In this document: positions 1-64,000 of the stretch, piece after piece
Layout: every line of letters starts with the position of its first letter
Position numbering within the stretch: position 1 is the first letter of the stretch
Origin: Solirubrobacteraceae bacterium
GTDB lineage: Bacteria > Actinomycetota > Thermoleophilia > Solirubrobacterales > Solirubrobacteraceae
Reading direction: 5' to 3'
DNA: 64,000 bases
Assembly (NCBI GenBank): GCA_049522915.1
Contig: JBEKNK010000001.1
Span: 4,052 to 68,051 of the forward strand
Program-made: the position numbers and the translations under genes
The notes under the pieces: generated by a model
Told to the model about the DNA's origin: nothing
Seen by the model: the letters and a program-made list of their open reading frames with translations, nothing else
The model's database searches: none

Positions 1-197
1 TCATATCGGCTGAAAAGCACCGCCACCGAGCGCCGCACGTGCCAGCGGACGAATGACCGATGCGCCCGCCGTCGTTATGACTAGCGAGCCTGCCACGAAC
101 CGGAGAGCGGCCACTCCGCTGCTGCCGCAACGCGAACCCAGCCCCAGCCTTCTGGCCACCCTCGCTCGTCACCGCAACGCCATGGCGGTTCCGGCTC

Positions 198-1118
198 CTA
201 TCGGCGGAGCTCGGCTCGTAGGCGGGCAGCGAGCTGCGCGGAAGCCTCGATCTCGACTTTGCGGATCGAGACGCTCTCGACGTTGAGCCCGAAGGGAACG
301 CCGACCCGCCGACAAAACGCGATCAGGTCGACGGCCGTCGCGACAGCTTGATCGTAGGACGCGCCGAGGGTATCGTCGGCATGGCGCAGATCGTTCTCGA
401 TCCAGCGCGGGACGTCGACACCAAGCCACTGCAGGAACTCCAGCGTCTTGACCGAGCCGCAGACCGAGAACGTGAAGACGATCGGCACCGGTTCCAGGTC
501 GCGGGCGGCGCACTCGTAGCGATAGTCAGACACAAAGTCCTTCGCAGCGTTGACGTCGTAGACGACCTGAGTAACGAAGAAGGAGCATCCCGCAGCCTGT
601 TTCGCGAGGATCCGGAGGTGCTCCTTGCCCGTGCGCGCGTGCCGCTCGGGGATCGCGACCCCGCCGAGCGGCAGCTCGGGCCGCACCTCGGTCCGGACCT
701 CGTAGGCCCGAAGTAGCGAGGTCGCAACCACCTTCTCGCGGGAGGAGGCACCAACGAAGACCGATAGGACTCGGGCCGGATCCTGCCCTTCGAGCCAGTG
801 ACGCAGTCCGTCCTCGGTGTACTTGCTGACCACGCGGTAGACGATGGCAGGCACCTCCAGATCCGCCAGGTCGCGGGCGAGGTACTCGGCCGGGTCCATC
901 GTCGGCAGAAACGGAAACGGCCGTTCGCCGGGATTGCGGTCGCTCTCGTCATCAATGTCGTAGATGACCAGTCCGTCGACCCCCACCGGCCGCAGTCGCT
1001 CAAGCGTGACCTCGGCAATCTCCCGGCTCTGCACTGGACCGGTCGTCAGCCGCGGCGGCGTCACGGCGAAGAGCAAGAACTCACCCGTTCGATCTACGAT
1101 GCGCCGCACCAGCTCCAC
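198..1118 (-). CDS. methylenetetrahydrofolate reductase (MTHFR/MetF) family protein
   Basis: 306-aa ORF with MTHFR-like TIM-barrel pattern (LLFAVTPPR, GCSFFVTQVVYD, PIVFTFSVCGS). GTG start with no obvious RBS, so the start is uncertain. Confidence 0.5.
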   Translation of the reverse strand: MELVRRIVDRTGEFLLFAVTPPRLTTGPVQSREIAEVTLERLRPVGVDGLVIYDIDDESDRNPGERPFPFLPTMDPAEYLARDLADLEVPAIVYRVVSKYTEDGLRHWLEGQDPARVLSVFVGASSREKVVATSLLRAYEVRTEVRPELPLGGVAIPERHARTGKEHLRILAKQAAGCSFFVTQVVYDVNAAKDFVSDYRYECAARDLEPVPIVFTFSVCGSVKTLEFLQWLGVDVPRWIENDLRHADDTLGASYDQAVATAVDLIAFCRRVGVPFGLNVESVSIRKVEIEASAQLAARLRAELRR

Positions 1119-1371
1119 GCGGCGGAACCGTAGCCGACCGCGTTGCGAGGGGAAAGCAGGAGGAATCGTTTGGGCACCAGTGCCCGGCGCGATAGCGCCC
1201 GGTAATTGCGGATCAATCGAACAGCCGCACGCCTGAGCGAATTCTCATCAGCCACCGCGAGAATGGCCTATCTCCGCGCGTATAGTCGGAGCCCAGTCAC
1301 CATGGCGATCCGAGACCGACACGGGGCGGCGGGCAGGCCACCGCGGGACCGCGAGCCGTTCGCACGGACCG

Positions 1372-2565
1372 ATGTTTGACCGTCGTGAACTCAGCGCGCG
1401 GCGCGCTGATCAGCTGCGACGGCTTCGCCGAAGGCGGATCCGTTTCGGGACGCTGGCTGCGTTGGTGCTGGCGGTCCTCTACTTCGGGATCTCCTACGCG
1501 AACTACATGCTCAAGCCGACGAGTGAAACCTTCTCCGAGCGCTCCGCGGAATGGGTACGCGACGACGTGCCCTTCGGCAATTGGATCATCGACACGGCCG
1601 AGCACTACACAGCGAGCACGCCCCGCAAGGGCGGCCCGGGGCTCAAGCGCCTGCCCAGCGTCGGGCTCAGTCTGCTACCGCCTCTGGTCACGCACGCCAA
1701 GCACGTCACCTACACGCCGCCACCGATCAAGCCGGTGTTCGCCACGCCGCTGCCCGGCGAGGGCGTGTGGCACCGGACGGGTCCGTCCGTTGATGGCCTG
1801 CCGCCGGTGCTCGTGACGACCTACCGGCCCAGCACGGAATACCCCTCCATCGTCGCTTACGTCCTTTGGATCGACCACACCCGCACCGACCTCGCCTACT
1901 ACCCCGGCCGCTATGAGCCACCGAGCGCGGTCGACCGGGGTCCGATGATGGTTCCTGTCGATCAGCGCTACCGGCTGCTCGCCACCTTCAACGGCGCCTT
2001 CACGCACGTTGACACCAATAACGGCTCTGCGGTCAACGGCCACACCAACGAGCCGCTGATTGATGGCAACGCCACGCTCGTCGGCTACCGCGACGGAACC
2101 GTGAACATCGTCAAGTGGACCGGCGGGCCGAACGCGCCGGCGACTGTCGCCTGGGCGCGCCAGAGCCTCACCCCGATCGTCTGGGACGGCAAGCCCAACC
2201 CCGAGCTGAACACCGACCCCAACAGCATCCAGTGGGGCTACACCCTGGGCGGCGTCACGTTCACCCCGCGCACCGCCGTCGGCATCGACGCCCACGGCAA
2301 CGCGATGTTCGTCGTCGCGTCAGAGGCGACTGTGATCTCGCTCGCCCAGATCCTCCAGCACATCGGCGCGGTTCGCGGGATGGAGTTCGACATCAACCCC
2401 GAATGGCACACAATGATCACCTACTCACACCGCAACGGCCTCGACCCAACGATGGTCGAGCCCCAGCCCCAGCAGTCCCCCGACCGCTACCTCACCCCCG
2501 ACGACCGCGACTTCATGGCGGTGTTCTCCAAGGTGCCCGGGCCGGTTACCGTCCCGTTCAAGTAG
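1372..2565 (+). CDS. membrane-anchored phosphodiester glycosidase family protein (DUF2233-like)
   Basis: 397 aa. N-terminal Arg-rich segment plus one TM helix (GTLAALVLAVLYFGISY). C-terminal FNGAFTH...NGSAVNG...AVGIDAHGNAMFVVASE...GMEFDINPEWH pattern. Confidence 0.6.
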   Translation: MFDRRELSARRADQLRRLRRRRIRFGTLAALVLAVLYFGISYANYMLKPTSETFSERSAEWVRDDVPFGNWIIDTAEHYTASTPRKGGPGLKRLPSVGLSLLPPLVTHAKHVTYTPPPIKPVFATPLPGEGVWHRTGPSVDGLPPVLVTTYRPSTEYPSIVAYVLWIDHTRTDLAYYPGRYEPPSAVDRGPMMVPVDQRYRLLATFNGAFTHVDTNNGSAVNGHTNEPLIDGNATLVGYRDGTVNIVKWTGGPNAPATVAWARQSLTPIVWDGKPNPELNTDPNSIQWGYTLGGVTFTPRTAVGIDAHGNAMFVVASEATVISLAQILQHIGAVRGMEFDINPEWHTMITYSHRNGLDPTMVEPQPQQSPDRYLTPDDRDFMAVFSKVPGPVTVPFK

Positions 2566-2772
2566 TCACTGCGCCGGACCGTCGGATTGGCCGCGCCTCG
2601 GGAGCGAGAGGCCACGGGTTCAGGTCCTGCCCGGCGGCCCGGAAGAATCACGACGACTGACCCAGTCGATCCCGAATCCTTGCCGGCCTCCGAGTCCGTG
2701 GAAGGCCCCGATTGAGCCCCCGACCGCTCGGACTGAATTTCGGCAACCTCGTCTCCCACGTGGCCATCCTCG

Positions 2773-3627
2773 ATGCTGCGGATCAGCCCATTTCGCTGCC
2801 GGGAGCGCGATTCACGATCTGCGATGATCGCGCGGATGTTGCGTCGAGGGTACAACCTTCTCGGACGACTGGCACGTGCGCAGCAAATACCGCGCCGTGG
2901 CCAGCTCGCGCACCTGCTCGTGCGTTATCCGACAACACTCACCTACCGAGATACCCTGGGCTTTGCGCGTCGTACGAGCCTCGGCGATATCTACGAGGCC
3001 TGCCTGTTCCTCGGGGTTGACCTGTTTCTCCTGCCACAAGCGGTCGTCGACCGGATTCCTGCTGGCTCTACAGCGGTTGATGCTGGAGCGCATATCGGCG
3101 TAGTATCCAGTCAACTCTGCCGAGCGGTCGGCCCACGCGGCATAGTGCACGCTATTGAGCCTTTGCCAGCCAACGTCGGTCGCCTGCGCGAGCTGAAGTC
3201 CGACAATGATCTGGACCGGCTCACGGTCTGGGAGTGTGCGCTGTCGGATGAAGATGGATCGGCCGTTCTCCAAACAACGGGTGCCGCAGATGGATCTCCA
3301 CACTCGTCGCTGACTGCGTCGTCGTACACCGGTGCGCCAATCCCGGTGGCGACCCGAGCTCTTGACAGCATCGTGTCGCACACCACGCGCGTGGGATTCA
3401 TGAAGATTGATGTCGAGGGTGCCGAGTCCCTCGTGCTTGACGGCGCGAATCGCATCATGACCAGCGATCGCCCCGTGGTGTTCTGCGAGTTCAACGAAAT
3501 ACATCTCCGGGACGCTGGATCTTCGTCGAATGAACTGTTGCGCAAGTTCGAAGATCTCGGGTACGACACAGCGCACGAGTACCCGCAGGCCGATGCCATC
3601 ACCGACCGCTTGCTCATACCTGCATAG
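2773..3627 (+). CDS. FkbM family SAM-dependent methyltransferase
   Basis: VDAGAHIGVVSSQL (SAM-binding G-rich loop) and MKIDVEGAESLVLDGA...VVFCEFNE signature. The true start may be downstream of 2773. Local GC is clearly lower than in the neighbours. Confidence 0.7.
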   Translation: MLRISPFRCRERDSRSAMIARMLRRGYNLLGRLARAQQIPRRGQLAHLLVRYPTTLTYRDTLGFARRTSLGDIYEACLFLGVDLFLLPQAVVDRIPAGSTAVDAGAHIGVVSSQLCRAVGPRGIVHAIEPLPANVGRLRELKSDNDLDRLTVWECALSDEDGSAVLQTTGAADGSPHSSLTASSYTGAPIPVATRALDSIVSHTTRVGFMKIDVEGAESLVLDGANRIMTSDRPVVFCEFNEIHLRDAGSSSNELLRKFEDLGYDTAHEYPQADAITDRLLIPA

Positions 3628-3696
3628 GGCGGCCCTGAGTGCAGGCGACTGCGCGGCACTTCGGGAGCGTCCCGAAGTGCCGCGTGCCGGAGCCGT

Positions 3697-4140
3697 CTAG
3701 ATGAAGGTGACGACGGGTGTGGTCGCGGTTGAGCCGGTGTAGTCGGTTGTGGTGGAGTAGCTGGCGCTGTAGTGGTTTGTGATGTAGAGCAGCGCCTGGT
3801 TGATCGGCGAGATCGCGCCGCCACGACTCCCGAGCCGATCCCGACGAACGGCTCAAACTCGACCAGCTGCGGCCAAGCCTCAAGGCTCGACGACGCCGCA
3901 ACCACCTTGTAGGAGCGCGTGACCGTCGTCGACTGGCCGTCCGCATCGGTCGCGGTCACCGAGAACGAATTCGAACCCGGCGTCGTCGTGTTGACAGCAC
4001 TCCCGCTTGGGACCGTCCCAGTGCAGCTGCTGAGCGTCGAACCGCCCCCCGCCGTGCACGAATAGCTCGCATCAACGACCTGGCCGTAGCTGTAGGTCGG
4101 CGTCCCCGACGGCGGCGTCACGAGCGCCACCGACGGCGGC
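3697..4140 (-). pseudogene. remnant of a secreted beta-rich (Ig-like) domain protein, frameshifted, no N-terminus
   Basis: One frame reads TPPSGTPTYSYGQVVDASYSCTAGGGSTLSSCTGTVPSGSAVNTTTPGSNSFSVTATDADGQSTTVTRSYKVV. Near 3825-3835 the plausible protein continues in another frame (AISPINQALLYITNHYSASYSTTTDYTGSTATTPVVTFI-stop at 3697). No start codon or signal peptide upstream. Confidence 0.4.
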
Positions 4141-4149
4141 AGCGCAACC

Positions 4150-5137
4150 ACACCGGCGAGGGATCGCCCGTCGGCAGAGCGCTGTTTCGCTCGTGACGGT
4201 GGGTCCAGTAGGGCTGCATCGACGAGGCGATCGTGCCGGTGGCCCAGTGGAGCGTGAGCGTGGAGAGCAGCAGCTCGCGGTCGAACGCGGGCTGGCCGTC
4301 GCTCGTCGTGCTGCTCCAGGCGGAGACCTTCTCGCCGATTCAAACAGCCAGGCCGGCGGGCGAGTCCGCGAGCGCGGCGGCGAGCGTCGACGGTTTGGTG
4401 GCCTGCACATGGGCGTAGCCGCCCTCCCCGGCGGCCCACGTCTCGATCTCGGCGAAGTGACGCTCCTCTGCACCACTCCACGGGCGGGGCGGCGGGGGCA
4501 GTCCCGGAGTCGCGAGATGGATCCCTGCGCGGGCTTCGGGATGCGCGCGGGCCACTCGCGCGGTGACGCTTGCGCCGAGATCGCTGCCGTGTCCGACGTA
4601 GCGCGAGTGACCGAGGACCTCCGTCATCAGGCGGTTCCAGAGCTCGGCGATCGCGCCGGCGCTGAGGCCCTCCGACGGCGGTGGCGCGGAGAAGCCAAAG
4701 CCTGGAAGCGACGGGGCGATCACCGTGAAGGAGTCCGCCGCGTCGCCACCGAACGCCGCGGGGTCGCCGAGCCGCTCGAAAACCGCGAGGTACTCGCAGA
4801 AGGACCCTGGCCAGCCGTGGGTCAGCAGCAGCGGCAGCGGATCCTCGCCCCGCCCGCGGACGCAGACGAAGTGAATGAGCTGGCCATCGATATCTACGCG
4901 AGCATGATCCAAACCGCGCAGCCTGGCCTCAAACCTCGTGGCGTCAAACGAACGCCAGTCCGCGAGCAGCTCGGCCAGCCATTTCCCGGGTACACCACGA
5001 CTCCAGCCGTCGGGCCCTGCCGGGGCGGCGCGCCATCGGGCGAGCCGGTTGCGAAGATCCTCCAGGGCACCACGATCCAGGATCGGCTCGAACACCTCGA
5101 TCGCCGCGTGTGTTGCCACCGGCCCAAAGGATCTCAC
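4150..5137 (-). pseudogene. epoxide hydrolase (N-terminal-domain type alpha/beta hydrolase), in-frame stop and 3' truncation
   Basis: Motifs IEVFEPILDRGALEDLRNRL, LLLTHGWPGSFCEY and GHGSDLGASV. An in-frame TGA at 4340-4342 sits where family members have Trp (LAV*IGEKVSAW), and the reading frame continues after it. The normal C-terminal third is missing. Confidence 0.6.
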
Positions 5138-5225
5138 GCGCGCGCCATCACGGATCCGGCGGCGATTGCACTCGTTGGCGGCGCGCCCGGCCGACGGACC
5201 GGGCGAGCCGTGTAGCGTTTTCCAC

Positions 5226-6551
5226 ATGAGACTTCGCTGCCCGACGCGCGCAATCGGCGTGACCCTGCTGGCCTTGGCCGCCGCTGTCGCGCTTCCGGGA
5301 TCGGCTTTCGCGGCCGGCGCCACGGCGACGGCGGGCGGTGGAACGGGCGCGAGCCGGGCGCATGCGGCGATCGTCGGCGGCGCTCCGGCGGCGAGCGGCA
5401 CGTTTCCGTGGCTCGCGCTGGTCGAGTACAACGAGGGCAACGGTGAGGCGCAGTACTGCACGGGCAGCGTGGTCGCATCGAACGTCGTTCTGACCGCAGG
5501 GCATTGCGTCGCCAACATCGACACCGGCGTGACCCTGCCGGCGAGCAACTTCACCGTCTTCACGGGCAACGTCGATTGGACGGCCCCGGGCGAGCAATCC
5601 TCGGCCGTGACGACCGTGCTGGCATACCCTGGCTACGTTCCATCCACGGGGTACGGGGACGCCGGGCTGCTCGTGCTGGCAACGCCCAGCAGCGCGCCGG
5701 CGATACCGCTCGCGACCGCGGCGGACGCGAACTTCATCGCCGAGGGAAACGCGCTCACGATCACCGGCTGGGGCGCGACGTCCGCCGGGGGCGGGCTGAT
5801 GACGGCGCTCCAGACCGGCATCATCGGGACGCAGAGCCCGGGCTATTGCGAGAGCCAGGACGGTGCCGACAGCCTCGCCTTCGACCCGACCGCGGAGTTC
5901 TGCGCGATCGACCCGACGAACTACGCGATCGGCACCTGCCACGGCGACAGCGGCGGGCCCGCGACGGTGGCACCGACGCCCGGCTCCGTGCTCGAGGTCG
6001 GGATCGCCAGCCGCGCCGACGCATACTGCAAGACGACGGTGCCCGACATCTTCACCCGCGTGGATCTGGTGTCCGGCTGGGTTGAGAACGAGATCGCTGC
6101 CGTCGCGCCGCCGCCGCAACCTTCCAGCCCAACCTCAACGACAACACCCACGAGCCCGTCGGCAGCCGCCGCGACCACGCCGCCGGCGCCCGCGGCGGGA
6201 AAGTACCTGGGGACGACCGGCCAGCGTGACGGTCACGTCTACGCGACCGTGGGGGCGACCGGAGTCACGCGCATCAATGTGCGCGTCACCCTCCGCTGCG
6301 GGCGTCAACTGCGCGGGCCGCTGACGAGCACGGAGCTGTTCCCCGACGCGGCCCCGCTGACACGGTCGGGCAGCCTGTGGCGCTTCTCCGCCGCCTATCG
6401 GGACCCCGCGGGCCGCCGTTACACGCTCAGCGGCGCCTTCCCCGCGGCGGGTGTGAGCGCGTATGCGACCGGCACGCTGAAGGTGACCACCAGGAACGGC
6501 GGTTGCAGCAGCGGAAGCCTGCGCTGGTCCGCACCCTCCCCGCCCTCCTAG
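5226..6551 (+). CDS. secreted trypsin-like serine protease (S1 family) with C-terminal unknown domain
   Basis: Signal peptide MRLRCPTRAIGVTLLALAAAVALPGSAFA. Motifs IVGG, TAGHC and CHGDSGGP. A P/S/T linker is followed by a ~120-aa extra domain. Confidence 0.85.
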   Translation: MRLRCPTRAIGVTLLALAAAVALPGSAFAAGATATAGGGTGASRAHAAIVGGAPAASGTFPWLALVEYNEGNGEAQYCTGSVVASNVVLTAGHCVANIDTGVTLPASNFTVFTGNVDWTAPGEQSSAVTTVLAYPGYVPSTGYGDAGLLVLATPSSAPAIPLATAADANFIAEGNALTITGWGATSAGGGLMTALQTGIIGTQSPGYCESQDGADSLAFDPTAEFCAIDPTNYAIGTCHGDSGGPATVAPTPGSVLEVGIASRADAYCKTTVPDIFTRVDLVSGWVENEIAAVAPPPQPSSPTSTTTPTSPSAAAATTPPAPAAGKYLGTTGQRDGHVYATVGATGVTRINVRVTLRCGRQLRGPLTSTELFPDAAPLTRSGSLWRFSAAYRDPAGRRYTLSGAFPAAGVSAYATGTLKVTTRNGGCSSGSLRWSAPSPPS

Positions 6552-6557
6552 CCCCGA

Positions 6558-7247
6558 CTAGCAGCCGTCGGCCGCGCACGAGTCGCCGACGGCGAGTACC
6601 GGCTCGCCGGGGCGGCGGGCGTCCCATCCCTGTCGCAGGAACGCGAGCAGCTCGGACGGGGGCTGTGCGCCGGAAACGCCGAACGCCCGGTCAATGACGA
6701 ACGTTGGAACCGCGGTGATCCCGAGGGCAGCCGCCGTCTGCTCGTCGTCGCGGACCTCGGCGGCGTAGCGCTCGCCGCCAAGCGCGGCGCGGGCGTCTTC
6801 CTCGTCAAGGCCGACCTCGCCGGCCAGGCGAGCGAGCGTCTCCTGGTCGCTCATCAGCTCACCCTCGGTGAAGTACGCGCGCAGGAGCCGCTCCTTCATC
6901 GCGTCTCCAAGATCGTGCTGCTCGGCGAGATGAATGAGCCGATGGGCATCGAACGTCGTTCCGGACCGTGCGATGTCGAAACGGAACCGCAGCCCCTCGG
7001 CGGCGGCCGTGTCGACCATGCGCTGCTCCATCGCGCGAGCCTGCTCGACGGTCGTGCCGTACTTCGCCGCGATGCGGGCGGCGCGGTCACCCTTAACCGC
7101 GGCCGGAGCCGACGGGTCCAGCTCAAAGCTCCGCCAGATCACCTGAACGTCGTCGCGATGCTCGAAGCCGGCGAGCGCCTGCTCGAAGCGGCGCTTTCCG
7201 ACGTAGCACCACGGGCAGGCGACGTCCGACCAGATCTCAACGAGCAT
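6558..7247 (-). CDS. DsbA/FrnE-family thiol:disulfide oxidoreductase
   Basis: MLVEIWSDVACPWCYVGKRRF (CPWC active site) and the overall FrnE-like pattern. No signal peptide. Confidence 0.85.
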   Translation of the reverse strand: MLVEIWSDVACPWCYVGKRRFEQALAGFEHRDDVQVIWRSFELDPSAPAAVKGDRAARIAAKYGTTVEQARAMEQRMVDTAAAEGLRFRFDIARSGTTFDAHRLIHLAEQHDLGDAMKERLLRAYFTEGELMSDQETLARLAGEVGLDEEDARAALGGERYAAEVRDDEQTAAALGITAVPTFVIDRAFGVSGAQPPSELLAFLRQGWDARRPGEPVLAVGDSCAADGC

Positions 7248-7395
7248 CCACCCAGTCTAGCGACGCCGGTTGGCGGCTTCCGGGTCTTCGAGGACGCCGG
7301 CGAAGCCGGCGCGCAAACGCGCCCGGCTTCGCCCTCGATGACGCAGGCGGGGGACGCCGCGTCACGCGGCCCCAGCGCACGGCGACCGGCGCGGC

Positions 7396-7785
7396 TCAGC
7401 CGACGAACGACCTGATGTCGCCCGCGAGCTTGCTCTCGATCTCGAAGTTCCAGGCTGTTTCGGCCACGTCGACGACGAGGAAGAGTTCCCCGAGCAGCAG
7501 CGTCTCGATGACCGCGACCTCGAGATGCTCGGCCCACTTGCCGATGCCGATGCGCACCGTGAAGTCGGCGGGCGTCCCGCTGATCGTGATCGTCAGTGCG
7601 CGATTGGCGTCGATGACACCCTGCAGGAAGCCGCCCTTCTTGGCCTGGATGACGACACCCTGGTCGCTCGGCGCCGAGCTCTGGGTCTTGAACCCGTCGC
7701 CCTTGAGGTACTCCTCGATGTGCGATTGCAGGGCCGCCAGATCGGTGCCCTTGCCCTCGAAATGCTCCTCTTTGTCTCCAATCAT
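7396..7785 (-). CDS. hypothetical protein
   Basis: 129 aa from an ATG preceded by GGAGGAG. Balanced amino-acid composition. No family recognised. Confidence 0.45.
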   Translation of the reverse strand: MIGDKEEHFEGKGTDLAALQSHIEEYLKGDGFKTQSSAPSDQGVVIQAKKGGFLQGVIDANRALTITISGTPADFTVRIGIGKWAEHLEVAVIETLLLGELFLVVDVAETAWNFEIESKLAGDIRSFVG

Positions 7786-7983
7786 GCTGGTCTCCTCCGG
7801 GGTGTCGTTGTTGGTCGTCCACCCAGCGAGCGCGACCGTTGAGCGGGGTGCGATGCAACTCCGCCGGCGAGCGAACATGGCCGGCGCGTCGAGGTTAGCG
7901 CGACGGCGCGAGCATCGAAGGTCTCGGCGCTGCCTTGCTGAGCGACTCGCACGGGTGAGCGAGTCGCCGTCAGCCGAGCCGCT

Positions 7984-8352
7984 TCAGCGCTCCTTGGTCC
8001 AGCCGTCGCGGCCGGCGTGCCCGCCGAGGCGCGCGGAGAGGTGCTTCCAGCCGCTTGGCTTGGCACCAGGCTCATGGTCGTGAAAAACAGGTGCAGCGCC
8101 GTGGGGCACGGGAAGCGTGGCGGCCTGCGCCGCGTCGATCGACAGGTCGACCCCGTGTTCGTGCAGCGACGCGATCTGATCGGCCGCAACGAAGCGGCGG
8201 TCCTTGCCGTCCGCCATCACGATGCCGTGGAAGATGTCCTGTTCGGGCGCCGCGACGACGTGGTCGACGGTGCCGAGCATCTCGCCGCCTGACGCGTAGA
8301 CGGGCACGTTGCGCTCGAGCACCTGGTAGGCGATCGGGAAGCCCTCGTCCAT
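7984..8352 (-). CDS. PRC-barrel-like small protein
   Basis: 122 aa. VPVYASGGEMLGTVDHVV...IFHGIVM pattern resembles PRC-barrel / DUF2171 proteins. Confidence 0.45.
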   Translation of the reverse strand: MDEGFPIAYQVLERNVPVYASGGEMLGTVDHVVAAPEQDIFHGIVMADGKDRRFVAADQIASLHEHGVDLSIDAAQAATLPVPHGAAPVFHDHEPGAKPSGWKHLSARLGGHAGRDGWTKER

Positions 8353-8447
8353 CGACTCAGCTTAGGGCCTGGCTCGCCGCCGCGTCGCACGCATTGCTCG
8401 GGCGATCAGGCAATCGCGGCGCGCTGCGGTAGCGTGCCGCGCCAGCC

Positions 8448-10256
8448 GTGGCTCGCGGACCCCGCCAGCACCGTTTGCGAATCCTCGCGCCCGCGCTGTG
8501 CGCGGCGTGCGCCGCCCTCGCTCTGAGTGTCGTCGGCCAGAGCGGGGCGAGCGCCGGCCCCGTGCCCACCCCCGCGCTGACGGTCTCGCCGCTGCCAGGG
8601 ACGCCGGACGCGTCGAGCACTACGCAGATCAGCTTCCTCGGCGGCCCCGGCACGCACGTGAGCGACGTGGCGGTGCGCGGATCGCTCAGCGGTCGCCATG
8701 GCGGCAGGCTCGAGGCCTATTCGACCGGCACCGGCGAGAGCTTCCTGCCGAGCCGCCCGTTCGCGCCCGGGGAGCGGGTCGCCGTGAGCGCGCGCGTGCG
8801 CCGCGGAACGACCGCCTGGCAGGCCGTTTCGACGCACTTTCGCGTCGCGGTCCAGGCGCCGGTCAGCCAGGCCCAGTTCCCCCCCGACCCGGGCGATCCG
8901 GCCGACGTGCAGCACTACCTCTCGGCGCCGGCCCTCGCCCCCTCCACGGTCAGCGTCACAAGCGCGGCCGCGGTCGGCGCCACGCCCGGGGACTTCTTCC
9001 TCGCGCCCTACCAGGGTGCGGGCACGGCGGGCCCGATGATCGTCGATCAGTCCGGCGGGCTGATCTGGTTTCACCCGCTCGCCGCGGGTCTCGTGGCGAC
9101 CGATTTCCGGATGCAGTCCTACGACGGGCGCAGCGTGCTGACGTGGTGGCAGGGACGGATCCTGAAACTCGGCTTCGGGCAGGGCAGGGATGAGATCTAC
9201 GACAGCTCCTATCGGCCGATCGCGCAGGTGGCGGCCGGCAACGGTTACGCCGCCGACCTGCACCAGTTTCTGCTGACGCGCAGCGGAACCGCCTGGATCG
9301 ATGCCGTGGATCCCGTCGAGGTCGACCTCGCTCGCCAGGGAGGTGCCGTCCATGGCGTGGTGAGCGACTCGATCGTGCAAGAGATCGACGTGCGAACCGG
9401 GCTAGTGATGTGGGAGTGGCATGCGCTCGGTCACATCCCGCTCCTTGACTCCTACGCCCCCGCGCCCCATGACGCCACGCCCTGGTACTACGCCCACATC
9501 AACTCAATCGATCCCTCGCACCCCGGTCAGCTGCTGATCTCGGCCCGCAATACCTGGACGATCTACGACGTCAACCTGCACACCGGGTCGATCCTCTGGC
9601 GCCTCGGCGGCAGGCGTTCGAGTTTCGCGCTCGGCCCGGGCACCGCGTTCCACTACCAGCACGACGCCGCCTGGCAACCCGGGGGCCGCGTCTCCGTGTT
9701 CGACAACGGCGGCGGCGAGGAGAGGCAGTCGCGGGGGCTGCTGCTGGCGCCCGACCTGGCGAGGCGGCGGGTGACGCTCGTCAAGGCGTTCATCGACCCC
9801 AATGCGACGCTGCGCAGCGATAGTCAGGGCGACCTGCTGCGACTGGCGGGCGGAAACTGGCTGATGGGCTACGGCGGGCTGCCGAACTTCACGGAGTTCA
9901 ACGCCGCCGGGCAGGTGCTGCTGGACGCGACGCTCGGACCAGGCGTCCAGGACTACCGGACCTATCTCGCGAACTGGAGCGCCACGCCCAGCTCGAGGCC
10001 GGCGATCGCCGCGCAGGCCGGCGCGGGCGGAGCGCTGAGCATCGAGGCGAGTTGGAACGGCGCGACGGCGGTGAGCGATTGGGAGGTGCTCGCCGGCTCC
10101 TCGGCGAGCTCTATGAGCGTCGTCGCGACGGTCCCCAAGCAGGGGTTTGAGACCTCGATCAACGTGGCCGCAGAGGCACCGGTGGTCGCGGTCTCTGCGC
10201 TCGGCGGGGGCGGCCAGGTGCTCGGCACCTCCGCGGCGATCTCACCTAGCGGCTGA
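8448..10256 (+). CDS. secreted arylsulfotransferase (ASST) family protein
   Basis: 602 aa with an N-terminal signal-like segment. Beta-propeller-type ASST pattern (LTWWQG, GYAADLHQF, VMWEWHALGHIPL, YAHINSID). Confidence 0.65.
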   Translation: MARGPRQHRLRILAPALCAACAALALSVVGQSGASAGPVPTPALTVSPLPGTPDASSTTQISFLGGPGTHVSDVAVRGSLSGRHGGRLEAYSTGTGESFLPSRPFAPGERVAVSARVRRGTTAWQAVSTHFRVAVQAPVSQAQFPPDPGDPADVQHYLSAPALAPSTVSVTSAAAVGATPGDFFLAPYQGAGTAGPMIVDQSGGLIWFHPLAAGLVATDFRMQSYDGRSVLTWWQGRILKLGFGQGRDEIYDSSYRPIAQVAAGNGYAADLHQFLLTRSGTAWIDAVDPVEVDLARQGGAVHGVVSDSIVQEIDVRTGLVMWEWHALGHIPLLDSYAPAPHDATPWYYAHINSIDPSHPGQLLISARNTWTIYDVNLHTGSILWRLGGRRSSFALGPGTAFHYQHDAAWQPGGRVSVFDNGGGEERQSRGLLLAPDLARRRVTLVKAFIDPNATLRSDSQGDLLRLAGGNWLMGYGGLPNFTEFNAAGQVLLDATLGPGVQDYRTYLANWSATPSSRPAIAAQAGAGGALSIEASWNGATAVSDWEVLAGSSASSMSVVATVPKQGFETSINVAAEAPVVAVSALGGGGQVLGTSAAISPSG

Positions 10257-10308
10257 GCTTGGGCGCGCCGCCGGACGCTCTGGCTCCCCCACCCTGAATG
10301 TGAAAAGA

Positions 10309-10329
10309 GGGCGCACCGTGGGTGCGCCC
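10309..10329. terminator. hairpin between convergent genes (9-bp perfect stem, 3-nt loop)
   Basis: GGGCGCACC-GTG-GGTGCGCCC lies between the stop of the ASST gene and the stop of the LuxR-type regulator. Confidence 0.5.
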
Positions 10330-10471
10330 CCCTCCCTGGAAGAACTGCGCCCGGCGGATCGCAGCCGCCGGGCTTGCGCGAATTGCACCACGCCTCACAC
10401 GCCGTCGGCGGGTGAGGTTTCGCGCCCGCGACTGGGCAGATTTCTTCCGCCCGACCGCGGCTTGAACGGGA

Positions 10472-11116
10472 TCACTCGTCGAAGTCCTCCGCGAGGCCGG
10501 CGAGCGCCTCGATGCGGTTGCGCACACCGAGCCGGCGAAAGATCTCGGAGAGGTGAAATTTGACCGTGTTCGGCCGCACATTGAGGCATTCGGCGATCTC
10601 CTCGTTGCTGTAACCGTGAGCGACGAGTTTGAGCACCTCGACCTGGCGCGGCGTCAGCGTGACCGCCTCCGTTGCAGCCCGCCAACGTGAGGGCATCACC
10701 GCGTGGCCGGTCAGGATGTGCGCAATGGCGTCGCAGAGCTCGCCGACCGAGGACTCCTTCAGCACGACACCGTCGATCCGCCGCGTGCTCGCGCAGAGCA
10801 CGATCTGCTCCGTGATCTCCGTGGAGAGCAGAACGAGCTTGCAGTCCAGCTCGAGTGCCAGCAGGCGATCGACGGCACGCCCGCAGGCGCTGCGGTAGGA
10901 ATCGACGTCCAGAAGCACGACGTCGCAGCGCGGCGATGGCCGCTCAAAGCGCTCGGCCAGGGCCTCGATCGAGGAAACCGAGCAGGTCAGGGACATGCCC
11001 GGCTGAGCGTCGATCAGTTCGCCGATCGCAGCGCGCATCAACTGCGGGCCACCGACCAACGCAAGCGTGATCTCGCGCCTGCGCGCATCGCTCCGGCTTG
11101 CCGAGGTTCTCGTCAT
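10472..11116 (-). CDS. LuxR/NarL-family response regulator with atypical receiver domain
   Basis: C-terminal HTH LTPRQVEVLKLVAHGYSNEEIAECLNVRPNTVKFHLSEIFRRLGV. N-terminal receiver-like fold. ATG at 11116 is preceded by GGAGGG; the ORF could extend to 11230. Confidence 0.75.
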   Translation of the reverse strand: MTRTSASRSDARRREITLALVGGPQLMRAAIGELIDAQPGMSLTCSVSSIEALAERFERPSPRCDVVLLDVDSYRSACGRAVDRLLALELDCKLVLLSTEITEQIVLCASTRRIDGVVLKESSVGELCDAIAHILTGHAVMPSRWRAATEAVTLTPRQVEVLKLVAHGYSNEEIAECLNVRPNTVKFHLSEIFRRLGVRNRIEALAGLAEDFDE

Positions 11117-11473
11117 CCGCCCTCCGCTCTCCGGCGCCATCAGGGCGCCGCTCATGGCCGCGTTCCAGCAACGGTCTCGGTGCTCATACCGCTGGGCTGT
11201 GCAGCCATCTGTGTCCTTTCGCTCGCTCATAACACCTCAGCCAACGTAAAGGTGCGTCAAGGCGAATCCCACCCCCAAAAGGTGTTGCGTCTTGCACACC
11301 TTCTTGCAGCGCGGTGCGCAGGGCCTCAACGTCCCGGCCCGCTGCGAGGGCGGACCGCGACCGTGGGCGAGCCGCGCGGCGCCGACGCAAGCCGCGAAGG
11401 CGGCTTCACAGCCTCCCGGGCGCAGCCGAGGGCGCTGGAGCACCGCTGGCGCTGCCTATACTCGGCCGCGGAC

Positions 11474-11785
11474 ATGGTCCTGATCGGTCACTCCCAGCGC
11501 GTTTCGCAACCGCTCACGCGCACCCAGAAGCGCGGGCTCGCCGTCGTGGCGGTGATCGCGGTCGGGCTCGCCGCTTGGGCGATCGCGCGCTCGACCTCGG
11601 CTCCGGTCTCAAGCAACGGCTGCGTGAGCGTGCTCGTCCCGAGCTCGACCGGCGGCGGTGTCCTGTCGCACTGCGGCGCGGCGGCGCGCAGCTGGTGCCA
11701 GACCGAGTTCGTCAGCACCGGCGATCTCGCCAAGCGGGTCCAGGCCCAGTGTCGCCTGGCCGGCATCGAGCCACGGCGCAGCTGA
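11474..11785 (+). CDS. hypothetical small membrane-anchored protein
   Basis: 103 aa with one TM helix (GLAVVAVIAVGLAAWAI) and four Cys in the exported part. Weak evidence only. Confidence 0.3.
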   Translation: MVLIGHSQRVSQPLTRTQKRGLAVVAVIAVGLAAWAIARSTSAPVSSNGCVSVLVPSSTGGGVLSHCGAAARSWCQTEFVSTGDLAKRVQAQCRLAGIEPRRS

Positions 11786-11907
11786 TCGGCGCGGCGGTCG
11801 GAGCGGCGGTCGGCGAGCGGGCCTCGCGAGCCGGGCGCCTGGTGGCGGCGCGCGCCGGCTGATCCAGCGAGCCGCGGGCGAATGACTGCGGCGCGGGGCG
11901 GCTGCCC

Positions 11908-12294
11908 TCAGGCGGCCTTCGAGAGGAGCGCGAACAGGCCAGTGGGCCCGATCACATCCGGCGGGCGCCCCGAGATGTCAACCAGCTCGACCACGACGCG
12001 ACCGTCCGGGGTTCGCTCGAAGCGAAGCTCCTTACCCTGCGCAGCGAGCGTCTGGCCGGCGAGTGCGGCCTGGGCGAGCTCGCGCTCAACCTCCGGCGGC
12101 GGGACATAGAGCGCTGAGATCGATGCCGATGCTCCCGCGGCGGTCCGTCGCGCGCGCATCCTGCTCGCCGTGCGCTTGGCGCGCCGGAGCGTTTTGCCGA
12201 ACGCGCTCGGGCCGCTCGGGACAAGCGGCTGCGGTAGGTGCCCGAGCCTTGACGCGGACACGGCAAGGGCTTGCGGTTCGATCCTGGCTTCCAT
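11908..12294 (-). CDS. hypothetical protein, weak FlaG-like C-terminus
   Basis: 128 aa. C-terminal LRFERTPDGRVVVELVDISGRPPDVIGPTGLFALL resembles the FlaG family tail. Confidence 0.3.
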   Translation of the reverse strand: MEARIEPQALAVSASRLGHLPQPLVPSGPSAFGKTLRRAKRTASRMRARRTAAGASASISALYVPPPEVERELAQAALAGQTLAAQGKELRFERTPDGRVVVELVDISGRPPDVIGPTGLFALLSKAA

Positions 12295-12513
12295 CTTGCG
12301 TTAGTTGTCGAACCGCTCGGCGCGCGACTTGAGCCCACAGGCGCTCTCGCCAACGATGGTTCGACGCTGGTGCGTCAAACCGATCAGATGTCGAGCGCGG
12401 GGCGCCAGGCGGCGCGCCCCCACCGTGCTCATCCAACGAGCGTCCATGGGCGGGCGCGGACTGAGGGGAGCCCCGCTCAACGGCCGCGGCGCAGGCGGCG
12501 GACGGCCCCTGGG

Positions 12514-12894
12514 CTAGAGGAAGGCGATCCGGCCGGGCACCAGGGAGTCCTCGCTGGTCAGGAAAGCGGCGCAGGTGCGGTGGTATCCGTCGGCGATCTG
12601 GGCGACGACATCGGCGCGCAGCACGACGAGCAGGATCGGTGAGAGGGCCTCCTTGTCGCGCACCTTCGCCAGCTTCTCGGCCACCTCCTCGCTCTGCTTT
12701 GCGCTCAGCAACGGCAGCCGTGCGGCGCGCAGGATGTCCTTGGCCCGCCAGCGCCCGGCCGGAGCCTCGCGCAGCTGGGCGATCAGCGGATCGAGCTCCG
12801 CGGCGCCGACCAGCAACGAGAGGTAGCTGTGTGCAGCCGCGTAATCCTTGTCCTCGGGCTCGTCGAGCCACCTGACCTTCGGCGGGTCAGCCAC
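12514..12894 (-). CDS. hypothetical protein, third gene of the riboswitch-controlled operon
   Basis: 126 aa. Its start overlaps the stop of the sulfur-carrier gene by 8 nt. No family recognised. Confidence 0.5.
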   Translation of the reverse strand: MADPPKVRWLDEPEDKDYAAAHSYLSLLVGAAELDPLIAQLREAPAGRWRAKDILRAARLPLLSAKQSEEVAEKLAKVRDKEALSPILLVVLRADVVAQIADGYHRTCAAFLTSEDSLVPGRIAFL

Positions 12895-13162
12895 CCGCCA
12901 CCGCCGGCAGGATCGTGAGCTCCGCGCCGTCGGGAACCGCCGTCGCCACGCCGTCCAGGAAGCGGATGTCCTCGCCGGCGAGGTAGACGTTGACGAAGCG
13001 GCGCAGACCGCCCTGCTCGTCCGAGATCCGCTCGCGCAGCTCGCCGAACTGGGCGAAGAGTTCGTCGAGCACCTCGGACACCGTTGCGCCCTGGACGCTG
13101 GCGACGCTCTCGCCCCCCGTCGCCGAACGCAGTTGCGTCGGGATGCGGACCGTGACCGCCAT
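12887..13162 (-). CDS. MoaD/ThiS-family sulfur-carrier protein (C-terminal GG)
   Basis: 91 aa ending in AVAGG-stop, with beta-grasp length and pattern. Its ATG overlaps the TGA of the upstream ThrC-like gene (ATGA at 13160-13164). Confidence 0.8.
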   Translation of the reverse strand: MAVTVRIPTQLRSATGGESVASVQGATVSEVLDELFAQFGELRERISDEQGGLRRFVNVYLAGEDIRFLDGVATAVPDGAELTILPAVAGG

Positions 13163-14421
13163 CAGACGGCAACCGAGCCGAGCGCCGCCTCGAAGGCCTC
13201 GAGCGTCGGATCGATCTCGTGCGCCTGAAAGCTTCCGCGCACCGCGTCGAGCGTCTTCAGGCCGTCGCCGGTGATCACAAGCACGACCCGCTCCTGTGGG
13301 TCGATCTCGCCTCGCCGCGCAAGCTCGCTGAGCACCGCTACGCTGACGCCGCCGGCCGTCTCGGTGAAGATCCCGGTCGTCTCGGCCAGCAGGCTGATGC
13401 CCTCGCGGATCTGGTCGTCGGAGACGGCGTCCACGGCGCCACCGGTGCGGCGCGCGAGCTCGATGACATAGGGGCCGTCGGCCGGGTTGCCGATCGCCAG
13501 CGACTTGGCGATCGTGTTCGGCTTGACGGGCTGGCAGAAGTCCTGGCCGAGCGCGAACGCGTTTGCAACCGGCGCGCACCCGGATGCCTGAGCTCCGTTC
13601 ATGATCGGCTCGCGGCCCTCGACGAGTCCGAGCTCGATCCACTCCGCAAACCCTCGATGGACCTTCGTGAACAACGAGCCCGAAGCGATCGGGACGATGC
13701 AGCGGTCGGGCAGCTCCCAGCCGAGCTGCTCGACGATCTCGTAGGCGACGGTCTTGGAGCCCTCGGCGTAGTACGGCCGCATGTTGATATTCACGAACGC
13801 CCAGTCGTCATGCTCGGCAGACAGCTCGGTGCACAGGCGGTTGACCTCGTCGTAGTTGCCGCGCACGGACACCAGGTTGGTGCCGTAGACGCCGGTGCCG
13901 AGGATCTTCTGCTCCTCGAGATCTGCGGGGATGAAGACGTAGGAGGGCAGGCCGAGCGCCGCCGCCTGAGCCGCGACCGCGTTGCCGAGGTTGCCGGTCG
14001 AGGCGCAGGCGAGCGCGGCAAAGCCCAGCTCACGCGCGCGCGCGGAGGCCACGGCGACGACTCGGTCCTTGAACGAGTGGGTCGGATTGGCCGCGTCGTT
14101 CTTGACCCACACCTCGCGCAGACCGAGCCGCTCGGCCAGCCGATCGGCGTTGATCAGCGGTGTCCAGCCAGCCGGCAGCCCGGCTCGCGACGCCAGGTGG
14201 TTGGACGGTCCGGGCGGTCCGCCGGCCAGCGGCAGGAAGTCGGCGTAGCGCCAGACGTCCTGGGATCCACCCTGGATGCGTCGGCGCAGCGTCGCGACGT
14301 CACCGGTGAAGCCGTGCTTGTAACGAACCTCGAGCGGTCCGAAGCAGCGCTCACACACATAGAGCGCCTCGAGCGGGTACTCCGTCCCGCATTCCTTGCA
14401 CTTGAGACTTTCTGCCGCCAT
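13162..14421 (-). CDS. threonine-synthase-like PLP enzyme with N-terminal zinc ribbon (candidate MetM-type homocysteine synthase)
   Basis: 419 aa. CKECGTEYPLEALYVCERCFGPLEV zinc ribbon. NPTHSFKDR PLP-lysine motif and a TrpB/ThrC fold pattern. Preceded by a SAM-I riboswitch. Confidence 0.85.
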   Translation of the reverse strand: MAAESLKCKECGTEYPLEALYVCERCFGPLEVRYKHGFTGDVATLRRRIQGGSQDVWRYADFLPLAGGPPGPSNHLASRAGLPAGWTPLINADRLAERLGLREVWVKNDAANPTHSFKDRVVAVASARARELGFAALACASTGNLGNAVAAQAAALGLPSYVFIPADLEEQKILGTGVYGTNLVSVRGNYDEVNRLCTELSAEHDDWAFVNINMRPYYAEGSKTVAYEIVEQLGWELPDRCIVPIASGSLFTKVHRGFAEWIELGLVEGREPIMNGAQASGCAPVANAFALGQDFCQPVKPNTIAKSLAIGNPADGPYVIELARRTGGAVDAVSDDQIREGISLLAETTGIFTETAGGVSVAVLSELARRGEIDPQERVVLVITGDGLKTLDAVRGSFQAHEIDPTLEAFEAALGSVAV

Positions 14422-14476
14422 ATGAAAACCCTCCGCTGGTCATGTGGCGAAGGTTCTCAGGCAGAAGCTCCAACCA

Positions 14477-14582
14477 CATCTCCCAGGCCGTTGTTGGAGC
14501 CTGATGGAATTGGCACCGTTTCTCGCTTGCGCGAGATGGTTGCCGGGGTTTCATAGGGCCAGTCCCTCCACCCCTCTGGATG
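14477..14582 (-). promoter_or_regulatory. SAM-I (S-box) riboswitch aptamer
   Basis: Minus-strand RNA reads CAUCCAGAGGGGUGGAGGGACUGGCCCUAUGAAACCCCGGCAACC-AUCUCGCGCAAGCGAGAA-ACGGUGCCAAUUCCAUCAGGCUCCAACAACGGCCUGGGAGAUG. This matches the conserved SAM-I core, with P1 closing CAUC/GAUG. An SD (GGAGGG) and the ATG of the ThrC-like gene follow ~55 nt downstream. Confidence 0.85.
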
Positions 14583-14692
14583 CGTCCAGCTATGTACGCG
14601 CAAGTATAGCGGTGTGCAGGCCAGAAAACGACAGCCGGGCGCAACGCCCAACCAGCGCGGTAACGCGCCGGTCTGGGCGGTGTAGCAGAGAC

Positions 14693-15682
14693 GTGAGCGA
14701 CTCATCCACCGAAACCGCCGTCCAGCGCGTCGTCGCGACGCTCGAGCCGATCGACGCCGCCGACCGTCGCCGGGCGCTGGTGATTGTCAACCCCTTCGCG
14801 ACGACCGTATCCGATCGCCTGCGCAACCTCGTCGTCTATGCGCTGGCCGCGCGCTACGAGGTCGAGGCGGTCGAGACGCAGTCGCGCGGTCACGCGACCG
14901 AGATCGCCCGCGACGCGGCGCGATCGGGCTACGGGATCGTGATCGCCTTCGGCGGCGACGGCACCGTCAACGAGGCGGCCAACGGCCTGGCCGGGTCGGG
15001 CACGCCGTTGAGCTGCCTGCCTGGCGGTTCGGCAAACGTCTTCTGCAAGCTGCTCGGAATCCCAGGTGAGATCGTCGACGCCACGCAGCACCTCCTGCGC
15101 GTGGCCGACAACTTCGCGCCGCGCCAAATCGACCTCGGCGATGTCGAGGGGCGCCTCTACACCTTCAGCGCCGGCATCGGCATCGACGCCGCTGTCGTGC
15201 GCGGCGTCGACGCCCGGCCGCGGCTGAAGGCGCGTTTCGGGCCCTATTTCTTCCTCGGCACGGCGCTCACCACCTTCGCCGGCCGCTACCTGCTCCGCGC
15301 GCCGAGGATGTTCGTGTCGGTCGGCGAGGAAACCGTTGTGGGCGTCACGACGATCGTCCAGAACGCCGCTCACTACACCTACTTCAACGACCGCCCGATC
15401 GACCTCGCCCGGGGCGCCTCGCTGGACGGCGGCACACTCGCGAGCGTCGTGCTGCGCCGCGCGAGCCTGCTCGCAGCGCCGACGCTGCTGGCCCGCGCCG
15501 TGCTCGGCCGCCGCGGCGTCGGCGGCCACCGCCAGGTTGCAAGCTTCGAGGACGTCACGTCGATGACCGTCAGCAGCGCGAGTGGACGCCCGCTGCCGCT
15601 GCAGGTGGACGGCGATCACATCGGCGACGTCACCGAGGCGCGCTTCACGATCCGTCCCGGCGTGCTGACCGTCGTCGCGTAG
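14693..15682 (+). CDS. diacylglycerol kinase family lipid kinase
   Basis: VIVNPFATT...FGGDGTVNEAANGL...LPGGSANVF motifs. GTG 14693 is chosen because the longer ORF start (14444) would run through the riboswitch region. Confidence 0.8.
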   Translation: MSDSSTETAVQRVVATLEPIDAADRRRALVIVNPFATTVSDRLRNLVVYALAARYEVEAVETQSRGHATEIARDAARSGYGIVIAFGGDGTVNEAANGLAGSGTPLSCLPGGSANVFCKLLGIPGEIVDATQHLLRVADNFAPRQIDLGDVEGRLYTFSAGIGIDAAVVRGVDARPRLKARFGPYFFLGTALTTFAGRYLLRAPRMFVSVGEETVVGVTTIVQNAAHYTYFNDRPIDLARGASLDGGTLASVVLRRASLLAAPTLLARAVLGRRGVGGHRQVASFEDVTSMTVSSASGRPLPLQVDGDHIGDVTEARFTIRPGVLTVVA

Positions 15683-15785
15683 GCGCGGTCGCGCGTCCCG
15701 CGCGCGCTACGCGACGTCGGGCATGCGCGCCAGCGGGCGCCGGCTGGGGCCCGGGAGCTCCCGCAGCAGCGCGGCGCGACCGCGG

Positions 15786-16448
15786 TCAGCCGAGCGGCTC
15801 GTCGTGCTCGTGCTCGGCCGCCGCGGCAGTGGCCTCGAGCGGCCCGGCCTCCCCGGGCTCGGGCGACGCGGCGGCGGCGGCCTCGAGCGGCCCGGCCTCC
15901 CCGGGCTCGGGCGACGCGGCGGCGGCGGGCTTGGGCGGCCCGGCGTCCGCGAGATCGGACGCGTCCCCGGGCCCGGCGTCCCCGGGCTCGGACGAAGCGG
16001 GGGCGGCGGCGGGCGCGACCGAATTTTGGTGGCCGCCGCTCTCGCGCGGCTCGGCGTACGTCTGCGCGGCCGCGGGAGCCTCGACGGGCACGGCTGGCGG
16101 GCCGGCCGGCAGCGCCGGGCGGGAGCGACGCCGGCGGAAGAGGTGACCGATGCCGGCAACCTCCCGCTCGGCGGCTTCCAGCGGAGCCGCCATTCGCAGC
16201 ACCTCGCCGAGTTGTTCGGTGAGCTTGACCAGCGCGCCGGTGAGTTCCGGCAGCGTCGCAGCAACGGCCTCGAGCACCTCGACGTGGTGGTCCATCGACT
16301 CGGCCGCGTGGTGCAGAGCCGCCACCGCCTCGTGCAGCGGCTGCTCGACCGGCGTGTGCTCCTCGACCTCGTGCTCGGCGCCGCCGAGCAGCTTCAGCGT
16401 CGAGCGCATCGCGCTGCCGACGAAGTCCGGCACGGGCAGCGATGGCAT
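15786..16448 (-). CDS. hypothetical protein with Ala/Pro/Glu-rich repetitive C-terminus
   Basis: 220 aa, starting 2 nt after the relA stop. Helical N-terminal half. C-terminal low-complexity half contains a perfect 16-aa duplication. Confidence 0.45.
   Translation of the reverse strand: MPSLPVPDFVGSAMRSTLKLLGGAEHEVEEHTPVEQPLHEAVAALHHAAESMDHHVEVLEAVAATLPELTGALVKLTEQLGEVLRMAAPLEAAEREVAGIGHLFRRRRSRPALPAGPPAVPVEAPAAAQTYAEPRESGGHQNSVAPAAAPASSEPGDAGPGDASDLADAGPPKPAAAASPEPGEAGPLEAAAAASPEPGEAGPLEATAAAAEHEHDEPLG
15841..15936. repeat. perfect 48-bp tandem duplication (2 copies) inside a CDS
   Basis: GGCCTCGAGCGGCCCGGCCTCCCCGGGCTCGGGCGACGCGGCGGCGGC occurs at 15841-15888 and again at 15889-15936. Confidence 0.9.
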
Positions 16449-16449
16449 C

Positions 16450-18762
16450 TCAGTTCCCGGGGGTCACGCGGAAGGCGTCGAACACCGAGTCGATGTTGCG
16501 CAGGCGCGAGATCGTCGCCTTCAGCGTCTGGGTGTCTGCGCACTCGACGACGAAGCGGTTTCGGATCATCGGCGGGTTGGCGGTGCACTGGGCCTCGACG
16601 ATGTTCATGCCCGCCTCCGAGAAGGTGCGGGAGAGGTCCTCGAGCAGGCGGTGGCGATCCCAGCCGTCGATCTGGATCTCCACCTTGAAGCCCGTCGTCT
16701 GCTCCCCCTCCCACGCCACCGGCGTGAAACGGTCGGCGTCGCGACTCAGGGCCCGCGCGTTGGAGCAGTCCTCGCGATGGATCGTGATGCCGCGCCCGAG
16801 CGAGATGTAGCCGACGATCTCATCGCCAGGCACCGGGCGGCAGCACTTCGCGAGGCGCACCAGCACGTCGCTGACGCCCTCGACGCGGATGCCGAACTCG
16901 CTCGAGGAGTTGGTCGGACGGCGTCGCTCGCGCCGTGAGGAGATGAGCGTCGAGGCGGCCGTCTGGTCGGCGTCGGCGGCCTCCCCCTCCTTGAGCCGCT
17001 GCATGATCTTGCCGACCACCGTCTTCGGCGAGACCTTGGCCGCACCGAGCGCGATGTAGAAGTCGTCGGCCTTGCGGAAGCCGAGCTCGCGGATCACGTC
17101 CGCGAGCAGGCCCGAGCCGGTGATCCGCTGCGCCGGAAGCCCCTGTTTGCGCAGCGCCTCCTGCAGCGCCTCGCGACCCGAGTGCTCGGTGTCCTGGCGC
17201 GTCTCGGCCTTGAACCACTGCTTGATCTTGTTGCGCGCCCGCGTCGTCTTGACGACCGCGAGCCAGTCGCGCGAGGGGCCGCGCTCACGCTTCGAGGTCA
17301 GCACCTCGACGATGTCGCCGGAACGCAGCTCGTAGCTGAGCGGCACGATCTTGCCGTTGACCTTTGCGCCGACGCAGCGGTGGCCGACATCGGTGTGGAC
17401 CTCGTAGGCGAAATCGAGCGGCGTCGCGCCCGCCGCGAGCGACTTGACCTCGCCCTTCGGCGTGAAGACGTAGACCTCGTCCTCGAACAGGTCGACCCGG
17501 AGCGTCTCCATGAACTCCTTCGGATCGGAGGTCTCGCTCTGCCAATCGACCATCGAGCGCAGCCATTTCAGCTTGCCCTCGTCCGCCGACCAGTTCGAGC
17601 GCCCGCTGCGGTCCGGTCTCGCCGCCTGCTTGTACATCCAGTGCGCCGCGACACCGTACTCGGCCATGTTGTGCATCTCGCGGGTGCGAATCTGGATCTC
17701 GAGCGGCCGGCCCTCGGGTCCGATCACGGTCGTGTGCAGGGACTGGTACATGTTGAACTTGGGCATCGCGACGAAGTCCTTGAAACGCCCGGGCAGTGGC
17801 TTCCAGAGCGAATGCACGACACCGACGGCGCCGTAGCAGTCCTTCGTCGTCTCGACGACAACGCGCATCGCCGTGAGGTCGTAGATCTCGTTGAACTCGC
17901 GGTCCTTGCGGGTCATCTTCGAGTAGATCGAGTAGAAGTGCTTGGCGCGGCCGGAAATCGAGGCGGCGATGCCCAGCGAGTCGAGCTCCCGCTGCAGGAT
18001 CTCGCCGGCGCTGTGCACGTAGCGCTCGCGATCGTCGCGCTGCTGCGCCACGAGCACCTTGATCTCCTCGTACTTGCGCGGGTGCAGCGTCGCGAAGGCG
18101 AGGTCCTCGAGCTCCCACTTGAGCGCGTGGATACCGAGGCGGTGCGCGATCGGGGCGTAGATCTCGAGCGTCTCCTTGGCCTTCTCGATCTGCTTCTGCT
18201 TGGGCAGCGCGCCGATCGTGCGCATGTTGTGCAGGCGGTCGGCCAGCTTGATCAGGATGACGCGCACGTCGCTCGCCATCGCGACGATCATCTTGCGGTA
18301 GTTCTCGGCCTGGGCCTCATCGCGCGAGGAGAAGGTGATCCCAGTCAGCTTGGTGACACCGTCGACGAGGTTCGCCACGTCCTCGCCGAAGCGCTCGTGG
18401 ACCTCCTCGAGCGAGGCCGTGGTGTCCTCGACGGTGTCGTGCAGCAGCGCGGCGCAGAGCGTCTCGGTGTCCAGGCGCATGCTGGCGCAGATGCGCGCGA
18501 CGCCGACGGGATGGACGATGAACTCCTCGCCCGAGCGCCGGCGCTGGTCGGCGTGATGGTCGCAGGCGAACACGAACGCGGCCGCGACGGCGTCGCGGTC
18601 GATCGGGACGAGCGAGTCCTCGGCGTGCTCCTCGACGATCGCGAAGAGGTCGCCGAGCAGCCGCCGCTCGCGCTCGTGCAGCGCCGTCAGGTCCGGTGGG
18701 GCGATGTGCAGGCCGGCGGCCGGGCTCTCAGGCGCAAGCACGCCTGCGTCCGGTGGGCTCAC
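16450..18762 (-). CDS. relA: bifunctional (p)ppGpp synthetase/hydrolase RelA/SpoT
   Basis: 770 aa. HD hydrolase (HPVGVA, LLHDTVEDT), synthetase (YSIYSKM...DLTAMRVVV), TGS and ACT regions. Confidence 0.95.
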   Translation of the reverse strand: MSPPDAGVLAPESPAAGLHIAPPDLTALHERERRLLGDLFAIVEEHAEDSLVPIDRDAVAAAFVFACDHHADQRRRSGEEFIVHPVGVARICASMRLDTETLCAALLHDTVEDTTASLEEVHERFGEDVANLVDGVTKLTGITFSSRDEAQAENYRKMIVAMASDVRVILIKLADRLHNMRTIGALPKQKQIEKAKETLEIYAPIAHRLGIHALKWELEDLAFATLHPRKYEEIKVLVAQQRDDRERYVHSAGEILQRELDSLGIAASISGRAKHFYSIYSKMTRKDREFNEIYDLTAMRVVVETTKDCYGAVGVVHSLWKPLPGRFKDFVAMPKFNMYQSLHTTVIGPEGRPLEIQIRTREMHNMAEYGVAAHWMYKQAARPDRSGRSNWSADEGKLKWLRSMVDWQSETSDPKEFMETLRVDLFEDEVYVFTPKGEVKSLAAGATPLDFAYEVHTDVGHRCVGAKVNGKIVPLSYELRSGDIVEVLTSKRERGPSRDWLAVVKTTRARNKIKQWFKAETRQDTEHSGREALQEALRKQGLPAQRITGSGLLADVIRELGFRKADDFYIALGAAKVSPKTVVGKIMQRLKEGEAADADQTAASTLISSRRERRRPTNSSSEFGIRVEGVSDVLVRLAKCCRPVPGDEIVGYISLGRGITIHREDCSNARALSRDADRFTPVAWEGEQTTGFKVEIQIDGWDRHRLLEDLSRTFSEAGMNIVEAQCTANPPMIRNRFVVECADTQTLKATISRLRNIDSVFDAFRVTPGN

Positions 18763-18776
18763 GACGGTGACCTGCT

Positions 18777-21245
18777 CTACGCCGCCGCCTGACGATCTGT
18801 CGTCGTTCCGAGGTATCTGAGGCCGTCCTGTCGAGTTCGTTCGTAGTCGCGGTAGGCGGGCGAGCGCTCGAGCGCCACGCGCCGCTGCTGGGTCATGACC
18901 ACCGCGAGGCGCTCGCGGTCGAGATCCACGAGGCCGACCTCCGTGAGGATCCGCAGCAGGCGCCCCGCCCCCTCGGGGGAAGGCGCCGTCTCACGCAGGA
19001 CCGCCTCGAGCTCCCGCCCGGCCGCGCCGCCCCGGTCGCGGAGCTTCCGGTAACAGGCGGCAAGCGAGTCGCGGAGACCGTACTCCTGCTCGTGTATGTG
19101 TGCCGCAAAGCGTAGCTCAGCCGGTCCCCATGCCAAAAACAACCGCTCTGCCCGAGCCCCCCCGCCGCAGGCGACGCCTGCGCGCGCAAGGGCGGCGGCG
19201 CCGATGGGCGGATCCAGCGCCACGACGTGCGCGAAACCTGCGCTCAGGAGGGGTTCGCGCGCCAGCGCGGCGTGAGCTGCCAGGGAGAAGCCGCCGAGGC
19301 GCGGAGCGAGGTGTCGCAGGCGCGCCGGCGCGTCAGCCACGAGCACGAGCACCGGCTCGCCGCTGGCGACAAGCCGCGTGATCAGTGAGGCGATCCCGCG
19401 GTCGCGGTGGTCGATCTCGATGCGCGAGCCCGCGCCCGCCGGCATCTGCGTCGCCTCCGGCGCGCGGCCGAACTCGGCGAGCGCCCGGCGCAGAAAGTCG
19501 GCGTCCTCGCCGAGCAACTTGATCGCCGGCGGGTCGCAGGCAGCGGCGGTGCGCAGCAGCAGCCGCGGTGCGACGACGCCCTGCCACTCGTCGCGCTCGA
19601 GCGTGAACGTCGCGTCGACGGGGGCGCCCAGCTCGACCCCGACCCGCGGGCCGCAGCCGAAGCGCACGGCGCGCGCGCGCCCGGCGCCGGAGTTGACGGT
19701 GAAGCGCGCATGGTCCTCGCGGCGCTCGCCGCCGAAGCCGACCGCATCGCTGAAGGTCGCGGCCGGCAGGAGCAGCGAGACGCCAGGATTGCCCGCCCCG
19801 AACGGGGCAAGGCGCGCCAGTTCCTCGGCGAGCGCGAGCCCGATCTCCTCGCCCGACGTGATCGCATCGACGTGTTCGGTGACGATCAGATCCCCCGGTG
19901 TGAGCACGGCCCGGGCGTGCGCGACGAACGCCTCGCGGAAGGCGTCGACGCGGTCGCACTCGATCGTGAGCCCCGCCGCGGCGCGGTGGCCGCCGTAGCG
20001 CACGAGATGGTCCGCGCCGGCGGCGAGCGCGCCCAAAAGATCAAACGACGGGATCGACCGTCCGGAGCCGGCGCCGAGGCCGTCGGGCTGCTCGGGCAGC
20101 GCGATCAGCACGGCGGGGCGATGGTGTCGCTCGGCGACGCGTGCTGCGACGATCCCGATCACCCCGGGGTGCCAGCCCGGCGCCGCCAGGACGTAGGCCG
20201 CGGCGTCGGGGTCGTCGGCTGCGAGCGCCTCCGCCTCGAAGCGGATCCTCGTCTCGATCGCCCGCCGTTCGGCGTTGCAGTGATCGAGCTCATCGGCCAG
20301 CTCCACCGCGCGTTCCTCGTCGTCGGTCAGCAGCAGCTCGAGCGCGGCGTCGGCGCGATAGAGGCGACCGGCGGCGTTGATTCGTGGTGCGAGGCGAAAC
20401 GCGAGCGAGCGCTCGTCGAGCCCCAGCGGCGCGACGCGCGCGACACTCATCAGCGCCCGAAGCCCGGGTCGTCCGGTGCTCGCCAGGGCTCGCAGGCCGG
20501 CGCGCACGAGGCGCCGGTTCTCGCCGCGCAGCGCGACCACGTCGGCCATCGTCGCGATCGCGACCAGCTCGAGGTCGGACTCGCGTTCGCCGGCGTCCAG
20601 GCCGGCGCGCTCGCGCAGTGCCTGCGCGACCTTCGCCGCAACCGCCGTCGCGCAGAGCTCCGCGCAGGGATAGCCGCAGAGCGCCGGGTGGATGACGGGG
20701 GCGTCCGGCAGCACGCCGTCGGCGCGCGGGCTGTGGTGGTCGGTCACCAGCACATCCAGGCCGCCGGCGCGGGCGGCCGCGACCTCGGCCACGGCCGTGA
20801 TCGCGCAGTCGGTCGTGACCAGCAGCCCGGTTCCACGCTCGATCAGCGCCGCAACGGTGCCGGCCGAGAGCCCGTAGCCCTCGGCCTGGCGGTCGGGCAG
20901 GTGCCAGTCGACGTCGGCTCCAAGTTCGCGCAGGACGGCGATGAGGATCGCGGTCGAGCAGACTCCGTCGCAGTCGTAGTCGCCGTGAACGGTGATCGTG
21001 GACCGCCGCTCGATGTGGCTGAGTACAAGATCGACGGCCGCGGCCATCCCGCGAAAGGCGCCGGGGCGATGTTCCTCGGAGGCGGCGAGGAACACCGCCG
21101 CCGCAACCGGGTCCCCGAGACCTCGGCGCGCGAGCACCTGCGCGAGCACGCCGCTGCAGCCGAGCTCGCGCTCCAGCGTCTCGATCGTCTCGAGCGCGAC
21201 CGTGGGGATGTCGAGGAAGACCGTGGGTTCGGGCGATTTGGCCAT
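18777..21245 (-). CDS. recJ: single-stranded-DNA-specific exonuclease RecJ
   Basis: DHH motifs (VHGDYDCDGV, VTDHH), a DHHA1 region and a long C-terminal extension. ATG at 21245 chosen. Confidence 0.85.
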   Translation of the reverse strand: MAKSPEPTVFLDIPTVALETIETLERELGCSGVLAQVLARRGLGDPVAAAVFLAASEEHRPGAFRGMAAAVDLVLSHIERRSTITVHGDYDCDGVCSTAILIAVLRELGADVDWHLPDRQAEGYGLSAGTVAALIERGTGLLVTTDCAITAVAEVAAARAGGLDVLVTDHHSPRADGVLPDAPVIHPALCGYPCAELCATAVAAKVAQALRERAGLDAGERESDLELVAIATMADVVALRGENRRLVRAGLRALASTGRPGLRALMSVARVAPLGLDERSLAFRLAPRINAAGRLYRADAALELLLTDDEERAVELADELDHCNAERRAIETRIRFEAEALAADDPDAAAYVLAAPGWHPGVIGIVAARVAERHHRPAVLIALPEQPDGLGAGSGRSIPSFDLLGALAAGADHLVRYGGHRAAAGLTIECDRVDAFREAFVAHARAVLTPGDLIVTEHVDAITSGEEIGLALAEELARLAPFGAGNPGVSLLLPAATFSDAVGFGGERREDHARFTVNSGAGRARAVRFGCGPRVGVELGAPVDATFTLERDEWQGVVAPRLLLRTAAACDPPAIKLLGEDADFLRRALAEFGRAPEATQMPAGAGSRIEIDHRDRGIASLITRLVASGEPVLVLVADAPARLRHLAPRLGGFSLAAHAALAREPLLSAGFAHVVALDPPIGAAALARAGVACGGGARAERLFLAWGPAELRFAAHIHEQEYGLRDSLAACYRKLRDRGGAAGRELEAVLRETAPSPEGAGRLLRILTEVGLVDLDRERLAVVMTQQRRVALERSPAYRDYERTRQDGLRYLGTTTDRQAAA

Positions 21246-21377
21246 CGCCGACGAGCCTACGCGGCGGTTGCGACGGAACGCCGTCGGCGGGCGACCCTCG
21301 GGGCCCCACGTGCCCCCGCCAAGCCACACGGAGGCGCGACCCCTTGGCAGAGCGGTGCGCGAAGCGCACCGCTCCTT

Positions 21378-21683
21378 TCAGCCCCCGAACGGGGTGTTCG
21401 CGATCCGCTGCGCGCCGCGTTCGCGGGCTGCGCCGATGGCATAGACGACGGCCATGCCGGCGAGGGCGCCGGGGATCGCGTAGAGAACGGTGGCGAGGTG
21501 GGTGGCGTGGCGTGCGGGGATCGCGACGCCGTGCAGCGCGAGACTGATCACGATGCCGGTCAGGATCGCTCCGGCGATCGAGGCGAGGAAGGCGCCGACG
21601 ATCCCGCCCCAGAAGCGGTCGGGCAGCCAGATCGTGTAATGCCAGAGCGCGAGACCCATGATGACCCAGGCGAGCATGCCCAT
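21378..21683 (-). CDS. small membrane protein (GlsB/YeaQ/YmgE-like)
   Basis: 101 aa with three predicted TM helices. Its ATG overlaps the secDF stop (ATGA at 21681-21685). Confidence 0.5.
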   Translation of the reverse strand: MGMLAWVIMGLALWHYTIWLPDRFWGGIVGAFLASIAGAILTGIVISLALHGVAIPARHATHLATVLYAIPGALAGMAVVYAIGAARERGAQRIANTPFGG

Positions 21684-24600
21684 CAGCGTGGCCTCCCCCG
21701 GCGACGGTTGCGTGACTTCGACGCGCCCCGCCGGCGTGCCGCGGCGTCGTCGGCGGGCATCACGACATCCTCGGGGCGCGCGTCGGCGGTCGGATCGCGC
21801 ACGGGCTCCGGCCGCGCCTCGGGCCGGGTCTCGGGGATCACCTGGGCCGTGGGCCGCGCCGCGGGCTCCGCGTGCAGGTCGCGCACCAGCTCGCGGAACT
21901 CGCCGGCCTTGACGTCCGGGCGCGGCGGCTCGGTCAGGCGCCGGCGCGGACGGCGGCCGCTCGCGTCGACGTCGACCTCGCGCGCGGCCGCGCCGACCGT
22001 CGCGTAGGCCGGCACGACGCCGCCGTTCTCGGCCGCGATCCGCGCCCGCCGGCGACGGTACACGGGCTCGCGCTCCTTCCAGTGCGTCAGCACCGGCGAG
22101 GCGATGAAGATCGACGAGTACGCACCCGAGGCCACGCCGACCAGCAGCGCGAAGGCGAAATCCTTCAGCGTCGAGCCGCCGAAGAACAGCAGCGCCAGGA
22201 TCGGCAGCAGCGTGCACAGGCTCGTCGCCAGCGAGCGCGTCAGCACCTCCGACATCGAGCGATTGACGATCTGCGAGAACGCGGCGTTCTGCATCTTCGC
22301 GACGTTCTCGCGCACCCGGTCGAACACGATGATCGTGTCGTACATGGAGTAACCCAAGATCGTCAGCAGGGCCGCCACCGTGTCGGCCGTCACCTGCCTC
22401 CCGGTGAGCGCGTACACGCCGGCCGTGATCAACAGGTCATGCATCAGCGCGATCATCACCGGCACCGCGTATTTCCACTGGAAACGCAACGCGATGTAGG
22501 CCGCGATCGCGAGCAGCGCCGCGACGATCGCGACCGCCGCGCTGTCGGCGACCGTCTTGCCGAAACTCGGCCCGACGGTGTTCTCGCTGAAGGACGTGAT
22601 GCCGTAGCGCGCGTTCAGCAGGCCGTAGACCGTGCTCGTCGACGATCCCGCGCTGCCGAGCTGCGCCACCGTCAGCGTCTTGGTCGCGATCTGGAAGTTG
22701 TAGGTGGGCTTCTTGGTCTTTCCCGGGGGTGACACCTGCTGCACGACGGGCAGCCCGATCGAGGCGCCCGCGCTCTTCAGGTGCAGCGACTGCACCGCCT
22801 TGGACACATCGCTCACGCTCGCCGGGTGGGCCAACCCGACCTCGACCTGGCTGCCGGAGACGAAGTCGATGCCGAAGTTCACGCCGCGAGCGCCGATCGC
22901 GATCGCGCCGATCAGCAGGATCGTCCCCGAGAGGCTGAAGAACCACTTCGACTTGCCCATGAAGTCGAACGTCCACCGCCGCCGGCGTTCGCTCACCCCG
23001 AGCGCGCTCGGCGCCCGGATGAACCGCGTGTGCCCCATCGTCGAGAGGATCGCCCGCGTCGCCGCCACGGCCGTGAACAGCGAGACCAGCACGCCCATGC
23101 CGAGCGTCAGCGCGAAGCCCTGCACATCGGACTGGGAGAGGATGAAGAGGATGAACGCCGCCATGAAGGTGACGACGTTCGCGTCGATGATCGCGCTGAA
23201 GCCGCGGCGGTAGCCGGCGGTGATCGCGTTCAACGGCGAGCGCCCGGCGCGCGACTCCTCCTTGACGCGTTCGAAGATCACCACGTTCGCATCCGCCGCC
23301 ACGCCGATCGTCAGGATCAGCCCCGCGATGCCCGGCAGCGTCAGCGTGACCGGGACCAGCTTGATCAGCGCGTAGAGATACAGCGAGTAGATCGCCAGCG
23401 CGCTGACCGCGATCACACCCAGGACGCGATAGAAGACGAGCAGGAACAGGGCGACCAGCGCCAACCCGACCAGGCCGGCTATCAGCCCCTGGTTGAGCGC
23501 CTGGTGGCCGAGCGTCGGGGTGATCAGCTCCGAGGAGATCTCGTCGAGCTTGACCGGCAGGGCACCGCTCGCCATCACGTTGGCGAGCGTGTTCGCGGTG
23601 GCGTAGGTGAAGCCGCCCGTGATCTCCGAGCCGTTGGATGCGTCGATGCCGAACGGGTACTGGCTGAAGTTGATCGACGGGACCGTCACCAGCGCGCCGT
23701 CGAGCGTGACCGCGAAGTGCTGCAGGTTCGGGTTGGCGAGCGAGACCGAGTTGTTCTTGCCGCGATTCGCGAGCACCGCCGTCACGTTCGTGAAGACGCT
23801 CGCCCCGTTGCCCTTGAAGCCGAAACTGACGGCGATCCCCTGCGTCGGGTCGGTGGTGACCTGCGGGCTGGAGACGTCCGAACCCGTCAGCTTCACGTTG
23901 TCCGCGAGCACGTAGTAGTCGTTTGGCACGAGCACCTCGGGCGCGCTCGTGGCCTGCACGAGCACGGTCCCCGGCTGCACCACGACGAGCCGCGCGCCGG
24001 CCGGCAGCTTGACGTGCTTCTGTACGAGGTCGGCGTCCAGCAGCGCCTTGGTCGGCTCCGGCCCGTTGGGCGCGTAGACCGTCTGGGTCTTCGCGTCGAC
24101 GTAGTAATAGACGGGCACGGGCGAGGATTCGATCGCGAAGCAGCGCGTCTTCTTCGCGCGCAGCGCCGGCGTGCAGGTCGGCACCGCGGGCTCCTTGGAC
24201 GCGCGGATCACGGCGGCGTAGTAGGTGATCCCGCACGCGGGCCCGCCGGGGGCCTCGGTCGTGCCGTCGCAGGTCACGGACGGGTCGTTGGGGCCGGCGA
24301 CCTTGCCACTTGGGCCGATCACGCTGTCCTCCCAGTCGTAGAAGAACAGCTGGCCGGCCACGCCGACGACCTTCGCCGCCTGCGCCGTGTTCTGGACGTC
24401 GGGGAGGTCGACGGTGATCTCGTCGCCGCCGTAGGCGGTGATCGACACGCCGCTCACGCCGAGTGTGTCGCTGCGCGAGCGCATCACGTTGATCGCGTCG
24501 CCCAGCTGCGTCGAGTTGACCGGCTTGCCCGACGTCGTGCGCGCGTCGTAGATCAGCTGGGTGCCGCCCTTCAGGTCGAGCCCGAGGCGGGTCTTCGACG

Positions 24601-24700
24601 CCTTGACGACGCCGGGGATGCCGACCACGATCACCAGCGACGCCAGCACGAGCGCCGCGACGACGGCGAGCACGAAGGCGTGGCGGAAGCGTTCGCTCAT
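21683..24700 (-). CDS. secDF: fused protein translocase subunit SecDF
   Basis: 1005 aa. SecD periplasmic domain and 6 TM helices, followed by SecF (second 6 TM) in one frame. Arg/Pro-rich C-terminal tail of ~130 aa. Confidence 0.9.
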   Translation of the reverse strand: MSERFRHAFVLAVVAALVLASLVIVVGIPGVVKASKTRLGLDLKGGTQLIYDARTTSGKPVNSTQLGDAINVMRSRSDTLGVSGVSITAYGGDEITVDLPDVQNTAQAAKVVGVAGQLFFYDWEDSVIGPSGKVAGPNDPSVTCDGTTEAPGGPACGITYYAAVIRASKEPAVPTCTPALRAKKTRCFAIESSPVPVYYYVDAKTQTVYAPNGPEPTKALLDADLVQKHVKLPAGARLVVVQPGTVLVQATSAPEVLVPNDYYVLADNVKLTGSDVSSPQVTTDPTQGIAVSFGFKGNGASVFTNVTAVLANRGKNNSVSLANPNLQHFAVTLDGALVTVPSINFSQYPFGIDASNGSEITGGFTYATANTLANVMASGALPVKLDEISSELITPTLGHQALNQGLIAGLVGLALVALFLLVFYRVLGVIAVSALAIYSLYLYALIKLVPVTLTLPGIAGLILTIGVAADANVVIFERVKEESRAGRSPLNAITAGYRRGFSAIIDANVVTFMAAFILFILSQSDVQGFALTLGMGVLVSLFTAVAATRAILSTMGHTRFIRAPSALGVSERRRRWTFDFMGKSKWFFSLSGTILLIGAIAIGARGVNFGIDFVSGSQVEVGLAHPASVSDVSKAVQSLHLKSAGASIGLPVVQQVSPPGKTKKPTYNFQIATKTLTVAQLGSAGSSTSTVYGLLNARYGITSFSENTVGPSFGKTVADSAAVAIVAALLAIAAYIALRFQWKYAVPVMIALMHDLLITAGVYALTGRQVTADTVAALLTILGYSMYDTIIVFDRVRENVAKMQNAAFSQIVNRSMSEVLTRSLATSLCTLLPILALLFFGGSTLKDFAFALLVGVASGAYSSIFIASPVLTHWKEREPVYRRRRARIAAENGGVVPAYATVGAAAREVDVDASGRRPRRRLTEPPRPDVKAGEFRELVRDLHAEPAARPTAQVIPETRPEARPEPVRDPTADARPEDVVMPADDAAARRRGASKSRNRRRGRPR

Positions 24701-24718
24701 CGGGGCATCATCGGCCGC

Positions 24719-25168
24719 TCAGCGGGACGGCGTGAGCACGAGCAGCAGCCCGCCGTCGTCGTCATACGCAGGGAAGAGATCCGCGGTCGCCGAGGCGGAG
24801 AGATCGGAGTCGGTGCGCAGCGTCGCCGGCTTTCCGAGTGCTCTGACGCCCCACTCGAGCACGGTGCTGACGTGGTCGATGCCGTTCTCGAAGCTCAGGC
24901 CGAGCGCCTGCGTCAGCGGCTGGCCGACGACCTCCTCCTCCTCGTAGCCGGTCAGCTCGAAGGAGCCGCGGCCGCAGCCGATCACCCGGCCCTCGCGGTC
25001 GGCGACGAAGAACGCCGCGTCGGGGGCGGGGTAATAGTCGTCAAGCAGCTCGAAGAGGAACGAGAAGCCGCAGTTCGAGCAGCCCCGGTCCTCCCGGCGA
25101 AACGCCTCGTAGCGGTCGGACGCGAGCGAGCGCTCGCCGCAGTTGGGACAGATGAACGGGTGCGCCAT
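24719..25168 (-). CDS. zinc-ribbon plus PAS domain protein
   Basis: 149 aa. CPNCG...CSNCG ribbon, then FFVADREGRVIGCGRGSFELTGYEEEEVVGQPL, a PAS-type pattern. Confidence 0.55.
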   Translation of the reverse strand: MAHPFICPNCGERSLASDRYEAFRREDRGCSNCGFSFLFELLDDYYPAPDAAFFVADREGRVIGCGRGSFELTGYEEEEVVGQPLTQALGLSFENGIDHVSTVLEWGVRALGKPATLRTDSDLSASATADLFPAYDDDGGLLLVLTPSR

Positions 25169-25275
25169 GGACTGTTGACAGCCTACAGGCGCGGCAGCGG
25201 TGAGCGGTCCGGGGTCCCCGCGCTCCCGCGCGGGCGAGGCGGGCCCGCCCGCGCGGGGCCGATGCACCCGCGCGC

Positions 25276-26295
25276 TCAAAACAGTGCCGGCGCTGCGCTG
25301 GGAAGCTCGAGGTCCAGGTGCGCGTAGGCGTGCTCGGTCGCGATCCGTCCTCGCGCGGTCCGCTTGAGCATGCCGAGCTGCAGCAGGTAGGGCTCGTAGA
25401 CGTCCTCGATCGTGTCGCGCTCCTCCCCGACCGCCACCGACAGCGTGGAGAGCCCGACCGGCCCGCCGGCGAACTTCTCGCAGATCGCGCGAAGGATCGC
25501 GCGGTCGAGCCGGTCCAGCCCGAGCTCGTCGACCTCCATCAGGCCGAGCGCCGCGTGGGCGACGCTCGCCGTCACGGTGCCGGCGCCGCGCACCTCGGCG
25601 TAGTCGCGGGTCCGTTTGAGCAGGCGGTTGGCGACGCGCGGCGTGCCCCGGCTGCGGCTGGCAATGGCGTGGGCGCCGCCCTCGTCGAGTGAGACCTCCA
25701 GGATCGCCGCGGCGCGCACGACGATCGCCGCAAGCTCGTCGGTCGAGTAGGGCTCCAGGCGCGCCGGGATGCCGAAGCGGTCGCGCAGCGGCGTGGTCAG
25801 CAGCCCGGCCCGGGTCGTCGCGCCGATCAGCGTGAACGGCGGCAGCTCGAGCGTGACGACGCGCGCGCCGGCGCCCGCCCCGACGGTGATCGGCAGCCGG
25901 CGGTCCTCCATCGCCGGGTAGAAGGTTTCCTCGAGCGCCCGCGGCAGGCGGTGGATCTCATCGACGAAGAAGACGCTGCGCGGCTCGAGCGAGGTCAGAA
26001 ACGACGCGATGTCCCCCTTTCGCTCGAGCGCCGGTCCGGCGGTCGCGACGAACGCCACGCCCAACTCCGCCGCCACGATCTGCGCGAGCGACGTCTTGCC
26101 GAGCCCGGGCGGGCCGGCGAGCAGCACGTGGTCGAGCGCCTCCCCGCGCGCCCTGGCCGCCTCGATCGCGACCGACAGCTGCTCCTTCAGCTGCGACTGC
26201 CCGACGAACTCATCAAGGCGCCGCGGGCGCAGCGTGCGCTCGAATTCGTCCTCCGGCGCCAGGTAGGGCGTCTGGATGCGTTCGGGTCCGCTCAC
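25276..26295 (-). CDS. ruvB: Holliday junction branch migration ATPase RuvB
   Basis: [12 protein letters not shown], Walker [21 protein letters not shown] start overlaps the ruvA stop (GTGA). Confidence 0.95.
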
Positions 26296-26891
26296 CGCTG
26301 CGCCGCTCCACGACGCGTCGCCCGCAGCGCGTCCGCCAGCAGCTCCTCGGCGCTCTCCCCATCGGCCTGGGCGAGCAGCGCCTCGGTCTCGCCCGCCGTG
26401 AAGCCGAGCTCCAGCAGTCCCTCGCGCGCGAGCTCGCGCGGCGCGTCCTCCGCGCCGGCGCGCCGCAGCACGATGCCCTCGCCGATCGCCGCGCCGACCT
26501 TCTCGCGCAACTCGACGATGATCCGCTCGGCGGTTCGCTTGCCGACCCCCGGGACGGATTGGAAGAAGCGGGCGTCGCCCGCGGCGATCGCGCCGAGCAC
26601 GGCGCTCAGCGGCCCGGCGCCGAGCACCGCGAGGGCGAGCTTCGGTCCGACCGCCTGCACGCCGAGCAGGGCGAGGAAGAGGTCGCGCTCGGGGGCGGCC
26701 GCGAAGCCGACCAGCACGAGCGCGTCGTCGCGGACGATCAGGTGGGTGTGCAGCGTGGCCTCGGCGCCGAGCGGGCCAAGCGCGCCCAGCGTCTGCGTGG
26801 AGACCGCGAGGCGGTAGCCGACGCCGCCGCACATCACCGTCACATGGTCGCCCTCGCGCTCCACCAGCTCGCCGCGGATCATCGCGATCAT
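26292..26891 (-). CDS. ruvA: Holliday junction DNA helicase subunit RuvA
   Basis: [11 protein letters not shown]... and the HhH motif [15 protein letters not shown] overlaps the ruvC stop (ATGA). Confidence 0.9.
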
Positions 26892-27391
26892 CGCGCGGCC
26901 GCCGCCTCGATCGATTGCGCGAGCGGCGCGTGGTTGGCGTGGCAGATCGCGACCGCCAGGGCGTCGCTGCAATGGTCGGCGAAGGGAACCTCCGGCAGCG
27001 ACAGCAGCGCCGCGACCATCCGTGCCACCTGGTCCTTCGGCGCCCGCCCGTTCCCGCAGACCGCGCCCTTGACCTGCTGGGGGGTGTAGGAGAAGCATTC
27101 GACGCGCTGCTGCCCGGCGCACAGCAGGGCGACGCCGCGCGCCTGCCCGACCGCGAACGCGGTGCGCACGTTCTGCCCGAAGTAGAGCGCCTCGAGCGCG
27201 ACGGCGGTCGGCGCGTGCTCCTCGAGCAGCGCGCTCAACGCCTCGTGCAGCTGACCAAGGCGCCGCTCGGCGCTGAGCGTGGGCGCCGTCGCAACGACAC
27301 CGCCGTCGAGCGCGACGAGCCGCCCGTCGCGGCGCGCGACGACGCCGTAACCGGTGTTCGCGAGCCCCGGGTCGATTCCAAGCACGATCAT
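26888..27391 (-). CDS. ruvC: crossover junction endodeoxyribonuclease RuvC
   Basis: [18 protein letters not shown]... and the [14 protein letters not shown] catalytic pattern. 167 aa. Confidence 0.9.
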
Positions 27392-27453
27392 CGCTCCGGC
27401 CTGATTCTCCGCGCAGGACCGGACGCCTGCCTGGCGCGACGACCCCAGTGGGC

Positions 27454-27612
27454 CGTCCAGGCACGTTCGCCCCGAAATGGCGGATCCCGGATGCCGCCTG
27501 GCAGCGTCCTCAGTCGCAGCAAGGCAACCAGCCTTGCTCGCTCCCTGCGTCCTCGCCAGTCGACCCCGGGACCTCGCCACAAGCTCCGTTGCAGGCCCAA
27601 CGTGCCTGGACG
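27454..27612. repeat. 159-nt element bounded by a perfect 14-bp inverted repeat in the yebC-ruvC spacer
   Basis: CGTCCAGGCACGTT (27454-27467) is the exact reverse complement of AACGTGCCTGGACG (27599-27612). Internal hairpins include GCAAGGC-AACCA-GCCTTGC. Confidence 0.6.
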
Positions 27613-27621
27613 ACCCTCCGC

Positions 27622-28371
27622 CTACCCGACGACCTTCTCGAGGATCTCCTCGGACACTTCGAAGTTGGCGTGGACCGCGCCGACGTCGTCGTTGTCCTCG
27701 AGCGCCTCGATCAGCTTGAACAGTCTCAGCGCACTGTGTTCGTCGAGCTCGACGCGCGTGCTCGGCCGCTGGATCACCTCGGCGCTCTCGATCTCGATCC
27801 CCGCAGCCTCGATCGCGGCACGCACGGCCGAGAGGTCGCTCGGCGCGGTGATCACCTCGAGCGAGTCCTCGTCGGCCACGATGTCCTCGGCTCCCGCCTC
27901 GACGGCGACCAGCAGGTCGTCCTCGCCGTAGCGTGCGCCGTCCACGATCACGACGCCCCGCTTCTCGAACAGGTAGGAGACGCTGCCCGGCTCGCCGAGG
28001 TTGCCGCCGTTCTTTGAGAGCAGGTGTCGCACGTCGGCGCCCGTGCGGTTGCGGTTCTCGGTGTAGGCCTCGATCAGCAGCGCCACGCCGCCGGGGCCGT
28101 AGCCCTCGTAGAGGACCGTCTCGATCGCCTCGGCGTCGGCGCCCGCGCCGGTGCCCTTGGCGATCGCGCGCTCGATGTTGTCCTTGGGCATCGACGCGTC
28201 CTTGGCCTTCTGGACCGCGTTGTAGAGCGCCGCGTTCGCGTCCACGTCCCCGCCGCCCTCACGCGCGGCGGTCGTGATCGCGCGCGCGAGCTTCGTGAAG
28301 GCGGCACCGCGGCGGGCGTCGACGATCGCCTTCTTGTGCTTGATCCCCGCCCATTTGGAATGTCCGGACAT
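27622..28371 (-). CDS. YebC/PmpR family DNA-binding transcriptional regulator
   Basis: MSGHSKWAGIKHKKA... canonical YebC N-terminus. 249 aa. Confidence 0.95.
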   Translation of the reverse strand: MSGHSKWAGIKHKKAIVDARRGAAFTKLARAITTAAREGGGDVDANAALYNAVQKAKDASMPKDNIERAIAKGTGAGADAEAIETVLYEGYGPGGVALLIEAYTENRNRTGADVRHLLSKNGGNLGEPGSVSYLFEKRGVVIVDGARYGEDDLLVAVEAGAEDIVADEDSLEVITAPSDLSAVRAAIEAAGIEIESAEVIQRPSTRVELDEHSALRLFKLIEALEDNDDVGAVHANFEVSEEILEKVVG

Positions 28372-28458
28372 GCACGGATTCTACGAGGGCGAGGAGTCGG
28401 CCACGTTGGCGGCGCCCACGCCCGTGCGCGGCCAGCTCACCGCATAGCATGCGCGCAG

Positions 28459-29826
28459 GTGGCGCTCGACCCCGACATCTTCAAGGCCTACGACATCCGC
28501 GGCCTCTACGGATCCCAGATCGACGGCGAGGCCGCCGAGCAGATCGGCCGCGCGTTCGCGCGCGTCCTCGGCGGCCTGGCCGGCAAACCGACGAACGAGC
28601 TGCGCGTCGCGCTCGGGCACGACATGCGCCTGACCGCGCCCGAGCTGCACGCCCGCTACCGCGGCGGCCTGATCGCCGAGGGCGCCCACGTGCTGGACGC
28701 CGGCCAGGTCGCGACCGAGGTCGTCTACTTCCTGATCGGCTCGATGGAGCTCGACGGCGGCCTGATCTGCACCGCCTCGCACAACCCGAAGGCCTACACG
28801 GGCGCGAAGCTGATCCGCGAGGGCGCGATGGCGCTGTCGGGCGAAACCGGCATCGACGACGTCCGCGACCTGATCGCGGCGGGCCTGCCCGACCCCCCGG
28901 GCGGTGGTCGCGCCGAGACCGTGGAGTGGGGTGAGCGCTTCCGCGCCGACGTGACGGCGTTCGTTGACCCAGCCGCCGTAGGCGGCCTGAAAGTCGTTCT
29001 TGACGGCGGCAACGGCATGGCGGGACCGACGATCGGGCCGATCCTCGAGCGGATGGATCTGCAGCTGGTCCCGACCTACTGGACGCCCGACGGCAACTTC
29101 CCCGGCCACGAGCCCAACCCGCTGCTGCCGGAGAACCGTGAGCTGGTGATCGCCGCGGTGCGCGACAGCGGCGCCGATCTGGGCATCGCCTTCGACGGCG
29201 ACGCCGACCGCTGCTTCTTCATCGACGAGACGGGCGAGTTCATCGCCGGGGACTTCATCACCGCGCTGCTCGCCGGCTCGCTGCTGCGCACCCACCCGGG
29301 GGCCGCGATCCTCTACGACCTGCGCGCCAGCCGCGCGGTCGCCGACACCGTGACGGCGGCGGGCGGGCACGCCTTCCGCAACCGCGTCGGCCACGCCTTC
29401 TTCAAGCGGCGGATGCGCGAGGAGGGCTCGCTGTTCGGCGGCGAGGTCTCCGGCCACTACTACTTCCACGACTTCTACTGCGCCGACTCCGGCACGATCC
29501 CGGCGCTGCTGATGCTCGAGCTGCGCTCGCGCGAGGGCCGTCCGCTGTCGCAGCTGCTGGCGCCCTTTCGCGAGCGCTACTTCATCTCCGGCGAGATCAA
29601 CAGCGAGGTCGCCGACCCGGCCGCGAAGCTCGCGGAGATCAGCGAGCGCTACGCCGACGCGCGCCAGGACACGCTCGACGGGATCTCGATCGACTACGAC
29701 GACTGGCACTTCAACGTGCGGATGTCCAACACCGAGCCGCTGCTGCGCCTGTGCCTGGAGTCACTCCTGTCCCCGCAGGACATGGAGCGCCGGCGCGACG
29801 AGGTGCTGGCGCTGATCCGGAGCTGA
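28459..29826 (+). CDS. phosphomannomutase/phosphoglucomutase
   Basis: FKAYDIRG, active-site TASHNPKAYTG, FDGDADR, GGEVSGHYYF. In-frame GTG start chosen. Confidence 0.9.
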   Translation: MALDPDIFKAYDIRGLYGSQIDGEAAEQIGRAFARVLGGLAGKPTNELRVALGHDMRLTAPELHARYRGGLIAEGAHVLDAGQVATEVVYFLIGSMELDGGLICTASHNPKAYTGAKLIREGAMALSGETGIDDVRDLIAAGLPDPPGGGRAETVEWGERFRADVTAFVDPAAVGGLKVVLDGGNGMAGPTIGPILERMDLQLVPTYWTPDGNFPGHEPNPLLPENRELVIAAVRDSGADLGIAFDGDADRCFFIDETGEFIAGDFITALLAGSLLRTHPGAAILYDLRASRAVADTVTAAGGHAFRNRVGHAFFKRRMREEGSLFGGEVSGHYYFHDFYCADSGTIPALLMLELRSREGRPLSQLLAPFRERYFISGEINSEVADPAAKLAEISERYADARQDTLDGISIDYDDWHFNVRMSNTEPLLRLCLESLLSPQDMERRRDEVLALIRS

Positions 29827-29838
29827 TTGCCTTTTAGG

Positions 29839-29856
29839 CGACCGCTATAGCGGTCG
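29839..29856. terminator. palindromic hairpin between convergent genes
   Basis: CGACCGC-TATA-GCGGTCG spans the rpiB stop codon, 13 nt after the PMM stop. Confidence 0.45.
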
Positions 29857-30303
29857 ATCGTCGACACGGTCGAGTTCGGCGAGGTGCTCGAGGTTCGCGA
29901 GATCGCTGTCCAGCGCGCTTGGCTCAGTCTCGAACCAGGCGTCGAGGATCTCGCCGAGCACGCCCTCACCGACCGCGCGCAGGCTCAGCGCCAGCACGTT
30001 GGCGTCGTTCCAGCGCCGTGCCCCGGCGGCCGTGACCGCGTCGGCGCAGAGCGCCGCCCGCACGCCGGCGACCTTGTTCGCGGCGATCGCCGCGCCCGTG
30101 CCGGTCCAGCAGCAGACGATCGCCTGCTCGGCCCGGCCGGCCGCCACGTCGCGCGCCGCGGCGACCGATCCGAACGCCCAGTCGGGGCGCTCACCCTGCG
30201 CCAGCGCGCCGTGGGCGATCGCGACGTGCCCGCGCTCGGTCAGCTCCTCGAGCAGGAACTGCGCGAGCGCCGAGCGCTCGTCCGCGGCGACCGCGATCCG
30301 CAC
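29845..30303 (-). CDS. rpiB: ribose-5-phosphate isomerase B (RpiB/LacAB family)
   Basis: VRIAVAADE..., CCWTGTGAAIAANKVAGVRAA motif. 152 aa from GTG 30303. Confidence 0.8.
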   Translation of the reverse strand: MRIAVAADERSALAQFLLEELTERGHVAIAHGALAQGERPDWAFGSVAAARDVAAGRAEQAIVCCWTGTGAAIAANKVAGVRAALCADAVTAAGARRWNDANVLALSLRAVGEGVLGEILDAWFETEPSALDSDLANLEHLAELDRVDDRPL

Positions 30304-30313
30304 CGGCGAAGTA

Positions 30314-30856
30314 TCACAGCTGCTCCAGCAGCCAGCGATGCAGGCGGCGCTCGCCCGCCAGCTCGGGATGGAAGGCGACCGCGAGGATCCGCTGCGCGCG
30401 CACGGCGACGGCGTGCCCCTCGACGCTCGCCAGCACCTCGACGCCCGGCCCATGCTCGGCCACCCACGGGGCGCGGATGAAGACGGCGCGAAAGGGCTCC
30501 CCGAAGCCCGCCAGCGTGACCTCGCCCTCGAAGCTGCGCACCTGGCGCCCGAAGGCGTTTCGCTCGCAGCGCATGTCGAGTGAGCCGAGATGCTCGCGGT
30601 CGAGCATGATCATCCCGGCGCAGGTGGCGAGCACGGGCACGCGCGCGCAGAGCTCGACAAGCGGCGCCCGCAGCCGCTCGCGCTCGATCCCGAGCGTCAT
30701 CGTCGTCGACTCCCCGCCCGGCAGCACGAGCGCGTCCAGACCCTCGAGGTCGCCCGCCACGCGGACCTCGCGCACGCCCGCGCCGAGCTCGCGCAGGATC
30801 GCGCCGTGCGCCTCGAAGTCGCCCTGGAGGGCGAGCACGCCGACCTCGCCGGCCAC
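30314..30856 (-). CDS. pdxT: pyridoxal 5'-phosphate synthase glutaminase subunit PdxT
   Basis: VGVLALQGDFEAH, GGESTT, ATCAGMI, FHPEL. Confidence 0.9.
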   Translation of the reverse strand: MAGEVGVLALQGDFEAHGAILRELGAGVREVRVAGDLEGLDALVLPGGESTTMTLGIERERLRAPLVELCARVPVLATCAGMIMLDREHLGSLDMRCERNAFGRQVRSFEGEVTLAGFGEPFRAVFIRAPWVAEHGPGVEVLASVEGHAVAVRAQRILAVAFHPELAGERRLHRWLLEQL

Positions 30857-30865
30857 GGCGGCGTC

Positions 30866-31750
30866 CTACCAGCCGCGCTGGGAGAGCAGCTGCTCGTCGG
30901 GCAGCTTGCGCGACTCGATGCTGGTCATCGCGCCGCCGAGGCCCTCGGACGCCGCGGCGACCCGTTCGGCGTCGGCGAAGTTCGTCGTCGCGTCGACGAT
31001 CGCAGCCGCGCGCGCCGCCGGGTCCTCGGACTTGAAGATCCCCGATCCGACGAACACCCCCTCGGCCCCGAGCTGCATCACCAGCGACGCGTCGGCGGGC
31101 GTGGCGATACCGCCGGCGCAGAACATGACGACCGGCAGGCGTCCCGCGGCGGCCACCGCGCGCACCAGCTCGAGCGGCGCCGACAGGTCCTTCGCGGCGC
31201 TCGGCAGCTCCTCCTCGCGCAACCCCCGCAGACGGCGGATCTCGCCGCCGATCGAGCGCAGGTGACGGACCGCCTCGACGATGTCGCCCGTACCGGCCTC
31301 GCCCTTGGAGCGGATCATCGCCGCGCCCTCGGCGATGCGTCGCAGCGCCTCCCCGAGGTTCGTGGCGCCGCAGACGAAGGGCACGCGGAAGCGCGACTTG
31401 TCGATGTGGTTGGCCTCGTCGGCGGGCGTCAGGACCTCGGACTCGTCGATGTAGTCGACCTCGAGCGCCTGCAGCACCTGCGCCTCGGCGAAGTGGCCGA
31501 TGCGGGCCTTCGCCATCACCGGGATCGAGACCGACTGCTGGATCGCGCGGATCATCGCGGGGTCGGACATCCGCGCGACGCCGCCGTCGCGGCGGATGTC
31601 GGAGGGCACGCGCTCCAGCGCCATCACCGCGCAGGCGCCCGCCTCCTCGGCGATCCGCGCCTGCTCCGGCGTGACCACGTCCATGATCACGCCGCCCTTG
31701 AGCATCTCGGCCAAGCCGGCCTTGACGCGAAAAGTGGCCTCGTCATGCAT
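30866..31750 (-). CDS. pdxS: pyridoxal 5'-phosphate synthase lyase subunit PdxS
   Basis: [37 protein letters not shown]. Highly conserved throughout. Confidence 0.95.
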
Positions 31751-31806
31751 CGCGATGAAGTCTACGCCGCGCCGCCCGCGGGGCGCAGGAATCCGGGGAC
31801 GGCGAG

Positions 31807-32691
31807 CTACTTCAGCCGGAAGGCCTTGATGCGGTCGGCGTACTGCTCCTCATCGCGCGAGTAGACGCCGTAGGCGATCGCCTGCAGCATGCTCAGCAGC
31901 GCCGTGTGCGAGCGGACGTAGGCGGGGCTGTTGGAGGAGTAGTAGAGCTTGATCTGGGCGAGCTTGGCGACCTCTGAGAGCGTCGCGTCGGTGATCGCCA
32001 TCGTCAGCGCCTTGCGGTGGCGCGCCAGCTTCATTGCGCGCACGACGAGTGCGTGCGGGCGCCCGGCCGAGAGCGCGATCACGAGCGTGTCGCTGTCGAT
32101 TCGCCCGAGCCTGCTGAGGGCCTCCTGCGATGGGCTGGCGACCAGCTCGGCGCGCAGATCGAGCAGCATCAGCAGGTGGCGCAGGTAGCTCGCGAAGAAC
32201 GCCATCTGGTCGGTCCCGGCGATGACGATGCGGTCCGCGGAGGCGATCGCGGCGATCGCTCGATCGACGGTCGCGCGGCTGGCCTTGCGCGCGCTCTCCT
32301 CGACGTTCGCGTAGTCGGCCGCGATCGAGGTCTCGAACTCCGTGCGCTCGATCGAGAAGAGCGGCGAGGAGGACTCCGCCTGCGCGCCGTGGGCGCGCTT
32401 GTATTCCTCCCGCGCGGCGCGCTGCAGCTCGGGGAAGCCCTCGAAGCCGAGCGCCTGGGAGAAGCGCACGACCGTGGAGCTCGAGGTGTTCGCCCGGCGG
32501 GCGAGTTCCTCGGCCGTCTGGAACGCGGCCTCGTCGAGGTGGTCGATGATGTACTGGGCGACGTCCTTCTGGGAGCGCGAGCACTCCTCGAAGCGCGACT
32601 GGATATAGCTCGAGAGCGTCTGCGGCTCCGGGCCCGGGACGGTCGCTGCGGCGGTCTCCCCTGCTGGTCTCTTCATCAGTGTCGTTGTCAT
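31807..32691 (-). CDS. MurR/RpiR family transcriptional regulator
   Basis: HTH_6 region ([11 protein letters not shown]...[27 protein letters not shown]) plus a SIS domain. Only the 3' third of the 780-aa track ORF is credible; the start may be 32691 or 32676. Confidence 0.8.
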
Positions 32692-32835
32692 TCGACGGTC
32701 CGTTTCCCACTTCCTCCAAAGGTGGACTTGATCCGTGGTCGTGACAACCACGTAACTACGCTTCGAGACGATGGTTCGCCGCGCCGGCCCACTCCCCTGC
32801 ATGGAGACCACACGCTCGTCCCGGGCGGTGCGCCG

Positions 32836-34074
32836 ATGAGGATCGCGATCGTCGGCGGCGGCGTCTCGGGCCTGGTCGCGGCGCAGGCGCTGCACGCCCG
32901 CCACGAGATCACGCTGTTCGAATCGGAGTCCCGCCTCGGCGGTCACACGAACACGGTCACGGTGGAGCGACCCAGCGGCACCTGGCATCTCGACACCGGC
33001 TTCATCGTGCTCAACGACCGCAACTACCCCCGGTTTCGCGAGCTGCTGGAGCGGGCCGGCGTCGCCGTCCAACCGACCCACATGGGTTTCTCGGTGTCCG
33101 GCGAGGACGAGGACTTCGAGTTCGCCGGCACGCCGCGCGGGGTGTTCTGCCAGCGAGCAAACATCGGCCGCAGGGCTTTCTGGCGGATGCTCGCCGACCT
33201 GCGGCGCTTCAACGCCGCGTTGCGCGAGATGCTGGCGCGGCCGGGCTCCGAAGAGCGCTCGCTCGCGCAGTTCGTCCGCGACGGCGGCTATTCGAACTGG
33301 TTCGTCGATCGCCTGATCGTGCCGCAGGCCTCCGCGGTCTGGTCGGCGGACCCGGCGGCGATGTGGAGCTTTCCGGTCGCCTTCCTCGCCGAGTTCTTCG
33401 CCAATCACGGCATGCTCGGCTTTCGCGACCGGCCGCGATGGCAGACGGTCGTCGGCGGATCGCGGCGCTACGTGGAGGCGCTGAGCAGGCCGTTCGCCGA
33501 CCGCATCCGTCTGGCCTCGCCGGTCCAGTCGCTGGCGCGCGAGCGCGACGGCGTGACGCTGCGCCTGCACGGCGGCGCGCAGCGCGAGCGCTTCGACGAG
33601 GTGATCCTCGCCTGCCACGCAGATCAGGCGCTCGCACTCCTGGAGGACGCCTCGGCGCCCGAGCGCGAGATCCTCGCGTCGTTCCCCTACCTGGCCAACG
33701 AGGCGCTCCTGCACACCGACAGCTCGCTGCTGCCGCGTCGGGCCGCCGCGCGCCAGGCATGGAATTACCACCTCTTCGCGCGACCGCGGCCGCTCAGCAC
33801 CGTCACCTACTACTGCAACCAGCTGCAGCGCCTGGACGCCCCGGAGGACTTCTGCGTGTCGCTGAACATGAGCGAGCGGATCGATCAGTCGAAGGTGATC
33901 GCCGGCTTCCGCTACGCGCACCCGGTCTTCACGCGCGCCGGCGTCGCGGCGCAGGCCCGCTGGGGCGAGATCTCGGGGGCCGGCCGGCGGACCCGCTACT
34001 GTGGGGCGTACTGGGGCTGGGGGTTCCACGAGGACGGCGTGGTCTCCGCGCTGCGAGCGGTGGAAGGACTGTGA
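32836..34074 (+). CDS. FAD/NAD(P)-binding oxidoreductase (amine-oxidase/desaturase-like)
   Basis: MRIAIVGGGVSGLVAAQAL...LFESESRLGGH dinucleotide-binding motif. 412 aa. Confidence 0.8.
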   Translation: MRIAIVGGGVSGLVAAQALHARHEITLFESESRLGGHTNTVTVERPSGTWHLDTGFIVLNDRNYPRFRELLERAGVAVQPTHMGFSVSGEDEDFEFAGTPRGVFCQRANIGRRAFWRMLADLRRFNAALREMLARPGSEERSLAQFVRDGGYSNWFVDRLIVPQASAVWSADPAAMWSFPVAFLAEFFANHGMLGFRDRPRWQTVVGGSRRYVEALSRPFADRIRLASPVQSLARERDGVTLRLHGGAQRERFDEVILACHADQALALLEDASAPEREILASFPYLANEALLHTDSSLLPRRAAARQAWNYHLFARPRPLSTVTYYCNQLQRLDAPEDFCVSLNMSERIDQSKVIAGFRYAHPVFTRAGVAAQARWGEISGAGRRTRYCGAYWGWGFHEDGVVSALRAVEGL

Positions 34075-34889
34075 TGGCAGCGAGCTGCGTCTACGAGGGC
34101 TGGGTGCGTCACCGCCGGCTCGGAGCGATCGCCCACGAGCTGCGGGCAAAGCTCTTCATGCTCTATCTCGACCTCGGTGAGCTGCCCGAGCTGTTCGACT
34201 CCTTCGTGCTCGCCTCCGCCCGCGGGCGGGCGCTGGCCGAGTTCCGCCGCAGCGACCACCTCGGCGATCCCCACAGGCCGCTCGAGGAGGAGATCCGCGA
34301 GCTGGTGGCGGCGCGCACGGGCGAGCGCCCGGCGGGCCCGATCCGTCTGCTGACGAACCTTCGCTACCTCGGGCACTGCTTCAACCCGGTGAGCTTCTAC
34401 TACTGCTTCGACGAGGGGGGCTCACGCGTGCAGACGATCGTCGCCGAGGTCACGAACACGCCGTGGGGTGAGCGGCACGCATACGTCCTTTCGCCCCCGG
34501 AGGGGCGTCCAGCCGCATCGGTTATGCGTGGACGCTTTGAAAAGGACTTCCATGTCTCCCCGTTCATGGGTATGGACCACACCTACGCGTGGCGCATGAC
34601 CGAGCCCGGCGAGCAGCTGATCGTGCAGATCGACAGCGAGCGCGACGAGCAGATCGTGTTCGATGCGACGCTCTGCATGTCGCGCCGCGAGCTGACGCCT
34701 GCGCGTCTGCGGTTCCTGCTGGCCCGCCACCCGCTGCTGACGCTGCGGATCGTGGTCCAGATCTACGCCAACGGGCTGCGGCTGGCGCTGCGGGGCGCAC
34801 GCTACTTTCCAAACCCGAGCGGGGCGCCGCTGCTGCGCCGCCCCGCTCGCGCACACGCTCGCGCCTCGCGTGAGGGGGCGTCGCGTTGA
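34074..34889 (+). CDS. DUF1365 family protein
   Basis: Y.G.V.H.R pattern (CVYEGWVRHRR), LGHCFNPVSFYYC, VSPFMGMD. The ATG shares its first base (34074) with the last base of the upstream TGA stop (TGATG). Confidence 0.8.
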   Translation: MAASCVYEGWVRHRRLGAIAHELRAKLFMLYLDLGELPELFDSFVLASARGRALAEFRRSDHLGDPHRPLEEEIRELVAARTGERPAGPIRLLTNLRYLGHCFNPVSFYYCFDEGGSRVQTIVAEVTNTPWGERHAYVLSPPEGRPAASVMRGRFEKDFHVSPFMGMDHTYAWRMTEPGEQLIVQIDSERDEQIVFDATLCMSRRELTPARLRFLLARHPLLTLRIVVQIYANGLRLALRGARYFPNPSGAPLLRRPARAHARASREGASR

Positions 34890-34932
34890 GGATCGCGCCA
34901 AACGCGCGCGAATCCGGCCGCCGTCGATCAGG

Positions 34933-34951
34933 CCCACTTGCTGGGTTTTTT
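34933..34951 (+). terminator. weak hairpin followed by a T6 tract
   Basis: CCCA-CTTGC-TGGG then TTTTTT, 45 nt after the DUF1365 stop. T-runs are very rare in this window. Confidence 0.3.
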
Positions 34952-35008
34952 GTTGCAGTTTGGAGGAGACCTCGTACATCCGTCGACGCTGGTTACAATC
35001 CTCCCCGG

Positions 35009-36406
35009 ATGGCACCAGGCGCGGGGCAGGGATCGAGAGGGCGCTGGATCGCGGTGGGTGCGGTCGCGATGGCGCTCCTGGCCGTCCCTGCAGCCGCCAC
35101 CGCCAGCCCCGTCAAGACCAGCCAGGCCCACGCCGCGTCGAGGACCGCGACGAGCATCCTGCACACGAAGGTTCCCGCGAAGGGCAAGTACCTCGTGATC
35201 GTGTGGGTGCGCTCGCGCGGCAAGCACTCGCGACTGGTCGAGGTCTACCTGCAGGGCCAGAAGGCGCGATCGGTTGTCGCCAACCCGTGGTGGGGCGCGG
35301 CCGTCTACTACACGCTCAACCTCTCGCCGACCGTCCTTGTGGTCCGCACCGTCAACGCCCCGCCGGCCGTGGCGATCCGCACGACCCTGACTCTGCGCCA
35401 GGCCGCGACCGGCAGCGCGCCGAAGACGCCGACGAGCTCCAACAGCGCGCCGCCGTCCACGACGTCAACGACGTCGCCGACCACGACCACCACCACGACC
35501 ACCACCACGCCTCCCGGCGGGAGCACGCCCCCCGTTTCGAGCGGCGCCTACACGGTCAACGTCTTCACCGACGACTTCGTGACGGACTACACGGCGGGCG
35601 GCAGTGCCCCCAACCAGCTCCCGAATCCCAAGTACTGGAACCTCGACAACTGGGGTGGCTGCGGCAGCAACGCGACGCCCAACACGGTCGGCGACACCCT
35701 CTCGACGAACAACACCGACGATGCCGGCGAGACCGGCTACGACGTGGACGGGTTCAATCCCGACCAGAGCGCGTACCTGACGCCCAACGGTCTCGCGATC
35801 ACCGCCGTCCGCAACCCGGCTGTGGCCGCCAACTCGCTGGCCGACAACACCTACATCTCGGCCCAGGTGGACAGCTCGGGACCGTCCGGCTTCTCCGCCC
35901 AGTACGGCGAGGTCGAGGCGAGCATCGACATGCCGTCGGCGCAGGGCCTCTGCCCAGGCTTCTGGATGCTCGGCGACAACAACATCGCGGGGTCCAACAT
36001 CCCGGGCGAGATCGACGTCGTCGAGGCGCCGACGTTCGGTGACGGACCGGGCAGCTCGTCGGACTACTTCGACCTCCACGGCACATCGGTCGACGGCACG
36101 ACACAGCAGTTCCAGGCCGAGATTCCGCAGGTCACTCCCGGCTTCCACACCTACGCGATCGTCTGGACCCCGACCTCGATGACCTGGGAGATCGACGGCG
36201 TCGCCTACGCCTACGCCGATCAGGCTGCGCTCGTAGCCGGCGCGTCCTGGGCCCCTGACTACTCCTACGGCAAGTTCCACCTGATTCTCGACCTGGCGGT
36301 CGGTGGCTGGTCCTGCGACTTCGGCGAGTGCGAGCCGAGCACCGCCCCTGCTCCCAGCTACACGATGTATGTGCAGTGGGTGAAGTGGCTACAGCTGCCG
36401 TCGTAG
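35009..36406 (+). CDS. secreted glycoside hydrolase family 16 protein (paralogue 1)
   Basis: Signal peptide, N-terminal small domain and a poly-Thr/Pro linker. GH16 catalytic strand GEIDVVEAP. C-terminal WEIDGVAY...ILDLAVGG. TACAAT at 34994-34999 lies just upstream of the ATG. Confidence 0.8.
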   Translation: MAPGAGQGSRGRWIAVGAVAMALLAVPAAATASPVKTSQAHAASRTATSILHTKVPAKGKYLVIVWVRSRGKHSRLVEVYLQGQKARSVVANPWWGAAVYYTLNLSPTVLVVRTVNAPPAVAIRTTLTLRQAATGSAPKTPTSSNSAPPSTTSTTSPTTTTTTTTTTPPGGSTPPVSSGAYTVNVFTDDFVTDYTAGGSAPNQLPNPKYWNLDNWGGCGSNATPNTVGDTLSTNNTDDAGETGYDVDGFNPDQSAYLTPNGLAITAVRNPAVAANSLADNTYISAQVDSSGPSGFSAQYGEVEASIDMPSAQGLCPGFWMLGDNNIAGSNIPGEIDVVEAPTFGDGPGSSSDYFDLHGTSVDGTTQQFQAEIPQVTPGFHTYAIVWTPTSMTWEIDGVAYAYADQAALVAGASWAPDYSYGKFHLILDLAVGGWSCDFGECEPSTAPAPSYTMYVQWVKWLQLPS

Positions 36407-36502
36407 TGATGATCGCCGGCACAAGCGGCGTTTCAGGCCCAGGTTTCTGGAAGACCCGCTAGCCCACTGAACCGCCGGCGGCCGGCCTGCGTAACAGACA
36501 TT

Positions 36503-37828
36503 GTGAGCGAGCGCATCGATCCGGCGGTGATTGCGCGTAGGGCCGTCGCGCGGCGGCCGCGACGGGCCCCAGCCGCCGCGGGCGCCATGGTCGTGGGCGC
36601 GCTCTCGCGGTTGGTGGTGCGGGCGCTGCTTCGGCGCACGCGGCACGGCACGCTGACGATCCTCGAGGACGGACAGAGCCAGACCTTCGGGCCGGCGGAC
36701 GCCGCCGGCCCGGCAGTCCTCGTGCTCGTCCACGACCGCCGCTTCTACCGCTCGCTGCTGCGAGGCTCACTCGGGGTCAGCGAGGCCTACACCGAAAGCT
36801 GGTTCGACTGCGCCGATCTGCCTGAGCTGGCTCGCCTCGCGGCGCTCAACATGCCGGCGCTCGACCGCTGGCGTCGCGCGGTCCGCCCGCTGGTCGCCGG
36901 CCCCCAGTCGGCGCTCAGCTGGTGCGCGCGAAACACCCCAAAACGCTCACGCCGGCGAGTCGCCGCGCATTACGACATCGGCAACGACCTCTTCAGTCTG
37001 ATGCTCGACGAGACGATGACCTATTCGTGCGCCATCTTCGAAGAGCCCGCGAGCTCGCTGCACCAGGCACAGCTCGCCAAGCTCGACCGCATCTGCCGCA
37101 AGCTGGAGCTGCGGCCCCAGGATCACGTGCTCGAGATCGGGAGCGGCTGGGGCGGCTTCGCGATCCACGCCGCATCGCACTATGGCTGTCGCGTCACGAC
37201 GACGACGCTCTCGGGGGAGCAGCGCCGGCTGGCGCAGGAGCGCATCGCGGCCGCGGGCCTGGACGATCGCGTGACCGTACTGCTGCAGGACTACCGCGAT
37301 CTGGAGGGCACGTTCGACAAGCTCGTTTCGATCGAGATGATCGAGGCGGTCGGGTGGCAGTACTTCGACACCTTCTTCGAGCGCTGCGCGGCCCTGCTGG
37401 CGCCCGACGGCGCGATGCTGCTGCAGGCCATAACGATCGACGAACGCGCCTACAACGTCGAGAAGTCCAAGCGAAGCTTCGCCAATACACACGTCTTCCC
37501 CGGCGGCTGCCTGCCGTCGCTCGGCGCCATCTCGCGCTCGGTGGCGCGCGTCACCGACATGCGCCCGATCCAGCTCGAGGACATCACGACGCACTACGTG
37601 CGCACGCTGCGGTGCTGGCGCGAGAACTTCCTCGCGCAGCTCGAACGGGTGCGCTCGCTCGGCTACGACGGCCGCTTCGCGCGGATGTGGGAGCTCTATC
37701 TCGCCTACTGCGAGGGTGGCTTCCGCGGCGGGCGGATCGGCAACGTGCAGCTGCTGCTGGCCAAACCGCAGTTCTCCCCGGCGAGCGGCGAGTCCGCCGG
37801 GGCGGGCGCCGGCGCCGGAGTCCCCTAG
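36503..37828 (+). CDS. cyclopropane-fatty-acyl-phospholipid synthase family methyltransferase
   Basis: AHYDIGNDLF, VLEIGSGWGGFA, MIEAVG, CEGGFR motifs. 441 aa. Confidence 0.85.
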   Translation: MSERIDPAVIARRAVARRPRRAPAAAGAMVVGALSRLVVRALLRRTRHGTLTILEDGQSQTFGPADAAGPAVLVLVHDRRFYRSLLRGSLGVSEAYTESWFDCADLPELARLAALNMPALDRWRRAVRPLVAGPQSALSWCARNTPKRSRRRVAAHYDIGNDLFSLMLDETMTYSCAIFEEPASSLHQAQLAKLDRICRKLELRPQDHVLEIGSGWGGFAIHAASHYGCRVTTTTLSGEQRRLAQERIAAAGLDDRVTVLLQDYRDLEGTFDKLVSIEMIEAVGWQYFDTFFERCAALLAPDGAMLLQAITIDERAYNVEKSKRSFANTHVFPGGCLPSLGAISRSVARVTDMRPIQLEDITTHYVRTLRCWRENFLAQLERVRSLGYDGRFARMWELYLAYCEGGFRGGRIGNVQLLLAKPQFSPASGESAGAGAGAGVP

Positions 37829-37976
37829 CCACGGCCGCCAGCCCACGTGCAGCCGCCGAGCCCGACCTCGGCGCGTGCGACACTGAAGGGGTGATCTGGA
37901 TGCTCGGCGGGCTCCACGGGAGGGTCCGGGGCGCGGTCCGCCGGCTCGCGAAGGCGATTCCCCGGGACCGGGGCCG

Positions 37977-39221
37977 GTGATGAGGATCGCCGGCCGGCCC
38001 ATGCCGGCGCAGCGGATGGCCGCGGTCGTATCGTTCGTGGCGATGTGTGTCGCCGCGGCGGCGCTCGCCCCGGCGGCTCGCAGCGCGACCGCGACAACCA
38101 CGTCGGTGGTCGTGATCGAGCGGGTGGCGAAGCCCGGCACCTACGCCGTGGTCCTGGACGTGACGGCTCCGATCGCCGCCGAGACGGTCAGCGTGTTCGT
38201 CGCCGGCGAGGCGGACAACGACATCTCGCTCTCCGCCGGGACCGGCATCATCCTCGCGTTCGAGCCGCGCGTGCGCGGGCGCAGGTTCAGGGTGCGAACG
38301 GTGAGCACCGGCGCGCCGGCCACCTTCAGCGTCGCGAGCTCGCTGCAGAGGAAGCAGAAGCTCGATCCACGGGTGTTCGAAAGCGGCTCGGGCAGCGAAA
38401 CCCCGAACGGCATCCCCACCGGTCCCACGGGTCCCACCGGGGCGACCGGCGCGACCGGGGCGACCGGCGCCGCCGCGGAGACGATCGTCAACCCGAAGAC
38501 CGGACCCTACAACCGCCTCGTCTGGGCGGATGAGTTCAACGGCCCCGCAGGGACTGCGCCGAACCCCAACAACTGGACCCCCGACGGCTACGGCGGCTGC
38601 GGCGGCGGCACGCTCTCGACGGACACGCTCAACACCGCCAACGCCGAGATCGACGGCCACGGGAACCTCGCGATCACCGCCGACGGCGGACCGAGCTACT
38701 ACTCGGCCCAGCTCGACGGCGCCGGCCACCTCTCGTTCGAGTACGGCGAGATCGAGGCTCGAATCAGGATTCCCTCCGGAAGCGGCCTGTGCTCGGCGTT
38801 CTGGCTGCTGGGCGACTCCTCGGCCCCCGGCTCCTGCTGGCCGACGTGCGGCGAGATCGACGTGATGGAGGCCATCTCGCCCACGCCCGACACCCTCTAC
38901 GCGACGCTCCACGGCCCCGTCACCGGGTCCGACAACTTCCAGCAGTGGCAGGGGCTGGTCGATTCGCCGACGCCGTTCAGCGACGGCTACCACACCTACG
39001 GACTGATCTGGCGGCCGAACCTGCTCACCTGGACCTTCGACGGGGTGCCCTACGCGGAGGCGACTCCGAACTCGCTGCCGCCCGGCGCCCAGTGGGTCTT
39101 CTCCGGCCACACCTTCCACATCATGCTCGACCTCGCCGTCGGCGGCTGGCCCGGAGCGCCCGCCGCCGGCGCGCCCTTCCCGCAGACGCTCGACGTCAAC
39201 TGGGTCCGGCTCTATGGGTGA
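37977..39221 (+). CDS. secreted glycoside hydrolase family 16 protein (paralogue 2) with collagen-like linker
   Basis: Signal peptide, N-terminal small domain and a GPTGPTGATGATGATG linker. GEIDVMEA catalytic strand. IMLDLAVGG. Confidence 0.8.
   Translation: MMRIAGRPMPAQRMAAVVSFVAMCVAAAALAPAARSATATTTSVVVIERVAKPGTYAVVLDVTAPIAAETVSVFVAGEADNDISLSAGTGIILAFEPRVRGRRFRVRTVSTGAPATFSVASSLQRKQKLDPRVFESGSGSETPNGIPTGPTGPTGATGATGATGAAAETIVNPKTGPYNRLVWADEFNGPAGTAPNPNNWTPDGYGGCGGGTLSTDTLNTANAEIDGHGNLAITADGGPSYYSAQLDGAGHLSFEYGEIEARIRIPSGSGLCSAFWLLGDSSAPGSCWPTCGEIDVMEAISPTPDTLYATLHGPVTGSDNFQQWQGLVDSPTPFSDGYHTYGLIWRPNLLTWTFDGVPYAEATPNSLPPGAQWVFSGHTFHIMLDLAVGGWPGAPAAGAPFPQTLDVNWVRLYG
38421..38468 (+). repeat. 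9-nt periodic Gly-X-Thr (collagen-like) coding repeat
   Basis: GGTCCCACG GGTCCCACC GGGGCGACC GGCGCGACC GGGGCGACC GGC, in frame within GH16 paralogue 2. Confidence 0.85.
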
Positions 39222-39261
39222 GCTTCGGCCCTTGGCCGAAGCTCATTGCGTTTTGTCGACA

Positions 39262-39640
39262 CGGGGCGGTTCGGGCGGCCGGGCCACAGGGACCGCCTGA
39301 CGCGCGGTTGTCGTTCAGCGGGCCGCGAGGCGAGCGCGGCAATGCTCGCGGTCGGTAACGTCGCCGTCGATGCGGGCGCAACAGCCTGACGGGCGGCCGC
39401 GGCTCAGCCAGCCGCGAGGCGAGCGTGGCGACGCGCGCGGCCGGGAACGCCGCCGGCGATGGGAGAACCGCCTGACGGGCGGCTGCGGTTCAGCCGGCCT
39501 CGCGGCGAGCGTGGCGATGCGCGCGGCCGGGAACGCCGCCGGCGATGGGAGAACCGCCTGACGGTAGGGTCCGGCTCAGCGGTCCGCGAGGCGAGCGCGG
39601 CGTGGGGCGGCGCGGACACCACCGTCGATGCCGAGAACTG
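39262..39640. repeat. intergenic tandem array, ~4.5 copies of an 86-89-bp unit
   Basis: Units start with GCCTGACG at 39295, 39384, 39470 and 39556. Copies 2 and 3 differ at about 6 of 86 positions by hand alignment. Each unit holds short GC hairpins (CCGCC-TGACG-GGCGG, and the CGCCGGCG palindrome). Confidence 0.85.
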
Positions 39641-39657
39641 CCCAACGGGCAGTTCTC
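39633..39657. terminator. perfect 11-bp stem, 3-nt loop hairpin between convergent genes
   Basis: GAGAACTGCCC-AAC-GGGCAGTTCTC sits 5 nt from the stop of the 39662-39940 ORF and at the end of the repeat array. No U-tract. Confidence 0.55.
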
Positions 39658-39661
39658 CTAT

Positions 39662-39940
39662 TCAGCGTGCGGCGACGCGGGCTTGGCGCAGACGGCCGAG
39701 CGGCGGGGCTTCGGCGGGCGCTTGCGGCGCGGCGGCGAGAGGCTGTGGCAGGTCGGAGCGCTCCATCCCCGCGGCCGCCTTGGCCAGCAGCTCGACGCGC
39801 ATGCCGCGCGGCAAGCCGGGGACGGAAACCACCTCGGCGGTGACGATCTCGTCGCCCTCCTCGATGACCTCGTAGACGGCCTCGCTGCCCAGCAGCTCCT
39901 GGCGCAGGAAGAGCGGATGCTCGAGCATTATGAAGGGCAT
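39662..39940 (-). CDS. hypothetical small protein
   Basis: 92 aa (MPFIMLEHPLFLRQELLGSEAVYEVIEEGDEIVTAEVVSVPGLPRGMRVELL...). The rest of the 276-aa track ORF looks non-coding. Confidence 0.3.
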   Translation of the reverse strand: MPFIMLEHPLFLRQELLGSEAVYEVIEEGDEIVTAEVVSVPGLPRGMRVELLAKAAAGMERSDLPQPLAAAPQAPAEAPPLGRLRQARVAAR

Positions 39941-40105
39941 ACCCGCATATCGGCGCTGAAAGCACCCGACCACAGCGTGCTCGACAGGCGTAGCGGAGAC
40001 GGGCTCGTTTCTGGACGTTCGTCGTATGCGGACAGGCAGATACGGTCCCCCGCCGACACTGATTGAATGCGAGCGGCGCGCGGCTGCCCGCGCCCGCGCC
40101 GACCT

Positions 40106-41647
40106 ATGGCCGTCGAACAGGACAAGAACGCGGCCATCCGCCGCCAGGTTGCCGTCGGCACCGCCGCCAACTACGCGGGTCGCCTGATCAATCTCGGCAT
40201 CTGGTTCGTGCTGACGCCGATCATCTTCAGCCACCTGAAGTCGACGAACTACGGGCTGTGGGCGCTCGTCGCGTCCTTCGTCGCCTACGGCAGCCTGGCT
40301 GACCTCGGTATCGCGCAGGCGGTCACCAAGTATGTGGCTGAGTATCGCGCGCGCGGCGACAACGAGATGGCCACGCAGCTGATCTCGACCGCCCTGTGGC
40401 TCTACTGCGGCCTCGCCGTGCTCGTCGTCGCGCTGTCGGCCGTCATCGCGCCGTTCGTCCCGCATGTCCTGAAGGTGCCGGCCAACGAGCACGCGACGAC
40501 GTCCTGGCTCGTGGTGATCACGGCCGTCGGCGTCGCGGTGCAGCTGCCGTCAAATTGCGCGATCGCGGTGCTGCGGGGCCTGAACCGCTACGACCTGATC
40601 AACGTGATCGGGACCCTCGCGATGCTGAATCTGGCGGGCGGCATCGTCGCGGTCCTGCTGCTCGGTGGCAAGGTGCTGCTGATCACCGGCATCGCCGTGC
40701 CCGTGACGCTGCTGTGGCTCGCCCCGACGATCTGGCTGATCCACCGCACGGCGCCGGAGCTGCACTTCGGCTTCCGCGGCGCGCAGCGCCGCCACGCCCG
40801 GCGTGTGATGCTGTTCAGCTCGGCGCTGTTCGGGATCCAGGTCGCCTCCGTGGTCAAGCTGCAGAGCGACGAGTTCGTGATCGGCGCGTCACTGCCTGTG
40901 CGGGCCGTTTCGCCCTACTCGATCGCCCGCAAGCTCAGCGGCCTGCCGGGGCAGCTGACCAGCCAGTTCGTCTTCGTGCTGTTGCCCCTGGCCAGCCGCA
41001 TGCACGCCGAGGGCGACGCCGCGATGCTGCGCGAGATCTACCTCTCGGGCATGCGCCTGACCCTCGCGCTGTTCGCGATCGTCGGCGGCGCGCTGATCAT
41101 CTTCGCCCATCCGTTTCTTGTGGCCTGGCTGCCGGCGGCCGCCTCGAGCACCGACATCGTCGTGCTGCTGACGATCGCGGCGCTGCTCGAAGCGATGATC
41201 TCGCCGGTCTCGCAGGCCCTGCAGGGGATGAGCCGCCACCAGCCGCTGGTCGTGTTCGCACTCGGTTCGGCGGCGCTCAACCTCGCCCTCTCGATCGCGC
41301 TGATCGGCCCGCTCGGGGTGCGCGGCGTCGCGATCGGCACGCTCGTCGCCACCGCCGTCGAGGCCGCGATCGTGCTGCCGTTCGGGGCGCGGGTGCTCGA
41401 CGTCCGCGCGGCCGACGTCGTGCGTCGCGTTCTGATCCCGGGGCTCGTGCCGCTGATCCCGACCGTGGCGGTGCTCGTTGCGATCCACTCGACGCTGGCG
41501 CCGGCGTCGATCCCGGCGATCGCCGCGGCGGGGCTGGCCGGCGCCTTCGTCTACAGCGTCGGCTACCTGGCACTCCCCGCGACCGCCGGCGAGCGGGCGC
41601 TCGCGCGCCGGCTGCTCGCGCTGGGCCGCGGCCTGCTCTCGCGCTGA
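40106..41647 (+). CDS. polysaccharide/oligosaccharide flippase (Wzx-like, MOP superfamily)
   Basis: 513 aa with ~12-14 TM helices. N-terminal NYAGRLINLGIWFVLTPIIFSHL...YGLWALV pattern typical of Wzx/polysaccharide biosynthesis proteins. Confidence 0.8.
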   Translation: MAVEQDKNAAIRRQVAVGTAANYAGRLINLGIWFVLTPIIFSHLKSTNYGLWALVASFVAYGSLADLGIAQAVTKYVAEYRARGDNEMATQLISTALWLYCGLAVLVVALSAVIAPFVPHVLKVPANEHATTSWLVVITAVGVAVQLPSNCAIAVLRGLNRYDLINVIGTLAMLNLAGGIVAVLLLGGKVLLITGIAVPVTLLWLAPTIWLIHRTAPELHFGFRGAQRRHARRVMLFSSALFGIQVASVVKLQSDEFVIGASLPVRAVSPYSIARKLSGLPGQLTSQFVFVLLPLASRMHAEGDAAMLREIYLSGMRLTLALFAIVGGALIIFAHPFLVAWLPAAASSTDIVVLLTIAALLEAMISPVSQALQGMSRHQPLVVFALGSAALNLALSIALIGPLGVRGVAIGTLVATAVEAAIVLPFGARVLDVRAADVVRRVLIPGLVPLIPTVAVLVAIHSTLAPASIPAIAAAGLAGAFVYSVGYLALPATAGERALARRLLALGRGLLSR

Positions 41648-41662
41648 GACGCGCCGGGCCGC

Positions 41663-42436
41663 TCAGCAGCGAACGGCCGAGATGTTCCAGTCGCGCAGGG
41701 CGACGCTGCGGTAGGTCACCGCGGGATCGGCCGTCGTGCTCAGCGACGCGTCGATCGCGGGCCTACCCGAGGCGACGGCGATGACGGTGCTCCAGCCGGC
41801 GCCGGGAGCGAGCGTGATCGGACCGAACCGGCGCGCCGGCCTTCCCGCCACGAGCACCGAAACCTCATAGCTGGTGACGTGCAGCTGCTCGTTGATCACC
41901 CCCACGCAGGCCGCGCTGCGACCGTTCGGGGCCGGCACCAACCACAGCGCGCTCGTCTCCTGGGTGCCCGTCGGCGCCCGCAGCGGCGTGAAGCCGAGCA
42001 CCGCGGCGCCGGCCAGCAACGCGACGGCGACGGCCGCCGCGGCGCCATCTGCGCGACGGATGCGCAGGCGTGGCATCGCGATCGGACGAGCCAGTCCCCT
42101 GGCGCTCCCCCACGCAGCGCCGGCCAGCGTCAGTACGGCGAGCAAGCCCATCCACGGCGCGGTCGTGAGCGAGATGCCGAGCAGATCGAGTAGCAGCCCT
42201 GCGAGGATCGTTGCCGCGATGCTGAAGGCAACCGACAGCGTGGCGATCTCCGCCCCGCGCAGATCATGCGAGCGGAACAGCGCGCTGGCGAGCACGTAGC
42301 CGGGCAGCGCGAGCACGAGCGGCAGGCAGAGCAGCGTTCGCAGCAGGGCCAGGCTCGATGGGAGCACCGCCGCGAAGACGAGCGCCGCGAGCGCGAGCGC
42401 CATCGCGAGTGCCAGATCGGTCCGAGGTCTCACCAC
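41663..42436 (-). CDS. DUF1616-like membrane protein
   Basis: N-terminal TM helices with LPGYVLASALF...ATLSVAFSIA...GLLLDLLGISL pattern, plus a C-terminal beta-rich exported domain. Overlaps the upstream gene stop (GTGGTGA). Confidence 0.55.
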   Translation of the reverse strand: MVRPRTDLALAMALALAALVFAAVLPSSLALLRTLLCLPLVLALPGYVLASALFRSHDLRGAEIATLSVAFSIAATILAGLLLDLLGISLTTAPWMGLLAVLTLAGAAWGSARGLARPIAMPRLRIRRADGAAAAVAVALLAGAAVLGFTPLRAPTGTQETSALWLVPAPNGRSAACVGVINEQLHVTSYEVSVLVAGRPARRFGPITLAPGAGWSTVIAVASGRPAIDASLSTTADPAVTYRSVALRDWNISAVRC

Positions 42437-44262
42437 AGCCCGCGCACTCCGTAGATCACGAGGTTGCCGCCGTCGTACAGGCGGTTGGAGCCGGCGACGT
42501 TGAACTTCGAGTCCGTCGAGGCGGGCGCGAGCGACGGCGGCCCGACGTCGAAGTAGAAGCCGAACAGGTTGTCGCTGCTGATGTTCCGCCTGTCGCTGAC
42601 CACCAGCGTCGTGTGGTAGGAGCGCAGCAGCCTGCGCATCGCCGGTGTCAGCGTCCTTGCGTCGAGCAGATCATCGACGTCGGGGGCGAAGTTGCCCGTC
42701 AGCGAGGCCTGCAGCGCGAGCGTGAGGAAGAAGCGAGCGTCGGCGTCCTGCGCGAACACGTCCTGGGAGCGACCCAGCGTGCGGCCGCTCCACTGCGCCG
42801 CAACGACCGCCGGCGCGTCCAGGGTGCGACCGTCGACCGCGATCCGTTGGGGCTGGGCCAGGCGCTCGTTGGCGGGCCATCCGGCGATCACGCCGGAGCC
42901 GAACACGATCGCCACCGCAGCGCCGACGAGCAACCGCCCCCGCAGTGGACGCCGCTTGCCGCGCTCCAACATCCAGACCAGGCCCAGCGCCACCGTCAGG
43001 CCGACGCCGACGAAGAGAAAGTCGCCGGCCCGGCTGACCGTCTCCCACGCGTCTGGCACGAAGCGCAGCGGCAGCGTGCCGAGGTAGACGAACGCGCACA
43101 GCACGAGCAGCACCATCAGCGGGTTGCGCCAGCGTTGCTGCCACACCAGACGGACCCCCACGAGCACCCCGAGCCCGAGCAGGACGATCCCGCTCAGCGC
43201 GATGACGATCTCGGCCGGCGGCGTCACCTCGCCCCCGCCCTGGTTCGCGAACAGCGTGCGCGTCGGGGTCTCGCGGGCGAGGGTCTGGATCACCTGCTTC
43301 ACCGCGCTGGTGAGCACGGGACTGAGGTAACCGACGGTCCCCCCGGCAGCGATCGCCAGCCAGATGATCGTGAACAAGGCTGCGGCCCCCGCCAGCAGCC
43401 ACGGCGCTCCGGTGCGGCCGTGCAGACGCCAGTGAATCAGGCACACGCCGACCAGGAAGGCGACGAGCACGTAGGCCGAGACGTGGTGGGTGACGACGAC
43501 CGCGGCGGCAACGACCGCGAAGGCGACCTCCCACGGCCGTCGAAACTCGGGCCGGCGCTCCTGAGCCCAGCGGATCGTCACCAGCAGCGCCACGGTCGCC
43601 AGCGGCAGCGCGAGTGACTCGTATGCGAATTGGGCGGACCAGAAGAGGAAGTTCGGTGTGGCCGCATAGATCAGCGCACCGAGTCCCGCCGCGCGCTCCG
43701 AGCCACCGAGGCGCGCGTAGAGTAGGTAGAGCGCGAGCATCATCACCAGCCGACCGGCGGCGACGGTCGTCAGGCCCGCGGCGAACGGCGACATCCCGGC
43801 TGCCCGAGCGATCAACGCCGCGACCAGCTCGAGGCCGGGGTAGCGGGGGGTGATCGGGAGGATCGGGTTGGAGCCGAACAGCCGCCCTGTGGAGAGGATC
43901 GTCTGGAGGTTGTAGAGGTGAGGGAACTCGTCGCCGTAGGTGAAGGCGAACGGGTCGCGCAGCACCTTGACGGCATAGAGCGCCATACCCACGAGCACGA
44001 CTGTGGCCAGACGCTCCCCGGGCCGCACGCGAGCGCCGGCGAGGCGCACACCCGCCGGGAAGATGATCAGGATCATCGCCAGCCAGAACAGCAGCGAGGC
44101 GCCCCGATGTCCGGTCCGCGAGAGCGCATCGGCGCCGCTGACCACCATCACGCCGGCGGCCACCGAGAGGAAGATCCACGGCAGGCGGCCGAGCGGCGAG
44201 GACTGCTTCGCGGGTTCAGCCGGCGCGGCCGGCTGCGCGGGTGTGGCGACGAGGAGGGTCAT
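42430..44262 (-). CDS. large polytopic membrane protein (GT-C / polymerase-like) with C-terminal exported domain
   Basis: 610 aa from ATG 44262. About 13 TM helices followed by a ~200-aa soluble C-terminal domain. No family firmly recognised. Confidence 0.5.
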   Translation of the reverse strand: MTLLVATPAQPAAPAEPAKQSSPLGRLPWIFLSVAAGVMVVSGADALSRTGHRGASLLFWLAMILIIFPAGVRLAGARVRPGERLATVVLVGMALYAVKVLRDPFAFTYGDEFPHLYNLQTILSTGRLFGSNPILPITPRYPGLELVAALIARAAGMSPFAAGLTTVAAGRLVMMLALYLLYARLGGSERAAGLGALIYAATPNFLFWSAQFAYESLALPLATVALLVTIRWAQERRPEFRRPWEVAFAVVAAAVVVTHHVSAYVLVAFLVGVCLIHWRLHGRTGAPWLLAGAAALFTIIWLAIAAGGTVGYLSPVLTSAVKQVIQTLARETPTRTLFANQGGGEVTPPAEIVIALSGIVLLGLGVLVGVRLVWQQRWRNPLMVLLVLCAFVYLGTLPLRFVPDAWETVSRAGDFLFVGVGLTVALGLVWMLERGKRRPLRGRLLVGAAVAIVFGSGVIAGWPANERLAQPQRIAVDGRTLDAPAVVAAQWSGRTLGRSQDVFAQDADARFFLTLALQASLTGNFAPDVDDLLDARTLTPAMRRLLRSYHTTLVVSDRRNISSDNLFGFYFDVGPPSLAPASTDSKFNVAGSNRLYDGGNLVIYGVRGLW

Positions 44263-44272
44263 GGACGGCGCC

Positions 44273-45502
44273 TCAACGCCCGGCGAGGCTAGCTCTCCGG
44301 CTCGCGAGGGCTCGCTCGTAGGCAGCTTCGTAGCGGGGGACGACCGCCGGCGCGCTGAAGGCCTCGACGCGCGACCGCGCACCCGCGCCGAGGCGCTCAC
44401 GAAGCGCCGGATCGCCGATCAGCCGATCGAGGGCGCCGGCCAGCTCACCAGCGTCACCCGGCGTGACGAGGAGTCCGCTCTCCCCGTCGATGACGGCCTC
44501 GGGCAGCCCGCCGATCCGCGAGACCACGACCGCCGTGCCTGCGGCCATCGCCTCGAGCGCCACGGTCGGGAACGGGTCGGGCCAGATCGACGGGACGACA
44601 CCGATCGCGCAGCGCCGCCAGGCGGCGAGCAGGGCGTCGTGGGGCAGCAGCCCGAGATTGATCACGTTGTCGCGCATCGGCAGCAGGTGCGGCTCGACCG
44701 GCCGGCCCGCCACGACAAGCGGTGCCGCGGTGCTCATTCGAGCGTGGGCGTCGAGCAGTACCCCGACTCCCTTATCGGTGGTGATGTCGCCGGCAAAAAG
44801 AATGAAAGGTTCATTGGGAAGCCAGCTCGCAAGCGCTGGATCGAACCCGGCCGTGGCGGCGTCCGAGGCCCTGAAGTTCGGCACCACCTCGTAGGGCAGA
44901 CGGCTCCCGGTGAGGCCGCAGCGCCGCGCGACGTCGTTGCTGACCGGCAGCAACAGGTCGGCCGCGCGCCGCTGCGCGGCGCCCGAGAGCATCGTCAGGA
45001 AGGCCACGGGCGGCCCGACGGCGCGGCCATAGTGCTCGCCAGCGCAGACCGCGCACTTCGCCAGGGCCGGACCGCTGCACGGGGCGCCCCTGCGCATCAG
45101 GCGCTTGGTCGCGCAGCGCAGGCTGTAGTCGTGCAGGCTCAGCACGTACGCGGCGGAAGAGCGCCGGCGCAACGGCAGGTATGCGTGCGCCAGCCAGTTG
45201 TGCGCGTGGAGGACATCCGGGCGTTCGCGGGCGATCACGCGCCGCAGCGCCAGCACCGTCTCGGGGTCCGGTGCCGGCGGCGCGTGACGTCGCCCCGGCT
45301 CGCTGAACAGGCTTCCGACGCGCTGCGCGAGCCCCGGCAGGCGGTGCACGCGAATCCCGTCGATCTCCTCGAGCGCCGCGAGACCGGGCTGGCGCAACGT
45401 CGCCACCGCGACCTCGTGGCCCCGCTGCGCGAGGGCAGCCGAGAGCGACTGCGTCATGCGCTCCTCGCCGCCGACGATCGGCGCGTAGAACTGGGCGAGC
45501 AT
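44273..45502 (-). CDS. glycosyltransferase family 4 (GT-B) with Cys-rich insert
   Basis: MLAQFYAPIVGGEE N-terminus and the E-x7-E region (PDPFPTVALEAMAAGTAVV). Insert C-x11-C-x7-C-x2-C. Confidence 0.85.
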   Translation of the reverse strand: MLAQFYAPIVGGEERMTQSLSAALAQRGHEVAVATLRQPGLAALEEIDGIRVHRLPGLAQRVGSLFSEPGRRHAPPAPDPETVLALRRVIARERPDVLHAHNWLAHAYLPLRRRSSAAYVLSLHDYSLRCATKRLMRRGAPCSGPALAKCAVCAGEHYGRAVGPPVAFLTMLSGAAQRRAADLLLPVSNDVARRCGLTGSRLPYEVVPNFRASDAATAGFDPALASWLPNEPFILFAGDITTDKGVGVLLDAHARMSTAAPLVVAGRPVEPHLLPMRDNVINLGLLPHDALLAAWRRCAIGVVPSIWPDPFPTVALEAMAAGTAVVVSRIGGLPEAVIDGESGLLVTPGDAGELAGALDRLIGDPALRERLGAGARSRVEAFSAPAVVPRYEAAYERALASRRASLAGR

Positions 45503-45510
45503 CAGGATTC

Positions 45511-46671
45511 TCAACGCCGCCCACCTGCCGCGCGACGGTAGCGCTCGAGCAGCGCCGCCGCACACTCGTCCCATGTCGGCAGCGAGAACGGCGCCCGCAC
45601 CAACGGGTCGCGCAGCTCGCGCAGGATCGCCTCGGCGACCGCCTGAGCGGGCATGTCCGCCTCGATCGCGCGCGCCAAACCGCGCTGCGCGAGCTCGCCG
45701 AGACCCGAGCCGGAAGCCACCAGGAGTGGGCGCCCCAGCGAGATCGCCTCGAGCGCCGCGATCGGGTGCGTCTCGTAGTCGCTGAGCAGGGCCACGAGAT
45801 CCACCTCCGAGAGCCGGCGCGCCATCTCGGCGCGGTCATCGGCGGAGACGGCGCTGATCTCGACCGCGGCGGCGATCCCGAGATCCGCGGCCAGACGCCG
45901 TAGCTCCGCCTCGTACGGGCCCGCCCCGGCCACCCACAGTCGGGCCCCGGGCTCGGCGTCGAGCACGTGCGCGAACGCCGCGATCACGCGGTGGTGGCCC
46001 TTGTATCGCTCCAGCCGCCCGACCGAGGCGATCAGCGGATGCGCGGCCGGCGCGCTGCCATTCAGCGCCTGCGCCGGCGGCGGAAGATCCACGCCATTCG
46101 GGATCAGCGCAAAACGCTGCACCGGGATCCGAAGCTCCGCCGAGTAGGTCTCGATCTCGAACGGGGCGAGCGCGACGAGCGTGGCGGCCCGAGTGAGCAA
46201 TGGGCGCAGCAGCGCCCGCTGGGCGCGGCGAGCCCGGTTGCGCATCGGCTGCGAATGCCCGCCGCCGTGAAAGGTGAGGAGATATGGAATGCGACGCCGT
46301 GCGGCTGCGGCCATCGCGATCGGCGCCACGAACGTGTGGTAGGACTGCACGTGGACGACGTCCCATCCGCCCTCGGCGATCACCGTCGCGATCCCCGGCG
46401 CGAACATCCAGTCGCGTCCACGCGGGTGGGCGGCGACACGTCGGATCTCCACGTCGCCGTCCGCATCGGCGCTCGCTCCGCTGCCGTCGCTGACGGTCGT
46501 GAGCACGGTCACGGACGCCTCGCCGCTGCGCGCCAATCGCGTCGCCACTTCATGAACGTGGCGCTCCACCCCACCGATCTCCGGCAGATACCGCGGGGTC
46601 ACCATCAGCACGTTCAGCCGATGGTCCTGCGGGCGCCGGAGCGCGCCGCCCTCCCCTGGCACCTCGGTCAT
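45511..46671 (-). CDS. glycosyltransferase family 4 (GT-B)
   Basis: VLMVTPRYLPEIGGVERHV N-terminus and ETHPIAALEAISLGRPLL C-terminal motif. ATG overlaps the upstream stop (ATGA). Confidence 0.85.
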   Translation of the reverse strand: MTEVPGEGGALRRPQDHRLNVLMVTPRYLPEIGGVERHVHEVATRLARSGEASVTVLTTVSDGSGASADADGDVEIRRVAAHPRGRDWMFAPGIATVIAEGGWDVVHVQSYHTFVAPIAMAAAARRRIPYLLTFHGGGHSQPMRNRARRAQRALLRPLLTRAATLVALAPFEIETYSAELRIPVQRFALIPNGVDLPPPAQALNGSAPAAHPLIASVGRLERYKGHHRVIAAFAHVLDAEPGARLWVAGAGPYEAELRRLAADLGIAAAVEISAVSADDRAEMARRLSEVDLVALLSDYETHPIAALEAISLGRPLLVASGSGLGELAQRGLARAIEADMPAQAVAEAILRELRDPLVRAPFSLPTWDECAAALLERYRRAAGGRR

Positions 46672-47735
46672 GGTGCCAGCCGCTCGGAGGCCAGTGGCGC
46701 GCGCTGGGGTGAGCGATCCTCATCCGGGGGTGAGCCCGGCGCGAGCGGCTTCGTTGCGGCGCCCTCGCCGGCGGCGCCCTCGCGCCGCGCGGTGAAGCAG
46801 CGGCTGCGAGCGTAGGCGGCCGTCGTGATCCCCAGTCCCGCCGTGATCGCCGACGCACGCGCCACGCCATCGCCGCGTCCGCTCGCGGCGAGTCGCAGCT
46901 CACGGCGCAACGCGCGAGGCAGCACGGAGCGCACGTATGCGCGTTCTGAGCGCAGGCCCTCGTCGCCACCGGCGATGCCCGAGAGAACCGCCTTCGCGGT
47001 GCCCTCGACGACGCAGCGGCGCACGAAGTAACGCCAGGTTCCGCGCTCGGGCGGCACGGCGTGCGCGACGCGCGCCCGGGGCTCGTAGATCCAGTAATGC
47101 CCGGGGTGAGCGCGCGCGGCGCGGATGCACAGCTCGGTCTCCTCGGCGCTTCCCGACAGCGTCCTCGATCCGCCAGCGCGACCGAGCCGCGCGTCGAAGG
47201 CGCCCGCGCGCGCGAGAACCGCGGCCCGCATCGACATGTTCGCGCCGATCACGTTGCGGACACGGGCGGTGCTCGTCGGCATGCCGGCGTAGGTGCAGCC
47301 GACCACCCAGTTGAACTCCGGCGGGAACCACCGCGGCGCGCCCCGCTCCCAGGCCGGCTCGATCGAGCCGCCCACGCCGAGCACCTTCGGGTCGCTGTAG
47401 GCCTCCACCAGCCGCGCCAGCCAGTGCTCCTGCGCGATCGCGTCGTCGTCGAGGAACGCGAGAATCGAGCCCCGCGCCTCCTCGGCGCCGGTCTGGCGGG
47501 CACCCGACAGGCCACGATCGTGGCTGTTACGGACGATCTGCGCACCGCTCAGCCGGGCTCGCACGTGCTCCTCGAGCGCCTCGTCCCCATCGATCACGAC
47601 GATCGCCTCAAGCGGCGGCGGCGTTTGCGCGAGGACCGACGCCACCGCAGCGCGGAGGTTCGCGAGGCGCTCGAGCGTGTGGGTGCAGACGATCACCGAG
47701 ATCGTCTCCGGCTGGAGGCTCGTCGCGGACATCAT
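46668..47735 (-). CDS. glycosyltransferase family 2 (GT-A)
   Basis: ISVIVCTHT...VIDG...LSGARQTG...AFLDDDA (DxD). ATG-ATG start at 47735. Confidence 0.85.
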   Translation of the reverse strand: MMSATSLQPETISVIVCTHTLERLANLRAAVASVLAQTPPPLEAIVVIDGDEALEEHVRARLSGAQIVRNSHDRGLSGARQTGAEEARGSILAFLDDDAIAQEHWLARLVEAYSDPKVLGVGGSIEPAWERGAPRWFPPEFNWVVGCTYAGMPTSTARVRNVIGANMSMRAAVLARAGAFDARLGRAGGSRTLSGSAEETELCIRAARAHPGHYWIYEPRARVAHAVPPERGTWRYFVRRCVVEGTAKAVLSGIAGGDEGLRSERAYVRSVLPRALRRELRLAASGRGDGVARASAITAGLGITTAAYARSRCFTARREGAAGEGAATKPLAPGSPPDEDRSPQRAPLASERLAP

Positions 47736-47785
47736 CGACACAGTAGCCGTTGCACTTGGCGGCGCCCGACGTCCGCCGGCGAGCC

Positions 47786-49636
47786 TCAGCCGGGGCCCGA
47801 TCGCCGGCCTTCCCTGCCCAGGGTGCGTGCGAGCGCGGCGTCCAGGGCCTCGTGGATGTACACCTGCGACCAGGCTGAGCGGAACACGTGCTCCGCCGTC
47901 GGGATCCGCTCGAGGTGCAGGTTCGGCCACTCATCGAGCCGTTCCAGCAGGCCGTATGCGACGAAGTCGTCGTAGAGCGGCTCGCCGAGCGAGAGCAGCA
48001 GGAGGGACTCAACGTCACCCTCACGCAGCCGATCCAGGGCTTCGACGATGTCCGCGTCTGAGGTCGTGGTCGGGCTGCCGCCGCGTCCGAAGCGCATGCG
48101 CCGCGCGGTCACGCGCACCATCCTGGCGAGCCGCCAGCGATCGGCGGCAACGATCCGCGCGATCGTGCCCAGATCGCGCTCGCGCAGCAGCGCCCGTGTG
48201 CGCCGGGCGTCTCGCATCGCGCCGAAATCGTCGCTCCAGTAGAAGGCCAGAAGGTTCACGAGCAACAGGCCGCGCACGCGCTCGTCAGCCAGCGCCGCGT
48301 GCAGGCCCCAATAACCGCCCGAGCACAGGCCGCCGACGATGAACCGGCCGGGAAGGCCGCGGCGCTCGAGCTCATCGCAGGCGGCGATCACCTGCTTTGC
48401 GAGCTCGTGGCGCTGGAAGGACGTGCGCGCGGCGTAGAGGTCCTCTGCGCCGTCGGAGTCGCCGACCCCGAGCACGTCGAGCCGCAGTGTCGAGACCCCG
48501 CGCGCGGCCCAGCGGCGGGCCACCTCCACCCACATTCGGTGGTGGCCGATGCGCCGCACGGCGCCGGGGTTCAGCAGGATCGCGCAGAGCGCGACCTCGA
48601 CGGAGGAAGCGACCGGTTCGGTCAGCACGCCGCTGAGCAGCTCGCCGGCGAACTCGAACTCAAACGGCGTCTCGCGGATCGCGACCTCGGCGACCGTCAG
48701 CTCGAGCTCGGCCGCGCGCGCGGGCGCCGCCGCAAACGGCGGAAACGCGTCCGCCCCGGCGACTGCGTCGGCGAGCCAGCGAGTCGTGTACGCGAATGTC
48801 TCCCACGGCGTCTTCGAGAACTGGGGGTCGACCATCATCGCGCCGTAGCCGGCGCCGTCGGCGACCGTGACCTCGGCTCCGCTGCGTTCGTAGTGCTCGC
48901 GCAGCCGCTGGTCGACCTCGCTGGAGTCGCGCCGCAGGAAGAGAATTCGCCGCCGGTCGGCGTTGGGGACCGGCAGCTCGGTCAGCTTCAACGCCTCGAT
49001 CGCCGCCACGGTCTCGGCCGTCATCAGGAAGCCCGACGCGTTCACGGCGCCCTCGCCCAGCACCTCGCTGTCCGCGGGCGCCGGTGGTGTCTCCTTCACA
49101 GCACCGATGTGCACCGCCTCGGCGTCGAGAATCCGCGCGAAGGCCTGGAGCTCGCGCATGAAGACGTGGCCGCGCGAGTACACGCCCCAGAGCACGAGAT
49201 CGTCAATCGGCGCTCCAAGCGCAAGCGCGCGGGCTGCGACGATGCCGCCGAGCCCGATCCCGATCGCGACGATCCGCTCGCATCCCTGGTTCGCCCTCAG
49301 GGACGCTGCGACGCCTTCGAGCGCCGCGGTCCAGGCTTCGAGGCGCTCGGGATCCCGCGGCGACCCGGCGCTGTCGCCACAACCGGGCAGGTCAAACCGC
49401 AGCGTCGGATGGCCGGCCTCCGCGAGCGCGCCTGCCCAGGAGCGGAGACTGCGGTGTGAGCTCAGTTCGTCCCAGCCGAACGGGGAGCACAGAATCACGC
49501 CGGTGGCAGATCGCTCGCGCTCGCGCGGGATGTGCGCCATGACGAAGACCGGATCCGGCTCGGTTGCGAGGTAGAACGGGCGCCCGCGCGCGGCGAGCGG
49601 CCGATCGGCGAGCAGATCTGGAACGAGTTCGGTCAT
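47786..49636 (-). CDS. fused tandem alpha/beta-hydrolase-fold protein (hydrolase-2-like + hydrolase-1-like halves)
   Basis: 616 aa with two alpha/beta-fold halves. The nucleophile elbows read GIGLGG (Gly) and GLCSGG (Cys). Each half has an LRFD/LRLD...GxGDSxG segment. Confidence 0.65.
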   Translation of the reverse strand: MTELVPDLLADRPLAARGRPFYLATEPDPVFVMAHIPRERERSATGVILCSPFGWDELSSHRSLRSWAGALAEAGHPTLRFDLPGCGDSAGSPRDPERLEAWTAALEGVAASLRANQGCERIVAIGIGLGGIVAARALALGAPIDDLVLWGVYSRGHVFMRELQAFARILDAEAVHIGAVKETPPAPADSEVLGEGAVNASGFLMTAETVAAIEALKLTELPVPNADRRRILFLRRDSSEVDQRLREHYERSGAEVTVADGAGYGAMMVDPQFSKTPWETFAYTTRWLADAVAGADAFPPFAAAPARAAELELTVAEVAIRETPFEFEFAGELLSGVLTEPVASSVEVALCAILLNPGAVRRIGHHRMWVEVARRWAARGVSTLRLDVLGVGDSDGAEDLYAARTSFQRHELAKQVIAACDELERRGLPGRFIVGGLCSGGYWGLHAALADERVRGLLLVNLLAFYWSDDFGAMRDARRTRALLRERDLGTIARIVAADRWRLARMVRVTARRMRFGRGGSPTTTSDADIVEALDRLREGDVESLLLLSLGEPLYDDFVAYGLLERLDEWPNLHLERIPTAEHVFRSAWSQVYIHEALDAALARTLGREGRRSGPG

Positions 49637-52215
49637 CTGGCCTCTGTTCTCATGATCGGCAGGCGACCGGCGAGGTTGAGCGCTGTGAGCGCGCCGTCGC
49701 CCGGCCCAACCTCGCCCGCGAGAGCCCGCAGCGCGATTCGCCGCTCGCCGCCGGGCTCAATCGAGAACGCGTCATCGTCCGCCTGAAAGCCGGGAAGGTG
49801 CACACCCACACCGTAGACGAAGCACTTCGCGCGTATTTTCAGCTCAGCCGCACCGTCGCCCGTGGCGCTCAGAGTAGCCTGCAGTCCCAGCCGCGCCGCG
49901 GATTCGCGTTGCAGCGCACGCCCCGCGGGCAGCCGGAAGCATTGTGAGAGCAGCTCCACCCCGTCCTGGGTGTCGCGTTCGAGGCTGCAGGCAACGACAT
50001 CCGCCGCCACCGGGCCGAAGCGGTAGGCCCACGACACGTCCATGAAACGGCCGATCAGCTCCTCGACATCGTGCACGCAGCCCGAGTGCGGTGCGAGCTC
50101 CAGCTCTCGCGTCGCCTCCTCGACCCTGACCTCCGCATCGCGGTAGAGCGCGACGCGCAGCCGCGCGCGCACGGGCGTCGAGCCGTCGTTGGCGACGTGG
50201 ACCGCGATCCCGCCCAACCCCTCGTCGGTGCTCCACACGGCGAGCGGCGCCAGCACGCGGCGCAGATGGTGGTAGGCGACCTTCGGTTCGCCGCGATGGT
50301 CGAGCACGCCCCAGCCGGCGCCCGGGCAGAGGTCGCGCAGCCACAGCACGAGGCCCCCGCCACAGCCCGACTGCTCACGCCGCCACTCACCGAAGACCTC
50401 CGACATCACCTCACCGCTGAGCGCCCGCGACAGCTCGAGGTAGCGCTCGAGGTCGCTGCGGCGCAGCTCGGATGGGTCGACCGCGAACAACTCGGCGAGA
50501 TAGTGGTCGCGCACGTCGTCGAAGTCCCAGCCGACCCCGGTGTCGCGCGGGACGCCGGCCTTCCAGCGTGGGTCGTGAACGGCGACGGGCGCCGTGGATC
50601 CCTCGGCCAGCTCGTCGAGCACGGCCTCGCCGGGCACGTTCGCGAAGGCGAGGCACTCCGCGGCGAAGCGCACCTGCGAACGGCGCACGTCGTCGAGCGC
50701 GCGCCGGTAGCCCCCGACGCCGTAGTAGTTCGCGACGCCACGATCAGGGCGAAACGGCAGCGATCCGCCCCACGGCGCGGACGGGACCCATACGGCATCG
50801 ACCTCGGCTTCGCGGATCAGACTCGGCAGGAGCTCGCCGTAGAGCGGCCCGTCGGCGAGCGCCGGGTCGAGACCGAGCATTGCGACCTGCTGCGCGACCT
50901 CGCTCGAGCCGCAGAGGACGGCGAGGCTGGGACGGCCGCCGACGTCGTCGAGCAGCTGGCGCGCCTCGCTCGCAACGGCCACCATGAACGCCGGGTCCGA
51001 TTCGGGGTAGTCGAGGTTCGCGAACATGAAGTCCTGCCAGACGAGAATGCCCAGTTCGTCGCAGAGATCGTGGAAGGCGACCGACTCATACGCCGCGGTA
51101 CCGGGGATGCGCAACATGTTCATCCCGCCCGCGCGGACCGTTTCAAGCAGCGCTCGCAGGTCGGCGCGCGAGGTTGCTCCGCCGCTGGCCTCCAGGGGTG
51201 TCCACACCGCGCCGCGCACGAACACGGCGACGCCGTTGATCGTCAGCTGAAGTCCGTCGCGCTCGAGCGCTTCGCCGCCGCCCAGCTCGCGGAAGCCAAC
51301 CCGGCCGCAGTCGATCGTGAGGCTCCCCGGCTCGCCCTGCACCTGCAGCGTGACGTCGTAGAGGTTCGGGTCGCCGTGGGTGTGCGGCCACCAGCGCGCC
51401 ACATCCGCGACGGCCAGCTCGCCCTCTGCCTCGAGCTCGTCCGCGCCGACCCGCAGCGCCAGCTCGGCGGCGTGGCTTCCGCCCGGGCCGTCGATCGCAA
51501 CGACGATCCGCTCGGGCACGGGCCCGTCGAGCATGCGCAGGCGCGCGGTAACCGCGAGAACGCCGTCCTTCCCTTCGACGCGGGGTCGCAGCCGCAGGCC
51601 GCTGAGCTCGAGCGCCCGGCGGCGCTCGAGCGCCACCGGGCGCCAGGGCCCGACGACCGCGGGGCCGGGCGCGAAGCCCGGGGCTCGTCCGAGCAGCATG
51701 GTGCGAAAGAAACGCAGACCGCCCTCGCCGACGAGTCGCGTGCGCCAGCGCGCGCGCGGACGACGCGCGAGCGCGAGCAGCGGCGTGAGCGCGCGGCAGC
51801 AGATCGCAAGTTCGTTCTCCGCCGCCAGGAGCGCCGTGACGTCGACCGCCGAGCGGGCGAACATCGACTCGCCGGCGAGGATCCGCTCACCGTTGAGATA
51901 GACCTCGGAGACGGTCGCGAGACCGTCGAAGGCGAGCACGAGCTGCTCCCCCGGCCCGGCTGGATCGGCGATCAGGCGGCGGCGGAACCACCAGTCGCGG
52001 GCGTCCAGCGGCGTGGCGGCGATCTCCCGCCGCGGCACGCCGGCGTGAGTAAGCACGTCGGCGGCGGCGCCGGGAACGCGCGCCGGGCGCCAGAGGAGCG
52101 CATCGAGCCCGACCGGTTCGGCGTATGCGCCGGGCTCGGAGTCGGCAGCCTCCCAGCCGTCGCGCAGATCCTCACGCTCGTGCCCCTCGACGGCGCCGCG
52201 AGAGGTGCACGCCAC
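49633..52215 (-). CDS. glycoside hydrolase family 2 protein (beta-mannosidase-like), no signal peptide
   Basis: GMNMLRIPGTAAYE...FHDLCDELGILVWQDFMFANLDYP is a signature-like stretch. Candidate catalytic Glu in CGSSEV and FAAECL. GTG 52215 chosen; the ATG of the next gene overlaps its stop (ATGA). Confidence 0.7.
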   Translation of the reverse strand: MACTSRGAVEGHEREDLRDGWEAADSEPGAYAEPVGLDALLWRPARVPGAAADVLTHAGVPRREIAATPLDARDWWFRRRLIADPAGPGEQLVLAFDGLATVSEVYLNGERILAGESMFARSAVDVTALLAAENELAICCRALTPLLALARRPRARWRTRLVGEGGLRFFRTMLLGRAPGFAPGPAVVGPWRPVALERRRALELSGLRLRPRVEGKDGVLAVTARLRMLDGPVPERIVVAIDGPGGSHAAELALRVGADELEAEGELAVADVARWWPHTHGDPNLYDVTLQVQGEPGSLTIDCGRVGFRELGGGEALERDGLQLTINGVAVFVRGAVWTPLEASGGATSRADLRALLETVRAGGMNMLRIPGTAAYESVAFHDLCDELGILVWQDFMFANLDYPESDPAFMVAVASEARQLLDDVGGRPSLAVLCGSSEVAQQVAMLGLDPALADGPLYGELLPSLIREAEVDAVWVPSAPWGGSLPFRPDRGVANYYGVGGYRRALDDVRRSQVRFAAECLAFANVPGEAVLDELAEGSTAPVAVHDPRWKAGVPRDTGVGWDFDDVRDHYLAELFAVDPSELRRSDLERYLELSRALSGEVMSEVFGEWRREQSGCGGGLVLWLRDLCPGAGWGVLDHRGEPKVAYHHLRRVLAPLAVWSTDEGLGGIAVHVANDGSTPVRARLRVALYRDAEVRVEEATRELELAPHSGCVHDVEELIGRFMDVSWAYRFGPVAADVVACSLERDTQDGVELLSQCFRLPAGRALQRESAARLGLQATLSATGDGAAELKIRAKCFVYGVGVHLPGFQADDDAFSIEPGGERRIALRALAGEVGPGDGALTALNLAGRLPIMRTEAR

Positions 52216-52241
52216 GCGTAGGAGCTGGGCGCGGTCCGCGT

Positions 52242-53219
52242 CTATCCGACGACCTCCTCGAGCCCCGCGATCGCCTGCTTCCACGCGTCGCCGAGCGGCG
52301 CGACGATCGGCTCGGGGTCGAACGCGCGCCGGCGCGCCAGGCGGAAGCCGAGCACCTTGCAGCCCTCGACGATCGCGCGCATCGGCGCGGTACACGCCCG
52401 CGCGTCGGCGCCGAGCAGCCACTCCGCCTGCGTCGCGGCGAGCTCGAACGCGGCGCCCACCATGCGGACGGTCGCAAAGGCGTAGGCGTGGTAGGCCTCC
52501 GGCCCGGCCTCCAGCAGCATCGGGAGGTCGCGATCGAGCGCCTGCGCGAAGCGCTCGAAGGGATCGCTCGCCGGCCGATGGGCGAGGTGCCGCCGCAACG
52601 AGGCGAGAGCGCCGGCGCGCAGCTCCCGGCCGGCGAGCCGCGGTCCGGCGTCAAAGCGCACCAGCTCGGTGTAGGGCGGCAGGATCTCCGGCGAGGGTTC
52701 GCCGTCCAGGCGGAAGATGCCGGTGTAGTCCTCACCTTCGAGCTCGTAGAGGCCGGCGCCGTGGAAGTAGCGCAGCCACCCGCGCTCCAGGTCGATCGCC
52801 TCGGCGACGACCGAGCTCTTGACGTGCTCGGTGTGGTAGCTGGTCGCCGCCGTGTCCGGAAGGTGCCAGGAGTCGAGCTCGACGATCAGCGTGCGGCCGC
52901 TGTCAATCTGCTCCGCGATCTGCAGCGGCAGCGGGCGGTAGGGCTGCATCTCGTGGACGTCGATGCCGAACAGCGACTCGAGATCCTCCGGCGGCGGCTT
53001 GAAGAAGGTCCACTGATCGCCCTCGAAGTCCGTCCGCACCAGGCAGCCGAGCACCGCCAGCGGCTCATCGCCGCGACCGTGCAGAAGTTCGATGATGATG
53101 TCGGTGTAGCAGTTGGTCTCCATGTAGGTTCGTCCGCTGCCGTGCACAGCGTGCGAGCGGTAGCCGTCCGCGTCGAGGCCGAACAGGCTGCGGTAGGTGC
53201 CGGTACGCGTAGCGCTCAC
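52242..53219 (-). CDS. DUF1839-like protein (possible BtrH-like Cys-dependent acyl/aminoacyl transferase)
   Basis: 325 aa. N-terminal YMETNCYTDIIIELLHGRG. GTG start overlaps the ligase stop (GTGA 53216-53219). Family name is from memory only. Confidence 0.5.
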   Translation of the reverse strand: MSATRTGTYRSLFGLDADGYRSHAVHGSGRTYMETNCYTDIIIELLHGRGDEPLAVLGCLVRTDFEGDQWTFFKPPPEDLESLFGIDVHEMQPYRPLPLQIAEQIDSGRTLIVELDSWHLPDTAATSYHTEHVKSSVVAEAIDLERGWLRYFHGAGLYELEGEDYTGIFRLDGEPSPEILPPYTELVRFDAGPRLAGRELRAGALASLRRHLAHRPASDPFERFAQALDRDLPMLLEAGPEAYHAYAFATVRMVGAAFELAATQAEWLLGADARACTAPMRAIVEGCKVLGFRLARRRAFDPEPIVAPLGDAWKQAIAGLEEVVG

Positions 53220-54145
53220 ACCCACAGCTCCCGCCGGACATCCGCCGGCCAGGACGCCGGATCGACGCCGTGGGCGTGCAGGAGCGCCAGCACGATCCGC
53301 TCCTGGCCGAAGCCGAGGCACGCCGTGTGGGCGCCACCGCCGTCAGCGAGCTTCAGGTCGTAGATGCCCGCAAAGTGATCCTGGTGGTAGTTGAACGACG
53401 CCACTGCGGTTGGCTCGTCGCCGGCGATCGCCACCAGCAGCTCGAGCTTCAGCTCCTGGGCTCGCTGGTTGGCGGCCAGCATCCGGCCGCCGCGCCCGAA
53501 GAACGGATCGGTGGCACGATCGGGGCGGGCGTCCAGGCCGAGCGAGCGCAGCAGGCCGAGCCCGCGCTCGCACCAACCGTCGCGCCAGGCGCGGACCTCG
53601 TCCGGCGCGCCGAGCCGCACGATCTCGCGCTGATGGAACATCTGCAGGCGAGCCGGATCCTCCGACGGTTCGTGGCGGAACACCCACGCACCGCCTGCAT
53701 CCACGACGACGCCGCCGCTGGGCAGCGGGCCACGCGCGGCGACGGCCGGGTAGACCGGGTAGCAGGCCGCCGGCACCAGCGCGAGCTCGGTCATGGACTG
53801 GAACTGGCTCCAATCCTCGTGCCGGTCCGCACGCTCGCCCTGGACCAGCGCCTCCTCCTCCCCGCCCTCGAAGGCGAAGACCGATCCCGCCAGGTGCGGG
53901 AATGAGTGCAGGTAGCCGATCGTCTCGATCTGGCGTCGCGGGAGCAGCGGGGGGAAGCGCATCGACTCGGGGGCGTCAACCGCAGCGGCCCTCGTGATCA
54001 GCGCGTCGACGCGTGCGCGGACGTCCTCGAACACGGCGCCCTTGCCGTAGAGCCCGGGGACGCCACTGGAGATGAACAGCCCGTGCGCGATCAGCTCGTC
54101 GCGGAACGCCGCCTGATCCGCGGTGGCCTGACGAACCCTCGCCAT
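53216..54145 (-). CDS. amino acid--[carrier protein] ligase (class II aaRS catalytic-core homologue, SerRS-like, no tRNA-binding domain)
   Basis: 309 aa only. Class II motifs: RFPPLLPRRQIETIGYLHSFPHL, VFRHEPS...LQMFHQREIV, HTACLGFGQERIVLALL. Candidate Zn ligands are Cys (PAACYP), Glu (HQREIV) and Cys (HTACLG). Confidence 0.75.
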   Translation of the reverse strand: MARVRQATADQAAFRDELIAHGLFISSGVPGLYGKGAVFEDVRARVDALITRAAAVDAPESMRFPPLLPRRQIETIGYLHSFPHLAGSVFAFEGGEEEALVQGERADRHEDWSQFQSMTELALVPAACYPVYPAVAARGPLPSGGVVVDAGGAWVFRHEPSEDPARLQMFHQREIVRLGAPDEVRAWRDGWCERGLGLLRSLGLDARPDRATDPFFGRGGRMLAANQRAQELKLELLVAIAGDEPTAVASFNYHQDHFAGIYDLKLADGGGAHTACLGFGQERIVLALLHAHGVDPASWPADVRRELWV

Positions 54146-55344
54146 CAGGGCTCCTTGGCGATCAGCAGCAGCGCCGCGTCGGTGGCGTGCAGGCGCTCGT
54201 TCGCGACCATCAGGCGAGCGGACAGCGAGTCACGCAGGTGACGGCCGATGCTGTAGGGCGTGTCGTTTCGGTAGCCGACGATGCCAACCACCTCGAGCGC
54301 GCCGGCGCAGACGCTCGGCGCGTGCTCGGAGGCTGCGAGTTTCAGGTTGTTGAAGCGCAGCACGCTCGCCATCGTCATCAGGCGAGCGCGATCATCGAGA
54401 TCATCGGCCTGGAAGTCGTGCAGCGCCGCAGACACCTCGCCGCGCAGCAATGTGAGCTCCGCCATCACGTGCGAGAGCCTTGCCGCGGCAGGCAGCGGCT
54501 CGCCCGGCGCGCGGCGGGCGCTGGCTCGCAGGAAAGCGCGCGCACGCTCGAACGCGTCGCTCGCGATGCCGAGCCAGACATGCGACCAGAGGATGTGCGA
54601 GAGCGGCACCATCGACTGGTTCATGACCACGGCGAAGGGCGCCGTCATCACCTGCTCCGGGGCGAAGCGGGCGCGCACGACAAACCCGGGTGAGCATGTC
54701 CCTCGCATGCCCAGCGTGTCCCACGCGCCGGCGGGCTCGAGCTCGGCCTGGCCGAACTTGGTCAGCACGAGCACCTGGTCGCCGGGCTCGGCCTCGGGCG
54801 TGCGGCGCAGCGTCGTCAACAGGTCGTCGGCGTGAGCGCCGTAGCTGACGGTCGGAGCCTGCTTCTCGAAGCTCATCTCGCCGTCCGCTTCCGGCGTGAC
54901 CGCGGCGATCGAGCGGCTCATGTCGCCGCCGGTGCCGATCTCCGACGTCGCCGAGGCGATCAGCCGCTGATCGCGATGGAGGTCCTGCAGATAGCCCTCG
55001 AACCACGGCGCGCCGTCGAGGTGGCGCGCGATCGTCAGCACCTGGATCTGGTGCATCGCAAAGACCATCGCAGTTGCGCTGCAGCGGCGCCCGAGCTCGA
55101 AGCAGCAGCGTGCGATCGTCTCAAGCGACGCGCCGTCGCCGCCGAGCGACTCCGGCACCGCGGCGGACAGGGCGCCGGCGGCCCGCAGCGCGTCGATCGC
55201 CTCGGTGGGAAAGCGCGCCTCGCGGTCGACGCTGTCAGCCGCCGCGGCCGCGACATCCTCGGCGATCCGCCGGACGGCCTCAAGCAGCGCCCGCTCGGAG
55301 TCCACGGGGACGCTCATCGAGCGGCGCCGCAGCTCACGCGCCAC
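54145..55344 (-). CDS. acyl-CoA dehydrogenase family protein (probably acting on a carrier-protein-bound substrate)
   Basis: 399 aa with ACAD three-domain pattern (FPTEAIDAL, TSEIGTGGD, WDTLGMRGTCS, GYRNDTPYSIGRHLRD). The start may be GTG 55344 or ATG 55317. Confidence 0.8.
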   Translation of the reverse strand: MARELRRRSMSVPVDSERALLEAVRRIAEDVAAAAADSVDREARFPTEAIDALRAAGALSAAVPESLGGDGASLETIARCCFELGRRCSATAMVFAMHQIQVLTIARHLDGAPWFEGYLQDLHRDQRLIASATSEIGTGGDMSRSIAAVTPEADGEMSFEKQAPTVSYGAHADDLLTTLRRTPEAEPGDQVLVLTKFGQAELEPAGAWDTLGMRGTCSPGFVVRARFAPEQVMTAPFAVVMNQSMVPLSHILWSHVWLGIASDAFERARAFLRASARRAPGEPLPAAARLSHVMAELTLLRGEVSAALHDFQADDLDDRARLMTMASVLRFNNLKLAASEHAPSVCAGALEVVGIVGYRNDTPYSIGRHLRDSLSARLMVANERLHATDAALLLIAKEP

Positions 55345-55615
55345 CGCCCGCCGCCGACGGCTCGCCGTCGGCTGACAGCTCGGCGACCGCCGCAGCGATT
55401 GCCGACACGCTGTCGAACACGCCCCGGGTCAGCATCCGGTCGGGAAACTCGATGTCGAAGGCGTCCTCCAGCGCGAGCATCAGGTTCACGCTCGCGTGCG
55501 ACGTCATGCCCGCGGCGAACAGATCCGTGTCATCGGCGAGCGTGTCCACATCGACGGGCAGGCGGGCGTGCTCGCGCAGCACGCGGCGGATCACGATGCG
55601 AGTGTCGTCGGTCAA
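55334..55615 (-). CDS. dedicated acyl/aminoacyl carrier protein
   Basis: 93 aa. LFAAGMTSHASVNLMLALEDAFDIEF, with Ser in the phosphopantetheine (DSL) position. TTG start overlaps the PPTase stop (TTGA). Confidence 0.7.
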   Translation of the reverse strand: MTDDTRIVIRRVLREHARLPVDVDTLADDTDLFAAGMTSHASVNLMLALEDAFDIEFPDRMLTRGVFDSVSAIAAAVAELSADGEPSAAGGGA

Positions 55616-56049
55616 CGCTCGCCACGCACCCGGGCGACGACGACCGCAGCCGCAAACGGGCCCTCATGGGTGAGGCTGACGTCAAGCCCCTCGACGCCGC
55701 GCATGAGCGCGAGCTCCCGCGCAGCACCCGTGAGCTCGATCGACGGTCGTCCGAAGCGGTCGGCGCGAACACCGACCGCCTGCCAGGGAACGGCCTCGTC
55801 GCCGGCGCGCAGCACCTTCAGCGCTGCCTCCTTGGCGGCGAAGCGGGCGGCGAGCCGTCGGGCGTCGGGCGCTCCGCCCGCGCTGGCGCAGTCGCGCAGC
55901 TCGCGGCTCGTGTACACCCGCCTAAGATAGCGCCCGGCGTGGACGCGGATTGAGTCCTCCACGGCGGCGACGGACATCAGGTCGATGCCGACCACCACGC
56001 CGTCGCGACGCGACGTGGCAGCGCTCCTCGCCCTGCCCCGGCGGATCAC
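55612..56049 (-). CDS. 4'-phosphopantetheinyl transferase, AcpS type
   Basis: VGIDLMSV and FAAKEAALK motifs. 145 aa. GTG start overlaps the methyltransferase stop (GTGA). Confidence 0.8.
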   Translation of the reverse strand: MIRRGRARSAATSRRDGVVVGIDLMSVAAVEDSIRVHAGRYLRRVYTSRELRDCASAGGAPDARRLAARFAAKEAALKVLRAGDEAVPWQAVGVRADRFGRPSIELTGAARELALMRGVEGLDVSLTHEGPFAAAVVVARVRGER

Positions 56050-56978
56050 GCGCCGGCTCCCGGGAGTTCCACGCGCGTCGCGGCGTAGTGCAGCTCGTGC
56101 CAGCCGCTCGCGCTCTCGCCCGGGCCAACGGGCTCACCATCGAGCCTGAGGCATTCGTGCAGCTCGAAGCCGTGCGCGGCGAGCTGGCGTTGCTGCTCGT
56201 CGCGCGTGATGTAGTAGTGCAGCAGCGAGAAGTCGTGCGCCGCGTCGTTGAGGATCGCGTGGTCCGAGCCAACCTGCTCCCATGCCCGCAGCCGCCGGCG
56301 GTTGCGAATGCTTCGCGGGAGTCTCAGCACCTGGCTCGCGAAGCTCACAGGGTTGGTCGCGTTGATGCTGCGAAGGGGTCCCCGCAGCAGCGGTGCGCAG
56401 GCCAGGTTGTGCGAGGAGAAGATCAGCAGGCCGGACGGCCGCAGCAGCCGGTGGAGCCCGTCGAGAAAGGCCCGGCGCTCATCGTGCGTGAGCACGTCGA
56501 TCACGGCATACCCGGCCACGATCGCATCCCAGCCCCCCGTTTCGAAGTCCGAGAGCTCGCGCAGGTCGCCCTGGCGGAAGGCGGCCTGCGGGTAGGTTCG
56601 CCGGCAGTACGCGATCATGTCGGCGGCGAGATCGACGCCGGTGACCGAGGTCGCCTTCTCGATCAGGTGGGCGGTCAGGCGCCCGCCGCCGCAGCCGAGT
56701 TCGAGCACGGTCCCCGAGAGGGCGTCGACGTGGGTGTCAAACAGCACGCGCTCGGCCGGCCGCAGCCGGCGCCCGCCGTAGCGGCGCAGCAGACCCCCGG
56801 ACCCCCAGACGCGCTGGTTGGCCTCGCGTTGCGCCTGCTCGGGCGTGAACGTGGCCTCCCCCTCCGGTGCGCCGGCGCCGGGCGGAGCGCCGTTCATCCG
56901 AGCGGTTGCTGAAGGTGCGTTGTGCATGACGGAGTCCTGGCGCGAAGCCCGAGCGTGCGCGAAGGCGCCGCTGTCCAC
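56046..56978 (-). CDS. class I SAM-dependent methyltransferase
   Basis: VLELGCGGGRL (motif I), DAIVAGYAV, LRPSGLLIFSSHN. The start may be GTG 56978 or ATG 56927. Confidence 0.8.
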   Translation of the reverse strand: MDSGAFAHARASRQDSVMHNAPSATARMNGAPPGAGAPEGEATFTPEQAQREANQRVWGSGGLLRRYGGRRLRPAERVLFDTHVDALSGTVLELGCGGGRLTAHLIEKATSVTGVDLAADMIAYCRRTYPQAAFRQGDLRELSDFETGGWDAIVAGYAVIDVLTHDERRAFLDGLHRLLRPSGLLIFSSHNLACAPLLRGPLRSINATNPVSFASQVLRLPRSIRNRRRLRAWEQVGSDHAILNDAAHDFSLLHYYITRDEQQRQLAAHGFELHECLRLDGEPVGPGESASGWHELHYAATRVELPGAGA

Positions 56979-57896
56979 TCAGCCGGCGGGCGAGAGGTCC
57001 GCGCGGGGCGGATGAAGCAGCGAGAGGTGGGCGCGGTCGTCGCCGTCGCGCACGCCTCCCGCGATCGAGTGCTCATGGGCGTCGGCGACAGGCGGCAGCT
57101 CGTGAAACGCCGGCCGCCATCCATGTTCATGCTGGGCGGCGGGGTCGCGTCGAACACGTTCTCGCAGGATCATACGCAGGATCCGCAGTCCGTCCCGCAC
57201 GGCGCTGAGCTTGCTCTCGCCGTGCAGGCGCTCGTATTCGACCGACGCGATCTCGACGACCTCCAGGCCCGCCCGCGCGACGCGCACGTGGATCAGGGTC
57301 TCCACCTCGAAGCCGTCACAGGTGACGTGCATGTGCGGCAGGCAGTGGTTCCAGAAGGCGTTGTAGCCGTAGCAGAGGTCCGTGTAGCGCGTTCCGAAGA
57401 GCACGTTCACGGCGAGCCCGAGCATGCGGTTGCCGAACGCCCTGATCGGCGTGATGTCGGTGCTGGCGCCACCGAGCGCGAAGCGCGACCCCTTGGCGAA
57501 GTCGTTGCCCGCGAGCAGCGCAGCGACGAACTGCGGGATCTCGGCCGGGTCATTGGAGGCGTCGGCGTCGAGCATCACGATGATGTCACCGGTCGCGGCC
57601 GCGAAGCCGCAGGCCAGCGCGTTGCCCTTGCCGCGGCCGTTCTGCAGGACGACGCGGACGTCGGGGCGGATCGTGCGGGCAACATCGATCGTGCCGTCCT
57701 TGGAGTGCCCGTCGACGAGCACGACCTCGTCCACGATCTCCGGGATGCGGGCGAGCACATGCGGCAGGTTCGCGGCCTCGTCGAGCGTGGGGATGACGAC
57801 GCTGATCGTCGCCGACGAGCGCCCCGCCGTGGCACGGGCGACCCGTCCCTCCACGGAGAAAAGTGCCGTCCCTGCCGTCGAATCCCTGACGCTCAT
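56979..57896 (-). CDS. glycosyltransferase family 2 (polyprenyl-phosphate sugar synthase-like); first gene of the operon
   Basis: ISVVIPTLDEAANL, VLVDGHSKDGT, MLDADASN (DxD). ATG 57896 preceded by GGAGG. Confidence 0.85.
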   Translation of the reverse strand: MSVRDSTAGTALFSVEGRVARATAGRSSATISVVIPTLDEAANLPHVLARIPEIVDEVVLVDGHSKDGTIDVARTIRPDVRVVLQNGRGKGNALACGFAAATGDIIVMLDADASNDPAEIPQFVAALLAGNDFAKGSRFALGGASTDITPIRAFGNRMLGLAVNVLFGTRYTDLCYGYNAFWNHCLPHMHVTCDGFEVETLIHVRVARAGLEVVEIASVEYERLHGESKLSAVRDGLRILRMILRERVRRDPAAQHEHGWRPAFHELPPVADAHEHSIAGGVRDGDDRAHLSLLHPPRADLSPAG

Positions 57897-58237
57897 CCTG
57901 GTACTACCTCCGCCGCGATGGAGCCTGATCGAGTGTTGGCGTCGATGCCGCACAGCCTCCGCTCCACGCAGTGCCCGAGCCCAGGGCGCAGGGGTGCATC
58001 GCCATGACGTTCGCGCTGTGCATGGCAATGTAACGGCTGCACCGGCGGCTTATTGCCGCTTGGGGAGAGAAATCACCAGCATCAGGCCGTGGGTGACGCC
58101 TTCGAACGTCGGCCCGCGCGGACCGGGGTGAGGCCGCCGAGCTCGTCCCCGAGAGCGGGCGGCCGACCGGAGCGAGCGGCCTCGCACGATCGGCGAGGAA
58201 GTCGTACGTCCGTCCAACGCGGGCGCCGCCGAAGCGC

Positions 58238-58262
58238 TCGAACGCTCGAACAGACGTCGAAC
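58238..58262. promoter_or_regulatory. three direct TCGAAC repeats (spacing 8 and 11 bp) upstream of GH16 paralogue 3
   Basis: TCGAAC at 58238, 58246 and 58257, lying 50-75 nt upstream of the ATG at 58312 in the divergent promoter region shared with the glycan operon. Confidence 0.3.
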
Positions 58263-58311
58263 AGGTCGGCGTTCCGTTGGCGCACCGCGGCCACAGCCCG
58301 ATCGGATAGGC

Positions 58312-59667
58312 ATGCCGTCACATCGCTCCACCGCCCTCCTGATCGCCTGCTTCGCGGCGCTCGCAGCGGCGCTCCCGGTCGGGGCGTCGGCATTCCCGGT
58401 TGGATCGCTGGCGAAGGCGCCGCCGGTCAGCGCCGGCGCGTCGGTCGCGAGCGCGATCCGCGAACAGCTCCCCTCGGCCGGTGTCTACGAGCTGAGCGTG
58501 ACAGTCACAACCCGCTCATCCGCCGGCAGCTTCGTCGACGTCGAGGTCGGTCCGCTCGATCGCCGCGCGGCGATCGATCAGCGCGAGCATCGTGCAAGCC
58601 TGGACCTGCGCCTTGCGATCACGCGGCGGGACTTCACCGTCCGCGTCTCCCCCGCCCGCACGCGCCCGCATGTGAGCGTCCGGCTGCGTCGCCTCGGCGC
58701 GGTGGCCGCCGGCACCGCAGCGCGCAGCATCGCCCTCGCAGTCCTTCCCGCGGCGCCGGGCAAGACCCGTGCGTCCGGGCCGGTCACCAAGCCGGCCAAG
58801 GCCGCGGGCACGGGCACGACGCGCGCGTCGACGGGGTCAACGGGCGCGAGCGGAGCGAGCGCACCGAGCGCCCCGGCCGCCACGCCGGCGACGCCCGCCG
58901 CCCCGGTCGCCAGCTTCGGCCCGAGCGGCAACCCGATCATCGCGACACCGAGCGGCTTTGCGCCGATCAAGAGCTACAGCAACCTCGTCAAGAACTACCA
59001 GTTCGACGGCTCCACGCTCCCTGCCGACTGGTCGGCGGGAACCGGGAACCACGGGTTCTCAGCAACCGACTTCCAGCCGTCGCAGGTCACGATGACGGGT
59101 TCGTCCGTCGCGCTGAGCGCGACCAACCAGCCGGACGGGAACGATCCGAACCAGGGTGGTTGGATCTCGACTGAGGGCAGCTTCTCAATGACCTACGGGA
59201 TGGTCGACTTCCGCGCGAAGATGCCGGCCGGCCAGGGCCTCTGGTCGGCACTCTGGCTCGATCAGCCCGACGGCAGCAGTCCGTGGGGCGAGATCGACGT
59301 CGCCGAGATGCTGCTCGGCAACACACACACCGTCTACGGAAGCCTTCACAACTGGGCCCCGGGACCGGACTGGGGCGAGCTGCAGACCACCGTCATGGGA
59401 GACGATGCGTCGCAGAACTGGGAGGACTACCAGGTCGTCTGGCAGCCCGGCTACATCAGCTGGGCAGTCGACGGTGTGGCCTATGCCCAGTACTCCGATT
59501 GGCAGGCCGCCGCGAACGGTCAGTCCTGGCCATTTGACGACGGCACCGGCTTCTACCTGATCGCCGACCTCGCGGTCGCAGGAACAAACGACTGGGGCGG
59601 CCCGCCGGACTCCTCGACGGTCTTCCCCGCCACGATGCAGATCCAGTCCATCAAGGTCTGGCAGTAA
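58312..59667 (+). CDS. secreted glycoside hydrolase family 16 protein (paralogue 3)
   Basis: Signal peptide, N-terminal small domain and an Ala/Thr/Gly/Pro linker. GEIDVAEM catalytic strand. LIADLAVAG...IKVWQ C-terminus. Confidence 0.8.
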   Translation: MPSHRSTALLIACFAALAAALPVGASAFPVGSLAKAPPVSAGASVASAIREQLPSAGVYELSVTVTTRSSAGSFVDVEVGPLDRRAAIDQREHRASLDLRLAITRRDFTVRVSPARTRPHVSVRLRRLGAVAAGTAARSIALAVLPAAPGKTRASGPVTKPAKAAGTGTTRASTGSTGASGASAPSAPAATPATPAAPVASFGPSGNPIIATPSGFAPIKSYSNLVKNYQFDGSTLPADWSAGTGNHGFSATDFQPSQVTMTGSSVALSATNQPDGNDPNQGGWISTEGSFSMTYGMVDFRAKMPAGQGLWSALWLDQPDGSSPWGEIDVAEMLLGNTHTVYGSLHNWAPGPDWGELQTTVMGDDASQNWEDYQVVWQPGYISWAVDGVAYAQYSDWQAAANGQSWPFDDGTGFYLIADLAVAGTNDWGGPPDSSTVFPATMQIQSIKVWQ

Positions 59668-59724
59668 CCGCCAGCTCCTGCGGCGCCGATCGGGGCCTCG
59701 CTCGGCGCCGATACACTCGGCCCG

Positions 59725-60702
59725 GTGGAGCGTCGTGACCGCGTGAGGTCCGCCCCAGCGGGCGACGCCCACTCGGTTAGCCAAACGGGCGCCGGCGCAG
59801 CCAAACCGCGCACAGGGACGCGCGCGGTTTGGGGCGCGCTTGCGGTCGTGTACGTCGCGTGGGGCTCGACCTACCTGGCGATACGCGTGATGGACCGCAC
59901 GATCCCGCCGCTGCTCGGCGCCGGCGTGCGCTTCCTTGCCGCGGGTGCGCTGCTGGCCGTGGGCCTCACGCTGTGGCGCCGGCGCCTGCCTCGCGTCGCC
60001 GCGCGCGAGCTCGCCTCGCTGGCTCTGGTGAGCGTGCTGCTGCTGGTGGCGGGCAACGGCGGCGTCAGCTACGCCGAGCGGCACGTGGCCTCCGGCCTTG
60101 CGGCCCTGCTGGTCGCCTCGGTGCCGCTGTGGATCCTCGTGATCCGCATCCTCGCCGGCGAGACGCCGCGGCGCGCGACGCTCGGCGGCCTTGCGATCGG
60201 CTTCGTCGGCGTCGCCCTGCTGGTCCTTCGCGGCGGTGCGTCGCAGCACGTGAGCATCGCGCAGATGCTGGTCGTCCTCGGCGCGTCGGCGTGCTGGGCG
60301 CTGGGCTCATGGTTGTCGGGACGTCTCCCGATGCCGGCCGACGCAACCGCGGGCACCGCCATCGAGATGCTGATCGGGGGCGTGGCGCTGATCGCGATCG
60401 GACCGCTGAGCGGCGAGCGGGTGAGCGCCCTCAGCGAGCACGCATCGCCGGACTCCCTGGTCGCGGTCGCCTACCTGGTCGTGTTCGGCTCGATCCTCGC
60501 CTTCACGGTGTACGTCTGGCTGCTGGCGCACGCACCGATCTCCCAGGTCTCGACCTACGCCTACGTGAACCCGATCGTCGCCGTCGCGCTCGGCGCGCTG
60601 GTGCTGGGAGAGCCGATCACGGCGGTGACGCTGCTCGGCGGCGCGATCATCGTGCTGGCCGTCGCGGTGGTGATCCGCTCGGAGGTCTCCCGACGGCCCT
60701 AG
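59725..60702 (+). CDS. EamA/DMT-family transporter
   Basis: Ten TM helices and two EamA repeats (VYVAWGSTYLAIR..., AYLVVFGSILAFTVYVWLL). Confidence 0.85.
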   Translation: MERRDRVRSAPAGDAHSVSQTGAGAAKPRTGTRAVWGALAVVYVAWGSTYLAIRVMDRTIPPLLGAGVRFLAAGALLAVGLTLWRRRLPRVAARELASLALVSVLLLVAGNGGVSYAERHVASGLAALLVASVPLWILVIRILAGETPRRATLGGLAIGFVGVALLVLRGGASQHVSIAQMLVVLGASACWALGSWLSGRLPMPADATAGTAIEMLIGGVALIAIGPLSGERVSALSEHASPDSLVAVAYLVVFGSILAFTVYVWLLAHAPISQVSTYAYVNPIVAVALGALVLGEPITAVTLLGGAIIVLAVAVVIRSEVSRRP

Positions 60703-61127
60703 CGCTGGCGGCCCTCCTGATGGCGCTCGAGACCGTCATCGGGGATCGGCTCCCACGGCGCCGCGTAGGCGACGAACGCCCGCCAGCGCGGCCGCACGCC
60801 GGGGTCGCCGTCAAATGCCGACATGCGAACCGACATCTGTGTCCCGTCCTCGTTGCGGCTGAACAGATGCGCGCCGCAGCGTGTGCAGAAGCACTTCTCG
60901 AAACCGCCGTCGGGATGGCGCCACGCCCCGAGCAGCTCCTCGCCCGCGGTCAGGCGGAACGTGGCGCCATCAACGCGGGCCTGCGCCGACGCGGCGGTGC
61001 CTGTCCGGCGCTGGCAGCGCGTGCAGTGGCAGTAGCCGGCGTCGGTCGGACGCTCGGTGAGCTCGAAGCGAATTGCCCCGCAGAGGCATCCGCCGGTCAC
61101 GGTCTGATCATCGTGGAGGGCTGCCAT
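60699..61127 (-). CDS. GFA (glutathione-dependent formaldehyde-activating / CENP-V) family protein
   Basis: GGCLCGAIRF...CHCTRCQRRTG...CTRCGAHLF zinc-binding Cys pattern. 142 aa from ATG 61127. Confidence 0.8.
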   Translation of the reverse strand: MAALHDDQTVTGGCLCGAIRFELTERPTDAGYCHCTRCQRRTGTAASAQARVDGATFRLTAGEELLGAWRHPDGGFEKCFCTRCGAHLFSRNEDGTQMSVRMSAFDGDPGVRPRWRAFVAYAAPWEPIPDDGLERHQEGRQR

Positions 61128-61226
61128 CGTGTGATTATCGCCTCTCTGCCCACGGCGGTACTCTGCGGCCGTGGCAGCGATCGCCGTCTCGCAGGCACGC
61201 AGCGCGCGACCCCGGGGTCCGCGCTG

Positions 61227-61823
61227 ATGCTGCTCTATGACTCGAGCGTCTCCGGCAACTGTTACAAGGTGCGACTGGTGTTCGCCCAGCTCGGCCTGGA
61301 GTACGAGCGACGTGAGCTGAGCGTCGTCGACCGCTCCAACCGCATGGATGTCCTCGGCGAGCTGAACCCGGCGCTGCGCGTGCCCACGCTGATCCTCGAT
61401 GACGGCCGCGCGCTTGCGGAGTCGCATGCGATCACGTGGTATTTCGCGGAGGGCACGCCGCTTGTTCCCGACGATCGCTACGAGCGGGCGAAGGTGCTGC
61501 AGTGGCTCTGCTTCGAGCAGTACGACCTCGAGCCCACGATCGCCGTCGTCCGCTTCTGGGTCGCCTTCTCGGCCTCCCCTCCCCCCTCCGCCGAGATCGA
61601 GGCCAAGCGATCCGCCGGGTATCGCGCGCTCGACGCGCTCGAGCGCGGCCTGACCGGCGAGGAGTTCCTTGTCGGCGACCGCTACACGCTCGCCGACATC
61701 GCGCTGTACGCCTACACGCACGTCGCCGGGGAAGGCGGGTTCGACCTATCTGGCTACCCGGCGATCCTGGGCTGGCTCGACCGCGTCGCCGGCCAGCGCG
61801 GTCACGTGCCCATCACCGCCTGA
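61227..61823 (+). CDS. glutathione S-transferase
   Basis: SGNCYKVRL, LNPALRVPTLILDDGRALAESHAI and a C-terminal helical GST domain. 198 aa. Confidence 0.85.
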   Translation: MLLYDSSVSGNCYKVRLVFAQLGLEYERRELSVVDRSNRMDVLGELNPALRVPTLILDDGRALAESHAITWYFAEGTPLVPDDRYERAKVLQWLCFEQYDLEPTIAVVRFWVAFSASPPPSAEIEAKRSAGYRALDALERGLTGEEFLVGDRYTLADIALYAYTHVAGEGGFDLSGYPAILGWLDRVAGQRGHVPITA

Positions 61824-61844
61824 GGGAGGCGCGGCGGCGAGGAC

Positions 61845-62639
61845 CTACGAGGCGTCGCGGCGCGTGAAGACGATCAGCGTGCCCGCCGCGATCAGCACCA
61901 TGTAGACGGCGAGCGTGACCAGGGAGTGGTGGTAGGAGGAGTCGGTCGTGCCGCCGTGCGCGACCGCGCTCAGCAGCTGGCCGGGGAGCCAGCGGTCGCC
62001 GTTTGACCAGATCGCGCCGACGACGATCCCCTCGATCGCAACGACGTAGGCGACGGCCGCGCCGATCGCTACCCCCGGCGAGCGCAACAGCACTCCCGCT
62101 GCGGCGCCCAGCATGCCGTAGCCGACCGAGGCGAGGAAGACGTGCAGGGTCGCCTGGAGCAGGTCGTTGATGCCGGTGCTGCTGGTCCAGGCGGAGGTCG
62201 TGATGCCCCGGCCCGGCGCCAGGATGAAGGCGACCGCGCACGAGACCACGATCTCGAGCACGACGGCCACGCCGATGAACACCGCAATCGCCAGGAACTT
62301 GCCGGTCAACAGCTGCGCGCGACGGGGCTCGCGCACCAGCAGGTTGCGCATCGTTCCCTGGCTGAACTCCGTCGCGAAGGCGCCTGCAAAGAGGCACAGC
62401 GCGACGATCCCGATCAGCGTGCTGATATCGACCACGCCGTGCACCAGGCCGGTCGGCATCTCGAGCTGGTAGAAGCTGACGCGCCCGCGGCGCAGCGGAA
62501 ACAGGCCCGGGTTCTTCACGGCCCGCTCGATCGTGAAGATCGTCGCGATCAGCGCGAAGAACAGCCCGCCGCCGAGCCCCCAGAGCAGCATCGCCCGCCG
62601 GCGCAGCTTGACCCACTCGCTGGAGAAGGCGCCGAGCAT
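61845..62639 (-). CDS. ABC-2 type transporter permease
   Basis: 264 aa with six TM helices. FATEFSQGTMRNLL motif. ATG overlaps the ATPase stop (ATGA). Confidence 0.75.
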   Translation of the reverse strand: MLGAFSSEWVKLRRRAMLLWGLGGGLFFALIATIFTIERAVKNPGLFPLRRGRVSFYQLEMPTGLVHGVVDISTLIGIVALCLFAGAFATEFSQGTMRNLLVREPRRAQLLTGKFLAIAVFIGVAVVLEIVVSCAVAFILAPGRGITTSAWTSSTGINDLLQATLHVFLASVGYGMLGAAAGVLLRSPGVAIGAAVAYVVAIEGIVVGAIWSNGDRWLPGQLLSAVAHGGTTDSSYHHSLVTLAVYMVLIAAGTLIVFTRRDAS

Positions 62640-63565
62640 CAGGCGTCTCCCTCCCCCTCGGCCTGCGCGGCGTCGGTGATCGCGAAGAACGCCTGCTCGA
62701 GTGAGGCGCGGCTGACGGTCAGGCCGCGCAGCGTTATGCCGGCGGCCATCGCCGCCCGGTTCAGCTCCGGCGCCCAATCCTGGGGCGCCTGGACGTGAAC
62801 CTCGTCGCCATCGACGCGGGCCGGTTTTCCAGCGGCGGTGCACAGATCGGCGAGCGCCTGCGCGTCGGTGGCGTGCTCGGGCGTCGCGATGATGTCCGAG
62901 TGCTGGGCGGCGATCAGCTTCTCGACGCCGCCCTGGAAGACGATACGACCGTTGTCGATCATCACCAGGTGGTCGCAGACGGCCTCGATCTCGGCCAGCA
63001 GGTGGCTCGACACGAACACGGAGATGCCGCGGTCGGCCAACCCGCGAATGACGGCCCGCATCTCGCGAATGCCCGCCGGGTCGAGGCCGTTGGTGGGCTC
63101 GTCGAGGATGCACAGCTCCGGATCGGGGAGCAGCGCGGCGGCGACGCCCAGTCGCTGCTTCATCCCGAGTGAGTACGCGCGCACGAAGTCGTTGCCACGG
63201 TCGCTCAGCTCGACCATCGCGAGCACCTCGGAGATCCTGGCGCGATCGATGCGGCCGAGTCGCGTCAGCACCTCAAGGTTACGTCGACCCGAAAGGGTCG
63301 GATAAAAAGATGGCGCCTCGATCAGCGCGCCGACCCGGCTCAGGTAGGACGCGGGATCGCTGATCGGACGCCCGAGGACCTCCGCGCTACCGCCGGTCGG
63401 GCGGCAGAGGCCGAGCAGCAGCTGGATCGTCGTGGTCTTGCCGGCGCCGTTGGGACCGACGAAACCGCTGACCACCCCCGCGGGTAGCTCGATGTCGACG
63501 GCATCGACTGCGAGCCGCGTACCGAAGCGCTTGGTCAGACCGCTGGTGACGACGCTCGAGGTCAA
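62639..63565 (-). CDS. ABC transporter ATP-binding protein
   Basis: Walker A GPNGAGKTT, signature YSLGMKQRL, Walker B LCILDEPTNGLD. TTG start. Confidence 0.9.
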   Translation of the reverse strand: MTSSVVTSGLTKRFGTRLAVDAVDIELPAGVVSGFVGPNGAGKTTTIQLLLGLCRPTGGSAEVLGRPISDPASYLSRVGALIEAPSFYPTLSGRRNLEVLTRLGRIDRARISEVLAMVELSDRGNDFVRAYSLGMKQRLGVAAALLPDPELCILDEPTNGLDPAGIREMRAVIRGLADRGISVFVSSHLLAEIEAVCDHLVMIDNGRIVFQGGVEKLIAAQHSDIIATPEHATDAQALADLCTAAGKPARVDGDEVHVQAPQDWAPELNRAAMAAGITLRGLTVSRASLEQAFFAITDAAQAEGEGDA

Positions 63566-63589
63566 CTCCGGCGAACGCTACTGACCATT

Positions 63590-63607
63590 CCTAATTAGTG
63601 GATTAGG
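63590..63607. promoter_or_regulatory. AT-rich inverted repeat CCTAAT-N6-ATTAGG upstream of the ABC operon
   Basis: Located 25 nt upstream of the ABC ATPase start. It is one of the most AT-rich spots in the window. Confidence 0.3.
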
Positions 63608-63653
63608 GTTGGCGTGCGGGGTCCGAGCGGGCGCCGCGACGGCGGCGCGAGCG

Positions 63654-64000
63654 TCACTGCCAGATCTTGACGTACTGCAGCTGCATCGATGCCGGCAGTA
63701 CGGTCGCGGCGTTCGGCGGGCCACCCCACTCGTTCGGACCGGCGACCGCGAGATCCGCGATCAGGTACATCGGCTCGGTGTCGAAGGGCCAGGTCTGTCC
63801 CGCCGCCGTCGCCTGCGCCTTCGAGTACTGGGCGTAGGCCACGCCGTCGATTGCCCAGGTGAGCAGCCCGGGCTGCCAGATCAGCTGGTAATCGTGCCAA
63901 CCGGTCGCGTCGGAGGTGAGCGTCCCGGTCTGTGTCTCGCCCCACAGCTGCGTGTTGCCGTTCCAGGCGTGCGCGCTGCCATAGACGGTGCGCAGGTTGC
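63654..64000 (-). CDS. glycoside hydrolase family 16 protein (paralogue 4), C-terminal part; gene runs off the window
   Basis: The frame is open from 64000 to the stop at 63654. It reads NLRTVYGSAHAWNGN...WHDYQLIWQPGLLTWAIDGVAYAQYS...YLIADLAVAGPNEWGGPP...YVKIWQ, closely parallel to the C-terminus of paralogue 3. Confidence 0.7.
   Translation of the reverse strand, partial: NLRTVYGSAHAWNGNTQLWGETQTGTLTSDATGWHDYQLIWQPGLLTWAIDGVAYAQYSKAQATAAGQTWPFDTEPMYLIADLAVAGPNEWGGPPNAATVLPASMQLQYVKIWQ

Follow-up and report, generated by a model that had tools for sequence, protein, structure and literature searches.

A SAM-I riboswitch, a threonine synthase-like enzyme and a sulfur carrier form a probable metM-metO homocysteine operon in a Solirubrobacteraceae genome

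A metM-metO operon preceded by a SAM-I riboswitch was identified in a 64,000-nucleotide stretch of Solirubrobacteraceae DNA (the window), and we take it, with a probability of about 0.87, to be a SAM-repressed orthologue of the thiocarboxylate-dependent homocysteine route of Streptomyces albulus. The sequence-only reading of this DNA had correctly named a MetM/MetO route from Streptomyces: Hasebe et al. (2024; Appl Environ Microbiol 90:e0124724) described the S. albulus route, according to a later paper that cites their work (PMC13759103; bioRxiv 10.1101/2024.10.14.618325), adopts the route in GapMind 2026 and reports that MetM is often misannotated as a threonine synthase. A SAM riboswitch lies upstream of metM in S. 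albulus (PMC12172450). The evidence supports the operon as a new example of this published and routinely mislabelled route, a reading that is right but not new.

The source genome is a Solirubrobacteraceae MAG (91.5% complete; 2.99-Mb assembly in 163 contigs), and the gene order on the minus strand is SAM-I riboswitch, metM, metO and a third ORF of 126 aa (ORF3). The metM-like gene (13162..14421) encodes a 419-aa ThrC-paralogous PLP enzyme with an N-terminal 4-Cys ribbon and an SFKDR lysine motif, the metO-like gene (12887..13162) encodes a 91-aa ThiS/MoaD beta-grasp sulfur carrier with a C-terminal GG, and ORF3 (12514..12894) encodes a protein with a nearly invariant ADGxHR motif. The metM stop and metO start share 1 base (TGATG, base 13162), not the 4-nt ATGA overlap that had been described, and the ORF3 start overlaps the end of metO by 8 nt (GTGGCTGA). 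ORF3 falls within the interval covered by the sequence-only reading, yet was left undescribed there. The statement that the operon itself contains no E1 or JAMM gene holds, and both are encoded elsewhere in the genome. A gene for a NIL-domain partner was found neither in the operon nor elsewhere in the genome.

The RNA family was assigned directly by cmscan (Infernal, Rfam 15). RF00162 matched at 14473..14586 on the minus strand, essentially the site read earlier by eye (14477-14582), with 87.8 bits, twice the gathering threshold of 44.4 (E 1.8e-19), and over model positions 1-108 of 108. Beyond this P1-P4 aptamer, the window had no Rfam match and the 2.99-Mb assembly no RF00162 match. The aptamer lies, as had been noted, directly upstream of the ThrC-like gene at a spacing of 51 nt. 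Folded alone, it forms a four-helix junction (-50.1 kcal/mol; ViennaRNA). On the same strand, a TATACT read from the sequence (14603..14608), 17 nt upstream of the aptamer, stays only a candidate -10 box since a strict sigma-70 promoter scan of the region returned no promoter. Only one terminator-like site (14632-14654) was seen near the leader; it precedes the aptamer and does not exceed chance expectation.

Downstream of the aptamer, an expression-platform hairpin (14404..14470, minus strand) pairs both the Shine-Dalgarno sequence GGAGGG (14429-14434) and the AUG start codon (14419-14421), with a short U-run after its inner stem. In the MFE structure of the leader, the complete aptamer is retained together with this hairpin, which alone reaches -27.5 kcal/mol. 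Its counterpart in close relatives is rich in GC and has GGAGG in the 3' arm, with U5-7 after it. The platform looks like one of translational sequestration, possibly with a weak terminator (U4). We infer that at high SAM the aptamer would be occupied and the downstream hairpin would bury the ribosome binding site and start codon, turning the operon off; the same hairpin may also terminate transcription. As in the SAM-I (S-box) RF00162 leaders of Firmicutes and Actinobacteria, the match is full-length and heads a methionine-pathway operon, whereas classic Bacillus SAM-I elements work through a terminator and antiterminator and the 51-nt platform here has a hairpin that holds the SD and AUG. 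An antiterminator or anti-sequestor pairing between the P1 3' strand and the conserved CCAC(A) of the hairpin loop appeared suggestive by eye, but its complementarity was not significantly above that of shuffled sequences (mean helix length 6.54 vs 6.16 nt).

The arrangement of riboswitch, enzyme and carrier is conserved well beyond this genome. RF00162 was found upstream of metM in all 20 Solirubrobacterales loci and in 13 of 29 loci phylum-wide, as well as in Acidimicrobiales and Verrucomicrobiia loci; one genome carries in its place a T-box with AUG (methionine) at the specifier position. The carrier gene was directly downstream of metM in 24/29 and 76/80 loci (~100/109). In a Streptomyces locus (L041), the gene of the 'threonine synthase' WP_383387389 is preceded by RF00162 and followed by the gene of a 91-aa GG carrier.

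The metM product belongs by family to the threonine synthases. It matched PF00291 (PALP; 241.6 bits) and the thrC equivalog model TIGR00260 (271.5 bits vs a cut-off of 167.1), contains an N-terminal CxxC...CxxC ribbon, and carries the SFKDR motif that is invariant in the alignment. The solved structures nearest to it are without exception threonine synthases. Automated annotation had been expected to call the gene thrC, and the public names of the enzyme and its relatives are indeed all 'threonine synthase'. These matches favour reading the enzyme as an additional, genuine threonine synthase, placed under SAM control and balancing the O-phosphohomoserine branch point, with the carrier an unrelated MoaD. 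A cyanobacterial (Microcystis) member of the MetM-like clade, moreover, is reported to have shown threonine synthase/deaminase activity in vitro and not to have raised methionine (PMC12172450), so function across the clade is not uniformly established. The TIGR00260 score, however, does not discriminate MetM from ThrC because the Streptomyces MetM orthologue passes the same cut-off (270.4 bits).

A canonical hom-thrC-thrB operon is already present on another contig (C3), with a 342-aa ThrC (TIGR00260, 293.7 bits) and a ThrB (TIGR00191, 194.9 bits), and the window enzyme is not the only thrC homologue in the genome. It is 36-39% identical to the genome's own ThrC and 54-56% identical to Streptomyces proteins in the same gene context. 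ThrC paralogy was seen directly in an ML tree, in which a MetM-like clade on a long branch (support 97/94) united the window protein with the riboswitch- and carrier-linked Streptomyces proteins; the hom/thrB-linked ThrC proteins formed a clade of their own (100/100). Homologues of the window enzyme were bimodal in 151 Actinomycetota genomes, with ~66 (about 44%) at 50% identity or more and the next class at 39% or less, and five of five genomes checked encoded both a MetM-like protein and a ThrC (59-78% identical to own ThrC). These comparisons support the predicted orthology of the window enzyme to Streptomyces MetM, distinct from the housekeeping ThrC, an assignment made through Streptomyces proteins other than S. 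albulus MetM (A0A059WBP2), identified by context. Canonical ThrC (PDB 2ZSJ, 6CGQ, 1UIM, 2D1F) shares with it the fold, the PLP-lysine motif, presumably the O-phosphohomoserine substrate and the passing of TIGR00260; unlike canonical ThrC, the window enzyme has an extra N-terminal 4-Cys ribbon, falls in a separate clade, and stands outside the hom-thrB context under SAM rather than threonine-pathway control. Together with the carrier that forms part of nearly every such operon and the methionine T-box that replaces the riboswitch in one genome, this makes a second threonine synthase very improbable. The sequence-only proposal that the enzyme is more likely a homocysteine synthase than a ThrC thus gains from the riboswitch score, from the separate thrC and clade, and from the missing MetX, MetA and MetB/Y/Z considered below.

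The 91-aa metO product had been described as a beta-grasp protein ending in GG, in agreement with its matches to PF02597 (ThiS; 51.1 bits) and NF041918 (SAMP1; 71.8 bits) and its C-terminus ...PAVAGG followed by a stop. It is 52.7% identical to the Streptomyces carrier adjoining metM, AGG (as VAGG or IAGG) forms the C-terminus of 81 of the 100 homologues that were read as far as their stop codon, and the public names of the carrier are MoaD or SAMP1. The SAMP1 match, and a few clade members that have no adjacent carrier gene (L036, L038, L040, L042, L047, L107, L120), would suit a homocysteine synthase that uses free sulfide directly, with MetO dispensable or put to another use such as SAMP-like protein modification. 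We regard this as quite improbable, given that the metM-metO pairing is near-universal with genes overlapping or closely spaced, that adenylation requires a GG end and a rhodanese-domain E1 is present, and that the Streptomyces route is on record as depending on the MetO thiocarboxylate.

Candidate partners for MetO are encoded on contig C3, where a rhodanese-ThiF E1 (393 aa; NF006444, 561 bits; rhodanese domain N-terminal) is clustered with a CysO-like carrier ending in GG-R, a CysM-like enzyme and a JAMM protein (Prok-JAB, 79.6 bits). This cluster is of the Mycobacterium tuberculosis CysO/CysM/Mec/MoeZ type, a system that resembles MetM/MetO in that a protein thiocarboxylate donates sulfur to a fold-type II PLP enzyme whose substrate is a phosphorylated hydroxy-amino acid. 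The likeness in logic, along with a weak match of the metM product to the cysteate synthase model TIGR03844 (67 bits vs a cut-off of 324.9), could point to a pair that makes another sulfur amino acid, either cysteine from O-phosphoserine in a CysM/CysO-like manner or cysteate. However, the genome already has the CysO-like/CysM-like/JAMM cluster, the regulation of the window operon is methionine/SAM-specific, and the tree places the enzyme in the ThrC lineage (gamma-phospho substrate) and not in that of CysK/M, and we rate the possibility as extremely slim. CysM performs a beta-replacement on O-phosphoserine, whereas MetM must perform a gamma-replacement on O-phosphohomoserine.

Profile searches of the genome (91.5% complete, 163 contigs) gave no match to MetX, MetA/HTS, MetE or Cys_Met_Meta_PP/PF01053 (MetB/C/Y/Z), and both ThrB and MetH were present; the search for metX, metY and metB called for by the sequence-only reading therefore came back empty. 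A metX/metY pair could sit in the missing part of the assembly. Because no MetX/MetA or MetB/Y/Z was found, MetM/MetO may be the only homocysteine route encoded in this genome. In the proposed metM-metO pathway, homoserine kinase (thrB, C3) would make O-phospho-L-homoserine, and the C3 rhodanese-ThiF E1 would adenylate the GG terminus of MetO and convert it to the thiocarboxylate. MetM, a PLP enzyme of threonine synthase descent, would then eliminate the phosphate and transfer the sulfur of MetO to the gamma carbon rather than add water at the beta carbon. The Mec-like JAMM hydrolase may assist in freeing the homocysteine, which MetH would methylate to methionine.

The operon closely parallels Streptomyces MetM/MetO (with MoeZ and Mec). 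In both, a SAM-I riboswitch precedes a ThrC-paralogous PLP enzyme that is followed by a 91-aa GG carrier, the E1 and JAMM are encoded elsewhere, and the enzymes fall in the same tree clade. The present operon differs in its host, which belongs to another class (Thermoleophilia/Solirubrobacteraceae), in a 9-residue insert in the enzyme after about residue 71, in the N-terminal rhodanese domain of the E1, in that a conventional route through MetX/MetA plus MetY/MetB was not found, and in the translationally coupled 126-aa ORF downstream.

This last gene, ORF3, matched no family in Pfam or NCBIfam, and its 3684 homologues are all named 'hypothetical'. Four metagenome or MAG contigs share the order PALP-ThiS-ORF3; elsewhere, members of the family do not adjoin metM/metO. 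A general accessory role in the pathway was rejected: the family is sporadic (8/301 phylum genomes), it is encoded far from metM in three genomes (G045, G145, G103), and the genome's own ORF3 paralogue adjoins an aquaporin gene. An AlphaFold2 model built with 30 close homologues reached a pLDDT of 48.5, a quality insufficient for searching by fold, and the ORF3 profile found in the PDB only a weak match to 2jpu/2q00 (E 0.014, or 0.36 with a broader profile). Against Pfam, 19 of 62 family members had sub-threshold matches to DUF1015 (best E 0.0022), and a single match was to DndB. DUF1015 and DndB may be ParB/Srx-type families, and a tentative kinship of ORF3 with them would fit the ADGxHR motif. 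It is improbable, taken together, that MetM/MetO is the sole homocysteine route in this Solirubrobacteraceae lineage and that ORF3, kept behind metO in this sub-clade, is not a passenger but a new accessory factor of the pathway that acts, for instance, on the carrier or in regulation.

The published picture of the MetM/MetO pathway is unchanged by the present locus, and its main value lies in annotation. The enzymes are named 'threonine synthase', NCBIfam has no MetM model and the thrC equivalog model captures MetM-like proteins; for these reasons, metabolic reconstructions of Solirubrobacterales and of many other Actinomycetota (about 44% of sampled genomes) would wrongly predict methionine auxotrophy. 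As apparently the sole homocysteine route in this organism, MetM/MetO would make its methionine supply dependent on protein-thiocarboxylate machinery common to cysteine synthesis.

The operon on the minus strand of the window is, by sequence comparison, a further example of the MetM/MetO system published in 2024 and already in GapMind, in which O-phosphohomoserine and the MetO thiocarboxylate yield homocysteine. Scanning the whole window with Rfam 15 returned a single match, a SAM-I riboswitch (RF00162; 14473-14586, minus strand) covering all 108 model positions at 87.8 bits (gathering threshold 44.4; E 1.8e-19), bearing out the near-consensus aptamer that the sequence-only reading had placed upstream of a ThrC-like gene. 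This riboswitch occurs once in the entire assembly (2.99 Mb, 163 contigs, 91.5% complete, 70% G+C). The metM-like gene (13162-14421, minus strand; 419 aa) starts 51 nt 3' of it and encodes a protein with an N-terminal CxxC...CxxC ribbon and a PALP domain (241.6 bits). The 91-aa beta-grasp protein with a GG end described downstream was recovered as a ThiS/MoaD family carrier ending in PAVAGG (metO-like; 12887-13162, minus strand). The two genes do overlap as had been stated, though not by ATGA: the TGA stop and the ATG start have one base in common (TGATG). A third gene, ORF3 (12514-12894, minus strand; 126 aa), starts 8 nt ahead of the metO-like stop.

The leader was predicted with ViennaRNA to fold into the complete aptamer followed by a hairpin at 14404-14470 (-27.5 kcal/mol by itself), in which the Shine-Dalgarno GGAGGG(UU) is paired by AACCUUC and CUUCUGCC is paired to the AUG region. 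In close relatives an equivalent hairpin, likewise rich in G+C, holds GGAGG on its 3' side and is followed by 5-7 U and the start codon; more distant relatives carry a classic, detached terminator. Because the predicted hairpin over the Shine-Dalgarno and AUG recurs in close relatives, it is probably the SAM-stabilised OFF state: SAM would stabilise the hairpin and bury both elements, and some transcription termination may be added, the U-run of the window leader being U4 only. An alternative ON-state helix was sought in the leader and could not be demonstrated.

The genome has a threonine synthase of its own. The second canonical thrC, for which a search had been proposed, was found on contig C3 in a classical operon of hom (434 aa; NF004976, 438.9 bits), thrC (342 aa; TIGR00260, 293.7 bits) and thrB (282 aa; TIGR00191, 194.9 bits), and the window protein has approximately 36-39% identity to this ThrC, varying with the alignment. 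Homologues of the window protein were bimodal among 151 sampled Actinomycetota genomes, with about 66 holding a full-length match of at least 50% identity (at least 380 bits) and a lower mode at no more than 39% identity and 233 bits. In each of five genomes compared in both directions, one ThrC-type and one MetM-type gene were present. A protein tree (IQ-TREE, LG+C20, rooted on a CysM-like protein of the assembly) placed the window enzyme in a distinct MetM-like clade (25 rows; support 97/94; branch length 1.0), outside the ThrC clade (6 rows; 100/100), which comprises the genome's own ThrC and proteins from five other loci with hom and/or thrB beside the gene. The window enzyme is, on these comparisons, a ThrC paralogue separate from the genome's threonine synthase. 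The tree also held a third small group of ThrC-like proteins with an N-terminal ribbon (L142, L143 and L144, from genomes G028, G059 and G133); these are approximately 410 aa long, have 33-37% identity to MetM, form their own clade (99/99) and have no adjoining carrier gene. Within the MetM-like set C8, C11, C23 and C26 at the N-terminus are invariant, as is Cys282 (GC there, GA in ThrC). The window protein has a 9-residue insert, GPSNHLASR (residues 72-80), missing in 12 of 12 aligned relatives.

The thrC model TIGR00260 (equivalog cut-off 167.1 bits) accepts the window protein at 271.5 bits and a Streptomyces MetM orthologue at 270.4 bits, and an NCBIfam search of MetM-type proteins brought up no MetM-specific model; the uniform naming as 'threonine synthase' follows from this. 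The protein at locus L041 is identical to 'threonine synthase [Streptomyces sp.]' (WP_383387389), and its 90%-identity cluster contains 1037 sequences, the named members being Streptomyces. At L041 and two further loci (L039, L043), RF00162 lies upstream (76-78 bits) and a 91-aa carrier with a PAVAGG end directly downstream, the same riboswitch-enzyme-carrier arrangement as S. albulus MetM/MetO, for which PMC12172450 places a SAM riboswitch upstream of metM. Identity of the window proteins to those of these Streptomyces loci, which were identified by context and are not the S. albulus sequence, was 54-56% for the enzyme and 53% for the carrier. The proposal that the ThrC-like enzyme is probably a homocysteine synthase of the MetM/MetO type was judged right.

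PMC13759103 and its preprint, citing Hasebe et al. 2024, name four components of the system: MetM (A0A059WBP2), MetO (A0A059W7F4), Mec and MoeZ. The operon itself lacks an E1 and a JAMM protease, as had been noted, and four adjacent genes on contig C3 (53579-56530; L016:5580-8531) encode a 393-aa rhodanese+ThiF E1 (NF006444, 561 bits), a CysO-like carrier (47% identity to MetO; C-terminus GG-R), a CysK/M family enzyme (TIGR01136, 349 bits) and a JAMM protein (HSH...S..D). Both E1 and JAMM are therefore available in trans, as in Streptomyces. The rhodanese domain of the E1 is N-terminal (residues 23-112), and the protein scored 364 bits against the MoeZ model NF005902, below its cut-off of 647, NF006444 fitting instead. 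The suggested genome search for metX, metY and metB recovered nothing recognisable: MetX reached at most 19.7 bits, PF01053 (MetB/C/Y/Z) gave at most 28 bits, to other aminotransferases alone, and searches of the assembly for HTS/MetA and MetE gave no match. MetM/MetO is thus apparently the sole recognisable homocysteine source in the assembly, with the reservation that 8.5% of the genome is missing. MetH is present (TIGR02082; contig C9, 2205-5775) in two adjacent frames, with model positions 2-337 at 2205-3218 and 340-1182 at 3250-5775, reflecting a natural split of metH or else a frameshift.

The carrier gene lies 0-290 nt 3' of the enzyme gene at 24 of 29 phylum-wide loci and at 76 of 80 named genome loci; contig ends account for two of the four exceptions among the latter. 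An AGG C-terminus (VAGG or IAGG) was present in 81 of the 100 carriers read through to a stop codon, the others mostly extending one or two residues past GG. RF00162 precedes the enzyme gene at 13/29 phylum-wide and 20/20 Solirubrobacterales loci, and also at loci from Miltoncostaeaceae, Acidimicrobiales and Verrucomicrobiia. It was absent at approximately a dozen cyanobacterial-type loci scanned, in agreement with PMC12172450, a paper that also mentions metM homologues in cyanobacteria. At L120 (MAG Verrucomicrobiia DASXYX010000059.1), a MetM-like gene has RF00162 upstream (83.4 bits) and no MetO homologue was detected within 2.5 kb downstream. In the actinomycetotal genome G093, a T-box leader (RF00230; L046:992-1315; 102.7 bits) replaces the SAM riboswitch before metM-metO, with AUG (Met) as the codon that the Rfam alignment puts in the specifier position and C as the next base, usually a purine. 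By this aligned specifier, the leader links the pair to methionine through a second, independent kind of regulation.

ORF3 represents, judged by its homologues, a real gene family, with 3684 members in a large protein collection (805 clusters at 50% identity), every one unnamed and none with a Pfam family; W9, D53-R56-A57 and A101-D-G-x-H-R106 are near-invariant. Within the window's sub-clade, both the 8-nt overlap and the gene order (relA, DAGK-like, riboswitch-metM-metO-ORF3) are retained. The family is sporadic in Actinomycetota (8/301 phylum genomes). No member was detected in G300, a genome of the same genus, and in G045, G145 and G103 the gene is distant from metM; the link to metM/metO vanishes beyond the window's own sub-clade. 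A paralogue in the same genome (contig C43, 20995-21339) adjoins an aquaporin gene. The AlphaFold2 model of ORF3 was unusable (pLDDT 48.5). Sub-threshold DUF1015 and DndB matches around the ADGxHR motif, both of which we take to belong to a ParB/Srx-type clan, hint at a ParB/Srx-like fold. ORF3 is treated here as a passenger that, in this lineage, shares the SAM-controlled transcript. Beyond the published system, these loci add an apparent sole reliance on the route, a Met T-box variant in a relative, an N-terminal rhodanese on the E1 and a lineage-specific third ORF.

Follow-up and report, generated by a model that had tools for sequence, protein, structure and literature searches.

[quoted passage not shown] To our knowledge, aa:CP ligases have remained without an assigned biological role since 2010. 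Such a block lies in the 64,000-nucleotide stretch of Solirubrobacteraceae DNA analyzed here (the window), which comes from an uncultured MAG lineage of soil actinobacteria. GC3 frame analysis found exactly 14 consecutive open reading frames, all on the minus strand, at 41663-58049; the co-directional block spans 41663-57953, where 57953 is an alternative GTG start of the first gene. From g1 to g14, the genes encode a GT2 glycosyltransferase, a SAM methyltransferase, an AcpS-type 4'-phosphopantetheinyl transferase (PPTase), a carrier protein (ACP), an ACAD-fold protein, the aa:CP ligase, a DUF1839 protein, a GH2 protein, a double alpha/beta-hydrolase, a second GT2, two GT4 enzymes, a 610-aa membrane protein (PMT_2), and a DUF1616 protein. 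This is the gene order of the preliminary description of the locus, and all of its annotations were reproduced with Pfam and NCBIfam.

The genes are tightly packed. Six junctions show clear short overlaps, namely, g3/g4 (TTGA), g5/g6 (1 nt), g6/g7 (GTGA), g8/g9 (ATGA), g10/g11 (ATGA), and g13/g14 (GTGA), and g12 and g13 are separated by 10 nt. The remaining spacings depend on the start codon chosen: 0, 51, or 81 nt for g1/g2 (GTG 56978, ATG 56927, or ATG 56897 of g2), -4 or 47 nt for g2/g3, -11 or 16 nt for g4/g5 (ATG 55317 as the alternative start of g5), -43 or 26 nt for g7/g8 (GTG 52215 of g8), 44 or -145 nt for g9/g10 (the long alternative start GTG 47930 of g10), and -4 or 8 nt for g11/g12. 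The largest gap anywhere in the block is thus at most 81 nt. The JGI gene calls on the identical contigs L004/L005 adopt the longer gaps (81, 47, 16, and 26 nt), so that the earlier statement of overlaps or gaps of 50 nt or less is slightly optimistic for g1/g2; at least six junctions overlap by 1 to 4 nt. A terminator scan across the operon gave 3 weak sites compared to 4.1 expected from shuffled sequences, none of the intergenic gaps folds unusually strongly relative to 60-nt windows across the operon, and the 16 kb contain a single T5 run, in agreement with the reported lack of internal hairpin terminators. The same tight packing, 4-nt overlaps included, recurs in the loci of relatives. Such packing without terminator-like signals makes it plausible that g1-g14 are transcribed as one unit, as had been proposed, although the gaps of 44 to 81 nt could leave room for internal promoters.

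Comparison across genomes shows that this operon combines two modules, each conserved on its own. The single glycan operon described earlier holds as a packed, co-directional block and is better viewed as a fusion. One module, g2-g9, is a cassette conserved across phyla that usually stands alone, with glycosyltransferases rarely nearby. Among 60 genome loci with enough flanking sequence, the ACP was found in 59, the ACAD-fold protein in 56, DUF1839 in 54, GH2 in 55, and the fused hydrolase in 51, and the exact order ACP-ACAD-ligase-DUF1839-GH2-hydrolase was present in 40. These loci come from Solirubrobacterales, Acidobacteriota, Alpha- and Betaproteobacteria, Myxococcota, and Chloroflexota; plasmids of Azospirillum and Rhizobium are annotated with an identical gene order. 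No homologue of the g13 GT-C, DUF1616, or Wzx proteins occurs in the covered flanks of the 60 loci, although one of these loci, L006, shares its contig with L001, where the GT-C sits just beyond the flank. GT2/GT4 matches lie near the cassette in few of the loci, and its neighbors (regulators, SUF, HpaB, and an autotransporter, for example) are unrelated. Since the cassette usually occurs without glycosyltransferases, the GH2 and hydrolase genes belong to it, and since most loci also lack a GT-C or flippase, it can work without the glycan module. The view of GH2, the double hydrolase, the methyltransferase, and DUF1839 as generic glycan enzymes was rejected, as they travel with the aa:CP ligase across phyla.

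Within the cassette, g2 (56046-56978) encodes a class I SAM methyltransferase (Pfam Methyltransf_25/11/12), an accessory of the cassette; its homologues adjoin the cassette in 20 of the 60 loci, upstream of the PPTase in some and downstream of the hydrolase in others. The PPTase g3 (55612-56049; Pfam ACPS, 54 bits), present in 41 loci and dedicated to the cassette ACP, matches NCBIfam pantethn_trn TIGR00556 with 59 bits (cutoff 45); matches to holo-ACP synthases are weaker and below cutoff. The carrier protein g4 (55334-55615) was recognized as an aa:CP ligase partner (NF005480, 110 bits, cutoff 72; the runner-up in NCBIfam was DltC with 25 bits), and its Ser39 is kept in at least 95% of 79 orthologues. 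The flavoprotein g5 (54145-55344; Pfam Acyl-CoA_dh_N/1) has equally weak top matches in the PDB, to DnmZ nitrososynthase (1e-14), SCAD (2e-14), and DszC (8e-12). It has no Glu at the positions aligned with what we take to be the catalytic base of SCAD/MCAD; R368 and V371 are found instead, at positions that are variable or hydrophobic across 72 orthologues.

The ligase g6 (53216-54145; NF005479, 398 bits, cutoff 357) is, judging by its sequence, a truncated homologue of methanogen-type SerRS. Its residues 8-305 match Bll0957 (PDB 4h2w/3mey) with 276 bits (E 4e-81), and amino acid adenylation and carrier thioesterification have been demonstrated biochemically for that protein. Across 47 diverse homologues, C128, R157, E159, C276, and R283 never vary, and E174 hardly does. 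A Gly aligns with what is presumably Ala281 of Bll0957 and shows no correlation with cassette type; amino acid specificity cannot be read from the sequence.

Two further proteins carry a conserved Cys. In the DUF1839 protein g7 (52242-53219; Pfam DUF1839, 325 bits), N36-C37, T123, H132, H153, and H244 are kept in at least 95% of 73 orthologues. In the classification of PMC10318531, DUF1839 has a C-(T/S)-H triad and belongs to the papain-like enzymes, among them the ACP:aminoglycoside acyltransferase BtrH; a glycan context is also noted there. The papain-fold g7 is a candidate acyl- or thioester-transferase. The other is g9 (47786-49636), a fusion of two alpha/beta-hydrolase domains, of which residues 19-259 match TIGR03101 hydr2_PEP (90 bits) and residues 322-597 match TIGR03100 hydr1_PEP (79 bits), both below cutoff. 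In the N-terminal domain, where the elbow reads GIG128LGG and 43 of 54 orthologues have the Gly, there is no nucleophile. The nucleophile of the C-terminal domain is a Cys, in an elbow (G-L-C438-S-G) that is invariant in all 54, with H583 conserved in 94% and E552 in 89%. Each half thus matches one of the paired "exosortase A system-associated" hydrolases, which NCBIfam/TIGRFAM places in EPS loci beside an ACP and an adenylating enzyme, a parallel to the g2-g9 cassette. Between g7 and g9 lies a beta-mannosidase-like GH2 protein, g8 (49633-52284), which matches PDB beta-mannosidases 6byc (E 4e-48) and 2je8 (6e-44). Its E462 (CGSSE) and E543 (RFAAE), which we assume to correspond to the acid/base and nucleophile of BtMan2A, are intact and kept in at least 95% of 63 orthologues. 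No signal peptide was found in g8, which is predicted to be cytoplasmic, or in any other protein of g2-g9, and g9 is the only one with short hydrophobic stretches, of which it has two.

The second module, comprising g1, g10-g14, and a Wzx-like flippase, is a glycan module of Solirubrobacterales; cassette-free copies are found in Baekduia-like genomes (L088, L090, and L093). The soluble GT2 g1 (56979-57896; Pfam Glycos_transf_2, 85 bits) resembles the DPM synthase/ArnC/AglJ type of polyprenyl-phosphate hexosyltransferase: NCBIfam gave AglJ (136 bits, cutoff 325), Dol-P-hexose transferase (76), and ArnC (55), and the top PDB match was the Pyrococcus furiosus Dol-P-Man synthase 5mlz (E 4e-16), followed by ArnC 9hwj (8e-11). 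Orthologues 55 to 62% identical accompany the three stand-alone modules. The AglG-like GT2 g10 (46668-47741; NF041394 AglG, 212 bits, cutoff 440, E 1e-62) is a variable member, with orthologues 47 to 49% identical in L088 and L090 and none in L001, L002, or L092. Of the GT4 enzymes, g11 (45511-46671; Pfam Glyco_transf_4 and Glycos_transf_1) is present at 54 to 69% identity in every related module, and g12 (44273-45514; Pfam matches) has homologues fused to a GT-C (P0182, P0221, and P0229).

The 610-aa protein g13 (42430-44262) matches Pfam PMT_2 with 34.8 bits (cutoff 26.1), and a homologue carries the NCBI name "glycosyltransferase family 39." Its D111-E112, H115, and H259-H260, among others, are invariant in 39 homologues; a DE motif is a usual feature of the PMT/ArnT enzymes, whose donors are polyprenyl-P-monosaccharides. 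The AlphaFold model (pLDDT 88, pTM 0.87) indicates a GT-C transferase, with STT3A, Stt3, and AglB as the best Foldseek matches (E 2e-8, TMq 0.58-0.60), followed by DPY19, AftA, ArnT (TMq 0.40-0.47), and PglB. By sequence, then, g13 is PMT_2/GT39-like, whereas by structure it is closest to STT3; WW and WxD motifs were not found in it. The DUF1616 membrane protein g14 (41663-42433; 44.5 bits, cutoff 31.6) is its constant partner, following the GT-C directly in L002, L089, L090, L091, L092, and L093 and lying elsewhere in the same module in L088. The g14 model has five TM helices and a small beta domain (pLDDT 67), and no fold match to it was found in the PDB. Both membrane proteins had been put forward for polymerization or transfer; g13 gains from its GT-C fold, and for g14 nothing points to a polymerase or ligase fold.

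On the plus strand, the Wzx-like (MOP superfamily) flippase (40067-41647; Pfam Polysacc_synt_3, 45 bits) converges on the operon as described, with exactly 15 nt between its stop codon and that of g14, and its orthologues (45 to 78% identity) adjoin the module in L002, L090, L092, and L093. The GH16 genes said to bracket the block, both also on the plus strand, are b (37977-39221; Pfam, 63 bits; EIDVME) and c (58312-59667; Pfam Glyco_hydro_16, 72.6 bits; EIDVAE), the latter divergent from g1. Both products have an intact EIDVxE motif and an N-terminal hydrophobic, signal-peptide-like segment. A third plus-strand GH16 gene, a (34886-36406; 50 bits; EIDVVE), whose product is 42% identical to b across the catalytic domain, had not been listed. 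Orthologues of b adjoin the module in L002, L089, L091, and L092, and secreted GH16 or GH26 genes accompany it. Across the order, the module keeps synteny with a CMAS/DUF1365/amine-oxidase set that is possibly lipid modifying. Domain searches of the 14-gene block revealed no Wzy, Wzz, initiating phosphoglycosyltransferase, or exosortase. The presence of Wzx without the first three supports the proposed non-canonical surface-glycan pathway. An ABC exporter had likewise been listed as absent. An ABC ATPase gene lies about 4.7 kb upstream (62639-63577); it pairs with an ABC-2 permease in syntenic relatives, is kept in close relatives, and is absent from the distant stand-alone glycan modules.

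Whether the two modules are only coincidentally adjacent received a mixed answer from synteny. Their linkage is restricted to one Solirubrobacteraceae clade and was not seen within the covered flanks of the 60 loci. Wherever a GT-C of 50% identity or more to g13 was present among the loci examined, however, the cassette lies directly upstream of GT4-GT4-GT-C-DUF1616, through six rearranged architectures (the window, L001, L002/L003, L089, L091, and L092). A good example is L002/L003, where the ACAD, DUF1839, GH2, methyltransferase, and g10 genes are lost and the ACP, ligase, and hydrolase genes remain inside the glycosyltransferase operon. At the module boundary of L092, the hydrolase gene shares 4 nt with the GT4 gene. 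Short ACP-ligase-hydrolase cassettes also occur, independently, beside GT4 and GH16 genes (L012) and beside GT2 and Wzx genes (L048).

Our best explanation, held tentatively, is that both modules act on one lipid-linked oligosaccharide, which would gain an amino acid-derived acyl group in the cytoplasm, be flipped, and then be transferred outside. Gene content, family membership, conserved catalytic residues, and synteny are observed; the substrates, the sequence of events, and a physical connection of the cassette product to the glycan are inferred. In the proposed pathway, g1 would load a hexose onto polyprenyl phosphate, and up to three cytoplasmic transferases (g10, g11, and g12) would assemble a short oligosaccharide or glycolipid at the inner membrane face. 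In the cassette, g3 would convert g4 to its holo form, and the zinc-dependent, SerRS-like g6 would, by analogy with Bll0957, adenylate a small amino acid and thioester it to g4, where g5 may oxidize the aminoacyl group. A Cys-nucleophile transferase would then take over the acyl group by transthioesterification and, before flipping, hand it on to a hydroxyl or amine group on the glycan intermediate. The g9 C-terminal domain, the only candidate kept in reduced operon versions, is proposed for this step, with g7 as a second candidate in the long version; the invariant Cys438, the nucleophile-free g9 N-terminal domain, and the conserved Cys37 of DUF1839 support this chemistry. The GH2 and methyltransferase may edit the sugar or acyl group. 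The whole cassette would work in the cytoplasm. After flipping by the Wzx-like protein, g13, always paired with g14, would carry out extracytoplasmic transfer, either of the oligosaccharide en bloc to a protein or wall acceptor or of hexose from the polyprenyl-P-hexose made by g1, and the secreted GH16 enzymes may trim or transglycosylate the product. The logic is similar to that of Dlt in teichoic acid D-alanylation and AlmEFG in Vibrio lipid A glycylation; unlike these, the proposed pathway relies on a ligase derived from a class II aaRS and keeps the transfer step entirely in the cytoplasm. Counting against it are the scarcity of glycosyltransferase, GT-C, and flippase genes near most cassettes, whose normal substrate may be something other than this glycan, a hydrolytically competent GH2 inside a biosynthetic cassette, and an ACAD-like protein without the usual catalytic Glu.

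That the cassette stands alone among unrelated flanks in the large majority of loci, that it brings its own PPTase and sugar-active enzyme (GH2), and that the glycan module is complete without it would also fit two functionally independent neighbors. The cassette would then make the same product as in Azospirillum, Rhizobium, and other Solirubrobacterales, perhaps a small molecule derived from a glycoside, or else a modification to some universal envelope precursor; the glycan would stay undecorated, and co-transcription would reflect only insertion at a permissive site. We consider this rather unlikely because the linkage holds down to 50% GT-C identity and outlasts loss of half the cassette, the module boundary carries a gene overlap in L092, short cassettes independently adjoin other GT, Wzx, and GH16 genes, and the cassette has no exporter of its own.

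Instead of serving oligosaccharide transfer, the glycan half might also make a lipoglycan or glycolipid, as the mycobacterial PIM/LM pathways do. The GT4 enzymes would add sugars to a membrane lipid on the inner face, and Wzx would flip the product; outside, g13 would lengthen it one sugar at a time with the polyprenyl-P-hexose that g1 makes, in the manner of Ppm1/ArnC, and the cassette would aminoacylate the glycolipid as AlmEFG does lipid A. The closeness of g1 to Dol-P-Man synthase and ArnC, the PMT_2 match, DE motif, and family 39 name on the g13 side, the missing initiating phosphoglycosyltransferase and Wzy, and the syntenic, possibly lipid-modifying gene set are all consistent with this. 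However, oligosaccharyltransferases match the g13 structure better than ArnT does, g1 and g10 are most like the AglJ/AglG pair, which builds oligosaccharides directly on dolichol phosphate, and oligosaccharide units are the usual cargo of Wzx-type flippases; we regard this pathway as unlikely. Highly improbable is a secondary-metabolite cluster for a secreted, glycosylated amino acid or peptide natural product instead of an envelope glycan. It would be in keeping with the carrier protein, dedicated PPTase, adenylating enzyme, ACAD-fold tailoring enzyme, and methyltransferase, all of them usual parts of such clusters, and with a Conexibacter ACP-ligase pair (L063) that lies among TPP-dependent and chorismate-utilizing enzymes, but condensation, KS, and thioesterase-release domains are absent, a GT-C and a MOP-family flippase handle lipid-linked sugars and not soluble aglycones, and the module keeps company with secreted GH16 or GH26 genes.

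If the two modules do share a lipid-linked glycan, the net product would be a surface glycan decorated with an amino acid. The occurrence of a widespread amino acid-loading cassette inside a glycan operon would thus give this cassette a testable function, the amino acid decoration of a cell-surface glycan.

Third-position GC analysis, in which the candidate start codons were listed for each ORF, showed 14 ORFs in succession on the minus strand between 41663 and 58049, numbered g1 to g14 in the order of transcription. The window has a G+C content of ∼71%, and the closest matches to its proteins are in metagenome-assembled genomes (MAGs) of Solirubrobacteraceae (Thermoleophilia, Actinomycetota), the lineage itself being represented by MAGs alone. 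Unambiguous overlaps of 1 to 4 nt were found at six junctions (g3/g4, g5/g6, g6/g7, g8/g9, g10/g11, and g13/g14), and g12 and g13 are spaced by 10 nt. Each of the remaining junctions is either an overlap or a gap of 16 to 81 nt, according to the start codon; the longer gaps are those taken by the JGI gene calls on the identical metagenome contigs L004 and L005. A consensus scan detected three weak terminator-like sites compared to 4.1 expected. RNAfold scanning of the operon found a single T5 run and no intergenic gap with exceptional folding relative to 1083 operon windows, and Rfam found no RNA elements in or upstream of the operon. On the opposite strand, a Wzx-like gene (40067-41647, plus strand) converges on g14, with 15 nt separating the stop codons. 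Together with the Pfam and NCBIfam gene list, the ORF analysis, the junctions, the terminator and fold scans, and the convergent Wzx gene confirm the 14-gene block of the preliminary description; its interpretation is partly supported. A recent horizontal insertion flagged by composition was considered and rejected, as GC is flat (0.70 to 0.74) across the block. The strongest local RNA fold of the operon lies inside the coding sequence of g8 (51579-51668, minus strand), at -46.5 kcal/mol per 60 nt; the mean of the windows is -23.0 (SD, 5.2).

Pfam and NCBIfam assigned the products to the following families. The g1 protein is a GT2 nearest to AglJ and the Dol-P-hexose transferases, g2 is a class I SAM methyltransferase, g3 is an AcpS-type PPTase, g4 is a carrier protein (NF005480, 110 bits; cutoff, 72), and g5 has an ACAD fold. 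[quoted passage not shown] These are followed by a GT2 nearest to AglG (g10, 212 bits), two GT4s (g11 and g12), a PMT_2 protein (g13, 34.8 bits in Pfam compared to a gathering cutoff of 26.1), and a DUF1616 protein (g14). The Wzx-like protein matches Polysacc_synt_3, a family of MOP-type flippases, with 45 bits. No Wzy, Wzz, or initiating phosphoglycosyltransferase was detected by Pfam and NCBIfam between 31978 and 63577, in line, as to Wzy and Wzz, with what had been noted before. GH16 paralogues do lie outside both ends of the operon, but they number three, not two: GH16a (34886-36406), GH16b (37977-39221), and GH16c (58312-59667), all on the plus strand. The EIDVxE catalytic motif is retained in all three, each of which also has an N-terminal hydrophobic segment (signal-peptide-like in GH16b and GH16c).

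The ligase g6 aligns over residues 8-305 with Bll0957, the crystallized aa:CP ligase of Bradyrhizobium (E 4e-81, ∼50% identity), and over the C-terminal core only with methanogen-type SerRS, the tRNA-binding domain being absent. In a 47-sequence alignment of g6 homologues, drawn from a representative search of 1.8 billion proteins, C128, R157, E159, C276, and R283 are invariant and E174 is nearly invariant. Conservation extends to the Cys/Glu/Cys set and to the arginines of motifs 2 and 3. We take C128, E174, and C276 to be the zinc ligands by the numbering of Bll0957. The cognate carrier g4, whose second-best NCBIfam match is DltC, is encoded two genes upstream, with the ACAD-like gene between. 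The aa:CP ligases are well characterized in structure and biochemistry; Bll0957, Bll6282, and Atu2573 were reportedly described by Mocibob and coworkers in 2010 and 2013. Like these three enzymes (PDB 3mey and 4h2w), g6 has a SerRS-type core without the tRNA-binding domain and a carrier nearby; unlike them, it is encoded within a glycan operon. The residue following the second zinc cysteine also differs (C-V-A in Bll0957, C-L-G in g6), and therefore the amino acid specificity may differ. Prediction of specificity from this pocket residue, which presumably aligns with Ala281 of Bll0957, was rejected because the residue does not track with the presence of ACAD or DUF1839 and C-L-G dominates all cassette types. 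The g6 protein is a candidate for ATP-dependent aminoacylation of the phosphopantetheine arm of the carrier. According to a 2022 review, what carrier protein aminoacylation by aa:CP ligases does biologically is unknown (PMC9437257). The literature searched contained no later functional study of these ligases and none of DUF6541, Bll0957, Atu2573, or the exosortase-linked hydrolases.

One genome per GTDB species was scanned with a 14-sequence ligase alignment, and at least 595 stretches were found to encode relatives. We retrieved 80 ligase loci and searched 18 window proteins against all of them. Among the 60 loci with enough flank, homologues of the carrier protein (59), ACAD (56), GH2 (55), DUF1839 (54), the fused hydrolase (51), the PPTase (41), and the methyltransferase (20) accompanied the ligase, and 40 loci had the exact order ACP-ACAD-ligase-DUF1839-GH2-hydrolase. 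Homologues of the GT-C protein g13, DUF1616, or Wzx were present in none of the 60 within the flanks covered; one of these loci (L006) is on the same contig as locus L001, whose GT-C gene begins just beyond the flank. The cassette loci span Solirubrobacterales, Acidobacteriota, Alpha- and Betaproteobacteria, Myxococcota, and Chloroflexota. For instance, plasmid p2 of Azospirillum brasilense Sp7 (RefSeq) carries the same six cassette genes as a self-contained operon at 227277-234943, and a Rhizobium leguminosarum plasmid (RefSeq) carries five of the six, the annotated hydrolase being absent. Two Solirubrobacterales loci have unrelated genes (regulators, SUF, and HpaB) on the flanks of the cassette. 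Thus, g2 to g9 constitute one conserved cassette, and the GH2 protein and the double hydrolase are part of it rather than of the glycosyltransferase set.

Two other assignments were rejected on the same survey. The methyltransferase g2 is not an AglP-like glycan methylase, since it co-occurs with the cassette where glycan genes are absent. Similarly, g8 and g9 are not ordinary glycan trimmers of the glycosyltransferase set, since they too occur with the cassette where glycan genes are absent, and neither has a signal peptide. Some genomes contain several cassettes: locus L079 has two ligase copies within 15 kb, and MAG MFD09603.bin.2.58 combines a long cassette (L054) with a short one (L047). 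The ligases of five loci in MAGs labelled "uncultured Chloroflexia" (L007, L009, L013, L015, and L044) share 60 to 68% identity with the Solirubrobacteraceae ligase, which overlaps the 56 to 84% seen in MAGs labelled Solirubrobacterales. These cassettes could come from mislabelled bins or from recent transfer.

Several residues in the cassette enzymes provide clues to catalysis. The N-terminal domain of g9 has Gly at the nucleophile position (GIG128LGG), as do 43 of 54 orthologues. In the C-terminal domain, Cys438 is invariant in a G-L-C-S/A-G elbow, and H583 and E552 are conserved in 94% and 89%, respectively, of the 54 orthologues. A cysteine nucleophile would suit transthioesterification from the phosphopantetheine arm of the carrier, and PHA synthases have the same arrangement. 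We read the C-terminal domain as a candidate acyl-transfer enzyme, and it is the sole such candidate remaining in the reduced operons. The GH2 protein g8 is beta-mannosidase-like (E 4e-48), with E462 and E543 conserved in at least 95% of 63 orthologues; these presumably align with the acid/base and the nucleophile of BtMan2A. The acid/base is preceded by Ser-Ser in g8 compared to Asn-Asn in BtMan2A. A nitrososynthase, short-chain ACADs, and DszC are all equally distant relatives of the ACAD-like g5. Where g5 aligns with the region of SCAD E368 and MCAD E376, which we assume to be the catalytic base positions, it has R368 and V371, and Glu occurs at neither position in 72 orthologues. The base may be elsewhere in the protein, and g5 might catalyze either dehydrogenation or oxygenation of the tethered amino acid. 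Finally, g7 keeps Cys37 and several His/Thr residues, which fits the papain-like C-(T/S)-H triad described for DUF1839 (PMC10318531).

Contigs encoding homologues of the GT-C protein were then looked up for the genes around them. The glycan module occurs alone, with no cassette, in three Baekduia-like loci (L088, L090, and L093), where the GT-C is 43 to 46% identical to g13. The operon of the window thus combines two modules, the cassette and the glycan module. Locus L090 contains a g10-like GT2, a g11-like GT4, a g12-like GT4, the GT-C, DUF1616, Wzx in convergent orientation, and a g1-like GT2, and the same families are rearranged in L088 and L093, the g10-like match being weak in L093. Secreted GH26 proteins, one with an fn3 domain, are encoded in two of these three modules (L088 and L090), and GH16 proteins in the window's clade. 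This change of the secreted hydrolase family with the module suggests action on the module's own product.

Where the GT-C is at least 50% identical, the cassette lies directly upstream of GT4-GT4-GT-C-DUF1616 in all six architectures found, one of which is that of the window. In L001, the methyltransferase is absent and a reversed GH16-like gene replaces g10. The architecture of L002 and L003 has lost more, being without ACAD, DUF1839, GH2, methyltransferase, and g10 and retaining the PPTase, ACP, ligase, and hydrolase. Loci L089 and L091 represent two further architectures with a reversed GH16/KRE6-like gene, accompanied in L091 by a Wzx-like gene, and in L092, there is a 4-nt overlap between the hydrolase gene and the GT4 gene. 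Among the architectures with a ligase in the DNA covered, the ligases of L001, L002/L003, and L092 are 73 to 84% identical to that of the window compared to 71% or less for those of stand-alone cassettes. Short ACP-ligase-hydrolase cassettes were also found in L012, next to a GT4 gene and a pair of GH16 genes, and in L048, where the neighbors are g1-like and g10-like GT2 genes and a Wzx-like gene.

Whether the cassette and the glycosyltransferase genes are adjacent only by coincidence, a question that the preliminary description had raised, therefore has a two-sided answer. The linkage is restricted to one lineage, and most cassettes stand alone, which keeps alive the alternative that the cassette and the glycan module are functionally independent. 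Within that lineage, however, the linkage is stable through rearrangement and partial loss, and this argues for functional coupling.

The 610-aa membrane protein g13 is a GT-C transferase, as had been suspected. By sequence it belongs to PMT_2, and one homologue is labelled GT39 by NCBI. An alignment of 39 homologues showed that D111-E112, among other residues, is invariant; the topology alone would place this pair in an early extracytoplasmic loop. The AlphaFold model (pLDDT 88, pTM 0.87) matched eukaryotic STT3A, yeast Stt3, and archaeal AglB first in a Foldseek search against the PDB (E ∼2e-8, TMq 0.58 to 0.60), followed by DPY19, AftA, ALG12, ArnT, and PglB. As modelled, g13 would have a GT-C fold with a C-terminal extracytoplasmic domain, as in STT3, PglB, and AglB. 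It has no STT3 Pfam match, no WWDYG-type motif, and no WW or WxD anywhere, and its alignment profile gave nothing significant against PDB sequences, so that the fold comparison alone was informative. In the homologues P0182, P0221, and P0229, a g12-like GT4 is fused to the N terminus of the GT-C, and in P0234, a GT2 is fused there (918 to 1059 aa for the four proteins). The GT4 fusions tie the GT4 and GT-C steps together. The suggestion that g14 is a Wzy-, ligase-, or Wzz-like protein found no support: DUF1616 has only ∼5 transmembrane helices, and its low-confidence model (five helices and a small beta domain, pLDDT 67) had no Foldseek match with an E value of <1.

Among proteins of solved structure, g1 is best matched by Dol-P-Man synthase and ArnC, and two routes can be proposed for it. 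It could prime a glycan on polyprenyl monophosphate, as AglJ and AglG do, the best match of g10 being AglG. Alternatively, by analogy with the ArnC/ArnT and Ppm1/Pmt pairs, it could make a polyprenyl-P-hexose that serves the GT-C as donor. The DPM-synthase-like g1 being encoded with g13 is suggestive, though only suggestive, of a polyprenyl-P-monosaccharide donor for the latter.

Comparison with known systems showed partial similarities. Teichoic acid D-alanylation (Dlt) and the AlmEFG glycylation of lipid A in Vibrio cholerae share with the cassette the logic of a ligase, a carrier, a transferase, and an envelope glycoconjugate: a small amino acid is attached by an ATP-dependent ligase to a small carrier protein of its own, after which a transferase esterifies a glycopolymer or glycolipid of the envelope. 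However, their ligase is an adenylating enzyme of the ANL family, whereas that of the cassette is a class II aaRS homologue. Pfam and NCBIfam found no AMP-binding domain in any of the 14 operon proteins and no MBOAT (DltB), DltD, or LpxL-type (AlmG) transferase in the block. Without an ANL ligase, an MBOAT, or an LpxL-type transferase, the cassette does not belong to the Dlt or Alm systems; its transferase candidates are the Cys alpha/beta-hydrolase domain and the papain-fold protein, for which a cytoplasmic transfer step is predicted. The exosortase A (PEP-CTERM/EpsH1) exopolysaccharide loci contain a hydrolase pair beside an ACP, an AMP-forming ligase, and a PLP decarboxylase, and thus likewise combine a carrier-loading system and two alpha/beta-hydrolase domains in a polysaccharide locus. 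The halves of g9 match hydr2_PEP and then hydr1_PEP, and g11 and g12 match weakly the PEP-CTERM-associated GT4 families stp2 and stp3. In the window, however, one protein contains both hydrolases, loading falls to an aa:CP ligase, and no exosortase domain was found among the ORFs scanned with Pfam. To our knowledge, the function of the exosortase-linked hydrolase pair is uncharacterized.

The glycan half shares features with the Agl system of Haloferax volcanii (AglJ, AglG, AglR, AglB, and AglP), in which no phosphoglycosyltransferase is involved and the priming and extension of a glycan on dolichol monophosphate are the work of AglJ and AglG. AglJ and AglG are the best NCBIfam matches of g1 and g10, with scores far below the equivalog cutoffs (136 of 325 and 212 of 440, respectively). 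The operon is also Agl-like in its Wzx-like flippase, its SAM methyltransferase, and its GT-C, which comes nearest to STT3/AglB in fold, and DUF1616 is otherwise an archaeal family. Unlike in Agl, the methyltransferase belongs to the aa:CP cassette and not to the glycan module. The ArnC/ArnT, Ppm1/Pmt, and GtrB/GtrC pairs are matched by a DPM synthase/ArnC-like g1 and a PMT_2 protein with an early-loop Asp-Glu, but the locus adds a cytoplasmic GT2 and GT4s, a Wzx-type flippase, and the DUF1616 partner. Lacking Wzy, Wzz, and an initiating phosphotransferase, the glycan half is not a Wzx/Wzy pathway; nor is it a canonical oligosaccharyltransferase system or an equivalog of Haloferax Agl. For the cassette half, the butirosin enzymes BtrH/BtrI offer a parallel in which a papain-superfamily enzyme carries an amino-acyl group from a carrier protein to a sugar. 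The papain-like class includes both DUF1839 and BtrH_N, the ACP:aminoglycoside acyltransferase BtrH being grouped with such enzymes, and the context of DUF1839 is described as glycan and acyl related (PMC10318531). In contrast to BtrH, g7 has no BtrH_N Pfam match, its triad is C-(T/S)-H, and aminoglycoside genes are absent.

Several features were observed around the operon. Beyond the Wzx gene (31978-39221, plus strand), the GH16 genes are interspersed with genes for an amine-oxidase-like flavoprotein and for a CMAS-type methyltransferase (36503-37828). In relatives (L088, L089, L091, and L092), this set also includes a DUF1365 gene, and its synteny with the glycan module extends to distant loci without the cassette. 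The set may be lipid modifying and could point to a glycolipid product. Between GH16b and the Wzx gene, there is a 138-aa ORF (39459-39875, plus strand) with no Pfam match; relatives have a short ORF of 66 to 89 aa at the same position. Upstream of GH16c (59725-63577) are genes for an EamA transporter, a GFA-domain protein, and an ABC ATPase (62639-63577). This run is also found in L001 to L004, where genes for a GST and an ABC-2 permease are added to it, and is absent beside distant glycan modules. A phosphoglucomutase/phosphomannomutase gene (28018-29826, plus strand), ∼12 kb from the operon, could possibly supply sugar precursors. Further to the left are the housekeeping genes for RelA/SpoT, RecJ, and a fused SecDF (16450-24718, minus strand). 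A SAM riboswitch (RF00162, 14473-14586, minus strand, 87.8 bits, E 1.8e-19) lies directly upstream of a gene for a PLP-dependent enzyme of the PALP family (13162-14439, minus strand).

Two results bear on the role of the ligase: the fixed cassette of six to eight genes, which includes an apparently catalytically intact GH2 protein and a Cys-nucleophile hydrolase domain, and, in one clade, the integration of this cassette in a flippase/GT-C operon. Together, they lead to the hypothesis of amino acid decoration of an envelope glycan. We tentatively propose, at somewhat less than an even chance, that a conserved aa:CP ligase cassette was recruited to decorate a lipid-linked glycan that is made, flipped, and transferred by a Solirubrobacterales-specific GT2/GT4/Wzx/GT-C/DUF1616 module. 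A broader reading, which we regard as rather unlikely as a whole, is that aa:CP ligases load a widespread cytoplasmic pathway attaching an amino-acid-derived group to lipid-linked envelope glycans, an aaRS-derived counterpart of Dlt and Alm. In this clade, the glycan would be built on polyprenyl monophosphate, as in archaeal Agl, and delivered by an STT3-fold GT-C without oligosaccharyltransferase motifs. If true, this bacterial glycoconjugate pathway would be of a new kind. The module itself, comprising a DPM-synthase-like GT2, GT4s, a GT-C, DUF1616, Wzx, and secreted GH16 or GH26 without Wzy or an initiating phosphotransferase, recurs in Solirubrobacterales and bears on the cell envelope of Thermoleophilia, about which almost nothing is known. 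The main value of these findings is a testable function for an enzyme family of unknown biological role, and the stand-alone cassette on plasmid p2 of A. brasilense Sp7 provides a tractable system.

Follow-up and report, generated by a model that had tools for sequence, protein, structure and literature searches.

A fused double alpha/beta-hydrolase with a predicted Cys-His-Glu triad as a candidate for the step after amino acid--[carrier protein] ligases

Which enzyme takes over the amino acid that an aminoacyl-tRNA synthetase (aaRS)-like ligase has loaded onto its carrier protein? In a 2022 review, the fate and role of the aminoacyl-carriers made by these ligases were still called unknown. 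The work on Bradyrhizobium japonicum (Mocibob et al. 2010, 2013) dealt with the ligase and its carrier, whereas our subject is a double hydrolase encoded downstream of both. The window (the whole 64-kb stretch of DNA analyzed here) contains such a ligase in a minus-strand operon, in which this hydrolase is the last gene of the ligase cassette.

The ligase operon of the window

The operon is headed by a GT2 glycosyltransferase gene (56979..58028; PF00535, E 8e-24), followed by a SAM-dependent methyltransferase gene (56046..56978; Pfam Methyltransf_25 and Methyltransf_11) that occupies the same position in ligase loci L005 and L006. The cassette then runs, in order, through a 4'-phosphopantetheinyl transferase (PPTase; 55612..56049; PF01648, E 2e-14; 57 of 80 ligase loci), a dedicated carrier protein (ACP; 55334..55615; PF00550), an acyl-CoA-dehydrogenase-fold flavoprotein (54145..55344; Pfam Acyl-CoA_dh_N and Acyl-CoA_dh_1; 74/80 loci), the amino acid--[carrier protein] ligase, a class II aaRS paralogue (53216..54145), a DUF1839 protein (52242..53321; PF08893, E 1e-96), a GH2-like (beta-mannosidase-like) protein (49633..52422; Pfam Glyco_hydro_2_N2 and Glyco_hydro_2; 69/80 loci) and the fused hydrolase (47786..49636). 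The ligase and ACP genes are co-operonic, with genes on one strand abutting or overlapping, and both products pass their NCBIfam cut-offs (ligase, 398 bits against 357 for NF005479; ACP, 110 bits against 72 for NF005480), which likens them to the Bll0957-carrier system of B. japonicum. A phmmer search matched ligase residues 8-305, almost the entire protein, to the Bll0957 structures 4h2w and 3mey (E 4e-81 and 5e-79), and the GH2-like protein matched PDB beta-mannosidases (E 3e-48). According to a published description (PMC10318531), DUF1839 proteins are papain-like and have a C(T/S)H triad. The true starts of the DUF1839 and GH2-like genes probably lie near 53219 and 52167, respectively.

Downstream on the same strand are an AglG-like GT2 glycosyltransferase (46668..47930; PF00535; NF041394, E 1e-62), whose start is likely near 47735, two GT4 glycosyltransferases (45511-46671 and 44273-45574, spanning 44273..46671; Pfam Glycos_transf_1 and Glyco_transf_4) and a PMT_2-family membrane glycosyltransferase (42430..44400; PF13231, E 3e-8). 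A Wzx-type polysaccharide flippase-like protein is encoded nearby on the plus strand (40067..41647; PF13440, E 1e-11).

Architecture and active-site positions of the fused hydrolase

The hydrolase ORF starts with an ATG that overlaps the stop codon of the GH2-like gene as ATGA, and its 616-aa translation includes AIGIGLGGIVA, DDLVLWGVYSRGHVFMRELQAF, NPGAVRRIGHHRMWVEVARRWAARGVSTLRLDVLGVGDSDG and GGLCSGGYWG. Abhydrolase_6 (52.3 bits), Abhydrolase_1 (44.1) and Hydrolase_4 (43.5) each matched two stretches of the protein above the Pfam gathering thresholds. An AlphaFold2 model (pLDDT 85.1, pTM 0.87) retrieved exclusively alpha/beta hydrolases in Foldseek, those from the PDB being generic esterases and lipases. 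All three sources agree on the two tandem folds proposed in a preliminary description of this DNA, and the protein belongs to the alpha/beta-hydrolase superfamily by its Pfam scores and its strand-elbow-helix core. No close solved relative was found by a PDB sequence search, and inspection of the N terminus revealed no signal-like sequence. A hydrophobic peak at residue 122 was considered as a membrane segment and rejected, as it corresponds to the core strand and helix at the elbow. The product is best explained as a cytoplasmic two-domain protein and the fused form of the gene pair known from exosortase-A loci as "hydrolase 2" and "hydrolase 1".

Resemblance to these two families (TIGR03101 and TIGR03100, respectively), both "hypothetical equivalogs" of NCBIfam, had been suggested, and the suggestion held for kinship and order but not for membership. 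TIGR03101 is the best NCBIfam match of the N-half (residues 19-259 on profile positions 1-238 of 266; 89.7 bits, E 2.2e-25), as TIGR03100 is of the C-half (residues 322-597 on positions 2-267 of 274; 79.1 bits, E 3.3e-22). The similarity is significant, but both scores are less than half of the curated cut-offs (202.75 and 168.45), and the window protein is therefore a relative of the two families, not a member. A search of the literature returned no functional study of either family.

Bona fide pairs were recovered by scanning metagenomes for W-G-L-C-D-A-A, and they pass both curated cut-offs, with 239-312 bits for hydrolase 2 and 335-361 bits for hydrolase 1. Their GLRLG, LWQPV, GGPQYRVGSHRQF and WGLCDAAS bear out the suggested family motifs (GLRLGA and LVLWQPV; GGxQxRxGSHR and LWGLCDAAS). 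The ACP said to accompany such pairs was found as well: its gene lies directly upstream of two pairs inspected, and an ACP-like motif precedes the pair in 25 of the 34 loci with enough sequence. For the acyl-CoA ligase claimed alongside it, support comes from a motif scan, in which 7 of 22 longer loci show an AMP-ligase signature no more than 6 kb away; NCBIfam scans of the neighbors of two exosortase-A-type pairs returned mainly ORFs in the wrong frame or genes without a relation to the pair (type VI secretion, GlgB). No exosortase was detected among the scanned ORFs of the window.

The C-terminal domain (aa 310-616; 47786..48709, minus strand), hydrolase-1-like by its best match, alignment and secondary structure, bears a predicted Cys-His-Glu triad. 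In the model, strand 432-437 leads to C438 and helix 439-450 follows, which places the Cys of GLCSGG, the predicted nucleophile (codon 48323..48325, checked), at the elbow where it had been proposed, and a helical cap covers approximately residues 469-539. Glu552, the predicted acid (codon 47981..47983), comes after strand 543-549, and His583, the predicted base (codon 47888..47890), after strand 573-578. Among 68 homologous hydrolases, Cys is found at position 438 in all 68, His at 583 in 66 and an acid at 552 in 64 (Glu in 60, Asp in 4), a conservation far above chance. C438 and H583 are also invariant in the alignment with bona fide hydrolase 1, where Glu552 falls on the Asp of SGxDLTA, and His583 is invariant in three hydrolase alignments. 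These three residues occupy the classical triad positions of alpha/beta hydrolases, and the bona fide metagenomic pairs indicate that the Cys, His and acid are family-wide in hydrolase 1.

The N-terminal domain (aa 1-300; 48737..49636, minus strand), with its best match to TIGR03101, lacks a catalytic triad. Its elbow in the model is formed by strand 121-127, G128 and helix 129-139, with Gly128 (codon 49253..49255, checked) at the nucleophile position. IGIGLGG aligns to LGFSLGG of the solved alpha/beta hydrolase PDB 9pir, Gly128 falling on the Ser of GxSxG that we take, by the usual convention, to be the catalytic nucleophile. The counterpart of Gly128 in bona fide hydrolase 2 is the Arg of GLRLG. 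To judge from these alignments, hydrolase 2 has no nucleophile, its place being held by Arg in bona fide members and by Gly in the window protein. Profile-profile alignment sets the Gly/Arg column of the N-half on the Cys column of the C-half, and the two halves are paralogous. Position 128 is Gly in 59 of the 68 homologues, Arg in 5, Ser in 3 and Ala in 1; Arg is the residue at the dead elbow of four bona fide hydrolase 2 members and of relatives from Azospirillum, Cupriavidus, B. gladioli and Variovorax. The combination of Ser128, Asp237 and His270 occurs in none of 70 homologues, and an active N-domain in the three with Ser128 was rejected, as none of them has His270. The N-domain is a dead paralogue, with Gly128 in the nucleophile's place and a complete triad in none of its relatives. 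A canonical GxSxG was also looked for elsewhere, and GDSAG (87-91) and GDSDG (392-396) were rejected as true elbows because both sit in the loop from strand 4 to the next helix and because 9pir has a GDSEG apart from its GFSLGG elbow. The original reading of the two elbows as Gly and Cys was thus upheld.

Linkage to the ligase and possible roles

Full-length fused hydrolases form at least 150 clusters at 50% identity, Proteobacteria included. The ligase loci were collected with a ligase alignment, and nearly all of the 80 returned come from Thermoleophilia-type MAGs, so that the set does not extend to the loci from Bradyrhizobium and Agrobacterium in which the ligases were first described. The fused hydrolase is present in 54 of the 65 loci with adequate flanks; the order ligase-DUF1839-GH2-hydrolase is found in 42 loci, and five minimal cassettes keep ACP, ligase and hydrolase without DUF1839 and GH2. 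The same ligase-hydrolase cassette occurs in Azospirillum and Mycetohabitans, and its genes are dispersed inside polysaccharide loci of Burkholderia and Cupriavidus, with the hydrolase 11-21 kb from the ligase operon amid polysaccharide genes. These loci contradict the earlier view that the fusion and its pairing with an aaRS-like ligase are peculiar to a Gram-positive-type genome. Among hydrolase-bearing plasmid or chromid records, approximately 35 of 55 have a ligase within 25 kb of the hydrolase, and R. tumorigenes is an example of a homologue without a ligase on the same replicon. One variant cassette includes an extra ATP-grasp enzyme and a second double hydrolase, and in Variovorax an unfused pair follows an NRPS (C-A-T-C-T, without a thioesterase domain) and a PPTase. 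The idea of interchangeable loading enzymes gains support from this NRPS with its PPTase, from the AMP-ligase signature with an ACP and from the aaRS-like ligase of the window.

The sugar-related surroundings of the hydrolase vary. Fused homologues were found in Wzx/Wzy-type clusters, and within single proteins the double hydrolase is joined to a Wzx-like flippase (P0132), a GT4 (P0260) or a methyltransferase (P0204, P0244). Extra-long joined proteins of this kind may be gene-calling artefacts. Across the 80 genomes, glycosyltransferases do not follow most cassettes; homologues of the two window GT4s occur in 7 and 9 of the 80 loci, and those of the PMT_2 enzyme and the downstream GT2 in 3 each.

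A dead and a Cys-active domain, fused and travelling with the ligase across bacterial phyla, make this protein the best candidate for the next step of the pathway. We give about even chances to its being a Cys-dependent acyl transferase that ends the ligase cassette by carrying a group from the carrier to a glycan, with the N-domain as a dead partner. From the observed domain identity, residue conservation and gene linkage, we infer the chemistry, its acceptor and what the N-domain does, as follows. The ACP would be primed by the PPTase, and a small amino acid would be loaded onto it as a thioester by the aaRS-like ligase; Bll0957, the closest characterized relative of the window ligase, reportedly loads glycine. 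While tethered, the group may be altered by the acyl-CoA-dehydrogenase-like enzyme and perhaps also by the methyltransferase. Cys438 would then attack the thioester, giving an acyl-S-enzyme that would be resolved by a sugar through one of its hydroxyl or amine groups. A lipid-linked oligosaccharide repeat unit, or another glycan precursor that has yet to be flipped from the cytoplasmic face, is the most likely acceptor. The N-domain would probably act as an internal partner, either shaping the binding site or providing a dock for the carrier or acceptor. Carrier-protein-to-envelope aminoacylation is known with other enzymes (Dlt, AlmEFG, BtrH), and the Cys-nucleophile alpha/beta hydrolases SyrC, CmaE and PhaC use thioester substrates in transfer reactions. 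The link to the carrier is drawn because the hydrolase start overlaps the upstream stop in a single-strand operon and because unfused relatives directly follow an ACP gene in exosortase-A-type loci. Gene context suggests the glycan, since the window operon encodes two GT2, two GT4 and one PMT_2 enzyme, with a flippase nearby, and the pathway probably belongs to sugar-polymer synthesis. Most cassettes have no glycosyltransferases following them, and therefore the acceptor could be a small molecule.

Instead of transferring the (modified) aminoacyl group, the Cys-His-Glu domain might hydrolyze it from the ACP, freeing a small-molecule product or clearing a mis-loaded carrier with no glycan acceptor involved, a role that we regard as rather unlikely. 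An alpha/beta-hydrolase fold in the last gene of a carrier cassette would suit a thioesterase, as would the lack of adjoining glycosyltransferases at most cassettes and the Variovorax pair, which stands after a thioesterase-less NRPS, where a release enzyme is expected. Some Cys alpha/beta hydrolases, such as dienelactone hydrolase, do truly hydrolyze. However, the Cys is invariant among the 68 homologues, whereas known type I and II thioesterases use Ser, the obligate dead partner domain would be left unexplained, and relatives lie within polysaccharide clusters, some of them joined to a flippase or GT4. It is improbable that the acyl-S-Cys is attacked by a second carrier-bound unit or a carrier thiol, yielding an oligo-amino-acid or ester chain as in PhaC or a carrier-to-carrier move as in SyrC and CmaE. 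The motif GLCSGG does resemble the GxCxGG box of PhaC and the GxCxG of SyrC and CmaE, the fused pseudo-dimer recalls dimeric synthases, and the variant cassette with an ATP-grasp enzyme and a second double hydrolase would fit. Nevertheless, the cassette has a single carrier gene, no PhaC-family Pfam profile matched the fused hydrolase at E values up to 10, so that the fit is confined to the short motif, and its GG is not conserved, bona fide hydrolase 1 reading GLCDAA.

The papain-like enzyme of the cassette must be weighed as well. BtrH is a papain-like carrier-to-sugar acyltransferase, and therefore DUF1839, itself a papain-like cysteine enzyme, could be the real carrier-to-acceptor transferase. 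The hydrolase would then do something else without contacting the carrier, for example as an esterase of glycans or lipids, and would share only a pathway with the ligase. The distance between hydrolase and ligase operon in Burkholderia and Cupriavidus and the homologues without a ligase on the same replicon are consistent with such a division of labor. We find it distinctly unlikely, as the minimal cassettes dispense with DUF1839 while retaining ACP, ligase and hydrolase, an ACP gene directly precedes the unfused relatives, and the hydrolase lacks a signal-like sequence, whereas the mature polymer would be extracellular.

Comparison with known systems

The window protein has its halves in the order of the TIGR03101/TIGR03100 gene pair, and an ACP is in the operon of both. 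Its C-half shares with hydrolase 1 the Cys, His and acid columns and a G..R..R stretch after strand 3, and its N-half, like hydrolase 2, has no nucleophile. Unlike hydrolase 2, a separate protein of ~270 aa encoded just upstream of hydrolase 1 and carrying Arg in GLRxG, the N-half forms the first 300 residues of one chain and its dead elbow is Gly128 in GIGLGG. Unlike hydrolase 1, with its Asp acid and GLCDAA, the C-half has Glu and GLCSGG. The candidate loader also differs, being an AMP-ligase in the loci of the pair and an aaRS paralogue in the window.

The Burkholderia Bep/Bec locus (Bcam1330-1350; becA-R) contains the same six gene families as the window cassette. Its ACP, acyl-CoA-dehydrogenase-like (ACAD), ligase, DUF1839 and GH2 genes stand, in this order, between Crp/Fnr-type and sigma-54-type regulator genes, whose positions agree with the published BerA and BerB, and the layout of the locus fits the published account of Bep/Bec. 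Its GH2 shares 43% identity with that of the window. The fused double hydrolase, with ~26-28% identity to the window protein, is located amid the bep genes and corresponds in position to Bcam1334, flagged as TIGR03100-like (PMC3584217). In the B. pseudomallei bec cluster, 15 of 18 genes gave biofilm-deficient mutants, including the ACAD-like becG (PMC5507470). In this locus 14-21 kb separate the hydrolase from the ligase operon, unlike the adjacent genes of the window; the dead elbow of the hydrolase is Arg in B. gladioli instead of Gly, and the Wza/Wzc/Wzy machinery around the locus is absent from the window.

It is possible, if somewhat doubtful, that the ligases feed a widespread esterification of a carrier-bound, possibly oxidized or methylated amino acid onto lipid-linked repeat units with the double hydrolase as Cys-dependent transferase, that the same chemistry with AMP-ligase or NRPS loaders explains the exosortase-A pairs, and that Bep/Bec carries a base-labile aminoacyl decoration. 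Alkaline NaOH/NaOD conditions are expected to strip esters. The published Bep structure has no substituent, and a decoration, if present, would have escaped notice, as 0.3 M NaOH was used for the extraction and NaOD for the analysis. Thus, a clinically relevant biofilm polysaccharide may bear a hidden modification, and one enzyme family with a shared logic would comprise the exosortase-A hydrolases 1 and 2, the TIGR03100-like gene of Burkholderia Bep and the NRPS-adjacent pairs. Among downstream enzymes whose active site is compatible with a thioester, the double hydrolase shows the most consistent linkage, and consequently the destination of the ligase product becomes directly testable.

The proposed mechanism is that of SyrC, CmaE and PhaC, in which the Cys of a GxCxG elbow accepts a thioester substrate, forms a covalent acyl-S-enzyme and then transfers the group; the likeness of SyrC and CmaE to the fused hydrolase is of mechanism alone. 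SyrC, CmaE and PhaC differ from it in being single-domain proteins or homodimers that pass the group to another carrier or to a growing polyester. The logic of ligase, carrier and transferase is in turn that of Dlt (D-alanylation of teichoic acid), AlmEFG (glycine on lipid A) and BtrH/BtrI (butirosin side chain), whose transferases place an amino acid on an envelope glycopolymer, glycolipid or sugar. However, their ligases (ANL, ATP-grasp) and transferases (MBOAT/DltD, LpxL-like, papain-like) are unrelated to those of the cassette, in which DUF1839 is the only member that shares a fold class with BtrH.

The double hydrolase and its nucleophile elbows

The ORF at 47786-49636 (-) encodes 616 residues, and all the motifs quoted in the preliminary description are present in its translation. 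Its start codon, ATG, and the stop of the gene upstream overlap in an ATGA, and it is part of a long operon running on one strand throughout. The window has a G+C content of approximately 71% and is most closely related to MAGs that bear a Solirubrobacterales or Solirubrobacteraceae label. The proposed tandem of alpha/beta-hydrolase folds was borne out by Pfam, which matched only generic families of this fold over two stretches apiece, and by a confident AlphaFold2 model (pLDDT 85.1, pTM 0.87; input of 37 homologues) containing two such cores, of which the second carries a helical cap (approximately residues 469-539). Foldseek searches of the PDB returned only ordinary esterases and lipases, each spanning one half.

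Four lines of evidence place Gly128 and Cys438 truly at the nucleophile elbows, as had been proposed. The model runs from strand 121-127 through G128 into helix 129-139, and from strand 432-437 through C438 into helix 439-450. In an alignment with the solved hydrolase 9pir, IGIGLGG pairs with LGFSLGG, whose Ser we take to be the catalytic nucleophile by the usual GxSxG convention. Furthermore, a profile-profile comparison of the halves (probability 99.5%, E 2.4e-22) sets the Gly/Arg column of the N-half on the Cys column of the C-half, so the two are old paralogues. Finally, E552 comes after strand 543-549 and H583 after strand 573-578; as modelled, the acid and base of the C-half occupy the positions that the fold requires. 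A canonical GxSxG elsewhere was the case that would have contradicted this reading. The strings of this kind, GDSAG at 87 and GDSDG at 392, were rejected as true elbows because both are in the loop that follows strand 4, and 9pir has a matching motif besides its GFSLGG elbow.

Across 37 fused homologues, with identity down to 42%, there is no variation at G126, G128, G130, G131, G436, C438 or H583, and very little at E552. A second set, 68 further hydrolases from genomic loci, carries Cys at position 438 in every case (68/68), His at 583 in 66/68, Glu (60) or Asp (4) at 552, and Gly (59), Arg (5), Ser (3) or Ala (1) at 128. The second domain is predicted to retain a Cys-His-acid triad family-wide. 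Ser128, Asp237 and His270 were not found together in any homologue sequence, and thus the first domain is dead across the family. The hydrolases of three loci (L022, L037 and L069) read GISLGG, with Ser at this dead elbow, and none of them has His at the N-domain base position. A paralogous double-hydrolase type, located after a methyltransferase gene (locus L060, 13054-14802; locus L088, 12853-14571), keeps the Cys, has Gln in place of His583 and is without the acid.

The carrier-protein cassette and its distribution

Genes for a GT2 (56979-58028), a methyltransferase (56046-56978), a PPTase (55612-56049), an ACP (55334-55615; NF005480, above cut-off), an acyl-CoA-dehydrogenase-like (ACAD-like) protein (54145-55344), an amino acid--[ACP] ligase (53216-54145; NF005479, above cut-off), a DUF1839 protein (52242-53321) and a GH2-like protein (49633-52422) precede the hydrolase gene, and those for a GT2 (46668-47930), two GT4 enzymes (45511-46671 and 44273-45574) and a PMT_2 glycosyltransferase (42430-44400) follow it, all on the (-) strand. 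A Wzx-like flippase gene (40067-41647) lies on the opposite (+) strand, and just past it is a cyclopropane-fatty-acyl-synthase-like methyltransferase with a GH16-domain protein on each side (34874-39221, +). Three very large ORFs of 847, 867 and 1012 aa, at 16450-24718 (-), have an extreme third-position G+C of 0.88-0.96.

The GH2-like protein, in which no obvious signal sequence was seen, resembles beta-mannosidases (PDB, E 3e-48) and reads CGSSEV where the beta-mannosidase reads CGNNEV. The NE motif of the latter holds the acid/base Glu, so this Glu is kept and Asn is changed to Ser. A glycosidase-like gene is here translationally coupled to the hydrolase gene inside a carrier-protein operon. 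According to PMC10318531, DUF1839 is a cysteine enzyme of papain-like type whose triad is C(T/S)H; it is a candidate second acyltransferase or amidase in the cassette. Over residues 8-305 the ligase aligns with Bll0957, a B. japonicum protein of solved structure (E 4e-81); a 2022 review gives the role of carrier aminoacylation as unknown.

Scanning GTDB species genomes with the ligase alignment yielded at least 592 loci. Among the best 80, the ligase is near an ACP in 75, an ACAD-like gene in 74, DUF1839 in 72, GH2-like in 69, the fused hydrolase in 61 and a PPTase in 57. Where flanks were adequate (65 of these 80), the hydrolase is present in 54 loci, 42 of which share the order ligase-DUF1839-GH2-hydrolase. 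Another five of the 54 are minimal cassettes, in which ACP, ligase and hydrolase are kept and DUF1839 and GH2 are missing; one of the five also has an ATP-grasp gene and another double hydrolase. An Azospirillum oryzae plasmid carries the six genes in identical order, and a comparison of two plasmid searches found the ligase within 25 kb of the hydrolase in approximately 35 of 55 hydrolase-bearing records. Two variant cassettes (L016, 7926-12748; L030, 7500-15205) read PPTase-ACP-ligase-double hydrolase, with DUF1839 and GH2 missing, and have a second, divergently transcribed double-hydrolase-like gene; in L030, ACAD-like and ATP-grasp genes come next.

The fusion is not unique to this genome; fused forms are common. 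A profile search covering 1.84 billion representatives gave 15,316 clusters at E<=1e-3, of which 3,048 reach E<=1e-30, and nearly all of the best 150 of the 15,316 are full-length, at approximately 600 residues. Fused forms also occur in Azospirillum, Rhizobium, Cupriavidus and Burkholderia, most with Arg at the dead elbow. In four longer proteins (P0132, P0260, P0204 and P0244), the double hydrolase is continuous with a Wzx/MurJ-like flippase, GT4 or SAM methyltransferase; these could be genuine fusions or the product of gene calls run together.

A possible transacylase

The evidence, which establishes identity, conservation and gene linkage, is consistent with a transacylase acting in the cytoplasm; its chemistry is inferred by analogy with Cys-dependent alpha/beta-hydrolase transferases and with carrier-dependent envelope aminoacylation. 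Cys438 would form a thioester with the carrier-bound aminoacyl group, possibly a modified one, and hand the group to a sugar acceptor, probably lipid-linked, before flipping; the dead N-domain would serve as a built-in partner. The suggestion of interchangeable loading enzymes was strengthened by Variovorax, in which an unfused pair, hydrolase-2-like plus hydrolase-1-like (GARLGA, GMCSGA), comes after an NRPS and a PPTase, ahead of polysaccharide export genes; the window hydrolase follows an aaRS-like ligase. Upstream of this NRPS (Variovorax paradoxus CP063167, locus L003, 1-13501) lies a protein combining carrier and class-III aminotransferase domains.

The hydrolase could alternatively be a release thioesterase, and the Variovorax NRPS is laid out C-A-T-C-T and lacks a thioesterase domain. 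It could also be a condensing or shuttling enzyme, or a carrier-independent esterase, DUF1839 being the transferase. The value of the double hydrolase is to supply the orphan aminoacyl-carrier pathway with a next step that is concrete and can be tested, and to tie that pathway to polysaccharide biology.

Relation to hydrolases 2 and 1 and to the Bep locus

The best NCBIfam matches are TIGR03101 (hydrolase 2) for residues 19-259 (89.7 bits, cut-off 202.75) and TIGR03100 (hydrolase 1) for residues 322-597 (79.1 bits, cut-off 168.45). The homology proposed earlier thus stands, and judged by sequence the halves are clear homologues of these families, below membership. The families themselves were sought by scanning metagenomes for W-G-L-C-D-A-A, a motif given in the preliminary description, which matched 120 loci, 59 of them also with the upstream GG.Q.R.G..R of hydrolase 1. 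Four tested pairs exceed both cut-offs (TIGR03101, 239-312 bits; TIGR03100, 335-361 bits), and they read GLRLG and LWQPV in hydrolase 2, and GGPQYRVGSHRQF, WGLCDAAS, SGxDLTA and DHTFS in hydrolase 1; the family motifs of the preliminary description were accurate. Bona fide pairs run ACP, hydrolase 2, hydrolase 1, the order of the N- and C-halves in the window protein. G128 aligns with the Arg of GLRLG, and in hydrolase 1 the counterparts of C438, H583 and E552 are Cys, His and Asp; Cys is a hallmark of the family, and Gly128 is a local substitution for the Arg usual there at the dead elbow. The window protein is a fused, divergent variant of a recognised but uncharacterised enzyme pair. One bona fide exosortase-A-type trio of ACP, hydrolase 2 and hydrolase 1 (locus L158, 5757-10989) adjoins type VI secretion genes (TssH, TssG, TssF) and GlgB, not polysaccharide genes.

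In R. tumorigenes and B. gladioli, fused homologues are at the head of or within Wzx/Wzy-type clusters. B. gladioli and B. cenocepacia have an ACP-ACAD-ligase-DUF1839-GH2 operon between Crp/Fnr-type and sigma-54-type regulator genes, which match BerA and BerB (locus L209, 19613-27935; locus L210, 3281-11625); its GH2 is 43% identical to that of the window. No literature connecting amino acid:[carrier protein] ligases with Bep was found. The Bep repeat unit was solved after extraction in 0.3 M NaOH, with NMR in NaOD, and ester substituents are not expected to survive NaOH/NaOD. A B. pseudomallei screen for biofilm-deficient mutants recovered 15 of 18 bec genes, including the ACAD-like becG (PMC5507470). 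The Burkholderia layout agrees with the published positions in the Bep locus of BerA (Bcam1349) and BerB (Bcam1342), its c-di-GMP-responsive regulators. The fused hydrolase sits among polysaccharide genes in the same locus as the ligase operon and is by position the counterpart of Bcam1334, which has been noted as TIGR03100-like (PMC3584217).
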